DNA of 54,881 bases from Sanchytrium tribonematis (taxonomy: Eukaryota). The translations under genes were made by a program, and so were the position numbers. The stretch's first letter is position 1; each line of letters begins with the position of its first letter. Below are positions 1 through 54,881 of the stretch, in pieces. The stretch covers positions 1 to 54,881 of the forward strand of contig JADGIG010000010.1 of the NCBI GenBank assembly GCA_018985235.1. Direction: 5' to 3'. The notes beneath the pieces are model-generated. The model did no database searches, was not told the origin of the DNA, and saw only the letters and a program-made list of their open reading frames with translations.

Positions 1-130
1 TCACAGCATCGCGAAACTTACTTAATTTGTTCACACATTCAACCTCGTCGTAATTGGAAGCTATGTAGTTACTACTAAATGGCTCTCCGTCTTTATCAAT
101 AAGAAGGTAACATACTTTAACTTTAGACAT
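1..130 (-). CDS. Partial CDS (N-terminus), Crinkler-like effector candidate; runs off the window edge
   Basis: ATG at 130 reads MSKVKVCYLLIDKDGEPFSSNYIASNYDEVECVNKLSKFRDAV with no stop before position 1. The 'L.D..GEP' and 'FRDAV' pattern resembles CRN-like N-terminal domains of zoosporic fungi. Not in the ORF track. Confidence 0.5.
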   Translation of the reverse strand, partial: MSKVKVCYLLIDKDGEPFSSNYIASNYDEVECVNKLSKFRDAV

Positions 131-166
131 TTTTGTTTTTAAATCAAACCTTTAATCTCAAACTTC

Positions 167-228
167 AGTTATCAATGAGGAACAGAAAAGTTATAGGAGT
201 TATCAATGAGGAACAGAAAAGTTATAGG
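167..228. repeat. Perfect 31-bp tandem duplication
   Basis: AGTTATCAATGAGGAACAGAAAAGTTATAGG occurs at 167-197 and again at 198-228. Confidence 0.97.
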
Positions 229-366
229 CCAAATTATTTATTCTAAAAATTTACCAAACATGATAGAAACTAGGTGGGAGCCTCATGGATAACAATTTTT
301 TTGAAATCAAGTAGGCACCGTAAATTTTATAACTGCTATATCATTATTTAACAAATAATAAAGTCT

Positions 367-2388
367 CTACCCAACTAGAATTGTATGATCATCGCTGCAA
401 CTAGCCAAAATGTTCTCAAATGGGTGAAATGACAGTCTTTGCACTGATGAAGCATGTTTCCTCACAACTACATCATTCAGATACACTGTACCATCCTCTA
501 ATCCCACTGCAAGAGAGTCTTGTTTAAAAGACAAAGCTGTAACGCTAGTTGGAAAGGTTTTAGAGGATACAAGCTCAATAGACCCATTACCTATTGACCA
601 TATTTTTAGACTTTTGTCTCTTGAACAAGTTGCGAATTTGTCTTTCGACAACCAGCAGCCATCCCATATAACTCTAGAGTGCGCTTTTACTGCACTCATT
701 TCATCTCCATTACTTAGATTAAAGCAAAATAAATTTCGGTCCCTACCAGTAGAAAGTAAGAACTTTCCATCACTTGAAAATTGAAGTCTCGTAACTGTCA
801 ATTTATGGCTTTGGAAGCATTTAAAAAGCTTCCAAGAGTATTTTTGATCTGAAAGTTCTGCTGTCATTTTGTAAATGCGAATGGCGGCTTGTTCAATATT
901 TGAAGATTTGCATGCGGTCGCTATCATAATGTTGCCGTTGTTGTTAAATACATCCATTGAAAATATATTATCACCATGACCGTATAATTTTTGAAGCTCT
1001 GGCCATAAAGTGTGTTGCATCAATTGTGATTCTGTAGGTAGCAAATTATTTTGCAGAGTTTTAGAAAACACTTTATCTGTACCATAGCTCTGAAAACGAT
1101 CCTTGGCATGAAGCTTCTCATCGTGCTGCTCGGACTCTGTAGTGTCAAAAATAGCCTTATTTGTCAGACCCAATGCGGGTAACGAAGCACCAATGGCATC
1201 AGTATCCAAAATCGAATTGAATTGGGATAAGTCTAAATTTTTGGCATTCTCAAGTCGCTTCACAAATGTCGATGGAACTCCGAAGATCCTTGACACTTTC
1301 TCTTCACCGGCTGAAACCAAGACGTCACTAGCAACAAGACATTGCATAGTGTAGCCATGAACTTGAGGGCGAGCAACCTCTCTATATTGAAAATCCTTAT
1401 CGAAAGCAAATTGAGCATACGCTCTCGTCGTTCTGTCTTTGCCACAGCTAAAAAGTACGCCACTTTTATGAAATTGGATATCTTTAACTTCAGAGTTATG
1501 CCCGCTTAAACCTGGGCAAATTTCAAATAGACCGTTATGGTTCTTCCATTTGACTAGAGCACCTATATGAGTTACTCCAAAGACATAAAGTTCATTCTCG
1601 ATGTACAGAGATGCAACGCTCTGGATTTGGCCCATCCCTATGGAGCCAAATGATTGATTTTCCCACACCTCATTGTCATAATCCCAATAAATTATGGACT
1701 GATCAGCACTTGCTGTGAACCACCCACCATTATTGCTAGGATGTTTACAAACACTAAGAACCCAATCTGAGTGTTCTAGCATAACACTTTCAAGCCAAAG
1801 CTTTACGAATTCTATCGGAGTATATTTATAAACTCTAAAGGTGTAATCATTCGAAGCTACACCCAAATGCCAAAAAGCTCCAATTTTCTGCCAAGCTAAT
1901 GATCTTACCCAACTTTCATTATCTTTGACTTTATATATGATCGCTAAATCCAAGGATAATAAATAAATAGATTTTCTAGCAGTTCCAATTGCAATAGTTG
2001 AGCACTCGGATTCGAAAGCGATGTCACAGACAAGTTCATCCAAATTGATGCTCTTTTGAATCTTGTCATCAATTATAATCAAACACTCAGTTCCATTTCC
2101 GATCAAAACTGAGTCACCCAGATAAGCTATAGTCTGTCCTCCTTGGCAATTATATTCAGCCAGATCTTTATTGATAACGCCATAGTGCTCTGCGGCGACA
2201 TAGGCTATTGTAGACCCAAAAATACAAAAGTTTTGAATGGGTGAGCTGGCATTGTACAATTTTAGACATTTTAAATCTTTGGTCAAAATAGCAATGCAAA
2301 ATTTTCCTTGAGCTACAAGCAGATTATTTTGAAATGATTTAATTCTTTTCCAACCAGTAATAACTTCCAAAGATGTATTGATACTCAT
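367..2388 (-). CDS. ELP2: Elongator complex subunit 2 (WD40)
   Basis: Motifs EVARPQVHGY, GASLPALGLTNKA and HTLWPELQKLYGHG; WD repeats. Confidence 0.93.
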   Translation of the reverse strand: MSINTSLEVITGWKRIKSFQNNLLVAQGKFCIAILTKDLKCLKLYNASSPIQNFCIFGSTIAYVAAEHYGVINKDLAEYNCQGGQTIAYLGDSVLIGNGTECLIIIDDKIQKSINLDELVCDIAFESECSTIAIGTARKSIYLLSLDLAIIYKVKDNESWVRSLAWQKIGAFWHLGVASNDYTFRVYKYTPIEFVKLWLESVMLEHSDWVLSVCKHPSNNGGWFTASADQSIIYWDYDNEVWENQSFGSIGMGQIQSVASLYIENELYVFGVTHIGALVKWKNHNGLFEICPGLSGHNSEVKDIQFHKSGVLFSCGKDRTTRAYAQFAFDKDFQYREVARPQVHGYTMQCLVASDVLVSAGEEKVSRIFGVPSTFVKRLENAKNLDLSQFNSILDTDAIGASLPALGLTNKAIFDTTESEQHDEKLHAKDRFQSYGTDKVFSKTLQNNLLPTESQLMQHTLWPELQKLYGHGDNIFSMDVFNNNGNIMIATACKSSNIEQAAIRIYKMTAELSDQKYSWKLFKCFQSHKLTVTRLQFSSDGKFLLSTGRDRNLFCFNLSNGDEMSAVKAHSRVIWDGCWLSKDKFATCSRDKSLKIWSIGNGSIELVSSKTFPTSVTALSFKQDSLAVGLEDGTVYLNDVVVRKHASSVQRLSFHPFENILASCSDDHTILVG

Positions 2389-2417
2389 AATTTAGGTTTT
2401 CTCCTTAAATTAAAAAA

Positions 2418-3908
2418 ATGTATATTTGGAGTATTGCAACTCAAACGCAATTATTGCTTCGGATAGAGAACCACAACGCATTTAAGATTGACAAATCTGA
2501 TGCAATCATTGAAAGCAACATTATATACAAAAAAGATGATTTTCAACTATTCAATATCACAGTTAGTAATTTATTACCAAATACCCAATATATCTTGACC
2601 ATCGACGATAAAAAGTACAGGTACAAGACATTAGGTTCAAATAGAGAGAATTTCAAGTTTATGGCTGGATCTTGTTCGAAATACAAATCCGAAGCTTTGT
2701 ACGAAAGGCCTTCTGATATTGCTTTTTTTATTCACGATGGTGATCTGATGTACTCTGATATTACAGAAAATAATGTTGACACCTATGGAAACGCTTTTAG
2801 GGATAAATTCAGTGTTGAATCTGAAAATGGACCCAATTCCAAATCAATTTTCGAAGATACATTAATTTTTTACATGTATGATGATCATGATTTCGCAAAT
2901 AACAACAGTAATGATCAAAGTCCAAGTCATACGGCCGGTACGGTGAGTAACAAGATATTTTCACCGCGACTCGTAATGAATGCACCTATCCTTAATAATA
3001 CATTCAACGAGCCAGCTATCAGCAACAAATTGATTGATATGAATTCAATTTTTATTCCCTCATACCAAGCCTTTACCCATAACCATATCCGATTTGTCAT
3101 TTTAGATTTAAGAGCTGAACAAGACGGTAAAATTATCTTAGGAGATTGGCAAAAAGCACAAGTTGAAATGGAAATGGCATCTTCTGGCAATTTTGATGTT
3201 CTCATGATATTCAGCAGTGTTCCTTTCAATGGCATGGAAACGTCTAGCTCTGAGCCGGACAAATGGTTTCATTATCCTATTGAAAGAAAATGGTTTAGTA
3301 ATTTAATTTCAAAATTCAATGTAAAAAATATGGTCATGGTTGCGGGGGATGCTCATATGCTAGCATATGATGATGGTACTAATACCGATTTCGGTGGCGG
3401 TGGATTTCCTTTGTTTCAATGTGCACCTCTCTCCAACTATGGCTCTTGTAAAGGCGGACCCTATAGCATGGGTATATTTACTTACAAATACTATTTAAAT
3501 CATCTTTATTGTTTATTTGATTTTGAATTCACAGATGGGAAAACCTGTTTGCATTGGAAAGGAATGCAAGCTAAGCAAAGCACTCCAGTATTTGAGACAA
3601 CTCTGTGTAGAACTTCGGAAGATAGCTGGATCAAAAGCGGAAATCAAAACGCGGTATCGTATAGCTGTTCAATTGCCTTATTTCCAGGTTGGGTTATTGC
3701 TTTAATAGTGGTTGGCAGTGTACTTTTAGCATCATGTTGTGGTTTTCTATGTTTCAGAATCTACAAGAGACGAAAATTTTCTGCATTATCAACTATTAAT
3801 GCTGAACCGCAATCGATTGAATTGAAAAGCAATGAGCCAGATAAGGATAACCTAACATCTACTCGAGTTTCTCTTCTTCAAAGAAAAGTATCATCGAGAA
3901 ATACATGA
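2418..3908 (+). CDS. PhoD-like alkaline phosphatase with C-terminal transmembrane anchor
   Basis: Motifs GSC, HDGDLMYSD, YDDHDF.NN, LDLR and GDAH; hydrophobic helix followed by YKRRK. Confidence 0.85.
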   Translation: MYIWSIATQTQLLLRIENHNAFKIDKSDAIIESNIIYKKDDFQLFNITVSNLLPNTQYILTIDDKKYRYKTLGSNRENFKFMAGSCSKYKSEALYERPSDIAFFIHDGDLMYSDITENNVDTYGNAFRDKFSVESENGPNSKSIFEDTLIFYMYDDHDFANNNSNDQSPSHTAGTVSNKIFSPRLVMNAPILNNTFNEPAISNKLIDMNSIFIPSYQAFTHNHIRFVILDLRAEQDGKIILGDWQKAQVEMEMASSGNFDVLMIFSSVPFNGMETSSSEPDKWFHYPIERKWFSNLISKFNVKNMVMVAGDAHMLAYDDGTNTDFGGGGFPLFQCAPLSNYGSCKGGPYSMGIFTYKYYLNHLYCLFDFEFTDGKTCLHWKGMQAKQSTPVFETTLCRTSEDSWIKSGNQNAVSYSCSIALFPGWVIALIVVGSVLLASCCGFLCFRIYKRRKFSALSTINAEPQSIELKSNEPDKDNLTSTRVSLLQRKVSSRNT

Positions 3909-3943
3909 CATGCCATAAAGGAGAACTATAATTTAAAGGGGAT

Positions 3944-4597
3944 ATGACATTATGCGATTCTACTCCAAATTGCCATTTGTCAGAAAATTGCTCATTTCAG
4001 TTCACTGGCAATCTCTCGGCCATAAAGCAGACAGTAGAAACGTGTGATAAATGTAAAATAGAATATAATAACATGCTTAGTTGTTTAATAGATAGCGATA
4101 TGTCTATGTATTCTAAGTGTGAAAATTCATATAATTTAATGTGTCTTTCTCTGGATGAAGATAATTGTCTTCTTAGTGTATTAAATAAGTGGAATCAATA
4201 TAATACTACAGAAGAGGTCAATTCAGCGTTTTACAATCAAGACATTCCATTCGATTGTTCCGAATGTACTAAACAATTTACCAGTATAGAGAAGGATTAT
4301 GACCCTATGAAATTTAATGGAAAGCTAGAAAGTTACGCCCTTAAGATTTGTGGCACTCACTTTTTAGACAGCGTTCAAGTATCTGGAATCGACCCATACA
4401 AATGGAGTTTGCCCATTATTATATCAGGATTTGTTGGCTTTTTTCTAATTGTAATTTTATTAATCTTTTTGTTCAATTGTTGTCGATACAAGGACGAGCA
4501 ATCAGAAAAGGGTAGAAGATTAATTGATACTTCAGACTTCGATGCTAAAACAAGGAATGTGAGCTTGTTTCCATCGCTTCATAGATCTGCCATATAG
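3944..4597 (+). CDS. Hypothetical single-pass membrane protein with Cys-rich ectodomain
   Basis: 217-aa ORF with many Cys and one TM helix (LPIIISGFVGFFLIVILLIFLF). Confidence 0.7.
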   Translation: MTLCDSTPNCHLSENCSFQFTGNLSAIKQTVETCDKCKIEYNNMLSCLIDSDMSMYSKCENSYNLMCLSLDEDNCLLSVLNKWNQYNTTEEVNSAFYNQDIPFDCSECTKQFTSIEKDYDPMKFNGKLESYALKICGTHFLDSVQVSGIDPYKWSLPIIISGFVGFFLIVILLIFLFNCCRYKDEQSEKGRRLIDTSDFDAKTRNVSLFPSLHRSAI

Positions 4598-4673
4598 TAG
4601 TGGAGCAAATTGTCTGCCATCATCATTTTATGTAAGTAAATTTGAATTCTTATTACAAAGTTCAAAGGTACAA

Positions 4674-5628
4674 TCATGTAAACCACTGATTTGCTTGGTC
4701 ATGAACTCCATTGAGAGCACCTTTACTTTTCGATTCCTCGGCTTGGTTTGGTGCAGCTTCATATATTTGCCAGTTTTTTTCTCCAGTCCACTTTAAAACA
4801 CTAGCTTTGTTGCCACATCTGTAACCTAAATTAAATTAGAGTACAGTAGTTTGGAGCACTCCATACAGTGAGGCACTTTTGATCAAATTGCTCCTGATAT
4901 CCCTCCATGCAAAGCTGATGAGCTCTTGCAACATGGTCTAAATTATTAATTTCGGTAAATTTATCGATGACTTGCTTTCCATAAACATAACCTGTTCCTC
5001 GAGGACTAAGTTGAAAGCCTTCGACTCCATTAGAAGGATCTGACCACATGATGTCACTCATGAGTCCATCAGCCGGAATCTCCATAAACCTATCGATCAT
5101 TCGCAATTGATCTAAACGCTGCATCTCTGGAGAAAGGCCACCATGAACCACAAACATTCTTTTACTACCACCATCAATTTCAGCTCCTAATGGTAAACAA
5201 TCAAAAGCTTCCATGAACCAATTCCAAATTTGAGTATCTGGATACTTTGATTGACACTCAGCATAAAAACCGTATGTACTACTAATTGTGCGACTTTCGT
5301 GATTTCCTCTTATTAAATGAATGGTTTTAGGGTACAAGATTTTATAAATCATTAAAGTCAGGATTACATGCAAACTGTAAAATCCACGATCGACGTAATC
5401 TCCCATAAATAAATAATTTGCTTTTTGAGGGCTTTCATATAATTCAAATATGTACAACAAATCATTGTATTGTCCATGTAAGTCGCCAACAAGTTGAATA
5501 GGCGTATCTAGTGCAATTATATTATTTAGACCTAGCATTATTTCTTTGAATTTCATAACGACCAATTCTATTTGATCGACAGATGGCAATTGCTTTTTAA
5601 TTAATATTTCAAGTATTCGTTTTATCAT
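4674..5628 (-). CDS. PP2A-related Ser/Thr phosphatase (PPG1-like); 2 exons (5628-4845, 4825-4674)
   Basis: Motifs GDLHG, GDYVDRG, RGNHE and RAHQLC. Removing the intron restores the conserved SAPNYCYRCGN; the protein ends QWFT*. Confidence 0.9.
4826..4844 (-). other. 19-nt intron GTACTCTAATTTAATTTAG
   Basis: Splicing restores the NYCYRCGN motif. Confidence 0.95.
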
Positions 5629-5683
5629 CGAATTCAGACCAGTGTTTCAAAAAGTATAGTTTTTTATTTTATAGACAAAGAGA

Positions 5684-5887
5684 TCAGACTGAGCACGCAG
5701 TTTTACACAACTTCACTGCCCAATTCTTGCAATCTTCAACTGTCATAATCTTCAGCAACTCTACTTTGCACCCAGCGTTTATTTTATTAGTCAAAGCGTT
5801 ATTCGCACAGGTTGCGATACAATTATCAATATTTTCTGCGCACCCAGAAAAACATAGCGAGAATATTACAGCCATATGAAAAATCAT
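5684..5887 (-). CDS. Small secreted cysteine-rich protein (67 aa)
   Basis: Hydrophobic N-terminus and 8 Cys, including two CxxxC; CCAATCAAA upstream at 5930. Confidence 0.65.
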   Translation of the reverse strand: MIFHMAVIFSLCFSGCAENIDNCIATCANNALTNKINAGCKVELLKIMTVEDCKNWAVKLCKTACSV

Positions 5888-5989
5888 AATATTAGTTTGC
5901 GATACTTTTTCTTTTAAATAGTTTGTTCGCCAATCAAAGATCAGTCACATTCCTGAAAATCAAAAAGTTTCTAATAATGTATAAATTTA

Positions 5990-6741
5990 TTATATACGTT
6001 GACGCTCATTTTCCATTGGTGGAATCTGATCATTGGCAACGCCTAATCCGAAAGTTGAATCTAATACCGGACTGTCTATCCTCTGATTCGGATACTGAGA
6101 GTATTGTTGGTCATATTGCTGACCATACTGAGGAGCGTATCCAGCAGAATCGTAATCATACTGAGGCTGCCCTTGTTGCTCAAAGCCATAGCCTTGAGAT
6201 TGCATGGGTTGTTGAGTAGGAAGATTATATGCTTGGGTGTAAGAAGTTGATTGCTGCGCAGAATTTGGACTTAATGAGTTGTTGCTTTGGTTTCCAAATT
6301 GAACAGGTGCTGTGGTAGCACTTAAGTTAGGTCTGCTACCTTGTAGTTGGATAGGTCTATGCATCCAAGGTAAAACAGGGTCGGCATCTTTTCTTCCACT
6401 TCCTCCGCTAATCGCTTTGGCACATCCATACAATACAACAATTAATACCAAAACTCCAGCAACAACTGAACCAATAATTACATAAACACCATTCTTTGAC
6501 CAAAACGATTCTGATTTGGCAGTTGTTCCAGGTGTCGTTCCATCAGTTGGAGTGTCACTAGGTGCCTCTGATGGACTATCAGTTGGAGTATCACCAGGCG
6601 TTGAAGGTGTTGAAGGTGTCGAAGGCGTTGTGGATTACTTGAAGGCGATGGCTTTGGTTCTGTAGTTGTGGGAGGTGTAGGTGCAGTCGTATTTGATGTT
6701 TTCTGAGCAAACAAAATTGTAAGGAACAATAGCCAGATCAT
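5990..6741 (-). CDS. Type I membrane protein with Thr/Pro/Ser-rich ectodomain; apparent frameshift near 6633
   Basis: A signal peptide and TP-rich start lie in one frame. TTPSTPSTPSTPGDTP...TM helix...QY-rich tail lies in a second frame that is open from about 6634 to 5990. Confidence 0.65.
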
Positions 6742-7132
6742 TTTAGAAAGTTGATTTTTGTCAAAGTGGAGCCCTTGTTATAAAAAATTCTCAAATGATT
6801 ATCTGGCGAATCAAAGGGCGTAATTTCGTTCCCCAAATCAAATCATCCCTTACTGACCAATCAAATGACTATACATGTGATTAGCACGGGCTTAAGGTTC
6901 TTGACGAATAATCGAAGACAAACTTGAAAAATGGCAGTATACACCTTTAAAATTTGAGTTTAAAGATTAACATCAAAATTTCATTTCTAGGCTGAATGTT
7001 TGCAATCTCAATCTGCACGCCTTGGGATTGAATTAATTGTTGTGCCCAAGGAAAGCAAGGCAAAATATTACAAATCAGATCGCACAAATGACTTTTGGGA
7101 ACTACTTTAAGAAAAACATACCCAAGCCAGCT

Positions 7133-7573
7133 ATGATTTTCGTCCTCGTATTGATTACATTCTCTCAAAATTCGTCAATTTCAGAGGCATTTAGTTCCGC
7201 AAAAAATGGGTTGATATCGAATATCAACAACCCAGAAAAAACTTCTTTTCTTTTACCACAACAATTACAAGAGAGTAATGCAAATACAATCCAATCTGAT
7301 ATTGGCAATAGCGACGCGAAGCCAGAAGACCAGGACATCACTTCCAGCTCATCAACAAACTTACCACTCATAATAGGATTGACCTTTACCGGGGTTACTG
7401 TGGCGGTGATTTGTGGTGCTATCTTATACAAAATTAAATCTCGGAAAAGAAGCCGACCGAGGCAATCAGTAATTAGTGATGACAAAGGTTTCACTAGCGA
7501 GGAATTGCAGAATTTAGAAAAGCATTTGGGTTACCATGAAATGACAAATCAAGGGATTTTTCAAAACAAATAA
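7133..7573 (+). CDS. Hypothetical single-pass membrane protein
   Basis: Probable ATG at 7133 (MIFVLVLITFSQ, signal-like); TM helix followed by KIKSRKR. Confidence 0.65.
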   Translation: MIFVLVLITFSQNSSISEAFSSAKNGLISNINNPEKTSFLLPQQLQESNANTIQSDIGNSDAKPEDQDITSSSSTNLPLIIGLTFTGVTVAVICGAILYKIKSRKRSRPRQSVISDDKGFTSEELQNLEKHLGYHEMTNQGIFQNK

Positions 7574-8188
7574 ATGTCTATATCTGATCAACTGCAAGAA
7601 GAAATGGAAGCTATTGAAAGTATTTTTTTTGAAGAGTTCTCCAAAATAAGTGATAATCAATACTATGTTAAATTAAACACGGAACATATTGTTGTGTACA
7701 TTAATATTAAAACAGAAGATGAATCTTACCATCCAGATATACATTTAAGTAATAAGATTGTAAAAGATGTTCCGCCTAATATTTCACATTCTCTGGACTG
7801 TGGTTCCGAGTGGAATCAATTTAGCGATGTGGATATTGAAGAGCTAATCACAGTTGTGGAGGAACAGCTTATACCAGACATTGTTGTTGTATTTGGCATA
7901 ATTTCTGCAGTTCAAGAATTTTTGGAAAGTTTGTTTTCTAGGAAGTATGCCACGAGGTTTGCGAAACCTACAATGGAATTATCTGATGCTCAGTTGCAGG
8001 GCACTAAGGTCACAAAAGAAAGCTTTCAAGAATGGTGGGATTCTTTTAAAGATCATGTGGTAAAGGAAGCACCTAAAAAGATAAAACTAACTGGGAAGCA
8101 ATTGTTTGAACAAGGTCAAGTTTCCATAAAGGAAGAAAACAATGATGATGGAATTGACGTAGATTATAGCTTATTTGAAGACGAGTAA
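7574..8188 (+). CDS. GIR2: RWD-domain protein Gir2/RWDD1
   Basis: Motifs EEMEAIESIF, GTKVTKESFQEW and KLTGKQLFE; acidic tail. Confidence 0.85.
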   Translation: MSISDQLQEEMEAIESIFFEEFSKISDNQYYVKLNTEHIVVYINIKTEDESYHPDIHLSNKIVKDVPPNISHSLDCGSEWNQFSDVDIEELITVVEEQLIPDIVVVFGIISAVQEFLESLFSRKYATRFAKPTMELSDAQLQGTKVTKESFQEWWDSFKDHVVKEAPKKIKLTGKQLFEQGQVSIKEENNDDGIDVDYSLFEDE

Positions 8189-8197
8189 AGTAATAAT

Positions 8198-9526
8198 TTA
8201 ATCGATTTTAATATTGTAATGCTGTAATATGACTCGCAGCCTGTCAACTTCTGATCTCAATTTTTCATTTTCTTCTAAAAGGATATTAAAATCAGTTGTA
8301 TTTTCCGTGGATTTTGGAGTTTCTTTTACCACAACCTAAATCAATTTAAAATGTACGTCATTGGAGGCATTTGCAACAGAATAGTTGGAAGCATTAGGTG
8401 ATTGATTGCTGTTTCGCTTCAAGCTATTGGCATCGAAACTCTGAGAACCTGTAGGTTTCATTTTGAGGGTGCCAATCCTTCCTTTTTTGACTGTAGCTGA
8501 CTGATTTTCAGAGGGCATGTCCAAAGGATACACACCAAATGGATGAGCTGTCGCATGCAGTTCGCCGCCATCATACGATTCAAGTAGTTTGTACATTGTA
8601 GAGTTTCCCAAAATCATGGCAACGTGAGATGCTATTTGACCTTGTTTGTTTTTTGCCAATTTATCGACCCCATTTTGAAGCAGGATTCTTGAAATTTCAT
8701 CCACACCTCCAGTGATTGACAAATGTAAGCAACTAACACCAGTGTCGAGTACAGCTTTCACATTCGCGCCATGCTGAAGTAGGTCTGACACCATTGATGG
8801 TGAACCTTTGTTAATGGCGTGCATCAATAAAGTGCGTCCAGTTTGGTCGGGAAGTTCAATTTCCCTGCTACCGCTTTGCAGTAAATACCGGCATAAATTC
8901 GCGAATCCACCTGTTACTGCATAATACAACGGCGTATATCCCTTATCATCTTTTGGATCTAAAATATGACCCAGCATTACCAGAAAGTGAACAGCAGTAT
9001 ACTTGTCATTTGCCACAGCAGTATGAAGTGGAGTTTTCATTTCTTTTCCTCTGTAATCAAGAAATGCACCGTTTTCGACTAAAGTTTGCATTATTAATCG
9101 GTCATTCAGCAAAACAGCCTGTTGAAGTGGAGTCAGTCCTTTTTCGTCGACACAATTGGGATCATTATCCATTAAAGTTTCCTTCAATTTTTCGATTTTT
9201 TTCTCTTGAACATACTGAAATATTTTGGATTGTTTTTTATTATTACAGCCTTGTTTGATTTTTAGTATGAAGTGAAGCGAAATTGTGCCATATAACCGAT
9301 ATGCTGCAAAAGTCTTCTGTTCCTCTAAAAATTTTCCTTCCAGTTGACTTGTAGGGTTACTGCTTTGTAAAGGTTGAAATAATGAATAATTATTCACATC
9401 GTTTGGTAAGTCTGTGTGTGCTGAAATAATGGTCTCTTTTGCTTGCTGTATAGTATTTTGTTGGTAAAAATAGAAGGACTTTGTTGGGTGGTTTTCAAAG
9501 ACGATGTTCACAGTTAAAAGATCCAT
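8198..9526 (-). CDS. Shank-like protein: SPN (FERM_f0) domain, ankyrin repeats, short coiled coil; 2 exons (9526-8357, 8335-8198)
   Basis: NYSLFQP...GKFLEEQK resembles Shank SPN NYGLFQP...GKFLDEER. DPN..., NGAFLDYR and KDDKGYTPLYYA resemble the Shank ankyrin repeats. Confidence 0.8.
8336..8356 (-). other. 21-nt intron GTACATTTTAAATTGATTTAG
   Basis: Same GTA...TNATTTAG consensus. Removal deletes an in-frame TAG and opens 45 more codons (LLEENEKLRSEVDRLR). Confidence 0.75.
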
Positions 9527-9785
9527 AACAACTGTGGCTTGAACTTTATGGAATATGTTTTGACAAGGTGGAATACATTAGCTTGTAGTAGACTTTTAAA
9601 TTATATGCCCATAAGCCTTGATTATCGAAGTAAATTCGCGATAAAAAGTCAGTTTCAAAAATCATAAATTAGTGCGGATTATTTCGCGTTTCTCTTGCAC
9701 ATTTTGTTTAACAGTCTCGAATGAGGCCTTAAATGATCCTCTGGAAAAATTTGAAATAAAATTAAATACAGTCTACAAAAGTGCT

Positions 9786-10037
9786 TTATTGTTTTTTTCT
9801 GTAAGAAGAGCCTTCGGTGAGACGAGCTTTACCACCTGATGGTGTGCATAAAACGGTTCCGCATCCTGTACAGGTAATAATGGATTGTGCGTGTGAGAAT
9901 ACTGTGGTAATTTGAACACAACCTGGACATTTTACATCCATGAAAAAGGAATTAGGGGATTGTACTAATCGTTTCTTTTTGTGACGTCTTAATTCGCTAG
10001 CAGCAGTTGGGTGAAGAAGGTCAACTACTAATGTCAT
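9786..10037 (-). CDS. RPS27: 40S ribosomal protein S27 (eS27), intronless
   Basis: Sequence DLLHP...[21 protein letters not shown]...GGKARLTEG. Confidence 0.98.
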
Positions 10038-10223
10038 TTATAAAACTCGGATTTGCAATTTGATAAAGAACATTTGGGAAACACGTGAATTAAATCTAAA
10101 ACAAAATTCCGTCTCCTCTTAAACTACAAGTACATAAATTCCTGCCACTTCATTGTAGAATGACTCTTCAATGATTAAAACTATTTGACTTTTTTTTATA
10201 CCGTGAAGTAGGCCATTTAGTGT

Positions 10224-11822
10224 ATGATATTTAACAAACTTTATAGGTTGAAAGACATATTCACACCATTACCATTGGAATTTCAGACTTGGATTGTTGA
10301 GCAGACTCGCAAATATCACGCGATATTGATCATTGCACATGCTGTTTCTGTAATTTTACTTACAATTTTTGATATTATATCTAAAAAAATTGAATTTCAA
10401 TATCCTTTTCGCTTAGCTTACTTAGCAATTGACTTATTTCTACTTGGTATGTTTAAAACGAAATTTGTAAAACATATTGATGTCTTTATTATGTTTGGCT
10501 TATCTTTTGTGATTATACTAGCACGTATTAATGATGTTTATAGTTACAATCGTTCTCCACAGGATAATGACTCTATGGATATCACAAGCTATATCATTAT
10601 TCATGCCGCTACGACCCTTCCTCACTTCAGACAGTGGTATTACTGTTTTTTTATCCCAATTGTATTCTTGATAAGCTTTCCGGTTTCAAGGGCTTGTTTT
10701 GCACCTCAATTGGATTTTTTCAACAATGGAAGTGCTGTCATATATGTCCAAGCACTTCTTATTTGTTACGGAGCTGTTACAGCGCACTATATTAAATTCG
10801 AATTAATGGTTAGAAGCTACATTGCTGACCACAATTTGGGCAAACAGCAATCAACTTTCACAGAGCCGAGTAGTCTAACTTCTAAAGCTCTTGATATCTC
10901 ATTGGCAGAACAAACGGAATCAAATACAGCGGCTATTGACACAGAAAATCCAACAATAGAAAAAGAGCTTCAATCCGACGATTCCGTAAAAAAATCGCAA
11001 ACTGAATCAAACTTTAACACAAAAGAAAGGATACCTGGTGCCGAAAGGGAAAGAAGACCGAGCAAAAAAAACATTGAAATTTTGAAGAGACACGTAACAA
11101 CAGTCAAGCAGATTTCAAAGAATGCTCTAATTTCAAAAAAATTCCACGATCCGAATTGGGAATCAAAATGTAAATTTATAGACTTTCGAGATACTCTTCG
11201 TGTTTTGCGACGGTCTTTGCCGCTAGCTAGTTTTGCAGCTACAGTCGGAGCTGTAGTTCAATTTAGCATCGGATCTCAAACTCTAGCAAGCGTTTTGTTG
11301 ATTATTTTTATGCAAGGCGTCACATTTTTACTTTTTGGTGCTTTGATATTTGTGATCATCAAGACTTTAAAAATTCAGTTTCCCAAAAGAACAGAAAAAG
11401 ACAATATTTCAAATATGCCTGTAGATCTTACCATATATAAAAAGAATAATACCTTGGAGGCGCTGATATTTGCTGTATCCGTTATTGCTATTAACTGTTT
11501 TATGATTTCCTTCAACACCTTTGGAAATCAACAAGAAGTTTTTGCTACGTATATTGATTGCGTTACTACATTTAGAATGAGGCGATCTTCTTTGCTCTTT
11601 TTCACTTTGACAATGTTAACGGAAGGCATTGTATTGTATGCCACATTCAAGTCATCATTTCCAGCTTTGTCTTCTGCATATATGGAGATCGTTAAAGCTT
11701 TGGCTTTTGGTGCTGTAGAAGGCGTTATAATTGGATACTACCTGATCTATCTTAGAAGGACCTTATTTGAAAAGAATGCCAAGTTAGACACAGCCTCGTC
11801 TCAATCAAATTCAAACGTTTAA
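10224..11822 (+). CDS. Hypothetical polytopic membrane protein (two hydrophobic blocks joined by a hydrophilic linker)
   Basis: 532-aa ORF with two clusters of about 5-6 hydrophobic segments. Confidence 0.75.
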   Translation: MIFNKLYRLKDIFTPLPLEFQTWIVEQTRKYHAILIIAHAVSVILLTIFDIISKKIEFQYPFRLAYLAIDLFLLGMFKTKFVKHIDVFIMFGLSFVIILARINDVYSYNRSPQDNDSMDITSYIIIHAATTLPHFRQWYYCFFIPIVFLISFPVSRACFAPQLDFFNNGSAVIYVQALLICYGAVTAHYIKFELMVRSYIADHNLGKQQSTFTEPSSLTSKALDISLAEQTESNTAAIDTENPTIEKELQSDDSVKKSQTESNFNTKERIPGAERERRPSKKNIEILKRHVTTVKQISKNALISKKFHDPNWESKCKFIDFRDTLRVLRRSLPLASFAATVGAVVQFSIGSQTLASVLLIIFMQGVTFLLFGALIFVIIKTLKIQFPKRTEKDNISNMPVDLTIYKKNNTLEALIFAVSVIAINCFMISFNTFGNQQEVFATYIDCVTTFRMRRSSLLFFTLTMLTEGIVLYATFKSSFPALSSAYMEIVKALAFGAVEGVIIGYYLIYLRRTLFEKNAKLDTASSQSNSNV

Positions 11823-12345
11823 ATAAATTTTGAATTTATAAGCGAGATTATTAATCGATGGCTTGTCATCCAAAATGGGTCATCACTATTTTCAATCCTT
11901 AAAACTTTAATCCTTGAAACTTAAACAAAATATGTACATTCCGTATTTTTCTTTCTCAAATATAGTTAAACAATGTTTAATTGTCCTTCTTAAGGTACGC
12001 GACTGGGCTATCATAAAGAATGAATTATTTGAAATTAATAGCGATTTGGATTTGAAACAAAATGAGGTTTATTTAGTCATGAACCAATTTTTGTTACTCG
12101 TGGTCCACCATCCTTCTTTGTTGACTAAATAATCTATCAAACCCTTGGTGCTGCACAAAAATTGATATCAAGTTACTCAATTAATCGAGGTAAAATATTG
12201 TATTGTTCAATGTTGAAAGCTAAGCCTCAGAGTTATTCACGTGATTTGTAAGCACAGACTACATGTGACAGCTAGCTAGCGAATCATTACGCGCCTTGGC
12301 AGTATAAAATACGCTTGTATGCCGAAACTACGCGAAGCCATTTCA

Positions 12346-15205
12346 ATGAGTCAACAAGACGAAAAGAAAGAAAACCGTAAAAGCAAGGTTGCTGGCGCTA
12401 TTAAGGGTGCTGGCGACACTTTGAAAAACAACGCTGCAGTAAGCAAAGTTGGAACAATGACCAAAACTTTTAAAAAAGGTCCACAAGAAGCAGTTGACTT
12501 GTCACAATTGGATGCAAGCAAAATTAAGGTTATCGAGAGAAAACACAAGAACCGAACCTATATGTTTGCGATCGAGGAAGATGCTCAATTTTTTGACCAA
12601 CTAGCTGCTGAATCTGTAAATACACCATGGGAGCGATTATTGGAGAAATATTACACTAATGATTGTCCAAACAAACGATTAGACGCGATCGTAACCTCTT
12701 TATACGAAGATAGAAATCCTGACTGGGTTTTTCAATTAAATGATCCAAATGCTCCAGCTGGTCCATCTAAGAAAGACCAGATGAAAAAGAAAGCTAAATT
12801 AAAGGTGAAGGAAGTGACTGAGGATGAGAAAACTATTAAAGCACATGCTGAGCATGAGTTGTTAAAAGGATTATTGTTAGAAGACTTGATCGTTGTTCAA
12901 GAAGAACTTTACTGGTTTGTATACACTCCGTTCGACAAACTCTGTGGAGAGGCACAAGAAATGCAATTAAGATTAGACCTTGATTTCGACACTTGGAAAG
13001 AATTATATGAAAAGGCAAAGAAGGACGCTTTAGAGGATGTAATCGCCGCCGACCAGAAAGAAAAAGCTGGTGGAATTGGAGCAAAAATTAGAGTCGCTGC
13101 AAGAAATATTTCTAAAGAAGCCAAAGATGAGGTTGGAAATTATTTGGGTAATATTATGCAAAATTTTACTGAAGTCAAAGTTGAAGACTACTCTATGTCT
13201 GCTAAATTTTACAAAGGAAAAATTTATGACTATCAAGGTGGTCGAAAACCAGGCTCTGCTGCAGATGACGATATTGCTGAGGACAAACACATTTTGTGTC
13301 GCCAATTTTTCAAAAATTTTCATAGAATTATGATTACAAACAACGTCATTGGAAAAATGCACGTGCATAATTATCCTCGACCAGGTTTGAAAACTACAGT
13401 TCAAAAATTATTATTGGACAAAGTTATTGCAGACAGTATGGTGATGCATGACTTGAATTGTAAAGAGGAAAACGACAAATTCCGAGAAGGAGTTGTTAAA
13501 AGGAGACTCCATTCCAAATGGGCACGAATTACTCGCATGTTTAGCACTCAGCCTTACGAGGATATCAGAAATTATTTTGGAGAAAAAATTGCTTTATATT
13601 TTGCCTTTATGGGTTTCTACATGAAATGGTTGATTTTTCCTTCAATTTTTGGAATAATCTCTTTGGTAATTGGTTTAAATAACCCTGATTTGGCTACAAA
13701 CATCACTGTTATCTTTGATACCCCATTTACAATGGCTTATGCTGTATTAATGGGATTATGGTCTACGACATTTTTAGAATTCTGGAAAAGAAGACAAAAC
13801 TTTTTGGCATATCAATGGAAAACTTGGGAATGTGAAGATGTTGAAATTGAGCGACCAGAGTGGTTTGCTACTGAAGTTGAATTTAGCACTGTAACCTGGA
13901 AATTAGAGAAAAGCTATCCTGGTACTTCATTCTAATTTAGAGGGCTGGCAAAGATTCCAAATTTTCACACATATGATCATGGTCGCCATTCTTATTTGCG
14001 TTGTGATTTTTGTGTATGTTGTAATTTTAACTTTAAAACCAGTTTTGAAGCAAGCTGGTGGTGGCGCTCCTGTCATCATGGGTCTTCTGAATGTAGTGGT
14101 TATTCAAATCATGGCAAAAATCTACGCTGGTATCAGCAAGAAATTGAATGACTTGGAAAATTATGCTACTGACACTCAACATGAAGATGCTTTGATTTAC
14201 AAGAGATACTTCTTCAAATTTGTCAATACCTATGCTGCTGTTTTATTTGTTGGTTTCTTTAAGGAAGATGCAATGCCTGCTATTGCAACCAACTGGTACG
14301 GTGTAAAAGACAGAGATTCGCTACATTGCATGAACTATTCTTGTTTCTTTGAACTTGCAATTCAATTAGTAATTGTGCTTCTTGTTTCTCAAACCATCTC
14401 TGCTTTGACTCAAATCATTATCCCAAAAATCAAAAATGCTGGTGTTAAGCGAAAGGCTAAGAAAGCTGGTGATGCCATCAAATCTTTGGATTACGAAGAC
14501 ATCGATGAGACTCAATTTACTGTCATCCAACGTGTTAAGATTCAACAAGGATTGGGAGTTTACGAATTTGATGAATACGAAGTGAAGATCCTCCAATTTG
14601 GTTTTGTTGTCATGTTCGGTGCTGCGCTCCCAATTGCTCCTATCTTTGCATTAATTGTGAACTTGTTAGAAACTAGAACTGATGCTATTAAAATTATGGC
14701 TGAATTTAGACGACCAGTTCCTGTCAGAGCTAAAGATCTTGGAAGTTGGTACACAATTTTGAGCGCTGTTAGCACACTTGCTGTTGTTATTAACGCATTT
14801 TTAATTGGTTATCAAAGCACATTATTCAGAACTCCTGATTATACAACTTGGGCTATTGACCAACAAAATTGTGTAGAAAATACTGATGGTGATGTTGATG
14901 CCGATGGAAACTATCCTTTAGTCTGTCAAAATCCTAGCGCTGATGTCTCCGTAGATGCGTTTAATGGATATACTTTTGCTAGACTGCAGTACAGATTTAT
15001 GTACATTGTGATCTTTGAACACTTAGTTCTAGCTGCAAAAGTTTTGTTGGCTGCTATCATTCCAGATATGCCAGCTGTTGTTGCAAATGGACTTGCAAGA
15101 GAAGCTTATCAAAATGAAAAGAGAGCTGCAGGTGATGACTTTGAGGAATACACCTTGACTTGCGATGATATCTTAGAAATCAGAGGAAACCGCAAGAAAT
15201 TTTAA
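12346..15205 (+). CDS. Anoctamin/TMEM16 family; 2 exons (to 13921, from 13941); start at 12346 or 12319
   Basis: Motifs QPYEDIRNYFGEKIALYFAF, FLEFWKRRQ, QFGFVVMF...PIAPIFAL.VNLLETRTDA.K and IVIFEH. Confidence 0.93.
13922..13940 (+). other. 19-nt intron GTACTTCATTCTAATTTAG
   Basis: Joins the two anoctamin ORFs in frame (YPEGWQRFQIFTHMIM). Confidence 0.93.
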
Positions 15206-15231
15206 GTAAATATTATGTGAACAAGCCACTT

Positions 15232-15609
15232 ATGTTTTTAGTAATTTCTAAAGGCTTTTCAGCAAACTTAGACGAAGCTTCTGATGGACCAAAGTCAATT
15301 GACAGCAGCAAGTATATTGAGTATTCAACTTTATTAATGATATTCGGTATATTTGTTGTTTTGGTAATCATGGCTTTAGCAGTATATGCATCGAAGCGGA
15401 AAAGAAACAAAATTAAGGACAATGAAGAATCTGTTTTGACAGACAAGGATGAAGATCAAGATATTTGGGAAACTGTACCCAGACATTTACTTGCCAACGA
15501 AGCAGCAACCCAAACTACACCAAAAAGCCCCAAGGCGCCCTTCCCACTAATTATTAGTGGTGCTCGAAGAACTTCGACGGTTCGGTCTCCAATAAATCGT
15601 GAAAATTAA
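15232..15609 (+). CDS. Hypothetical small single-pass membrane protein
   Basis: ATG at 15232; TM helix followed by KRKRNK. Confidence 0.6.
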   Translation: MFLVISKGFSANLDEASDGPKSIDSSKYIEYSTLLMIFGIFVVLVIMALAVYASKRKRNKIKDNEESVLTDKDEDQDIWETVPRHLLANEAATQTTPKSPKAPFPLIISGARRTSTVRSPINREN

Positions 15610-15658
15610 AAAAGTTGCTTTTTTAAAAAAAAGGTCAAAAAACCAAGCCTCATAAAAC

Positions 15659-17507
15659 ATGTCTTCTGAAGTGCCTGTTTTTTTACATTCAAAAAAAGTC
15701 AAAGATATACCATTTTGTGTATTGTTTTTATTAATGATAGTGGCCCAATTTGTAGTTTTATTCTTTGCAGCCAAAGATGGAAATCTAACCTATCTGACTA
15801 AGCCTTATGATTCTAATAACAACCTTTGTGGTGTTGATAATGGCCCAATTAATGGTCCAGACTACTCCAACAGACCATTTTTGTACTTCATTGATCCAGT
15901 GAAAGCTGCAAGTGGAAAATCAAAAACTGTTTGTTTAACTGAATGTCCCACAGAAAAAACAGTCGAATTCTCAAAGTCAATTTGTGTTGATGGAGTAAAA
16001 CCAGACAACCCAATAAGTTGGCAAACACAAATAGATGCAGGCAACTGTACGTCAATAGTATTTGATAGCAAGGTAGTATTGAATAGATGTATCCCAAAAG
16101 ATGCGAAATCTGTTACCACAGGAGTATTGGATAAGTCAGCATTATATAGCAGTGGCACCTCCTCGGCACAAGTAATTTTTGCCGACGTGACTTCGACATA
16201 TCCTTATATTTTGATCGCAATGGCTTTTAGTGTTGTAATTGCATTCGTTTACTTAATATTGCTAAATTATGTCACAGCGATAATGACATGGATATCGATT
16301 ATACTAGGGCAATTGATTTTAGCTGCAATGACTGTTTATTCATATTTTGAATACGCAAGTAGAGTTGAACTGGACAAGACGGAAACATCAGACCAAAATT
16401 CTTGGGAAATCAAAATTACTTTATCAGCTTTGATTATCCTTGGATTTTTTACGGTGCTTTACTTCTTTGTTCTGATTATCCTTAGAAAAAGAATAAATGT
16501 AGCTGTTGAGATCATCAAGGAATCGTCACAAGCATTAAGGCAAATGAAAAGTTTATTCATTTTACCAATAGCGACTGGAATCTGCCAATGCATTGCGATT
16601 GGATATTTTTTTGTAGTTGCCGCATTGTTGTTAAGCGTCGATAGAGTCCCGGGTAGTAAAATTCTTGGTGATAAAAATATTTACCAATACTTACAATGGT
16701 ACAACTTGTTCGGATTATTGTGGGGAGTCAGCTTCATTTATGGTGTTCATCAAACAACAATCGCTGGTTCGGTTGCAGCATGGTATTGGTCATTAAACAA
16801 AAAGAATATACCAAAAAATCCCACTATTATTTCATTTCTGAATGTGATTAAGTATTCGCTTGGAAGTATTGCTTTGGGCTCTTTCATCCTTGCTTTTGTA
16901 AGGTTTTTGAGACTAGTTCTAGTTTATTTGCAACGAACTTCAAAGTCCAAAAACTCCATGGTTAAGAAAGTTTTTTCTTGTTTGCAATGTTGTCTTGGGT
17001 GTATAGAAAAGCTAATTAAATTCATGAACAAGAACTCATATGTCGTAATTGGTATTTATGGAACATCATTTTGCAAATCCGCGCAAACCGCATTTGGTCT
17101 TTTATCGCGAAATGCACTTCGTTTGATTGCAATTGAGTCGGTTTCTGGATTTGTAATTTTCATTGGAAAAATGTTCATTTCTTTGCTTTCAACAGGTCTT
17201 GGGTACTTTCTAATTAGATATTTAGATAAAATTGGAACTATAATTGTGACATTTCCTCTGGTGTCAGCAGCTATAATTTTAGTATCTACATACGTGCTTT
17301 CGGGAATTTTCTTTGACGTGGTTGATATGGCTATAGGTAAAACTTATTAATTTAGACACAATTTTCATTTCATTTTGTGACGACGTCGAAAGAAACGATG
17401 GAAGTGCCGACCATCCTTATTTTATGTCTGACAGATTGAAAAAGATTGTTGGAGTAGAGGACAAGGCAAAAACAATTAAACAGTCTGAAGTGGAGGACAA
17501 GGCTTGA
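15659..17507 (+). CDS. Choline transporter-like protein (CTL/SLC44); 2 exons (to 17336, from 17356)
   Basis: Motifs DS.NNLCG, AGSVAAWYW and YSLGSIALGS; the spliced C-terminus reads IDTIFISFCDDVERNDGS. Confidence 0.93.
17337..17355 (+). other. 19-nt intron GTAAAACTTATTAATTTAG
   Basis: Restores the conserved CTL motif IDTIF..FC.D.ERNDGS. Confidence 0.95.
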
Positions 17508-17712
17508 AAAATAAAGTTCATAATTTAATATATTTTTGCGCTACTGAATTTGTGAAAGTCGACTATCTCACACTTGGTTTGCATCATCGAGTCTTGATCA
17601 TTTTTGTGCGTTCTCAAATTGCAACAATCCAATCACAAAGTCAATCATCAAATGGCCAATCAATACGCGTTTTTGTACAATAAATTGTGCAAAATCTCCT
17701 GCCATTTCAAAA

Positions 17713-18643
17713 ATGTTTGTAAATGTTATTTACGCACAAATTGCACACAATTCCAACTATAAATATGAATACGCTAGAAGCCATAGTTTGTATGCACCTT
17801 ACACAGAATTAGAATTAAGCAGCAAATACTGGGACTTTGGACAAGACACTGTTGTATTCACCCAGCTTGGTGTAAGACTAACTCCTGACTTTCAAAGTCG
17901 CAGAGGATGGTTATGGTCCAAAGAAAAAATTAGTGGTTCATTTGAAGTTGACCTTGAGTACAAGATACATGGACATGGACAAGGACTGTCTGGAGATGGA
18001 ATGGCATTTTGGTTTGTGGAAGACAAATTTGAAAATGGTGAAGCTTTAGGATATAAATCTAACTGGAATGGAATTTCTGTCATGTTAGACACTTATAATA
18101 ATGGAAGAAATGACTATTTTAGGCCACATGCTATAATGGGATTGTATAATGATAAATCCAAATATTACAATAAAGATGCCGATGGAAAAGAAATGAGTAT
18201 GGGTCACTGTAGTAAAAATTTGAGAAACAACGAAAAGGCAACCAGAATGCGAATTGTTTACATAGAAAAACAAAAGTTCCAAGTTTTCCACAACAAGGAA
18301 TCATGGGCGGATTGGGAGTTATGCTTTGAGGTAGACATGTCGAGCAAAACGATGCCAAAAGAAATGTTTCTCGGATTTACTGCAGAGACTGGTGGGTTGA
18401 CTGATAATCATGACGTTGTATCAATTAATACAAACAAAATCACTTTGAATGTAATTTGGAATAATTTAGTCTGGTGGAAGCTCGTACCAAGATACAACTG
18501 GCTCCACTTTTGGAAGTGGTAACAAAGAATCCTCATTGTTGTGGAATTCAATCAGAATTTTGTTATTTGTTCTGCTCATATTCGTAGTTGTTGTAGCTTA
18601 TAGATCCTTGTCAAAAACAATGAATCAGTCCAAGAGGTTTTAA
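17713..18643 (+). CDS. L-type lectin cargo receptor (VIP36/ERGIC-53 family); 2 exons (to 18450, from 18470)
   Basis: Motifs GDGMAFW, DTYNN and GFTAETGGLTDNHDV. The spliced form gains a TM helix and a C-terminal SKRF* sorting tail. Confidence 0.92.
18451..18469 (+). other. 19-nt intron GTAATTTGGAATAATTTAG
   Basis: Restores the TM helix and KRF tail. Confidence 0.93.
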
Positions 18644-18684
18644 TAAATCTGTGAAAAAACTAGGAGATTTTGTGAAACTACTGA

Positions 18685-19098
18685 ATGTCATTTTTCTCAA
18701 ATTTGCTTGATAAACTTCGAAGCGGCAACTTCACGTATCTTGGTAATATGAGTGCTTGGCTAGGTGCTTTATTTGGACTTATCGGAAGTATTATAAATAT
18801 TCTACCGTTTGGAATCCTTGGTCTTGTTCTAGTTTTCATGACGGCTATGATCGAATTCCCAGTGTGTAAATACCTCTGCCCCGTAAGTGAAAAGTGTACC
18901 GCGTTTGCTGAATTTTTTAAAAAGAATGCCTGGCGCGCCATATGGTTTATTTTAAGTGGTGTCATATTCTTCTGCCTAACAGGGGTGTTTTTCTCACTTG
19001 CTGGAGTTTTTGACATTCTTGCTGGTTTGTTTTACGGTATTACCCAACTTAAAGGTTATTCGACTAGTAGTACAACAGGTGCTAGTGGTATAGTTTAA
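18685..19098 (+). CDS. TVP18: Golgi membrane protein Tvp18/Flower family
   Basis: Motifs LRSGNFTYLG, IEFPVCKYLCP and NAWRA. Confidence 0.8.
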   Translation: MSFFSNLLDKLRSGNFTYLGNMSAWLGALFGLIGSIINILPFGILGLVLVFMTAMIEFPVCKYLCPVSEKCTAFAEFFKKNAWRAIWFILSGVIFFCLTGVFFSLAGVFDILAGLFYGITQLKGYSTSSTTGASGIV

Positions 19099-19105
19099 AT
19101 AAATT

Positions 19106-19369
19106 TTATTGTGCTTGTTCAAAATTAGGATTTTCAGTTTTTAATAGTTTTTGATAATCTAGTAATGCTTGATACCGAGTCTCATCGTTGTTGTAAAGTA
19201 TCAGGCATTCATTCATTTCATTGTATAGCGATCTGCATTTGAACGGCATGCTTAAATATTTGTCTTTCGAACATTCCATGAATGCTTTCATGTATATATC
19301 GCATTTTTTGTACGCTTCAACTCTAACCTGCTTCATAATAAAATCTTGCTGTTTGTTTGATAGCAACAT
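19106..19369 (-). CDS. CMC1: Twin CX9C COX assembly protein, Cmc1-like (87 aa)
   Basis: Real start is the ATG at 19369; EAYKKC-x9-C...FKC-x9-CL. Confidence 0.8.
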   Translation of the reverse strand: MLLSNKQQDFIMKQVRVEAYKKCDIYMKAFMECSKDKYLSMPFKCRSLYNEMNECLILYNNDETRYQALLDYQKLLKTENPNFEQAQ

Positions 19370-19409
19370 AAAACAAAAGGGCCAAAACAATAATTTGTAC
19401 AATTTATTA

Positions 19410-22400
19410 TTATTTCGTAAAGGCATCTTTACCATGGTCTTTTTTCTTTTTAAGATCCGGAGAGGATGGAGATAAATACTCTTTATGCTGACCAGGTGAA
19501 CTAGAGGTGACTTCCAATCTTGGGATCGATCTACCCTTTTCTTTCTCCTCGGGTATATCTTCCATAGGTTCAGCAACCGTCGGACTATTTTCAAACATTT
19601 TAAGAATTTTTTTCTGAGGATCTTTAAATAGAGAAGATGCTTTTGTAAACGAAAGATATTTAAGGACTCCACTTTCTTGTGAAAAAGCGAATCCAGTATT
19701 GCTTTCCACCTTCATAGAAGAGGCATTTAGAATTCTTGTGTTTCTGTGTCCTTTAATGCTCATTTGCCTACTTAATGTAGACGACGCTTGCGATATTTCA
19801 CTCACAACACTTTCTGGTGATGGTATAACCGGACTTACAATTGGTAAATCCGTCAACAGATGAGCTGGAGGTGCTGGTGCCACTACAATCTCTTCCTCTT
19901 TATGACTGTCAAATCTGTCTTTTTCTGCTTGAACCAACTGTATTTCTCTAACAATGTCTGCGTTCTTAGGATTGAATATACTATTCCAAGAGCAAATCAC
20001 TAATCTTGGCATAATTGCTAAAAATACAGTTAATAAGGACATGAAATAGAACGAAGGCTGTTGGTATAATAGAAGCCCTAGTCCATAAGCAGTGCCACTG
20101 ACTGTGTATGGAAGACTGGTGTAAATTGGAATGATGATAAATAACGAAAAAGCAGAAGCGACCAATCCTATTGTTACCCAGGTATTCCACATCCTAATGT
20201 CTAAACCTACACTCATATTTGCAGTAACGATAATTGGTATACTCACAAGTGCACCGAAATAGTCAGTTGAGTCCCCAGCTCCATAATATGTAGTATCGCC
20301 TGCATAGGTGATGAAATAGATTCCGAAAAAGGTGACTGAAGAAGCCCAAGCGGCATCTAAGATATAAATCAAAAATCTTTTCCAAGAAAAATAGTAATGA
20401 TCTTGATATAATTGCGGGTACATATAAGAATATTCTTTGTTCACATCTAAATCAAAGACTCCTAATAGTAGCACAGGACAAAGTGTGAGGAATACGTTAT
20501 AGATTAATAAATAAAAGTAATCAAATAGAAAAATGGTGCTAAACCCACAAAAGAATTGAAAGTAAAAGAGGCAGAAAACCCATACACAATTCTTGTAGAA
20601 AAAGTTCACTATCAAACCACTGACACGCATATATGTCCATCTGCCATGGACAAGAAGTAGTTTTTTAAGAAATCTAAATTGACTTATTGCAAAATCACTA
20701 GACATGGCTGCTTGCATGCCTTCGACACCGGCAATACCGACTCCTATATTTGCTTCCTGAATCATCGAGACATCATTGGCACCATCACCAATCGCTAAAG
20801 CAAGGATTTTTCTTCTATTTTTAATTAATGCCACCACGTCTGCTTTTTGTCTTGGACTTACTCTACAACAGATTACACTCTTACACATCATTCCATGATC
20901 TGCAAATTTGCTTTTAATATCTTCATCTTCAAAGACTAGCTTTAAAGAATGTCCATCAATAACCAAAGCAATGTTGGCCATTTGAACATCATCGGTGTCT
21001 TCCACAGAAGAATTGGAGAACGTACTTCTAACACTACTTATTAGATTCAATAGACACTTTCGCATCTCTTCTATATTGGTTGCTTGTATTACAATCAAAT
21101 TCATGTTTTTCGTGATCAAGTTACAGCTATACCCAATGTTTATGGCAGTCTCTACCTTGTCTCCTGTAAGCACCCATAATTTGATTCCAGCTCTTGCCAA
21201 AGTTGCAATGCAATCAGGGACACCCCGTTGAAGCTTATCTTCGATTGCAGTAGCTCCTAATAGCATCAAATTACGTTCGTATTTATCTGCAACTTGCTCC
21301 ATCTTCTCGTCTCTCATATCGAAGCTTGTTGCAGCTTCATTCATTTCTTGAGCAAACTCGTTGTACTGTTTAGGAGAAAGCTCTCGATATGACATACAAA
21401 GAGTACGAAGACCTTCGTTCGCAAATATTTCTAAATGATTTAAAGTTGTACTTTTCATTTCTTCTTGTCCGGGAGCTAGTCTTTCATATATAATAGAATC
21501 AGCACCTTTTGTAATCATGTAGATTTTTTTATCAATTTCAATGATAGCCGTCATTCTCTTTCTTGCCGAGCTAAATTCTATAATATTTAAAATAGGCACT
21601 CTTTGCTCCTCGCCATAAACGTCCAAAATGGCTTCGTCGTTTTGAACTCCTAAAAAAGAAAATCCCATGTCCCTGGCGGTTGTGACTAAAGCTGCTTCAT
21701 CGGGAGATTGTGCTTTGTATTGAATTGGAAGGTTTGTTTTATCAACAATGACAGTGTGACAAAGACCTAAAAAGCAAAAGAATTGCCTAATTTTGTCTGG
21801 ATGTCCTTTTTCTATTACTTCTTCTGGTAGCTCTGTGTCCTTCAAATGATCAATAATACTCAAATCAACAAATTGAGGTAATTTTGTAGTTACATTGGTT
21901 GCTTGAGTCACACTGCTTCCCAAGCGAGGTCTTCCTGGATGCGAATCGATTGTCAAAGACGTTTCGGTCGAATGATTTTTCTTTATAGAGTACAAAGTTT
22001 CTAATCGTTCCATCATTTCATGCCCTAGAAGGTCCATAGTTTTATGAACCTTTTGACGCACAAGGGTATTTTGGTGTAAACTCTCAACACTAGCGTTTTC
22101 AACTTTTGCAGGAAACTTTTCCTTGACGACGTCTTCCGTCAAACCATAAGCTACTCCATTAATTGAACATCTTCTAAACTCCATGACATTTTGAGTCAAA
22201 GTTCCCGTTTTATCACTAAAAATAAATTGAATTTGACCGAGATCGTCGCCAATTGTCCATGATTTTGGGACCGCGGGCTGATCAGCGATAGCTGGTTGTT
22301 CTGGTATACCGTCATGAGCCGCTCTGGCCTTTTGTCCTCTTCGAGTTAAATCTACATCCTTCAAGATAAAATAAGCGGAAATTATTTTAACAAATTCAAT

Positions 22401-23603
22401 GCTGATATAAACTGAAATCGGTACAATATTTTGATACAAAATCAATGATGCTCCAAATGCAATACCCAAACTATAAAGTACATTTTCGTATACAAAACTT
22501 ACAATCTCTGGCTTGCTTCTGTCTTTGGGATAAATTCCCAATAAAGGATACTGGTCAACCGTCGAGTAGCCAATTGATGTGATAATGCACAATACCGCGA
22601 TCATTAAAAAATTGAATCCAACCAGTGGATTAAGCTGCTTGTCGATTTTTGAACGCTTTGATGGAGTTGGACGAGTGTTGAGCATGATCTTTGTTTCTGA
22701 CCCACAATATAAGACCAAGCCAATTACATATTCCGTATTTCGCAATATGCTACCGCGTAACAATACATGTTTAAAAGTAAGAGGCATTTTGTGGGGTGCG
22801 ACTGAAGTTCCTCCAATTGGAGATGTGGGATCCATACCAGCTGATATTGTTCCTGAAAATGCATATAGATTTGGATTAGGATCCTCATAATCAATTGAAA
22901 GCTGCTCTTTCTCCAACCATTTCTGAGTCAATTCGTGTGCACCCTCATTTTCTTTAAACTTAGTCGGTTTTCGACTCAAAGTATATAAGTGACTCATGCC
23001 AACTGCTTCATAAATTTTCAAGTTAGTTTCTCCATCCAGATTCTTTGTTTCCACGTATGCAATGCCACCTGGATCACTACTACCTAAAATTAAACAATCA
23101 GCTGGAATAGAGTTATCCTGGGAAATCAAAATAATTTTTCCAACAGAAATATCTTTCCATTGAACATTGTTTAATTTTTTGATGTCTTTTTTTGATAAAT
23201 GCCCCAGATCCTCTATATTTTGAATCACCCGACACCGTTGATGGTTCACAAATGTGTCCTGCTTGTACCTTTTGTAGTCCTCAAATCCATCTTTTATAGC
23301 TGTAGCTAGTAAAATCGAAAGCAAGGGTAATACACCAATATAAAGCCCGCTTCCTGTGACTCCAAATTGAGTGGAAGTAAATGGCAATATTACTAGTAAA
23401 AGGAAATAAATATTGGCTATTCTATGAAACTGTTCAAATAAATTTTTCGGTATAAAATTGGCTATGGTATATTTGGTGGTTCTAATTAAATTAGCATTTA
23501 AATTTGGATCGTTTGATCTTAATTTCAAAAATGATAATACCTGATCAACAGGATTATTTTTCGGTCTTTGAAATGTGATTCCAGTTGGATTTAAAAATCT
23601 CAT
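19410..23603 (-). CDS. P4-type phospholipid flippase ATPase (Dnf1/Drs2 family)
   Basis: Motifs TTKYT...PKNLFEQF, NLDGETNLK, SDKTGTLT, SPDE, LTGDK and GDGANDVSMIQ. Confidence 0.96.
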   Translation of the reverse strand: MRFLNPTGITFQRPKNNPVDQVLSFLKLRSNDPNLNANLIRTTKYTIANFIPKNLFEQFHRIANIYFLLLVILPFTSTQFGVTGSGLYIGVLPLLSILLATAIKDGFEDYKRYKQDTFVNHQRCRVIQNIEDLGHLSKKDIKKLNNVQWKDISVGKIILISQDNSIPADCLILGSSDPGGIAYVETKNLDGETNLKIYEAVGMSHLYTLSRKPTKFKENEGAHELTQKWLEKEQLSIDYEDPNPNLYAFSGTISAGMDPTSPIGGTSVAPHKMPLTFKHVLLRGSILRNTEYVIGLVLYCGSETKIMLNTRPTPSKRSKIDKQLNPLVGFNFLMIAVLCIITSIGYSTVDQYPLLGIYPKDRSKPEIVSFVYENVLYSLGIAFGASLILYQNIVPISVYISIEFVKIISAYFILKDVDLTRRGQKARAAHDGIPEQPAIADQPAVPKSWTIGDDLGQIQFIFSDKTGTLTQNVMEFRRCSINGVAYGLTEDVVKEKFPAKVENASVESLHQNTLVRQKVHKTMDLLGHEMMERLETLYSIKKNHSTETSLTIDSHPGRPRLGSSVTQATNVTTKLPQFVDLSIIDHLKDTELPEEVIEKGHPDKIRQFFCFLGLCHTVIVDKTNLPIQYKAQSPDEAALVTTARDMGFSFLGVQNDEAILDVYGEEQRVPILNIIEFSSARKRMTAIIEIDKKIYMITKGADSIIYERLAPGQEEMKSTTLNHLEIFANEGLRTLCMSYRELSPKQYNEFAQEMNEAATSFDMRDEKMEQVADKYERNLMLLGATAIEDKLQRGVPDCIATLARAGIKLWVLTGDKVETAINIGYSCNLITKNMNLIVIQATNIEEMRKCLLNLISSVRSTFSNSSVEDTDDVQMANIALVIDGHSLKLVFEDEDIKSKFADHGMMCKSVICCRVSPRQKADVVALIKNRRKILALAIGDGANDVSMIQEANIGVGIAGVEGMQAAMSSDFAISQFRFLKKLLLVHGRWTYMRVSGLIVNFFYKNCVWVFCLFYFQFFCGFSTIFLFDYFYLLIYNVFLTLCPVLLLGVFDLDVNKEYSYMYPQLYQDHYYFSWKRFLIYILDAAWASSVTFFGIYFITYAGDTTYYGAGDSTDYFGALVSIPIIVTANMSVGLDIRMWNTWVTIGLVASAFSLFIIIPIYTSLPYTVSGTAYGLGLLLYQQPSFYFMSLLTVFLAIMPRLVICSWNSIFNPKNADIVREIQLVQAEKDRFDSHKEEEIVVAPAPPAHLLTDLPIVSPVIPSPESVVSEISQASSTLSRQMSIKGHRNTRILNASSMKVESNTGFAFSQESGVLKYLSFTKASSLFKDPQKKILKMFENSPTVAEPMEDIPEEKEKGRSIPRLEVTSSSPGQHKEYLSPSSPDLKKKKDHGKDAFTK

Positions 23604-23887
23604 TTTTTACTAAAATAAATGTGTTTCAGCTGTCTTTGTTATATATTTAAAACTTCTTACAAGCATCGACCACTGATATTCTTTCAAAAGCTCTATTTCC
23701 ATCAAAAAAATTAGTCTGAACATAAATTAGATCCTCTGAAAGGAAATAATGAATGGTTACCATACTTATAATTCGGCAAGCTTAATCCCTAAGGCATCGA
23801 ACAACATTGATTAGTGGGTTGCAAGTCACCTATAACAGCATTTACTATTTCCGATTTCCCCTAGTCATCGACTTTCCTCCTTGCGAC

Positions 23888-25321
23888 ATGAGTCTACCCA
23901 AGAATCATCAAACGGCACAGACAGAAGATGTTTTAAATACTAAAGGTAACTCCTTTGAGGACTACTATCTGAAAAAAGAATTACTTCTGGGACTGCACGA
24001 GGCTGGATTTGAAAGACCTTCTCCTATTCAAGAAGAAAGTATACCTGTCATTTTATCTGGAAGAGACATTTTAGCTAGAGCTAAAAATGGAACGGGAAAG
24101 ACAGGGGCCTTTACAATTCCTACACTAGAGAAGCTTAATACGCAAAAAAAGAAAATACAAGCATTAATATTGGTACCTACCAGAGAACTTGCATTACAAA
24201 CTGCCCAAGTTTGCAAAACCCTTGGAAAGCATTTAAATCTCCAGGTTATGGTAACCACAGGAGGAACTTCTTTGAAGGATGATATAATCAGATTGCAAAA
24301 TACTGTTCACATTGTTGTTGCTACTCCAGGCCGAGTTCTGGATTTATCTAGCAAAGGAGTCTGTGTTTTAGATGAATGCGAAATGATGATTTTAGATGAA
24401 GCCGATAAATTGCTTTCGCCGCAAGATTTTCTACCTGTTATTGAGCAATTGCTTCAGTTTTTGCCAAAAGATAGACAAATTTTACTATTCAGTGCAACTT
24501 TTCCAGCAACTGTCAAGTCTTTCCGAGACAAATGGCTCACCCGGCCTTACGAGATCAATTTGATGGACGAACTAACATTAAAGGGTATTACACAATATTA
24601 TGCATTTGTTGAGGAAAAGCAAAAGGTTCATTGCTTGAATACCTTATTTTCCAAGTTGCAAATTAACCAGTCTATCATATTCTGCAACTCAACTAATAGG
24701 GTAGAATTGTTAGCTAAACGAATCACACAATTGGGCTATTCTTGTTATTACATTCATGCAAAAATGCAACAATCTCATAGAAATAGAGTCTTTCATGATT
24801 TTCGTGAAGGAAAATGTCGAAATCTTGTATGCTCCGATCTTTTGACTCGTGGTATTGACATTCAAGCTGTCAATGTTGTATTTAATTTTGATTTTCCAAG
24901 ATCTGCTGAAACATATTTACACCGTATTGGTAGGAGCGGCCGATTTGGTCATTTAGGATTGGCAATCAATCTTATCACACATGAAGATCGTGTCAATTTG
25001 TACAAGATTGAGCAGGAACTGGGAACTGAAATTTTACCAATTCCTTCTCAAATTGATAAACGATTGTATGTTGCTCCTGCATTAATCGACGATAAAGATG
25101 AGCAAGTATCTGTGGCTAGAAATGAAACAAAAGTGATTCAACAAGCTACACCACCAGGCTACCAAAATCAACAACCAATCACTGAGCCTAGACAACAACC
25201 TAGAAATGAGCGAAAGAAATACAATAATGAGGACGGAAATGAAGGAAGACGAAGTTATGGAGAGGGAAGTGCTAGAGGAGAAAGAAGGCATCGCGGGAGA
25301 GGCCGCGGACGCAAGTTCTAA
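23888..25321 (+). CDS. DHH1: DEAD-box RNA helicase Dhh1/DDX6
   Basis: Motifs [40 protein letters not shown] and [21 protein letters not shown] at 23888. Confidence 0.97.
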
Positions 25322-25341
25322 ATTAAAAAAAAACACCAAAA

Positions 25342-25380
25342 GGTGGACTTCGTGTACTAAAAAAGTGCACGGGGTTCGCC
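25342..25380 (+). other. 17-bp RNA hairpin with 5 G-U pairs, 3' of DHH1
   Basis: GGTGGACTTCGTGTACT-AAAAA-AGTGCACGGGGTTCGCC pairs fully only when G-U pairs are allowed. Confidence 0.8.
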
Positions 25381-25509
25381 CCCTCCCTACTTATTTAATC
25401 TAACGTAACTCGCATTTCCAATTTTCATTTTTTATCCTTTTTCTTCATTTTTTTCACTTTCAAAACGCCCACAATAAAACGAGGGAAAGCGGGTGAAAGT
25501 AGGAGATTG

Positions 25510-26919
25510 ATGTTTGTCTTGATAGAAACTGCATCCGGTTACGCACTCATCAACGCCGACAAAGAAGCAACCAAAAAATCTCAGGTGTCTTTAAAAGCAT
25601 TTCACCCTTTTTCTACAACTCAATCTGCCTTGCAAGCTATGCTTCATTGCGTCGATAATTCAGTTGATCCAAATTTACAAAAGTTTTTGAAGCAGCACAT
25701 CAAAGACGCTGTCATGGTTGACAAACATTTGGCACCTCAACTAAAAGAAGTTAAAGTTGTTCATATGGAAACTCAAATAAGAAGATTTATTCAAAAACAT
25801 CTTGATGAACTTCTACAAGATAATAACGTTAAGGACATGCAACTTGGTCTTGCTCACGCAATGGCACGTTATAAACTGAAATTCAGTGCTGATAAATTAG
25901 ACACTATGATTATTCAAGCTATTGCTCTTCTTGATGATTTAGATAAGCAAGTTAATACATACGCAATGAGAGTCAAAGAATGGTACGGCTGGCATTTCCC
26001 AGAACTCGCCAAGATTGTGGTCGATAATGCAGCATATGCTAGGTTTGTTTTACTTTGTGGAATTCGAACAAATATCGTTCAAGTTCACGAGCAACTTAGT
26101 GAGATATTACCATTAGAAATAGAAGAGCAGGTTATCAAAGCTGCGCAAATGTCCATGGGAACTGAAATTAATGATAACGATGTAAAAGCAATTAAAAATT
26201 TGGCAACACAGGTGGTAGAACTCTCAGATTATCGAAATCAACTTCATAAATATCTATGCACAAGAATGCAAGCCATCGCACCAAATCTCACTGCAATTGT
26301 TGGCGAAATTGTTGGTGCAAGATTAATTTCACATGCTGGATCGTTGTTGAATTTGGCAAAGCAACCCGCATCTACAATTCAATTGCTTGGAGCAGAAAAA
26401 GCACTGTTCCGTGCTTTGAAAACTAAGAAATCAACACCCAAATATGGGCTTCTATTTCATGCATCATTAGTCGGCAGCGCTCAAGCCAAGAATAAAGGGA
26501 AAATTGCCAGACTTGTTGCAACCAAATGCGCATTAGGAGCCAGATTGGATGCGTTATGCGATGAAAGTGTAGATATTGGAGATGATTTACGTGGAGCAGT
26601 GGAAAACAGGCTGAATTCTCTCGAAGGAAAACCTGTCACCAAAATTATAAAAACTCAAGCACGTGCATTTGACACAGAGGGAATTATAGAACCAGCAAAA
26701 CCACAAAAACCTATTAAAGAAGTTGAACCAGAGGTAGTTGATATGCCTATTGATGAGCCTATTGTTGAACTTCCTCCTTCTTCTGGTGAAGCAGAAAAAA
26801 AGAAGAAAAAGAAGAAGAAGTCCCTAGCCGATGACGAAGAAAAATCGTCTAAAAAGAGAAAATCTACTGGTGAAGAAAAAGATAAGAAGAAAAAGAAGAA
26901 GAAATCTAAAGCTGAATAA
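25510..26919 (+). CDS. NOP58: Nucleolar protein Nop58
   Basis: Motifs LGLAHAMARYKLKFSADKLDTMIIQAI and EWYGWHFPEL; KKK-rich tail. Confidence 0.95.
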   Translation: MFVLIETASGYALINADKEATKKSQVSLKAFHPFSTTQSALQAMLHCVDNSVDPNLQKFLKQHIKDAVMVDKHLAPQLKEVKVVHMETQIRRFIQKHLDELLQDNNVKDMQLGLAHAMARYKLKFSADKLDTMIIQAIALLDDLDKQVNTYAMRVKEWYGWHFPELAKIVVDNAAYARFVLLCGIRTNIVQVHEQLSEILPLEIEEQVIKAAQMSMGTEINDNDVKAIKNLATQVVELSDYRNQLHKYLCTRMQAIAPNLTAIVGEIVGARLISHAGSLLNLAKQPASTIQLLGAEKALFRALKTKKSTPKYGLLFHASLVGSAQAKNKGKIARLVATKCALGARLDALCDESVDIGDDLRGAVENRLNSLEGKPVTKIIKTQARAFDTEGIIEPAKPQKPIKEVEPEVVDMPIDEPIVELPPSSGEAEKKKKKKKKSLADDEEKSSKKRKSTGEEKDKKKKKKKSKAE

Positions 26920-26949
26920 ATATTATAAACGAAATAGTTTTTGAAACAA

Positions 26950-27624
26950 ATGCAATATATTCGAGACTTGCGCGAACAACTTACTCCTCAATTAACAGAA
27001 TCTAAATTTAAGCAGAACGGTGTAATCACTCCGAATGAATTTGTTGCTGCCGGTGATTATCTAATACAAATAGCACCTAGTTGGCAATTTGTATCAAAAA
27101 ATGAACATGAACACTTTAAAGTCCGTGACTATCTACCAGACAACAAGCAATTTTTGATAACCAAAAATGTGTCTGCAAAGCCATATTATCAGGACATCAA
27201 GGAAGAATACGATGGGGAGGATTTATTAATAACGAAACCAGCAGAAGATACATTAGACGTCGAGGATCTTGATAATGTTGATTTGGATGTAGACTTGACT
27301 GACACTTTTGACGTTATGATTACTTATGACAAATATTACCAAACACCACGAGTTTGGTTAATCGGTTATGATAAAAATGGAACACCAATGACTCCAGATC
27401 AAATGATGGGATACATATCAAGCGAACATGCACAAAAAACTGCGACCATTGAACAACATCCACATTTACAGGTAACCTGCATCAGCATACATCCTTGTCA
27501 ACATGCCAGTGTTATGAAATTATTGTTTTCTGATGATATCACTGTGGAAAAATATATGGTTGTATTTTTAAAATTTATATCGACAATTATTCCCACGATA
27601 GAATATGATTACCTAGGTGTTTAA
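26950..27624 (+). CDS. ATG3: Autophagy E2-like enzyme Atg3
   Basis: Motifs ITPNEFVAAGDYL, ITYDKYYQTPR, SIHPCQHA and FLKFI..IIPTIEYD. Confidence 0.95.
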   Translation: MQYIRDLREQLTPQLTESKFKQNGVITPNEFVAAGDYLIQIAPSWQFVSKNEHEHFKVRDYLPDNKQFLITKNVSAKPYYQDIKEEYDGEDLLITKPAEDTLDVEDLDNVDLDVDLTDTFDVMITYDKYYQTPRVWLIGYDKNGTPMTPDQMMGYISSEHAQKTATIEQHPHLQVTCISIHPCQHASVMKLLFSDDITVEKYMVVFLKFISTIIPTIEYDYLGV

Positions 27625-27635
27625 TAAATTATTTA

Positions 27636-30600
27636 TTAATCAATGTGGTATTTCCTAAGCTTTTTCAATAAAGCTCGTTTTTCTTCCCTTTCAGATTCAA
27701 GTTCGACTTCCAGGTCTATCACTCGCCTATTTCTTTTAATTGCAATGGCTTTTAAGTAATATATCCAGACACCCATGCACAATATCGCCACTAGCAAGAC
27801 AATAGGGCTGATTACAAAAGAAAGAAACTTTCTAAAAGACTCGGTCTGTGAATTAGAATCATTGCTATTTGTCAGAAAGTCTTGAAGAATCAAAAACGAA
27901 CCACCTGGAGAGGTGGATTGCGTCTTATTATAGGTTGTTTGGATAGATTTCTTTACACCTAAAAACGCTTTTGCATTTAACAAAGTTTGATACAGCAACG
28001 GATCCTCATATCCAAACACATTATTATATTGCGATGTTTTGTTATTGACATCAGTGTTATCAGACCGTAAATCTCCTCTAACAGAAAGAAACATACCCTC
28101 AGTAGTGGGTCTAGGTGAAGAGCCACCAATAGAAACATTTGACGCTTTTGAGCAGCTACTTCCTGAATAGAGATCTAGTCCTCGATAAGACTCAGTGTTA
28201 TTATAAACACAAAGTCCGAATGAATCAGGTCTAGATGCGTTCCAATACAAGTAGTCGCAGGTTTTTATATCCTGTTCTGCTGGTATAAATCCTGGTCCAC
28301 AATATCCTGGTTTGGTCATAACAAATCCATAAATAAAAGGTCCAATAACGACAAAAAACGCAGCAATTAGTGAAACCAAGAAATACATTGTTTGTTTGTG
28401 TGCATTGTATATCCTCCTAGGAGGAGAACCCAATGATCTGAGAACAAGCGTTTTGACCCAAAAAATTACAAAGTACCCCACTATTGACAAGTAAATAACT
28501 GATGGCGCTAAAGCCGTGCCAATCCAGACTATTGACTGCCGATATGCGAGTTCCAAAATGTTCTTGTTCATTTCGAATTGATAACGTTTGAAAACAAACT
28601 TTTTAAAGAGTGCAATGCCTATCGTGGTAAAAGTGGTTATTAAAATTTCTAACCCCAATAATATAATCAGCGTTAAACCCAAGTCATATTCCCAGCAATT
28701 TTGATCTCTTAATAGAGTGTCCGATATATGGGAAGTATCCTGCGTACTATAGCTCTTATCTAAAGAGTAATTTGAATAAGTAGATTTGCATATATTGCCA
28801 GAATTTCCGGTAGATGTGATTAATACTACAAACAATCCCTAAATAAAAATAAATTACACCCATTTTAGCAAAAAAGGACAGAAAGATCGCAAAAGCTTGT
28901 TCTGTTACCGGATCAGCAAAAGTCATTATTTTAGCAATGATTTCAAACATACTAGGGAGAATTAAATTCAAGGTGGCTATTAGGAATGGAGTATCTTTTG
29001 AAGAATCAATTGAAGAACTATTTCCAGTTCCCCCTTTGAGGGCTTGTGTAAAAGTATTCCATTCAGGCCGTTTAGTAACCGAGGCCACAATTAACATGGC
29101 AGAAATCCCCAATAATAGGCAGGTAATCAAGACACCGCAAATTCTTCTTGCAAGAAAAAGCTTGTTTTTATATTCTTTCTTTTTCTCTTCTATCTCTTCT
29201 GCAGTAATTAAGGTACGAAAAACATTTGCTATAGCAAAGTATTGATTCAGAGATGCCTCCTTTCCTTTCGTTCCGAAATTCCAAGAAGTAAATGCAGCAG
29301 TTGAAAAGGGGCACTTTTCATCCGAAGAAATCCGATTATCTTTCAAGTACTCATCTCGTAACCGTCTCAACATTTGCACCATACTAAAGACCAAAAATAC
29401 TATAATCAATAATAAAAGCAGAGGAGCCGAAGCAGTGTAATTGTCGGCGTCAAAGTTGATATATGAAGGAAAAGTCGCATAGAAAGCTGCACCTGATAAT
29501 CCCTTTGGTGTTTGAGCTGCTGGGATAAAGGCGATGCTGTACAATATTGCTGTCATTAAATTAGTGAGGACCAGCCATCTTAATAGTCGAAAAAAGCTCC
29601 CAACTCCTGTTCCGAATTTACCCTCCAAAGTTCTGATTGTGCCTTCCCATAAACTAAATGATTTTTTAAAATTTTCAATTGCAAATAAAGCATTTTTTTG
29701 AAATCTGTTAAATTTAATGGCAGCCCAACCCATATCTGCTCTTTCATTTTCAATTTTGATGGCTCTAGTCTTTTGTTCTTTAACAAGTCCAACAAAAGGT
29801 ACACCCTCGTGAGAGCGTACACTTCTCAACTTGTCAGATAATTTTTGGGAATCAGACGTTGCATCTTTTCTAAAGGACTTAATCACTTCAGGTTTTTTAG
29901 CAGGCCTTGGTTTTAATTCATAATTTTTGGCATTAAATTTCCCTTCTGCATTGTTGTCTCCCTCACTAGATTCATCTGAATTCGACTCTATCTCAATTTT
30001 TGCGTCTTGCGTTTCTTCCTTTTCCTCAACTTTTTCTATAATTTCCGCTCCTTGGCGAATTTCTGTGTTTCTGGACTTCGATTGGGACATCGATATTAAA
30101 TTAGATCTATCACCTTGGTCAACCTTTTTGATGGCTCTTCGACCTTGTGTTGGAGCAATATTGGATGCAGCTGGCTTTGAGTTTCTTGATTTTATTTCTG
30201 GAAATTCTAGTGCTACAGAAGTTCTGACAAAGCTTTCATCTGTTTCGTCGTCCAGCTTATCTACCTTCGGAGGTGGCTCAAAATTTAATGGTTCTTCAGG
30301 CTTCAAGTCAATAACAGACAAGTTTGTAATGGACAAGTCATCGAAACTCTTCTTATTTTTAACTAGTTCAATAGACTCCAGCGTGAAATCAGCATTCGTA
30401 CTGCCTTCAAAATTTATCCTCAACGGAGAACCATCTCTTTTTAATGTATCGCTATCTACTTTATCACCGTTGCTCATGTCTAAGCTCGAATTTATGCTTT
30501 GATCGGCATCGGGAATTCTAGGACCCCGGGTAACTTTTCGTACAGAATTTTTCTTATTTTCCATGCTTTCATTAATGGAAGTAGGAGATTTAGGTTCTTC

Positions 30601-30744
30601 TTGTTCAGAACTTTTAACAACTCGTTTAACCTTTTTTAAGGTGGAGGGGTCTCCAGAATTAGTTTCAACCTGGATAATTGATGGCTTCTTTCTAAATGCT
30701 GATTTATCCGCAGTGTTTTCCGTCAAACCTTCTTTATTTTCCAT
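27636..30744 (-). CDS. Transmembrane channel-like (TMC) protein; 2 exons (30744-28858, 28838-27636)
   Basis: Motifs LWEGTIRTLEGKFGTGVGSFFRLLRWL, FTSWNF, CWE, FEM.KNILELAYRQSIVWIG...P and CGP are characteristic of the TMC family. Confidence 0.85.
28839..28857 (-). other. 19-nt intron GTAATTTATTTTTATTTAG
   Basis: Joins the two TMC ORFs in frame (KMG|GLFVVLIT). Confidence 0.92.
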
Positions 30745-30927
30745 TTAATCTACAAAATTGTTTCAAGCGTCGTCTTCGACATAACAAAGTTACTATATCT
30801 AATTGTTAGAAGCTTTCATCTATTTATTGAATTCCTGCTCCTTCTCAAGGCTCTTCTTTCTGAATGAAGATCAAGTGACAAAGTTGAAAAATAATAATTT
30901 GAAACTTTGAGGCTTGATTCATTTCAA

Positions 30928-31516
30928 ATGAGTAGTGAATCTTTTGAAATTGTCACTGTTGGTTCTGGAGGTGTAGGAAAGTCGTGTTTGACTGTCCGTT
31001 TTTTGAAGGATGAATTTTTTGGTGAGTACGATCCAACTGTGGAAGAAAATTATAGAAAAACAGTTGTTGTTGATGGACAAAGTTGTGATCTAAGTATTGT
31101 TGACACTGCAGGTCAGCATGAATACTCTGCTTTGAGAGACCAGCATTTGTCCTCTGGAGACGGGTTTTTGCTTGTTTTCGCTTTGAATGATAAAGCTACA
31201 TTTGAGGAATTAAAGCAGCTTAGACAGCGTATTCTACAAGCTAAAGATAAAAAGAAGCTTCCTTTCGTTATTTGTGGAAACAAATGCGATCTTCCAAAAG
31301 AGCAATTGATGGTAAGGGAAGAAATTCAAACATGGTGTCAATCATTGAAAATGCCATATTTCGATACATCCGCGAAGGTATTTTATTTTCATTTAGGCAA
31401 ACATAAACGTCACTGAAGCATTCCAAGAAGTTGTCCGCCAATGTCGAAAAGACAAGGTACAAGTTACTGCAAAAAAAGAAAAGGAAAAGGGCGGTGGATG
31501 TTGTGTTATAGCCTAA
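30928..31516 (+). CDS. Ras-family small GTPase; 2 exons (to 31377, from 31397)
   Basis: Motifs GSGGVGKS, YDPTVEE, DTAGQ, NKCD and TSAK; the spliced end reads ANINVTEAF...GGGCCVIA* (CaaX). Confidence 0.95.
31378..31396 (+). other. 19-nt intron GTATTTTATTTTCATTTAG
   Basis: Restores helix 5 and the CaaX box. Confidence 0.95.
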
Positions 31517-31657
31517 TCACTATTTAATAAAAAACTTTATGTAATTGTCATTTCTTATAATTTTTTCATAATTCTAGCCGTAAATTCAACACAATTTATC
31601 ATCATGAAGTGGATGAGGAGTTTGACTGAAACAGTATTCGAATCTTCTTAAATTAAA

Positions 31658-32924
31658 ATGGGACAGACATTGAGTGAACCGAAGTTAGAAAGAAGTTTAG
31701 AGATCTTGCAAGACGGAAAATTAACCACAAAGTCAGGAAGCGACGCAAAATCAATAAAACAGTCAAACATGACTGCCGTGGCATGTTCGGTTCAAGGTTG
31801 GAGAATTACCATGGAAGATGCCCATATCATGTTTACCGATGAGGAATTCTATTCTTTTGGGGTATTTGACGGTCATGGTGGTGACAGTACTGCAATTAAA
31901 GTTAATGAAAAATTTCCTGATATTTTGAGAACATTATTTAAAGAACACGCAAAAGTCAACAAAGATCCAAAAAGTATTGAGAAGTGGTTAGTCAATTCAT
32001 TTTTAGACATGGACAAATATCTGTTTAATTCAAATGATCAAAGTGGTTCAACTGCCGTTTCATGCCAAATCCAATATCCACATGTTTATACAGCAAATGC
32101 TGGGGATAGCAGAGCGATTTTATGTAGGAACGGAGATGCGTTCGGTCTTTCTTATGATCATAAACCCACTTTGGAGTCTGAATTGAAAAGAATATATGAA
32201 AAGGGTGGATTTGTTGAGTTTGGAAGGGTGAACGGCAACCTTGCTCTTTCTCGCGCATTTGGAGATTTTGAATATAAACAAGCATATCACCAAGGCAAAG
32301 GAGCTTTGGAATGTATCGTAACATGTATGCCGGATATTTCACACGTAGAATTAACAACTGAAGATGAATTTATAGTCATTGCTTGCGATGGGATCTGGGA
32401 TTGTCTAAGTAATCAAGAGTGTGCAAATATTGTAAGAGAACAAATTGCCACAATTTCGATAGATTATAACAAAGAAACTGATCCGGCTTATCAACCTTTA
32501 CCTTTTAAACGGAGTCCTGAAAACAAAGGTGAATTCGATTGGCTAGAATTGGTTGCTGAACGTGTCATGGACAAATGCATAGCACCAAAAGCTGAATTTG
32601 GTGGAGTTGGTTGTGACAACATGACTCTCCTGATTATTGCGTTATGTCATGGCAAAACTCTAGTAGAATGGAAACAAGATATTGAAAAAAAGTGGAGGAA
32701 CTCGAAAACTAGTCCCCCTTCGCCCACAGCATCCCCAACAAAACAATCTCCTGTCCATTGGATATTAGGTGCCCCTCACGCCCCAGAGCCTCAGTCGGCT
32801 TCAGCGCAACCTCAAAAACCTATTGAAGGTATTTTTTATTAATATAGAAGATAATGATAGCGAAGAAACAGCTTCAGACACACCACACCTTACTCCATCA
32901 CAAACACCTAACATGGATAGCTAA
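31658..32924 (+). CDS. Protein phosphatase 2C (Ptc2/3-like); probable 2 exons (to 32828, from 32848)
   Basis: Motifs MGQTLSEP, QGWRITMEDAH, FDGHGG, RVNGNLALSRAFGD, ACDGIWD and GVGCDNMT. Confidence 0.95.
32829..32847 (+). other. 19-nt intron GTATTTTTTATTAATATAG
   Basis: Matches the consensus and extends the low-complexity tail to TAA at 32924, with AATAAA just after. No conserved motif confirms it. Confidence 0.8.
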
Positions 32925-32979
32925 AAGTGAAAGAATAAAAGCACATTCATAATTAAAATATTTATTCAATGTCGGATAC

Positions 32980-35900
32980 CTAGCTCTGAGTAGGAGCTCG
33001 TCGCTTATTGTTTTTAAATGCATCTCCAGTCTTCATGCTTTCAAACAATTCATCCATAACACCTTTGCGCTCAGGGCCGTCCATAATTGTACTTTCTTGG
33101 TGTTTGAGTACAGCAGATTGCTGAGTCTTCATTATTTCAACTTTGAGCTCAGGAATTTTCAAGTTGTCTCTTTTAGCCTTTGCATATAGATTAAAAAATT
33201 GTGAAAATGTTCCAAAAAAGGTCTCTGGAGTAGCGAGTTTTGGATCTTCGCCAAAATATTCAATGGTCTGATCAAAAGAGGCTTTCATGTCACTCTCCAT
33301 CTTCTGTAAAGATTTGAGGTGCTTCAAGTTTAAGTCAATAAAAGACCGCATGACAATGTAAAAACGATCTTCTGGCGAACTTGGAGGATCGTGATTAGGA
33401 AGCTCATTTTCAATATCTCGAAATCCTTTCTCGATCTCTCTAACATCTGCGGCTATAGTTTGTAATTGAGCTAAATTAAAAGCAAATACCCTTGGCAACT
33501 TTTTCAATTTCAGGGAACTCAGTCTCAAAATTATCGATTTCTGGGAAAGACTTCTGAATGACATAAACCAAGTAATTCATCATGCTAATTTGAGGGTTAG
33601 AAGATTTGATATTAGACAATTTAGGAAGCAACTCAATTGAAAACCCATAGGCTCCACCTCTGGTTGAATCTGCGTTCAAATAATTTCCTACCGCCAAAAC
33701 CACCTCAAAAACTCTTCGCAGTTTCTTTGACTGAAATAATTGATTTGCCGCTTTCGAAATCATTTCTATTTGGGGTCTTGCATCTTCTATCCTCTCATTC
33801 ATTTTTTGCTTAAAAAGCAAAGCTTTTAATCGCTGTTCACATCTTGGCACTAGCAACAGTGCACAGACAAACTGCTCAGCTTTATCTAATTCAGCAATTT
33901 TTTTCTCTCTTTCATCTACTGGAGAAGTTACATATTCATGAAATAAGTCAGACTCGTCTGTCGACGGTATAGCTCCTAAAAATTGATTGATTAGCTGTTC
34001 ATTAAGCTTTTCTTCTTGTACCTTAATAATTGTCTGCGTAATTTCCGAGTTGCTCATTTTTATTCTAGCAAGAACGATTCCAATATTGTATGATTTTTTA
34101 GAGTCTAGCAAGGTTATTCCCTTTTTTGCAACTGGCAACATCAAACCGACACCTCCAACCGGAGTTTTCTTAGAAGTATCGACATTTTGAATGTCCACTT
34201 TTGCTGCTTTGGCTGCGAAGAGATCTTCTAATTCGTCAAGGTTCATCTTATTCTTTCTGATGGCCTCCTCTGATTCAGGAGTAACATTCTTCCAGAATGT
34301 TTTCATGACAGAATTGTTATTAATTTTGTTCCATTGCAATTGTCGTAGTTTGTTCTTTGGTTGAATTTTCTTTTTTGGTGGTAAACCTGAAATAACAGCG
34401 GGGCCCGCACCAGGAGGGCCTGGAGGGCCTGGCGGTCCGCCAAGTCCTGGAGGAGGTGGAGGGCCACCCATAGCAGGCGGCGGTGGAGGTGGCGCGTTGC
34501 TATTGAGTGGGGGTGGCGGCGTAGTGTTTGTTTCCTCTACTGGGGCAGAGTTTGCTCCTTTTGATGACATGCCAATTTTGATACCATATTGACGGAAAAA
34601 ATCTATAAATTCTGTTTTTTTAGAATCGTCCAGATTTCCAATAGTTGGTATGGAATCGATAGATAATGCGTTAAACTTTTCTAAAGCTTCTTGACCAGTC
34701 GATTGAATTTTTTCTTTTAAATCGCTATTTTCCTTTTCATACTTCTCAATCTTTGACTGCATTTCTGCCAAGACAAGAGTGACTTTATTTTCTTTGTTGT
34801 CTTGTAGGCCTGATATGAGATCTTTGTATTGTTTTCTTTCCTCTGCCAAAATTCTTTCTACCTCTGCCAATTTTTCTACGGCCTTGGAAGACCCTGATTT
34901 GGATCCTTCTTTGAGAGTTTCTAATTCTTGCATCTTTTCATTTAAAATACCTTGCAGCTGCTGTTTAAATTTTTCAGCTTCTAAAGTGACACGTTTAACT
35001 TCCTCATTTTTCCCTGCGATCAAACCTTCCATCTGAATTAATGATTGAGTCTGAACTTCAATGTGTTTTCTTAATTGGGCTGCGTCACCAACTGCTTGCT
35101 CGTACTCCTCTTGTTTAACAAGCGACTCATAGACAGATTTCATCTCTATAACATTTGGCTTATCAACTTGTGGGTAAGGATCAAAAACAATTTGCTTCAA
35201 AACTTCGTTTATAATTCTCCAAAATTTCGCCCTTCGAGGGACATCGTTCGGTAATAATAGCAAATATTTGAGAGTTTTTTGAAGCCAGCTATATGTGAAA
35301 TAGTCAGCGTTAACTCTCTTGAGCTCTTGAAATAAGTCATCTGGATCAGAAATGTCAATACTTACAATATCTTTCATGTCTTTAAAAAATACGGTATCCC
35401 TATCAGCTTCCTCTTTGTAAATATCAAGCTGAGTTTTAAGCTCTTTATCGTCCATCTTTTCCATACTTGAAAGTGCTTTGGTAACACCTAAGTCAAGAAA
35501 CTCGAATCTAACGCCTAATCTGTTGACATTGTCTTCTACGTTGTTAATTATGGCATTCATAAAAGTGATTGCAGCTTTTTGAAATTCTACATCCAAATTT
35601 CTGTTAACCAGGTCTTCCATAATGCTTAGGAATCTGAAGGACTCTCTTTTTGTTCTTTGCACCTTAGTCATAGAATCGAGAACCAAATTGTGTCCATTAG
35701 GTACAAAGCAAATAGCCGCTAATAGATTAAGAACGATATTCTTTGCAGCGATTTCTTCACAATCGTAGCAGAGAACAAGTAAGTAAATAATATCCGGATG
35801 TTGGAGCACTGATTTTAATCCGATGGAATTATTTAAACAAGCCTTCATGAATCTAACACAATTTTGAATGATAGGAAGATCATCAGAGATTGGAACGCGT

Positions 35901-36331
35901 TTTACACACGATTTTTTCATAACGTTGATCACTACATCCAAACCTTGTTTGTCAATAAATTCTTTCACGTATGATAGAGGTTCTGTTCTCATCGAAATTT
36001 CCAATGACTGAATTCCCTTCGAAAGAGTTTTTGGATCTGTAGCAGTGACAATAGTATCCAATTGTTCTTCAAGAGGTGTTTTTTTGGCACCTTGGCCAGG
36101 AGTCGCCTCTATTTTGTTTTCGTCCCTTTTCTTATTTCTACTTAACATCACCCATTTCTTTTCCAATGGTAGATCGCGCATTGCTTGTAGTTTTTCATTT
36201 GGTAAACCAAGTTCGGCCAACATCTTTTCAAAATCTTCTTTCCATTCATCCTCAGGGGGAATGTTTTTTACTTTATCATTTCCAAGCTTGTCTTGACTCT
36301 GAGCTATTTCGTTTCCTTTTTTCTTTCCCAT
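32980..36331 (-). CDS. Diaphanous-related formin (GBD/FH3-coiled coil-FH1-FH2-DAD); 2 exons (36331-33490, 33470-32980)
   Basis: Poly-Pro FH1; FH2 motifs LQWNKI and LAVGNYLN...RGGAYGF; DAD GVMDELFESMKTGDAFK. Confidence 0.95.
33471..33489 (-). other. 19-nt intron GTATTTGCTTTTAATTTAG
   Basis: Joins the FH2 halves in frame (VAKAQLQTI). Confidence 0.93.
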
Positions 36332-36444
36332 TGATTAAAAATCTGACCTTTTTCAAAAGCCTCAAACTGTAACATATACTCACAAAATTGATCTCGATGA
36401 AACCATAAAATTTATTAACTATCATCTATTTGAATTCTTAAGTC

Positions 36445-38271
36445 TTAACTGGCTGAAGGCTGAGTTTGTGCTGGTTGTTGAGCTGATTGCTCCATTCCCA
36501 TTCCAGGAACTGGTGGTCCCATACCAGGAACTGGCGCTCCCATTGGCCCTGGTTCTCCCACTGGCATAGGGCCGTTTTCGGGAATCGGCTCTGCCATCGG
36601 CATCATAGGCCTTCTGCGACATTTTCTTCGTAATACTTTTCTGCATTTTCCACCAATTGGCATTCCACCAGGCATCATTGGCTCGTGAGCAGGACTAACT
36701 AAAGGTCCACCAGGCATTCCGCCCTCTGGCATTGGTTCTCCCATTGGTCCACCGGGCATTCCTCCTTCTGGCATTGGCTCTCCCATTGGTCCACCAGGCA
36801 TTCCTCCTTCTGGCATTGGCTCGTGAGCGGGACTAACCATAGGGTAGCCAGGTACGTTTCCACCTGCAGGACTAACCATTGGGCCTCCTTCTGGCACCGG
36901 TTCTCCCATTGGACCTCCCGGCATGCCTCCTTCTGGCATTGGTTCATGAGCAGGACTGACCATTGGGCCACCAGGCATCCCACCCTCCGGCATTGGTTCT
37001 CCCATCGGTCCACCAGGCATACCTCCTTCTGGCATTGGCTCGCCACCTGGCATCATCGGCTCATGAGCAGGGCTGACCATTGGGCCACCAGGCATTCCTC
37101 CTTCTGGCATTGGTTCTCCCATCGGTCCACCAGGCATTCCACCCTCCGGCATTGGTTCTCCCATCGGTCCACCAGGCATACCTCCTTCTGGCATTGGCTC
37201 CCCTCCGGGCATCATTGGTTCGTGCGCAGGGCTGACCATAGGGCCACTCTCAGGCATAGGGGGTCTAAATCCATAGCCTTGATTCATAGGCGATACCATA
37301 GGTCCACTTGGCATAGGTTCACCCACTGGCATTCCACCTTCTGGCATTGGTTCGTGAGCAGGACTAACCATGGGTCCTTCTGGCATGGGCTCTCCCATTG
37401 GCATTCCACCTTCTGGCATTGGTTCGTGAGCAGGACTAACCATAGGTCCCTCTGGCATGGGCTCTCCCATTGGCATTCCACCTTCAGGCATAGGTTCATG
37501 TGCTGGTAATACCTCAGGTGCTGGAGCTGGTCTATACCCATAACCCTGTGCAGGCAATATAACTGGCTGTGGTTCAATAGCGGGTACACCTTCAGGTTCA
37601 GGTACTGGTCCTCCAATGGGTCCTCCAATAGGTCCTCCAACAGGACCGCCAATTGGACCACCGACTGATCCAGGTCCAGTCACAACTCCGGGATTAACTG
37701 TTGTAGGATTGTTAGCTTGAGGTGGTGTATTACCTCCTGGTATTGCACCAGCACTTCTCATCACTCTGCAGCATAAAATTCTTTTCATTCGGCATTCGAA
37801 GCCACCACATTGTACTCCACGAACAACTTCGCCACTCGAGCATGTCATTTGATCGGAAAAAACTTCTGACCATCGGCAAAGAGGGGCTGAGTTTCCAACA
37901 ACTGGTATATTGTTTTGTGATGAGGAAAATACAGCACATGCCAAAGAAAGTCCATTACAGCCATCGCCGTAACATTTTGAGCCAATTACTGCAGCCCCTG
38001 GTGGGCATTGCGCGTAGCCATTTCCTCTATCAGTTCCAAAAATGTGAGTCCAAGATGGAGTATTCCAAGCATATTGCTGTCCTTGAGAATCGATAAATCC
38101 ATCACAGCCAACTCCAACTCCGCTGCAACTATCTCCCAAACATTGTAATCCTTGCATGAAAGCATTAGGTGGGCAGATTGCTTGAGGTGCTGCGGGGATA
38201 TATTGTAATGCGCCTTGAGACGTTAGGTCCATGACACTGTAAGCATTAATTAAAGTCGCAATCATTAACAT
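36445..38271 (-). CDS. Secreted protein with Cys-rich N-terminal domain and Gly/Pro/Met/Glu repeats
   Basis: Signal-like N-terminus, three Cys-rich subrepeats, then PMGEPMPEGGMPGG / PMVSPAHEPM repeats. Confidence 0.85.
   Translation of the reverse strand: MLMIATLINAYSVMDLTSQGALQYIPAAPQAICPPNAFMQGLQCLGDSCSGVGVGCDGFIDSQGQQYAWNTPSWTHIFGTDRGNGYAQCPPGAAVIGSKCYGDGCNGLSLACAVFSSSQNNIPVVGNSAPLCRWSEVFSDQMTCSSGEVVRGVQCGGFECRMKRILCCRVMRSAGAIPGGNTPPQANNPTTVNPGVVTGPGSVGGPIGGPVGGPIGGPIGGPVPEPEGVPAIEPQPVILPAQGYGYRPAPAPEVLPAHEPMPEGGMPMGEPMPEGPMVSPAHEPMPEGGMPMGEPMPEGPMVSPAHEPMPEGGMPVGEPMPSGPMVSPMNQGYGFRPPMPESGPMVSPAHEPMMPGGEPMPEGGMPGGPMGEPMPEGGMPGGPMGEPMPEGGMPGGPMVSPAHEPMMPGGEPMPEGGMPGGPMGEPMPEGGMPGGPMVSPAHEPMPEGGMPGGPMGEPVPEGGPMVSPAGGNVPGYPMVSPAHEPMPEGGMPGGPMGEPMPEGGMPGGPMGEPMPEGGMPGGPLVSPAHEPMMPGGMPIGGKCRKVLRRKCRRRPMMPMAEPIPENGPMPVGEPGPMGAPVPGMGPPVPGMGMEQSAQQPAQTQPSAS
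36655..37505 (-). repeat. Coding imperfect tandem repeat array
   Basis: Recurring CCTTCTGGCATTGGTTC / CCACCAGGCAT units with synonymous variation. Confidence 0.9.
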
Positions 38272-38407
38272 GTGGAAGAAGCTCTGGTTTTATCTTCCAT
38301 TTAGACCTTTGATATCTATTGTGCGCAGTACATCAGACATTTTCACCAATCAAAATAATTTTTAGGAATCTCAGACCTGAATAAATTTTAAATCGAATAA
38401 TTTGTTT

Positions 38408-39559
38408 TTACTGTTTTGTGGCAATAATAAATAATAATAAAGTCAAGTGAGAGTAAAGTAGCAAAGAGGATGATTGCTGGTTACTTGGAAATACGTTCCA
38501 ACAATATTCAATCGTAAAAAACAATACCATTCGAATAAATAGATTTCCATATTTTTTGTTTGTGAAGCTGCAATTCCACAGAAGGTAAGGTATAGTGTGA
38601 TAGTACCACGAATAAAATTGAAAATGTAATGATCTTGCGAATAAAATACCAACAAAATTGCTTGAAAATAACGCAAATATTATTTCGTCAGCAGTGGGAA
38701 TACTTTGACCATTAGACCCATGAAACCCGCGCTTGAAAGTGTTCCATATTCCTCCTGACGATTTACACCAAATCTGTACGAATATTAGTAAAATAGTTAA
38801 ATGGCCTAAAAGTAGTGTTCGACTAAATTCTTTGGACGCAAACACATCTTCATTCACAATTTTCCAATTAACAGACCAGATATATTCGAATTGCCTTTGA
38901 AAGTCAAATGCTTTGGTAAAGTATGATTTGGGATATGTTAGAATAAAAGGTGCGGCCAAAAATAATTGGATTCCAATCATTCTGATTATGTGTCTAAATG
39001 TCAAAAAGGCTCCCTCGCATTTCCAAAGAATCAAAGCAAATCCTGGGAAATAAAGCAAAACATTCATCTTAATTGACAATGCCAAAGAGAACAAAATCGT
39101 GCTCATATTATATTTGCTTTTAAGAAGACAAAGTATCGAAGCATATAGAAAAAGCATAGCCACTGGATCATTAAAGCATCTGAGTACATATATTGAGTGA
39201 ATTCTTTTCGATAAACTAAAAAGGATGATAGGAACCTTACTGCTAGAGTGCTCGTAGATTTTCAAGACTAGAATCAGATTCAAAATATAAATACCAGCGA
39301 ATCCAATTTGTACTAATATTTTTGAGAGTCCTGCAACATAAAAAATTCCAAAGGAATAAAGAAAACCTGCGGGGTAGACCAATGGTCCAGAATCTCCATA
39401 TATCTTTGAATATTCTCTTTCTCCATTCCATACTTTTTCGACCTGTTGCATATAGGTGCTGAAATCAATTTCGGTGTATGGAACCCGGTATATGATTGCC
39501 AAGTTGAATAGCAGCTCAAATATAATTAAAATAGCGATTCGATGTCTTTTCGAATTCAT
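38408..39559 (-). CDS. ALG3: Dol-P-Man alpha-1,3-mannosyltransferase
   Basis: Motifs VPYTEIDF.TYMQQV, GPLVYPAG, SKRIHSIYVLRCFND and RSLHFQFYSWY. Confidence 0.96.
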   Translation of the reverse strand: MNSKRHRIAILIIFELLFNLAIIYRVPYTEIDFSTYMQQVEKVWNGEREYSKIYGDSGPLVYPAGFLYSFGIFYVAGLSKILVQIGFAGIYILNLILVLKIYEHSSSKVPIILFSLSKRIHSIYVLRCFNDPVAMLFLYASILCLLKSKYNMSTILFSLALSIKMNVLLYFPGFALILWKCEGAFLTFRHIIRMIGIQLFLAAPFILTYPKSYFTKAFDFQRQFEYIWSVNWKIVNEDVFASKEFSRTLLLGHLTILLIFVQIWCKSSGGIWNTFKRGFHGSNGQSIPTADEIIFALFSSNFVGILFARSLHFQFYSWYYHTIPYLLWNCSFTNKKYGNLFIRMVLFFTIEYCWNVFPSNQQSSSLLLYSHLTLLLFIIATKQ

Positions 39560-39846
39560 TGTTTCACAATGTCTGCAAATAATTTATATCATTTTGATTC
39601 GCTTCCAGGATTCAACCGCCAATGAATGCACATGGAAATTGTCTCTTGGTTTGTATGTAGAAATTTTACAGCCAATGATAAACGTGCAAGATTTTTATTT
39701 ATCATCAAACTATTTGGGAAGAAGAAACACTTTTGTATTTAGTCCGCCAATCCACAGGCTGTTTGGAGACTTTACACTGAATAAATTTACAGAATTTTAT
39801 TGTTCATGATACTTTGTTTAAAGTAAGACACAATTCCATTCAAATT

Positions 39847-40173
39847 TTAAAGACCTTCAGAATTATTTGTAAGATTTTGATCAAATAAAATTTCACCCAT
39901 TATTCCCATTTTCCTGAGGCTTACGACCAGTGCCATCACAAAAGGGTCCTTAAAATTGCTAATGCTTTTGTCAAGAAACAGTTTTTCAACTTCAACTTTA
40001 CCAAGAATAATGCCGGTGGCAAGGATATTGAATTCAAAAGGACTAATTACAAGATTGTAATTTTTTACTAATTCAGTATGGCAAAATGAGACATACAATT
40101 CAGAAAAAGATTTTCGCATCAAGGAGACTTCCCACCCTGACTTTAGATGCTTAATTGCGACATACATATACAA
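39847..40173 (-). CDS. Possible hypothetical protein (108 aa)
   Basis: ORF only; fills an otherwise empty gap; no recognisable motif. Confidence 0.3.
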   Translation of the reverse strand: MYMYVAIKHLKSGWEVSLMRKSFSELYVSFCHTELVKNYNLVISPFEFNILATGIILGKVEVEKLFLDKSISNFKDPFVMALVVSLRKMGIMGEILFDQNLTNNSEGL

Positions 40174-40267
40174 ATTATATATAATCTAGAGATTTGGGTG
40201 ATCTTGATCAATATTCTCTTGTATTTAATATCCAAGGAGGAATCCCTCAAACAATTGACTCATTGCA

Positions 40268-41378
40268 ATGGTAAGTTAATTTGGCAGATGCTTAACCACG
40301 ACGGTCTTCTGAATTTGATGACAGCAATGTGGCAACTGACAATATATACTAACGTAGAGCTCGAAATCACTTGACAAATCATACAATGAAAATTTGAGAC
40401 TCCGAAATGACGTGCCACTACCACCCGACGGATTTCTTATTGAAGACCTTTCGGAATGGTATGATGTTGAAATCAAAGAAAGACTGGTTACTAAATCTTC
40501 AATAACTGCAGGAGATGCTTTTACAATTGGAGCTTTGATTGAAGAGCCTATTAACCTCTTTAAATTGGGAATAGCTGGGGATTTTAATGAAATGCCACCT
40601 AATCAAGTAGATATACCCGAAACCGACGCAATATTCTTTCATAACAAAAGCAATCGATTTGTCGAACGGAAGGAACAAGATGTCAGTTGGATGCGGAAAT
40701 CGAATCAGATTCAGGAATCTAGGGTCAACAGGGAGTCAATTTTAGACAAATTAGGTAAAGCCAAAAAAGAAGAGAAATTTGTGAAAGATATCAAAAGCGT
40801 TATAGCCTCGTCTTTTGAAGCTAAGGTGCCCTCCGTTCATCCTAAGACTAAGAAGAAAGCCAAAAGAGTCATTCCTTTGCATCCTTATTTCCAAAGTTTC
40901 GGACCAGAATACCAACAGTTTACGTTTCCAGATGGTGTTGATTTGGATGAAAATGAGGAGGAGCGACACTTGAACACTGTTATATTGAAACCCATCAAAG
41001 ATCATTATGGGCTTTTTAAATGTGGTCCAGAACACTCTGAAATAATGCTCAAGTGTAGAGAAGAGGATAGAGATCTTGCAAATGAAATTATTTATTCTAA
41101 GCACCGAGATTACCAATCGGACAAGACCGATTCGAACGAATCTAAATTTCTTAATATTGTTGTGCAAGATAAACATGCATATTATATACCTGTTCTGAAA
41201 AGGAATACTATGAGAAAAACAAGAGTATTTTACTTTTACTTAGCGTTCGAGGCACGAGAATAAAATTGATAGAAAGATATTTGTTAAATTTGAGCATCCT
41301 ATAGGTGATGAAAAGCGCAACTCGCTGTTGGATTTAGGGATCAAAGAGCAAGATATCCGCAAATTTTCAATAAATTGA
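40268..41378 (+). CDS. PAF1: RNA polymerase II-associated factor Paf1; 3 exons (40268-40270, 40358-41224, 41244-41378)
   Basis: Motifs RLRNDVPLPP, VSWMRK, I.SSFE...HP.TKK and AYYIP. The long ORF lacks an in-frame ATG unless the ATG at 40268 is spliced on. Confidence 0.75.
40271..40357 (+). other. 87-nt intron with GTAAGT donor, TACTAAC branch site and TAG acceptor
   Basis: ATG|GTAAGT...TACTAACGTAG|AGC gives MSSKSLDKSYNENLRLRN in frame. Confidence 0.88.
40281..40342 (+). ncRNA. Intronic box C/D snoRNA, snR73/SNORD35-like
   Basis: Degenerate C box (CAGATGC); guide CACGACGGTCT at 40297-40307 complementary to LSU rRNA AGACCGUCGUG; D' CTGA at 40309, C' TGATGA at 40316, D CTGA at 40336; TTG/CAA terminal stem. 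Confidence 0.85.
41225..41243 (+). other. 19-nt intron GTATTTTACTTTTACTTAG
   Basis: Matches the consensus; opens 44 more codons to TGA at 41378. Confidence 0.85.
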
Positions 41379-41408
41379 AAATGTCCGTTTGTATCACAAA
41401 CCCCGCTT

Positions 41409-42338
41409 ATGATCAAAACTTCTACGATCACCATCCCGGCTTTATTGGTGGGAAGTACGTTGGCTGGAAGCTATTTTAATCCTCAATTGAAACATTTTTA
41501 CTTGCTTAGCTACCAACATAAGGCATTGTATACGACCGGTGTAAATGATTTATTATTTGTTTCTTTTTACGTTTGCGTTTGGTTATTGGTAAGGCAAATG
41601 GTCATGCAGTACGTTCCTTGTCAATTCATATCTAAAGGCAACCGAAATAGATTCAAGGAACAAGTTTATGCGTTTTTGATGTACTCTTTCAGCTTTGGCT
41701 TTGGAATGTATTGCGCATGGAATAGCAAATGGTTTAATAACTACTCTCATTTCTTCATTAAATATCCACATCGCTATGTATCTGGAGCACTAAAAACATA
41801 TTATTTGTTAAATATGTCGTTATGGATTCATATGATCTTTGTATTATTCATGGAGAAAAAAAGAAGTGATCATTACCAGATGTTGGGACACCATGTTGTC
41901 ACTGTTGCACTAATATTGACATCTTGGTATTTAAATTTGACCAGAGTTGGAAATTGTATATTTATTCTCTTTGATTCTGCTGATATATTATTAAGTTTGG
42001 CAAAGTGCCTAAATTATGCAAAATTAAGCAAATTATGTGACGGTGTATTTTTGATGTTTGTTGCTGTTTGGGCTTATACTCGACACTATGTGTTCTTATA
42101 CGTGATGTATGAAGCAATTCATTACCTTGACTATGAGCCATATAAATGGAACCCTTCAAAAGGAGAGTTTGGTAATGTTTATGTACATGCTGCTTTGGTT
42201 GGTTTGCTTTTGATTCTTCAAGTTCTTGCGCTCTACTGGTTTTGGCTTATTATAAAATTGCTCATAAAAGTTGCTAAAGGTGTCCATGCCAAAGATTCTA
42301 GAAGCGATGATGAAGATAGTGATAGCAAAGAAGATTAA
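41409..42338 (+). CDS. Ceramide synthase (Lag1/Lac1, TLC domain)
   Basis: Motifs RFKEQ, KTYYL and EKKRSDHYQMLGHHVVT...D.ADILLSLAK.LNY; ends AKDSRSDDED. Confidence 0.93.
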   Translation: MIKTSTITIPALLVGSTLAGSYFNPQLKHFYLLSYQHKALYTTGVNDLLFVSFYVCVWLLVRQMVMQYVPCQFISKGNRNRFKEQVYAFLMYSFSFGFGMYCAWNSKWFNNYSHFFIKYPHRYVSGALKTYYLLNMSLWIHMIFVLFMEKKRSDHYQMLGHHVVTVALILTSWYLNLTRVGNCIFILFDSADILLSLAKCLNYAKLSKLCDGVFLMFVAVWAYTRHYVFLYVMYEAIHYLDYEPYKWNPSKGEFGNVYVHAALVGLLLILQVLALYWFWLIIKLLIKVAKGVHAKDSRSDDEDSDSKED

Positions 42339-42377
42339 ATGTAATAAACAGATCAGTTTGTTGGCACCTCTTTTTAT

Positions 42378-44142
42378 TTAAGAAATCAAAAACACAAATA
42401 GAACGATAAGCAGAAATGTAAATGGTGCAACAATAGCCTAAATAAATACGAAATACCAGCCAAACTGCGGCTACTAATAATTTAAAAATGATTTCCAAAG
42501 CTACGAAAATGACCAATGCAGTAAAAAAGAAATATAGAAACCCTACGATTGACCTTTTCGTCAAACTCTGATCGCCTTTCATCAAAGAGACCAAATCGGT
42601 TTCATTTACAGGCTCGTCTACAGCGAAAGGAGCCTTTCCCCAGTGCGTGGCTTTGTAAGCCCATGTAGCTAAAGCTGCTGTTGGTAGAAGGACTAAACTC
42701 AACAAAGTTAAGCTAGATCCTCCAGTCAATTTTTTATATAGATCGGTCACAAATGGCAAAACGACTTGGAAAGTCAAAATAGTCCACAGGATTTCAGTGA
42801 TTGCGTAAAAAGCCAATGTTGCCACTTTCACTCCTAGTACCAATATGTCGTCAAAGAAATTGAAAGACGCTTGTAAAAATCTTAATACAACACTAACAAG
42901 GAAAACAGATATTTTCTTGGTACCTTGTTGGACTGCAGTCAAAGCGCTTTTTAGGGCATCCTTTACAGCGTCCAAGCCAGTGTGATTGCTAGGTAAAGTA
43001 TCATCCAAAGTTTGCAAATGGTCGAAAATTTCACTGCTGCTTTCTCCCTCAAATTCCATAAGCTTTCCATTTTGAGCTACGACGTTCATCAGGTATTGGC
43101 CCTGAGGTGCTGGTGATTTGATTTGTTCTGCTTCTTTTGGGACTTGTCCATGTAGAACTTTTTCAATTGAATCAACTTTTTGGGCAAGATCTCCCTTTAA
43201 TTTGGTCAACTGCTCAATCGTTTTGGCTTCATTTGCTTTAATGTATTTTGGAGATTCGTCTCGGACGTTCAGTATGTTCTTTTCCAGCCATTGATGACTA
43301 CGCACAACATCTCCCCACGCAAAGAATGCCTTGACTGCATTAAACACCTTGACCAAAGTCAATCCAATTTGCTTCAATACCCATCCAACAGCTCGGAACG
43401 CATTTTTGATTCCGTTTAACAGAAATTCTTTGATTCCTTGCAGAGTTTTAACGACAACTTTAATAAATCCATTTTCACCATCTGCTTCCAAATGAGCTGA
43501 TTTTACATCAGCATCAAGAATATCATCCATATTTGTATTTCCTTTGTGCGTTGATTCCTTGAAGTTTTGCAAAGCAGTCAAGCTTCTAACTACCTGGTCT
43601 ATATTTTGGTTTTTGACACCTTGAATATCTGACAATTGCTCAGCATCAGTTCTTGAAACCCTAGTCAAAGCATCTTTGGTTGGGTCAACAATGTCTTCGT
43701 CATCCATCCAGACTGGAGCTACTTTGAACTTTGGGACGTATCCACTTTCATCAACAATAAATGACAAATCTGCATTTCCATTCTGTGCTGTCTCTACGAT
43801 GACACTATCGTACGGGCTCAATGTTGTTTGCTTTGGGTAACCTGTTGTACCATCCAAATACAAGATTTCTACCTGTTTGGATCCAGTATTGCTAAATTCC
43901 ACGGGCGCATCCCCCACAACATTTTCACCACTTTTTACCAACACACTCAATTTGTGCACCAATAATTCATCAAGATCTTTGTTGTAATCATTCATCAGAG
44001 TGTTACCGGTTGCGAATGTGTAATCAGCATCCTTAACGCAATACCCTCTCACAGAGTTGTACGAACTTCTACAACTAGCGCCTTTGTAAACAAAACCATC
44101 ATTTTCAGCAAATGGTGCAGCTAATACAATTGTTGCTAACAT
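42378..44142 (-). CDS. Uncharacterised secreted/membrane protein with hydrophobic C-terminal half; probable 2 exons (44142-42457, 42437-42378)
   Basis: Short signal-like start, amphipathic middle and several hydrophobic helices. Splicing ends the gene at 42378 and removes the apparent overlap with the ceramide synthase. Confidence 0.8.
42438..42456 (-). other. 19-nt intron GTATTTCGTATTTATTTAG
   Basis: Matches the consensus; gives a hydrophobic last exon AIVAPFTFLLIVLFVFLIS* followed by AATAAA. Confidence 0.85.
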
Positions 44143-44443
44143 CTATAGTGAGGCGGGATCGTTAGCTTTTAAATCTAAAATTTGGCGAATATTATCCATG
44201 GATATGGGTAATATCACAACATTGCACCAATCAATAATTTCTCCTACTTGACTCAAAATTGCCAACTTGTGCATCGATCGCAAAATCTATTTAACAAAAG
44301 TGTGACAGTGTACATTAAATGCAGACAGAAAATTTGTACAACACATACTCAAATGCCTTGAAATTTGAAGCAATGTGGAAGTAAATGTACCGACTGGGCA
44401 ACAAATTGTAATTTGTTATTGACAATGTATTAAATTTATTTTC

Positions 44444-44596
44444 CTATGCAGTATCGTCATAATATTTTACAAATTCATCTTCAGCACTTGCAGTTGTGGT
44501 TGCTTGCGATTCGAAAATTGCTATAGTAGAGGGCCCATCATAGATATTCGGAACAGCAAATGCCACATATATGCAAATTGTTGGCCATACTTTCAT
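44444..44596 (-). CDS. Putative 50-aa secreted peptide (not in ORF track)
   Basis: MKVWPTICIYVAFAVPNIYDGPSTIAIFESQATTTASAEDEFVKYYDDTA*; AAATG start context; AATAAA just after the stop. Confidence 0.45.
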   Translation of the reverse strand: MKVWPTICIYVAFAVPNIYDGPSTIAIFESQATTTASAEDEFVKYYDDTA

Positions 44597-44661
44597 TTAA
44601 ATAAATGAGATGGCTGATATATATAGTATAACGTTTTGACGACGTCGCAAAAGGAGATGAT

Positions 44662-47600
44662 TTATTCGATGCTTTCCAATATCAGGTCATATCTGTGATG
44701 CCCATTTTGACTCTTGATAAATTCCACTGCCTTGCCCTCGTCTTTATCATACAATTGCGTGAAATACACCAGTTTTTCTAGAATTGACGAGTCTTCTTTA
44801 ATGTCGATTATTGAAGAGTTTATAATCTTTAGCAGCAAAGTTTTGTGTTGCGACTCAAGCATAGTATTATCTAATAGTGAGCTCGCTTTCTTACTATTTT
44901 TTTCAACAAATATATAGTGCCACACTTTCCAAACATCCAGGATATAATTACTAGGCATTTTTTCAATCAAAAATGTCGCTGATTTTTTGTAACCACTTTT
45001 CAGCAATAATCTATACAAGAGCAGGTATACTCTCCAATATCCATCGCCTCGTTTGATGATGCCTTGAAGTTGAGACAAAGCCTCACTAACAGATTTGCAA
45101 TCTATTATTTGATGCATGACTGACTTGCTCTTCGAATGAGTCAATTTATGAGGGTTCATGAAATTCCATCTTTGCAGCTCCACAGAACTCAAAATGCTCT
45201 TATTATAATCCACAACCTTAATATTATGAGATACGGATGAATTTTGGTAGTTCGACTCATTTTTCAGTCTTAATAAATCTGAAAAATGTTCTTGACTCGG
45301 AAACATGAAAATTCTTCTCTGCAAATGTATTTCTGCTTGTTTTGAATGTAAATTTACCAATTGCTTGTAATACAATAATTGTTCATGCATCAGTAGATCA
45401 CTCATTGGTATTAATGGTTGCTGCACAACAATATTAACAATATTCATTTCGAAGACAAATTTGGTACCTTTTAACAAGTTTAATGCTTCTTTGTATCTTT
45501 GAAGCTTAACCAAACATTTGAATACAAATAGTCGAAGATCATCAGTCCATTCCACGATTTGAAGAAATTTTTGCAACGACTCAAAAGCATTTATAGCATC
45601 TTTTTTATCTAAGTAGATCATAGTATTTAAAATTAAATCGACAGAATCCGAAGATTCTCTAGCCACAGCGCCTCCAACGGCAACATCATTTCGGTATCTC
45701 ATTTTTTCATACAGAGACTCTGATGGTATATCTGGAACACTCGAACCTCGTTCCAAAACGCAAAAACCCATATACGAAAATTCATCTAAAATGCCCGCAC
45801 TAATATATTGCCTGATGTAAAATTGAATATTGTCGCTAACGATGTTTGATTTAAATGACAACAGAATTAAGAGCCTTAGGCTTTTGTAGTCCAATTTTAA
45901 AGATAAAATATGAATTAATTGTATAATTGCCTTTGAATAATCATTGCAGAGATGGTTGATGAACGCTAAGTAGTATAAAGTCTGCACATTCTTTGGATTT
46001 ATATCTCTAGATTTTCTCAGAGCTTCCTTAGCAATATCTAGCTCGTTTTTTTGAAGATACAGAACTCCCAGATTAAGCCAAGCCTCGTCACTATTTTTAA
46101 GCTTGATTTCTGTAACAAAAGCATGCTGAGCGAGAGCAAGTCGCCGAGATACCACACAGTATTGACCAAAAGGTATCCACATTAAATTCGAAAGATTGCT
46201 TCTAAGCAACTCAAAAACCGTGTTATCGTCAAAAATCTCATACTTAAACAAAATCTTAAACGAAATCGCGGCATTGCAGAAATTTCGAGCATTCAAAGCG
46301 CATTTTAAAGCTATTAAACTTAGTAAAGCAGACTTTTCAGAAGGGACCTTCAGGGGGAATTTTAACAATGGACTATCAGATATATCAAGATAAATTTTCA
46401 TTAATCTGGAAATGGTAAATCTGTAAATGGATTCAGGAACTTTCAAAATGCATAAAATAGATGAGCTTAAATTGTCATACATTGATAAGGAATTAGACTT
46501 GATAGAGAAAAGTCTGTCTAAACATAATAACGCTTTAGTTGTACAGCCGCTGTTTAAATTGTGTATCAGCTGCATTCTTATGGCATTGCACCTTAGCGAA
46601 GAAACACTTTCTTGGAGTTCACTAATGTCCTCTATCAAGCATAAGCATTTATCAAAATCATGTATTTCCAAATATAATGCTGCAATCCTGATCTTCAAAT
46701 AGTCAGAAGGCGACAATTCTAACAAAGTATTGAAAGTGTTCAAGGCGGAGGAAAATTTACCTATGTTAAACAAGGATTCAGCCATATACTCGTAAATCAG
46801 AAGGTCTTTGGACATTCGTATACATGATTGACAAGCGTCAATACATTTATCATAGTCCTTGAGTTGGAAAAACAGCTTTGCCATTACCTCGTACGCCCAA
46901 AATGCAGAGGGATCTATTCTGGTAACTTTTTCGCTCGTTTGCAAAATATCTACCATATTTTGGTGAGAAATTTTAGCATTTAATGCTTCTTTGACATAAT
47001 GCTCAGCTGCAATTGGGTGCGAATCATCCAGACTCAAGGCTTTTTGATAACATTTTCTGGCCTTATTCATGTCATTGATTCTCGAAAAATAGAGCCCCAG
47101 GTATGCAAACGCGTCCGCATTTTCTTCAAAATTAATGACTCGAGTAAAATATGTATAAGATACCTCTAATTCATTTCTGAAAAGAGCGCATTTGCCACGA
47201 AGCATCAAAAATTTTGAACTATCTGGATTTAACTTTAAAGAGATAGATACATATTTATCAGCTTCATCAAAATCATTGGCATGAAAAGATAACTGAGATA
47301 AGCAATAGTAATAGTCAGCTTTATCTTCGTCATTAAGTTTTGCATTTTTTAAAGACTTGGTATATTCGCTTACTTTTTTGAAGTCTTGATTTTCGTTGGC
47401 AAGCAAACATTTAATCAATATAATTAAATTAGGCTCTATCTCCAAATCTGTAGCAAGATTTAATATATCGAGGGTGTTTGAATCCGAGTAGAGGAGTTTC
47501 CTTATTGAACCCAACGCCAAACATACCAAAAATTGCCTTTGCGCTGACAAATCTTCATCATAGGTAGCTTGAATACGGTCGATGAGTATTGACGTGATTT

Positions 47601-48531
47601 CAAAATTATCTAAAACAAGATCGTATATTTCGAAACTGTAAAATAGCAAGTGAACGAATAGGTGTACAATTAAATTATCACGCTTCAAGCCTGCCTGTAG
47701 TACCACTACAAAATCGTCCAAATCGTCTTCATCGAATCGAGCAGACAATTCCATAGCTTTTTCTTTTAGTTCAACTATAGATTTCCAGCCGTTATCAGAT
47801 GGGGCTCGAGTTATAATATCCCAAATTTGCTCATCGTCATAGTGGAGCGGGTTAAAGTTCCAGTAAGCTGAATCAAACTGTGCGAGCAATGCGTATCCTT
47901 GAGCAATTTTATAATCATTGGTTAGTTTGATCAAAATTTTCTTATTCCTCATTTTTTCAGTTTTAGAATAGTCTGAAAAATTGTTAAATATGGATAAGAA
48001 AAATTCCATGTGTACATCCTCACCTAGAGATAACAACTTTAGAAACAATTTGTCACTAACTCTGCCAAAATCTTTGTTCAAATGATACAAAATCAGATGC
48101 AGTTGATAATCTTGTTTTTTAGATAATTGGTTGTTCTTCAAAAATTCTGAAGCGATTTGATTTCCAAGCTGCAACTTCTTCAACCTTTGGCAGCATTTTA
48201 AAGCCTCTATTAATGCTGGGAAATAGGATTCGAATTCCAAAACTTTCTTTAAATTCAATAATTGCTCGTCATGCTTTCTCATATCTTTGTATACTTGCGA
48301 CAAACCATAATATGCCATAATTGGTTTTTCTTGATCCTCAATTGCTCTTTTGAATACAGCAATTGCTTCGGGAAGGCGTCCAAGGCCGACTAATGATTGA
48401 GCGTGAATTAAAAGCGCTTTATAATTTGTGGCATTGTACATCAAGATATTGTCTGTTATATCAAAAGCTTCGTTCCACTTTTTCTTTTTCAATGCGCTTT
48501 CCGCTTTTTTCAATTTTTCTTTAATGTCCAT
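44662..48531 (-). CDS. SKI3: TPR protein Ski3/TTC37 (SKI complex)
   Basis: 1289-aa TPR solenoid. The N-terminus IKEKLKKAESALKKKKW, AFAYLGLYF...ARKCYQKALSLD and LAQHAFV...AWLNLGVLYL are typical of Ski3. Confidence 0.8.
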   Translation of the reverse strand: MDIKEKLKKAESALKKKKWNEAFDITDNILMYNATNYKALLIHAQSLVGLGRLPEAIAVFKRAIEDQEKPIMAYYGLSQVYKDMRKHDEQLLNLKKVLEFESYFPALIEALKCCQRLKKLQLGNQIASEFLKNNQLSKKQDYQLHLILYHLNKDFGRVSDKLFLKLLSLGEDVHMEFFLSIFNNFSDYSKTEKMRNKKILIKLTNDYKIAQGYALLAQFDSAYWNFNPLHYDDEQIWDIITRAPSDNGWKSIVELKEKAMELSARFDEDDLDDFVVVLQAGLKRDNLIVHLFVHLLFYSFEIYDLVLDNFEITSILIDRIQATYDEDLSAQRQFLVCLALGSIRKLLYSDSNTLDILNLATDLEIEPNLIILIKCLLANENQDFKKVSEYTKSLKNAKLNDEDKADYYYCLSQLSFHANDFDEADKYVSISLKLNPDSSKFLMLRGKCALFRNELEVSYTYFTRVINFEENADAFAYLGLYFSRINDMNKARKCYQKALSLDDSHPIAAEHYVKEALNAKISHQNMVDILQTSEKVTRIDPSAFWAYEVMAKLFFQLKDYDKCIDACQSCIRMSKDLLIYEYMAESLFNIGKFSSALNTFNTLLELSPSDYLKIRIAALYLEIHDFDKCLCLIEDISELQESVSSLRCNAIRMQLIHNLNSGCTTKALLCLDRLFSIKSNSLSMYDNLSSSILCILKVPESIYRFTISRLMKIYLDISDSPLLKFPLKVPSEKSALLSLIALKCALNARNFCNAAISFKILFKYEIFDDNTVFELLRSNLSNLMWIPFGQYCVVSRRLALAQHAFVTEIKLKNSDEAWLNLGVLYLQKNELDIAKEALRKSRDINPKNVQTLYYLAFINHLCNDYSKAIIQLIHILSLKLDYKSLRLLILLSFKSNIVSDNIQFYIRQYISAGILDEFSYMGFCVLERGSSVPDIPSESLYEKMRYRNDVAVGGAVARESSDSVDLILNTMIYLDKKDAINAFESLQKFLQIVEWTDDLRLFVFKCLVKLQRYKEALNLLKGTKFVFEMNIVNIVVQQPLIPMSDLLMHEQLLYYKQLVNLHSKQAEIHLQRRIFMFPSQEHFSDLLRLKNESNYQNSSVSHNIKVVDYNKSILSSVELQRWNFMNPHKLTHSKSKSVMHQIIDCKSVSEALSQLQGIIKRGDGYWRVYLLLYRLLLKSGYKKSATFLIEKMPSNYILDVWKVWHYIFVEKNSKKASSLLDNTMLESQHKTLLLKIINSSIIDIKEDSSILEKLVYFTQLYDKDEGKAVEFIKSQNGHHRYDLILESIE

Positions 48532-48566
48532 GTTTGAAGGACAATATTCTTAATTTTTTTTGTTAC

Positions 48567-49362
48567 ATGTCAGCAAGCAGATATTCGTTTTCATTAACAA
48601 CATTTGCTCCAAGCGGAAAATTATTGCAAATAGAACACGCACTGCAAGCTGTAAATCAAGGAGCAACTAGCATAGGTATTAAAGCCAAAGACGGCGTTGT
48701 TATTGCAACTTGCAAAAAGCCGCATCCATTAATGCTGGGAGATACTAAAATTGTACCCATTTCTCATAATATTGGAATGACCTACAGTGGAATGGGAACT
48801 GACTTTCGAGTTCTGGTTGATAAGGTGAGAAAAATGGCTGTAGAATATAAACTTCAGTACCTTAAAGATCCACCTGTTCATGTGCTTGTAGACCGTTTAA
48901 GCGCTTTAATGCAAGAATATACTCAAAGTGGAGGTGTCAGGCCTTTCGGAGTTAGTGTTTTATTAATTGGGTTCAATTCTGTCGACGATAAAGGTTTATT
49001 TCAAGTTGACCCAAGTGGTACAGTGCTTGGTCTCAAAGCTAGTGCTATAGGTAAGGAGCATGTGACATCCAAAGCCTTTTTGGAAAGAAGATATAACTCT
49101 AATTTGAGTATAGAAGATGCGATTCATATGGCCGTCTTGACTTTAAAGGAGGTATTTAATGTTAATCAAGGGTTATGATGGTGAAATGACTGAGGACTGT
49201 GTAGAAATTGGTGTATGTAAGAAATTCACAGAACCCGTTGGAATCAAATACACACTCTCTAGAGAATCTCCAAAACATTGTCTCGTTGATCACCATGGCC
49301 AGTATACCTTTAAGACTTTAGACAAAAGTGAAATCAAGGACTACTTAAGTAACATTCAGTAA
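48567..49362 (+). CDS. PRE8: 20S proteasome subunit alpha-2; 2 exons (to 49151, from 49171)
   Basis: Motifs RYSFSLTTFAPSGKLLQIEHAL and QEYTQSGGVRPFGVS; spliced junction LTLKE|GYDGEMTE. Confidence 0.96.
49152..49170 (+). other. 19-nt intron GTATTTAATGTTAATCAAG
   Basis: Restores LKEGYDGEM; acceptor is AAG. Confidence 0.93.
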
Positions 49363-49370
49363 ATTTATTA

Positions 49371-50231
49371 CTAATAGAAAGGTAATAAAGCTTTAGCCTT
49401 GACTCGAATTTCAGCTTCAATTTTGTTGCTTACTAAATCACCTAGTTTTTGAAATTCAACTGCTACAAACTTTTGAACTCTTTTTTGCAATTCTTGAATT
49501 AATCCCTTGAGCTTATTTCTTAAAAAGTCTCGGAGGGCTTTCTCTTCAGCTTCTGTCAAGTTATCTGGATCAAATTGTTGAGAAAGTAGGCTTTCTCTAA
49601 TAGCTATGATATCTTTGATTTTTAAATCATCTGGTAGAAACCAGTTGATAATGTTTCTTGCCTCTTCTCCAATTCTATTCCCGTAGTCGTCTCGTGATTG
49701 CTCTGCTGTTTTTACCACTGCTGAATCAATCAAATTAGTGATCATTTTGATAACTTTTTCAATTTGAGTGTGATACCAGTTGTCTCTCTTTGCCAATTTT
49801 CTCCAATAAAGTGTTTGTCTTACCTTTGTGTTGATTTCCTCATTCAAGTTAATTTCAAATCTGCTTATGGTGAGATTAAGTTCTGCCTTAACAACTTGAG
49901 TCCATTTATCTAAAATAGGCTCAAAATATTTATACAGATATTTGTATAATCTATTAAAAGCACCGTAGTCCTTCATAGGCTTGGTGGGATCTAAATCTAA
50001 AACTTCCTTTAAAGTATCTTGGAGCCATTTGGGTGCCTTTGTAACAGCCTCTTTTTCAAAATCAACGACTCCAGAATTGATAACTTTTTTCAAAGCAGGT
50101 TGTACAGCTTGCAGGGCGCTCTCTATAATTCTTTTGTTATAAAAATCCTTGACAGGATCAAATGATAATTTTGGAGATTTGTCAGATGCCAAAGGTGTTG
50201 ATAGGGAAAGAACAAGAAGTACCAGAAGCAT
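49371..50231 (-). CDS. Secreted helical protein, paralog A
   Basis: Signal peptide; aligns by eye with 50386-51258. Confidence 0.8.
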   Translation of the reverse strand: MLLVLLVLSLSTPLASDKSPKLSFDPVKDFYNKRIIESALQAVQPALKKVINSGVVDFEKEAVTKAPKWLQDTLKEVLDLDPTKPMKDYGAFNRLYKYLYKYFEPILDKWTQVVKAELNLTISRFEINLNEEINTKVRQTLYWRKLAKRDNWYHTQIEKVIKMITNLIDSAVVKTAEQSRDDYGNRIGEEARNIINWFLPDDLKIKDIIAIRESLLSQQFDPDNLTEAEEKALRDFLRNKLKGLIQELQKRVQKFVAVEFQKLGDLVSNKIEAEIRVKAKALLPFY

Positions 50232-50385
50232 ATTGGGAACTGTTTTCTAATTTCTTTTAAGTCATTTTGAAGCCACTCCCTCATGTTAGTCGCCAAGGTC
50301 TATTCTTATCTATGGAATTTGCATTGAAACACGTAGGAAGACGTCCCTTTTTGGCACCTCACAACCAAAAAAACGTTTTATTCCA

Positions 50386-51258
50386 TCAAACTTGATTTCT
50401 ATTTACTTTTAAAGACACGGTTTGATTGTAAAAAGGCAGTTTCTCTTTCGCAGTCTCAATAAGAGAATTATAATAAACAACAGAGATGGATTCCTCGACC
50501 TTATCGAATTGGGCCTTGATAAAATTTTGAATATGCTTCTGAATACTCAACACAATCTCTTTGATTTTATTTCGGATATGCTTTAGTACGTCAAAATGGG
50601 AAATTCGTCGTGACTTTGGCATAGGCATATCAATCCAATCAAGGTCATAAATTTTCCACTCATCGGGCATAAACCAATTGATTATTGTTAAGAAATGGTC
50701 TCCTAAATTTCTCGCAAAATGATCTTTTGTGTCAAGAAGGGTAAGATGAGTTGCGCTGTCCAAAATTTTTACGACTTGCACAATCAAATCATTGACCTTT
50801 CGTCTGTACCACTTACCTAATCCGTCGAGAAACCCCCTTTTTCTTAATGTAAAGTGTCTTCTTAAGGAATTGATAATTTCACTATTTAAATTGGCCTCAT
50901 AGTCTGTGGTCAGCCATTCCACTTCGTGGGCAATGGCTTGTTTCCATTTGTTCAGAATAGGGGTGAGGCATTTATGGACCAAGTCAAACAACGGTTGGAA
51001 AATGCCATGATTTTTTGGGAGGTCTCCGCTAGGTGTCAAGCCCAAAATATCTCTAAGCGGTGACTTTACCCAATTTGGTGAATCTTCTACCATTTTTGTC
51101 TTTGTTTCGATAACAGTCTGATTAATCAAATTTGCAATAAGTGGTTTAGATTTGTCAAGTGCCAGCTCTAATATTCGCTTATTGTAAAATTGCTTCAGCG
51201 GGTCTAAGAAATCGATTTTCCCTGCTATCAATGTTAAAACTAACAAGCCAAATCGCAT
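50386..51258 (-). CDS. Secreted helical protein, paralog B
   Basis: Signal peptide; shares DP.K.FYNKRI, PIL.KW, IINWF.PD..KI and LPFY with paralog A. Confidence 0.8.
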   Translation of the reverse strand: MRFGLLVLTLIAGKIDFLDPLKQFYNKRILELALDKSKPLIANLINQTVIETKTKMVEDSPNWVKSPLRDILGLTPSGDLPKNHGIFQPLFDLVHKCLTPILNKWKQAIAHEVEWLTTDYEANLNSEIINSLRRHFTLRKRGFLDGLGKWYRRKVNDLIVQVVKILDSATHLTLLDTKDHFARNLGDHFLTIINWFMPDEWKIYDLDWIDMPMPKSRRISHFDVLKHIRNKIKEIVLSIQKHIQNFIKAQFDKVEESISVVYYNSLIETAKEKLPFYNQTVSLKVNRNQV

Positions 51259-51391
51259 TTCTCTTACGAAAGTGCTCTGCAGTGTATTTAAAAGCCAAAT
51301 TTACAAAATAGCTTAATCAATTGGCTTCAAATCGCCGCCAATTCGTCATACAAAATTTGCCCAAACTCCTTTAATATGTTCCAAGCCATAA

Positions 51392-52540
51392 ATGGATGGC
51401 TCAAAAATGAGTTTTCAAGTCAATGAAGACCCAATTGTTTATAAAGTAAAGAAGTTTCTGAAAACATGGGAATCCAATTATGTAAATATAAATGGAAAGG
51501 AACCAAACAAGACTGACATACCAGATGACTTGCGAGTTTTATATAAAGTTTATAAAAGAATCAAGGAGGAGCCAGTCAATGAGGCGACTGTATCTAAAAT
51601 CGAAGACCTTTTAATTGACCTAAATGAGATTTATAACATTAGTGGACTTTTAAAAAACAAAGAAAGTGACCGAAAATCTACGGAAACTCAAAGCATTTCT
51701 AGTTCTTTAAAATTCAGTCCTTCATCACCTAAAAAGCAACTCGGGCCAGTTTTACTTCGTGCAGATTCGACCCCAGATATGGAGATTGCTTCTGTGCCAC
51801 AGCCAGATATAAAGCAAGAAAAAGCTTCTGAAGAATTAATTAATGATGCAGTTGATGGTATAATTGTACATCTTAAACCAGTCGAGCCTTTGACTGTTCT
51901 ACCTAAGATACAGATTGAGCAAAGCACGATTCAGTCGCCCGACCTTGTGCTTCAAAAAGCAACCGAACTCAATTTGGAAAATGCGGTCTTGACAAAAAGA
52001 GTACCTATGAATACAATATTACAATGTCGCGTACAAAGAACTCGCAAAATAATGCCTATTTATTCAATTTTCAACGAATGTGATGGACGAGAATTATGTA
52101 GGATAAAAAAAGTAATGAAAGGATATAAAGTTTATTCTATCAAAAACGGAGAAGAAAAATGGGATTATACAATAGACCAGGTGAAAGATACATATACAGT
52201 GACGGATACGGATGGCACTATAATGATGTCGACTTCTTTAGAAAGCACTGTGCCAAGAAATGTTTCTATCACTATATATGAAAACAACAAAAATATACGT
52301 TTTTTGAATAGGCAACCGCGATGGAATCCTGAAAATCAAACTTACACTATGAATTTTGAAGGAAGAGTTACTGAGCCTTCCGTCAAAAATTTTGTCTTTG
52401 TTGGAGATGGTGATATCAACGTACTTCTTTTTGGCAGGACTGGGAAAACTGACTTTATAATGGACTGCAGGTTCCCATTGAGACCCGATCAAGCCATTTG
52501 CGCAATGATAAGTGTATTTGATGCTGTGGACCGTCAGTAA
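51392..52540 (+). CDS. Tubby-domain protein with Sld2/FAM13A-like N-terminal motif
   Basis: C-terminal NRQPRWNPENQTYTMNFEGRVTEPSVKNF and LLFGR...FIMDCRFPL are Tub-domain motifs. Confidence 0.88.
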   Translation: MDGSKMSFQVNEDPIVYKVKKFLKTWESNYVNINGKEPNKTDIPDDLRVLYKVYKRIKEEPVNEATVSKIEDLLIDLNEIYNISGLLKNKESDRKSTETQSISSSLKFSPSSPKKQLGPVLLRADSTPDMEIASVPQPDIKQEKASEELINDAVDGIIVHLKPVEPLTVLPKIQIEQSTIQSPDLVLQKATELNLENAVLTKRVPMNTILQCRVQRTRKIMPIYSIFNECDGRELCRIKKVMKGYKVYSIKNGEEKWDYTIDQVKDTYTVTDTDGTIMMSTSLESTVPRNVSITIYENNKNIRFLNRQPRWNPENQTYTMNFEGRVTEPSVKNFVFVGDGDINVLLFGRTGKTDFIMDCRFPLRPDQAICAMISVFDAVDRQ

Positions 52541-52614
52541 AATTTTAATATCCTTGATGGTGTGATTGCATATTATCACATGCGGATTTCCGTAACTTCC
52601 CCTTTAATTCTAAA

Positions 52615-52854
52615 ATGTCGGAACTTTTCCTAGTGAAAAGACTATTGACTGTCTCCAGAACAAAGTCGAACAACGAATTAAGAATCAAGGTCCTATCAAA
52701 ACAAATGATGCTTTATATTCTCAACTTATATCCTTTAACTTTCAACGCGTCCTTGTATCCCAATTTGAACCATGAGGAAGTAATGCAGATTATTCGGCAT
52801 TATCCGAATGCCCTTCATGAATTGGAAATGTATCGCAATGTTAGTTTGCAGTAA
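52615..52854 (+). CDS. Possible small hypothetical protein (79 aa)
   Basis: ORF with AAAATG start context; no motif. Confidence 0.4.
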   Translation: MSELFLVKRLLTVSRTKSNNELRIKVLSKQMMLYILNLYPLTFNASLYPNLNHEEVMQIIRHYPNALHELEMYRNVSLQ

Positions 52855-52890
52855 ATGTTTGTAATTTTGTAATGGATACACTTAAATGAT

Positions 52891-53139
52891 TTATTTTTTC
52901 CGAGGATTTAAACCTATTTCTTTCTCAATGGATTCCTTACAAGTCAGATTTTGCCTCAGCAATTTCGGAAGTAGCTTAGGAATATCATTTATAGGAACCG
53001 TCGCCATTAAATATGCTATGGGCTTATCAAATAATAAGCCTTCAAGTGATTTTTGAATTACAACGCGCTTGTGAATAGAACACTGGCCTAGCAACTTGAC
53101 TTGAGACTGTGAAATAACAAAACCCACATCAATGTTCAT
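52891..53139 (-). CDS. Possible small hypothetical protein (82 aa)
   Basis: ORF with a CCAAT box about 60 nt upstream; no motif. Confidence 0.4.
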   Translation of the reverse strand: MNIDVGFVISQSQVKLLGQCSIHKRVVIQKSLEGLLFDKPIAYLMATVPINDIPKLLPKLLRQNLTCKESIEKEIGLNPRKK

Positions 53140-53251
53140 TAGAAACAGTCAGTCATTTAGTTTTATACCAAAATTAGCCGACTATCTAACTTTTTATACA
53201 TTTGATTGGTCATTCATTGCTAATCTTAAAACGTGTAGAGAAGTAATAAAT

Positions 53252-54881
53252 TTATTGTGAAAGACTTTGCTGATCTACCAACGTTCGATATGTACCGCCC
53301 AATGCATATAGCTCGTCGTGGGTTCCCATTTCCACAATTTTACCCAGACTCATAACCACAATTTGATGTGCATCTTGAATAGTCGACAACCGATGTGCGA
53401 TAACTATTGTGGTACGGTTTTGTGAGGCGCTTTCAATTGCTTCTTGAACGACTTTTTCACTTTGAGTATCCAAGGCGGAAGTTGCTTCATCCAATAACAG
53501 AAACTTCGGCTTTCGATAAAGAGCTCTTGCAATAACAATTCTTTGCTTTTGACCACCACTTGCAGCTGTATTGTTAATCTGCGTATCGAATTTTTCTGGA
53601 AGCGAATCTATAAAACTAAAGATGTTAGCATTTTTTGCGCACTCTTCTACTCTAGCCTTATCAATTTCATCGTAATTAAATCCAAAAGCAATGTTTTCGT
53701 AAATAGAACCTCGAAATAAAATCTAAATAAGTTATAATTACCGGCTCTTGAGATACCAACGCCATCTGACTGCGCAAGTGTTGAACATTCCATTCTTGTA
53801 AATTAAATTTTTCAACTTCTACTTTTCCTTTTTGTGGATCGTAAAATCTTTCTAAAAGTTGAATAATAGTCGACTTTCCACTCCCAGACTCTCCAACTAA
53901 CGCTGTTGTTTTTCCAACTGGAAATGCTAATGATATGTCTTTTAAAATTTGAGCATCTGGTCTTCCAGGATAGTAAAATTCTACACTATTAACACTAGCA
54001 GAACCTTGCACGTCAGCAGGTTTAACTCCGTCTGCGTTTAAACTATCAATGGCCGATTTACGGTCGAGTAGTTCGAAGAAACTTGTGGCTGCAACAGCTG
54101 CTCTTGTGATAACCGAGAGCTGGGACAATGCCTGTCCAACGCCAAACATTGAGAATAGAGCTGGGAATATCACACCAAACACATCTTCAAATTTGATTCT
54201 ATTATTAATTAGCCACACAGAACTCAAGTAAAAGGCATATGCCAATACGAAAAATATTGAAGATTGCGATAAAGAAAAGTATAGAGACCCCTTAAGAATT
54301 CCACGCAACGCCTTTTTATGAGGCACTTCGGTGCGGTACTCATAATAGTCGAGGAATGCTTCTTGTCTATTAAGGCTGAAAACTGTCCTGATATTTTGAA
54401 TGGAGTCACAAGCAATATTTGAAGCTTTCACATATTCATCGCGAAGTTTCTTAGTCATTCCTTCAATGATTCTTCTTCGCATGTACCCACTGAAAATAAT
54501 TAGCGGGACAGCGATTGCAATAAGGGCTGCCAATTCGGCGTTGTGATAAAAAGCGACAGCTAAACCAGTAACAATTGTTGAAACAAATTGGACTAGCACG
54601 CCCAATAATTGTCCTGTCAAACTTTTGATTTTGTCAGCTTCTTCTGCAAGTGCACTACTTAATGATCCGCTTGTATGTAAAGGATCGTCAAAAAATGCAA
54701 TTTCTTGCTTTAGTAATGTATGAAAATTTAAACTTCTTACTTTAACTGTCAACCTTTCACCACTTATAGAAAAACACATGTATTGCAAAAATATCACAAA
54801 AAATGCGCCAACAGCTAATACCACAAACATCAAAACCCAAAATATATACCCATCACGGATTTCGTCTGAAGGTTTAGCCAG
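53252..54881 (-). CDS. ABCB/MDR-type ABC transporter, C-terminal half (5' part outside the window); intron at 53723-53741
   Basis: TM domain, Walker A GESGSGKS, SQEP|ILFRGSIYENI, SGGQKQRI, LLLDEATSALD and IAHRLSTIQ. Confidence 0.95.
53723..53741 (-). other. 19-nt intron GTAATTATAACTTATTTAG
   Basis: Restores the Q-loop VSQEPILF and the downstream NBD. Confidence 0.96.

What the first reader, a model, noticed from the sequence alone, without database searches (positions are those of the whole stretch)
4674..53741. One tiny intron per gene, skewed to the 3' end
Seen: each gene has only one tiny intron. Last coding exons are about 60-190 nt in nine genes (PPP phosphatase 152, Shank-like 138, CTL 152, lectin 174, Ras 120, PP2C 77, Paf1 135, 42-kb gene 60, Pre8 192) and about 470-490 nt in ABCB and the formin. 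In TMC and anoctamin the intron is still past the midpoint. N-termini of Rps27, Ras, PP2C, Pre8 and Nop58 are uninterrupted. Known: intron-poor genomes such as budding yeast and microsporidia show the opposite 5' bias. Inference: a terminal intron may be retained for 3'-end formation, export or surveillance where 3' UTRs are nearly absent, or loss proceeded by an unusual mechanism.
Basis: partly seen in the sequence, partly recalled or inferred. Interest (0 to 1): 0.8.

Follow-up and report, generated by a model that had tools for sequence, protein, structure and literature searches.

The report
Tiny 3'-end introns in sanchytrid fungus
In this stretch of a compact-genome fungus related to the algal parasite Amoeboradix, 13 of 39 genes carry a single predicted intron of only 19-21 bases, always in the back half of the gene (the reverse of yeast), likely because introns this short are cut out well only near the end of the transcript.

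Summary
The pattern is real but narrower than titled. The window is a sanchytrid fungus (closest named relative Amoeboradix gromovi, 78% in Ppg1). 13 of 39 genes carry one predicted GT-AG intron (12 of 19 nt, one of 21 nt); 26 have none. All 12 whole genes have the tiny intron in the 3' half (mean position 0.82, P=3e-5), and a position-blind scan finds no hidden ones. Relatives break at the same codons in Pre8, Ppg1 and Paf1, so those introns are old in the clade. In the 42-kb gene three relatives lack the window's intron and one has a different 19-nt intron, also 3', so at least one gain is the simplest reading. Best mechanism (inferred, 0.4): minimal introns splice efficiently only as terminal introns, which filters both survivors and gains. 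Closest precedent: the ciliate Fabrea salina. I found no description of sanchytrid introns; the published proteomes were called without splicing and are truncated at these sites. No RNA or whole-genome test was possible.

The parts
4826..4844 (-). 19-nt intron, phase 1, Ppg1-type PPP phosphatase (gene 4674-5628), position 0.84
   Evidence: same break in P0123, P0124 (A. gromovi), P0125, P0242
8336..8356 (-). 21-nt intron, phase 0, ends in an in-frame TAG; ankyrin/FERM-F0 'Shank-like' gene (8198-9526), position 0.89
   Evidence: no homolog checked across the junction; last exon is coiled-coil-like (below cut-off)
13922..13940 (+). 19-nt intron, phase 1, anoctamin (12319-15205), position 0.56
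   Evidence: Pfam PF04547 model 1-110 then 113-460 across the frame change
17337..17355 (+). 19-nt intron, phase 1, choline transporter-like gene (15659-17507), position 0.92
18451..18469 (+). 19-nt intron, phase 0, L-type lectin (17713-18643), position 0.81; last exon supplies the membrane helix and a KRF tail
   Evidence: the tail's likeness to VIP36/ERGIC-53 is recalled, not tested
28839..28857 (-). 19-nt intron, phase 0, TMC (27636-30744), position 0.61
31378..31396 (+). 19-nt intron, phase 0, Ras-family GTPase (30928-31516), position 0.79; last exon supplies the CaaX end
   Evidence: last exon's top 7 PDB hits are KRas C-termini, weak (E about 0.9)
32829..32847 (+). 19-nt intron, phase 1, PP2C (31658-32924), position 0.94
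   Evidence: motif score, codon usage and gap size only; weakest call, no homology across the junction
33471..33489 (-). 19-nt intron, phase 1, diaphanous formin (32980-36331), position 0.85
   Evidence: Pfam FH2 model 2-275 then 265-371
40271..40357 (+).
   Evidence: only TACTAAC on the sense strand of a gene start; homology to P0244 begins 30 codons upstream of the first in-frame Met
40283..40343 (+). candidate box C/D snoRNA (SNORD35-like) filling the Paf1 5' intron; D' 40309, C' 40316, D 40336, degenerate C near 40286
   Evidence: Rfam RF00211 16.1 bits, E 0.26 on 131 nt, below the gathering score of 36; not found in the whole-window scan; boxes
41225..41243 (+). 19-nt intron, phase 0, Paf1 (40268-41378), position 0.87
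   Evidence: relative P0244 (64%) stops 4 codons past the same site
42438..42456 (-). 19-nt intron, phase 0, 42-kb gene of unnamed family (42378-44142), position 0.97; absent from three relatives
   Evidence: last exon 14 of 18 identical to the unbroken end of P0245
49152..49170 (+). 19-nt intron, phase 0, AAG acceptor, proteasome alpha-2 Pre8 (48567-49362), position 0.75
   Evidence: picked by a spliced aligner; same break in P0002, P0003, P0121
53723..53741 (-). 19-nt intron, phase 0, ABCB transporter, 471 nt before the stop; 5' part of the gene lies outside the window
   Evidence: Pfam ABC_tran model 1-70 then 77-137

Best explanation
This sanchytrid fungus carries one predicted 19-21-nt GT-AG intron in 13 of 39 genes, always in the 3' half, likely because an intron of minimal size is spliced efficiently only as the terminal intron, where the 3'-end processing machinery would help define it. 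Shown: the sites, lengths, shared grammar (GTA...T-N-A at -8 to -6...AG), the positional skew, conservation of three sites across the clade, and presence/absence differences in one gene family. Inferred: that they are spliced by the ordinary U2 spliceosome through a 14-nt lariat; that there is too little room on 19 nt for U1 and U2 to define the intron by themselves; that upstream tiny introns were therefore costly and purged, while terminal ones persist and new ones can fix only near the 3' end. A 5' intron survives only in the long form with textbook signals, and the one example appears to host a snoRNA.
For: Skew: 12 of 12 in the 3' half, P=2.9e-5; 10 of 10 homology-backed ones, P=3e-4; 9 of 13 within 200 nt of the stop, 0 of 13 within 200 nt of the ATG. 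A position-blind matrix scan ranks the 13 introns within the top 15 hits, the other two being antisense. No gene has two tiny introns (P=0.03). The only 5' intron is of another class: 87 nt, GTAAGT/TACTAAC, snoRNA-like. The filter seems to act on new introns too: P0245 (62%), P0246 and P0256 read through the window's 42-kb-gene intron, and the P0247/P0256 pair implies a different 19-nt intron at 0.85 (one offset of 6 fits; 0 of 400 random peptides fit). 3' UTRs are very short (convergent gaps median 23.5 nt, n=8), so these introns sit close to the cleavage site. A. gromovi is annotated with Prp8, U1-70K, U2AF65, CBP20, Y14, Mago, eIF4A3/Fal1. Coupling of the 3'-most intron with 3'-end formation is reviewed in PMC3325483 (passages).
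Against: No RNA evidence for splicing or for the mechanism. Anoctamin and TMC have last exons of 1,265 and 1,203 nt, formin and ABCB about 480 nt, far for a 3'-end-coupled step. Equally short or shorter introns are spliced at many sites per gene in mikrocytids and nucleomorphs (PMC10245619 passages), and Stentor and Blepharisma have 15-nt introns with a 5' bias (PMC13685798), so small size alone does not force a 3' position. 'At most one' is weak in this sample. The gain rests on one family, on unspliced gene calls of unnamed contigs, on a pairing of P0247 with P0256 inferred from equal contig length and overlap, and on a tree whose inner order is not resolved; a loss-only history needs 4 or more events against 2, which a high loss rate could supply. 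One window, 39 genes.
Confidence: 0.4

Rival explanations
1. Mutational loss bias: cDNA or RNA-templated recombination erased ancestral introns but spared the last one, because a short last exon plus a tiny 3' UTR leaves little homology for a crossover downstream of it. The survivors are ancestral terminal introns that later shrank.
For: [quoted passage not shown] Positions fit 'last of about 4.6 uniform introns' (Beta fit, KS p=0.81). Pre8, Ppg1 and Paf1 sites are shared across the clade. Fabrea's 3' skew is ascribed to loss of 5' introns.
Against: The same logic should spare ATG-proximal introns, and no tiny one is seen. The 42-kb family points to at least one gain in the 3' 15%. The Pre8 site (residue 196, phase 0) was found in 0 of 29 other eukaryotic loci aligned, though nearby sites 199/1 and 201/0 were, and these loci are not known to be fungal. 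No protein is annotated 'reverse transcriptase' in the stored part of the sanchytrid annotation table (about half of proteins are annotated).
Confidence: 0.28
2. Tolerance or surveillance: tiny introns splice poorly, and retention near the 3' end costs least (near-full-length protein), or one 3' junction complex lets nonsense-mediated decay watch the whole upstream CDS.
For: Short microsporidian introns splice at about 25% efficiency (cited in PMC13644364). A. gromovi keeps Y14, Mago and UPF1-like genes. All 5 phase-1 introns put an in-frame TAA at the branch site against 2 of 7 phase-0 19-mers, and the one 3n intron ends in an in-frame TAG (p=0.028, post hoc), like the stop-codon safeguard in heterotrich ciliates.
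Against: Retention would remove essential parts (ABCB second nucleotide-binding domain, Ras CaaX, half of anoctamin's membrane domain). The longest genes, which would gain most from surveillance, have no intron (P4-ATPase, Ski3).
Confidence: 0.17
3. The skew is a local accident or an ascertainment effect of this window; genome-wide the introns are unbiased once UTR and long 5' introns are counted.
For: One window, 13 introns; one long 5' intron was indeed missed by eye; weak 5'-UTR candidates exist (2375-2395, 11943-11965, upstream of the 42-kb gene). PP2C and Shank-like calls lack homology support.
Against: P=3e-4 with only the 10 homology-backed introns and 0.004 with the Paf1 5' intron added; the scan is blind to position; the one extra intron found in a relative is also 3' (0.85); alignments of Elp2, P4-ATPase and CTL to solved structures show no intron-like in-frame insertions in the parts shown.
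Confidence: 0.1
4. The terminal intron is kept because 3'-end formation or export of these mRNAs needs it.
For: Very short 3' gaps; known coupling of the last intron to cleavage and polyadenylation.
Against: 26 of 39 genes lack any intron and have equally short 3' gaps (p=0.67); close homologs of the 42-kb gene do without it.
Confidence: 0.05

Closest known systems
Fabrea salina (heterotrich ciliate) tiny introns with extreme 3' enrichment (PMC13685798; PMC9004412)
   Same: Streamlined genome, about two thirds of genes intronless (68.2% there, 26 of 39 here), mostly single-intron genes, one dominant tiny length, GTA start with a fixed branch A six bases from the end (15-nt motif given for Blepharisma), strong 3' skew.
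   Different: Ciliate, 15 nt against 19-21 nt here in a fungus, so independent origin. There the skew is ascribed to loss of 5' introns; here at least one gain is indicated, and a second class (long, textbook signals, snoRNA-like) sits at the 5' end.
Intron-poor fungi: budding yeast and microsporidia (PMC532390, PMC10245619, PMC8476143)
   Same: Few introns, mostly one per gene; short introns in microsporidia; snoRNA-hosting introns kept in intron-poor fungi (RPL7, NOG2), as the Paf1 5' intron appears to be.
   Different: Their introns are 5'-biased, often in ribosomal protein genes; here Rps27 is intronless and tiny introns are 3'.
Chlorarachniophyte nucleomorph and mikrocytid ultra-short introns (PMC10245619)
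   Same: Introns at the minimal size with a narrow length range (16-17 nt in mikrocytids; 18-21 nt in nucleomorphs, recalled).
   Different: Those are numerous per gene (over 800 in about 300 nucleomorph genes); no 3' confinement in the passages read.
Spared 3'-terminal introns in Cryptococcus and filamentous ascomycetes (PMC2395259, PMC532390)
   Same: The last intron is rarely lost.
   Different: Those genomes stay intron-rich with 5' introns kept; here nearly everything but a 3' intron is gone.
Introner elements
   Same: Recent gain of short introns of uniform length.
   Different: Intron cores are unalike (mean 3.8 of 8 identical positions in AT-rich sequence); no element-like similarity beyond the splice signals.

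Membership tests
U2-type spliceosomal introns | GT...AG ends with a branch A near the 3' end | tested here: met
   13 of 13 GT-AG; T at -8 and A at -6 in all
U2-type spliceosomal introns | Removal restores a continuous homologous reading frame | tested here: met
   Pfam continuity for anoctamin, formin, ABCB; higher scores for spliced Ppg1 and Pre8 against 4 of 4 homologs each; 42-kb gene. Not shown for PP2C and Shank-like
U2-type spliceosomal introns | Junction seen in mRNA | not testable with these tools
   No RNA run was listed
U2-type spliceosomal introns | Spliceosome encoded in the lineage | tested here: met
   Prp8, U1-70K, U2AF65 annotated in A. gromovi, a relative, not this genome
Sanchytriomycota | Groups with a named sanchytrid | tested here: met
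   Ppg1 78% to A. gromovi EP00835 against at most 57% for the non-clade hits listed; clade 100/100 in a one-gene tree of 24 rows, long branch, position within fungi not resolved
Fabrea-type 3'-skewed tiny-intron genome | Genome-wide 3' enrichment | tested here: inconclusive
   Met in this window; no genome held
Fabrea-type 3'-skewed tiny-intron genome | Skew made by preferential loss of 5' introns | tested here: inconclusive
   No fungal outgroup DNA; Pre8 site in 0 of 29 other loci; gain indicated in one family
Introner elements | Many near-identical copies at new sites | tested here: not met
   Cores unalike; three sites shared across the clade
SNORD35/snR73 box C/D snoRNA | Score above the Rfam gathering threshold | tested here: not met
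   16.1 bits against 36
SNORD35/snR73 box C/D snoRNA | C, D', C', D boxes with the family's guide before D' | tested here: inconclusive
   D', C', D present, C degenerate; guide and a second block align to the SNORD35 consensus; SNORD59 scores about the same

The most novel reading that the evidence does not exclude
Sanchytrids run a 3'-anchored splicing system, the mirror image of yeast and microsporidia: 19-21-nt introns, among the shortest in fungi, that work only as the terminal intron and are still being gained one per gene near 3' ends, while a separate long class with textbook signals survives at 5' ends only to host snoRNAs.
Probability: 0.3. Interest if true: 0.85.

Novelty: new variant of a known kind. 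Interest (0 to 1): 0.68.

Why it matters
The link between intron poverty and 5' bias is a main support for intron loss through poly(A)-primed reverse transcription. A fungal lineage with the opposite bias, arrived at independently of the ciliate Fabrea, gives a second natural test of whether mutation or RNA processing decides which introns stay, and two public sanchytrid assemblies make the genome-wide test immediate. Ongoing gain of 19-nt introns without an introner would bear on how new introns arise. Practically, sanchytrid proteomes were predicted with TransDecoder on genomic contigs, and database entries for Pre8, Ppg1 and Paf1 end inside the intron; if this window is typical, about a third of proteins lack their C-termini, which can affect gene-loss and domain analyses for this phylum.

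Tried and rejected
Whole genome: none held. RNA: no RNA holder listed for 12200-22100; no evidence either way. Related DNA: metagenome scan gave 54 loci, none closer than 58% over the full length and none with the 19-nt motif; prokaryote and viral collections gave no sanchytrid contigs. Alternative genetic codes: standard stops give the clean gene set. Hidden in-frame introns: 3n candidates in CTL (15 and 21 nt) and P4-ATPase (21 nt) align as coding to solved structures; those in Dhh1, formin, Lag1, Elp2 and Ski3 were dropped on low matrix score and coding context. The 19-nt look-alike at 7469-7487 is GC-richer, falls outside the top 50 matrix hits and lies in an open frame; left out, not disproved. 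Other 5' coding-intron models (Shank-like, Nop58, formin, Ski3 and others) score low and would cut recognisable N-termini. One pattern search was mis-specified at 20 nt and found nothing. The spliced aligner's extra 66-nt 'intron' in Pre8 is taken as the fungal C-terminal insertion missing from the 234-aa reference. Rfam whole-window scan: 4 chance-level hits. Paf1 had no useful PDB match; Atlas gave only sub-0.9 unnamed clusters for the 42-kb protein. Earlier scan notes: nothing relevant. Ancestral positions in human or yeast genes were not used, since they would rest on memory.
Full report
What the window is. It is 36.7% GC and almost all coding under the standard code. I annotate 39 protein genes, 49.5 kb of CDS, with convergent gaps of median 23.5 nt. 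The phosphatase is a Ppg1 ortholog; its closest named relative is Amoeboradix gromovi at 78%, with unnamed ENA proteins at 75-79% and the non-clade hits listed at 57% or less. These form one clade, 100/100, on a long branch in a one-gene tree of 24 rows. The window is therefore a sanchytrid other than that A. gromovi entry. No whole genome is held.

The observation. The 19-mers share GTA, T at -8, A at -6 and AG in 12 of 12. Removing them joins Pfam models in register for anoctamin, formin and ABCB, raises scores against 4 of 4 full-length homologs for both Ppg1 and Pre8, and gives Ras a CaaX end (weak). All 13 last exons score best in the predicted frame. PP2C and the Shank-like gene have no homology across the junction and rest on motif, codon use and gap size. 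A matrix scan of both strands for 18-25-nt GT/GC-AG segments ranks the 13 among the top 15 hits; the two others are antisense, and leave-one-out scores are 6 or more for 12 of 13. So a tiny intron of this grammar in a 5' exon, a UTR or in frame would probably have shown.

The skew. Leaving out ABCB (5' end outside the window), positions run 0.56-0.97, mean 0.816; 12 of 12 are past the midpoint, P=2.9e-5 against uniform. With only the 10 homology-backed introns P=3e-4. Nine of 13 lie within 200 nt of the stop (15.6% expected, P=2e-5) and none within 200 nt of the ATG. Two corrections. First, 26 of 39 genes have no intron, the longest included. Second, Paf1 has two: its main frame opens after a stop with no Met for 78 codons, a relative aligns from 30 codons before that Met, and an 87-nt intron with GTAAGT and TACTAAC directly after an ATG supplies the start. 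Counting it, 12 of 13 are 3' (P=5e-4). This intron looks like a box C/D snoRNA host: SNORD35 has the best E-value on the 131-nt stretch (0.26) but 16 bits is far below the family cut-off of 36, and the whole-window scan missed it. SnoRNA-hosting introns are known to persist in intron-poor fungi (PMC8476143, passages). That no gene has two tiny introns is suggestive only (P=0.03 weighted by length, 0.10 unweighted).

Relatives. Gene calls on ENA contigs and the EukProt sanchytrid entries are unspliced, so they run into introns. Of 121 Pre8 proteins stored, the 4 that end within 15 residues of the junction are the window's and three relatives at 84-89%; of 121 Ppg1 proteins, the 5 that do are the window's, A. 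gromovi and three ENA entries. Their tails fit introns of 19, 20 or 21 nt, one length each (6 of 7 tested; the Paf1 relative's tail is too short to tell). These sites are thus old within the clade, and Pre8 and Ppg1 relatives have no break further 5' (P0127 is partial). The Pre8 site was found in 0 of 29 other eukaryotic loci run through a spliced aligner (29 of 54 fetched; near-duplicates and short transcript-like contigs skipped); these are not known to be fungi, so ancestry beyond sanchytrids is open.

The 42-kb gene. P0245 (62%) and P0246 (48%) are unbroken and end in the window's predicted last exon (14 of 18 identical), which confirms the splice and shows the intron absent in them. P0247 and P0256, both from a 980-nt Logan contig, overlap at exactly one of six offsets, where 0 of 400 random peptides fit at any, and the overlap reads as a 19-nt phase-2 intron of the same grammar at 0.85; P0256 lacks the window's intron. 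So among four close homologs there are two different single 3' introns and two genes with none. Every two-step history includes at least one gain; loss alone needs four or more steps. The inner order of the tree is unresolved, paralogy is possible, and fungi lose introns far more often than they gain them, so gain is likely, not shown.

Mechanism. I favour a processing filter (0.4): a 19-nt intron leaves little room for intron definition, works as the terminal intron with help from 3'-end factors, and so only 3' introns persist or fix. This accounts for the skew, the single copy, the different build of the one 5' intron and the 3' place of the apparent gains. It is strained by last exons of 1.2 kb in anoctamin and TMC and by 5'-biased 15-nt introns in Stentor and Blepharisma. 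Loss that spares the last intron (0.28) has precedent in Cryptococcus and ascomycetes (passages) and fits the positions, but should also spare ATG-proximal introns. Tolerance or nonsense-mediated decay (0.17) is helped by Y14, Mago and UPF1-like genes in A. gromovi and by in-frame stops in all 5 phase-1 introns (post hoc, p=0.028), and hurt by intronless long genes. A need of 3'-end formation for the intron (0.05) is unlikely: intronless genes have equally short 3' gaps (p=0.67). Chance or ascertainment: 0.1.

Against what is known. Fabrea salina is the close parallel: 15-nt introns, 68.2% intronless genes, extreme 3' enrichment ascribed to 5' loss (PMC13685798, passages and sections 7-8; PMC9004412, passages). 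The pattern is therefore not new in kind. I found no account of it in fungi or of sanchytrid introns: search listings (needed only 2 of 3 terms and is not a clean test). In the sanchytrid genome paper 'intron' occurs once, in the references, and proteins were called with TransDecoder on contigs (PMC8371127, passages and section 18). Its main supplementary PDF and one table were too large to read and might mention introns; most subscription papers, including aphelid genome papers, are not in the library. Also seen as passages only: PMC3325483, PMC10245619, PMC13644364, PMC11649378 and PMC10459994 (nothing relevant).

Verdict. Real predicted introns (about 0.9), a real skew in this window and probably genome-wide (about 0.8), mechanism open. 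New variant of a known kind; interest 0.68.

Noticed in passing
window 5990-6741 (-): A signal-peptide, Pro/Ser/Thr-rich membrane protein gene changes frame about 30-35 codons after its ATG with no intron of the usual grammar: assembly slip, pseudogene or an unusual intron.
   Followed up: partly
all 13 tiny introns: All 5 phase-1 introns carry TAA at the branch site, an in-frame stop if retained, against 2 of 7 phase-0 19-mers; the one 3n intron ends in an in-frame TAG; no phase-2 intron in the window (post hoc p=0.028).
   Followed up: partly
window 40283-40343 (+): SNORD35-like box C/D snoRNA candidate filling the Paf1 5' intron, below the Rfam cut-off.
   Followed up: partly
window 51392-52540 (+): One ORF joins an Sld2/Drc1-like N-terminus (PF11719) to a Tubby C-terminal domain (PF01167).
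   Followed up: no
window 42378-44142 (-): The 42-kb gene belongs to an unnamed family with relatives in the chytrid Quaeritorhiza and, by weak Atlas leads, bacteria and ascomycetes; it ends in Lys-Arg followed by a very hydrophobic peptide kept in all close homologs.
   Followed up: partly
window 44143-44165 (-), 2375-2395 (+), 11943-11965 (+): Weak 5'-UTR intron candidates: a CTAAC...TAG directly before the 42-kb gene's ATG, and two low-scoring 21-23-nt segments upstream of the PhoD and anoctamin genes.
   Followed up: partly
window 2388-2418 and 48531-48567: Head-to-head genes with only 29 and 35 nt between start codons (Elp2/PhoD, Ski3/Pre8), implying overlapping or minimal 5' UTRs.
   Followed up: no
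window 42438-42456 (-): The intron holds a short internal repeat that reads like the Val-Phe codons found just past this site in intronless homologs, a hint of origin by local duplication; not tested.
   Followed up: no
window 11932-12132 (+) and about 44445-44597 (-): Possible extra small intronless ORFs of 66 and 50 codons with positive codon scores, not counted among the 39 genes.
   Followed up: partly
PMC8371127 supplement file 4: A. gromovi DBP2 is listed as two ORFs on one contig, as a longer internal intron would give.
   Followed up: no
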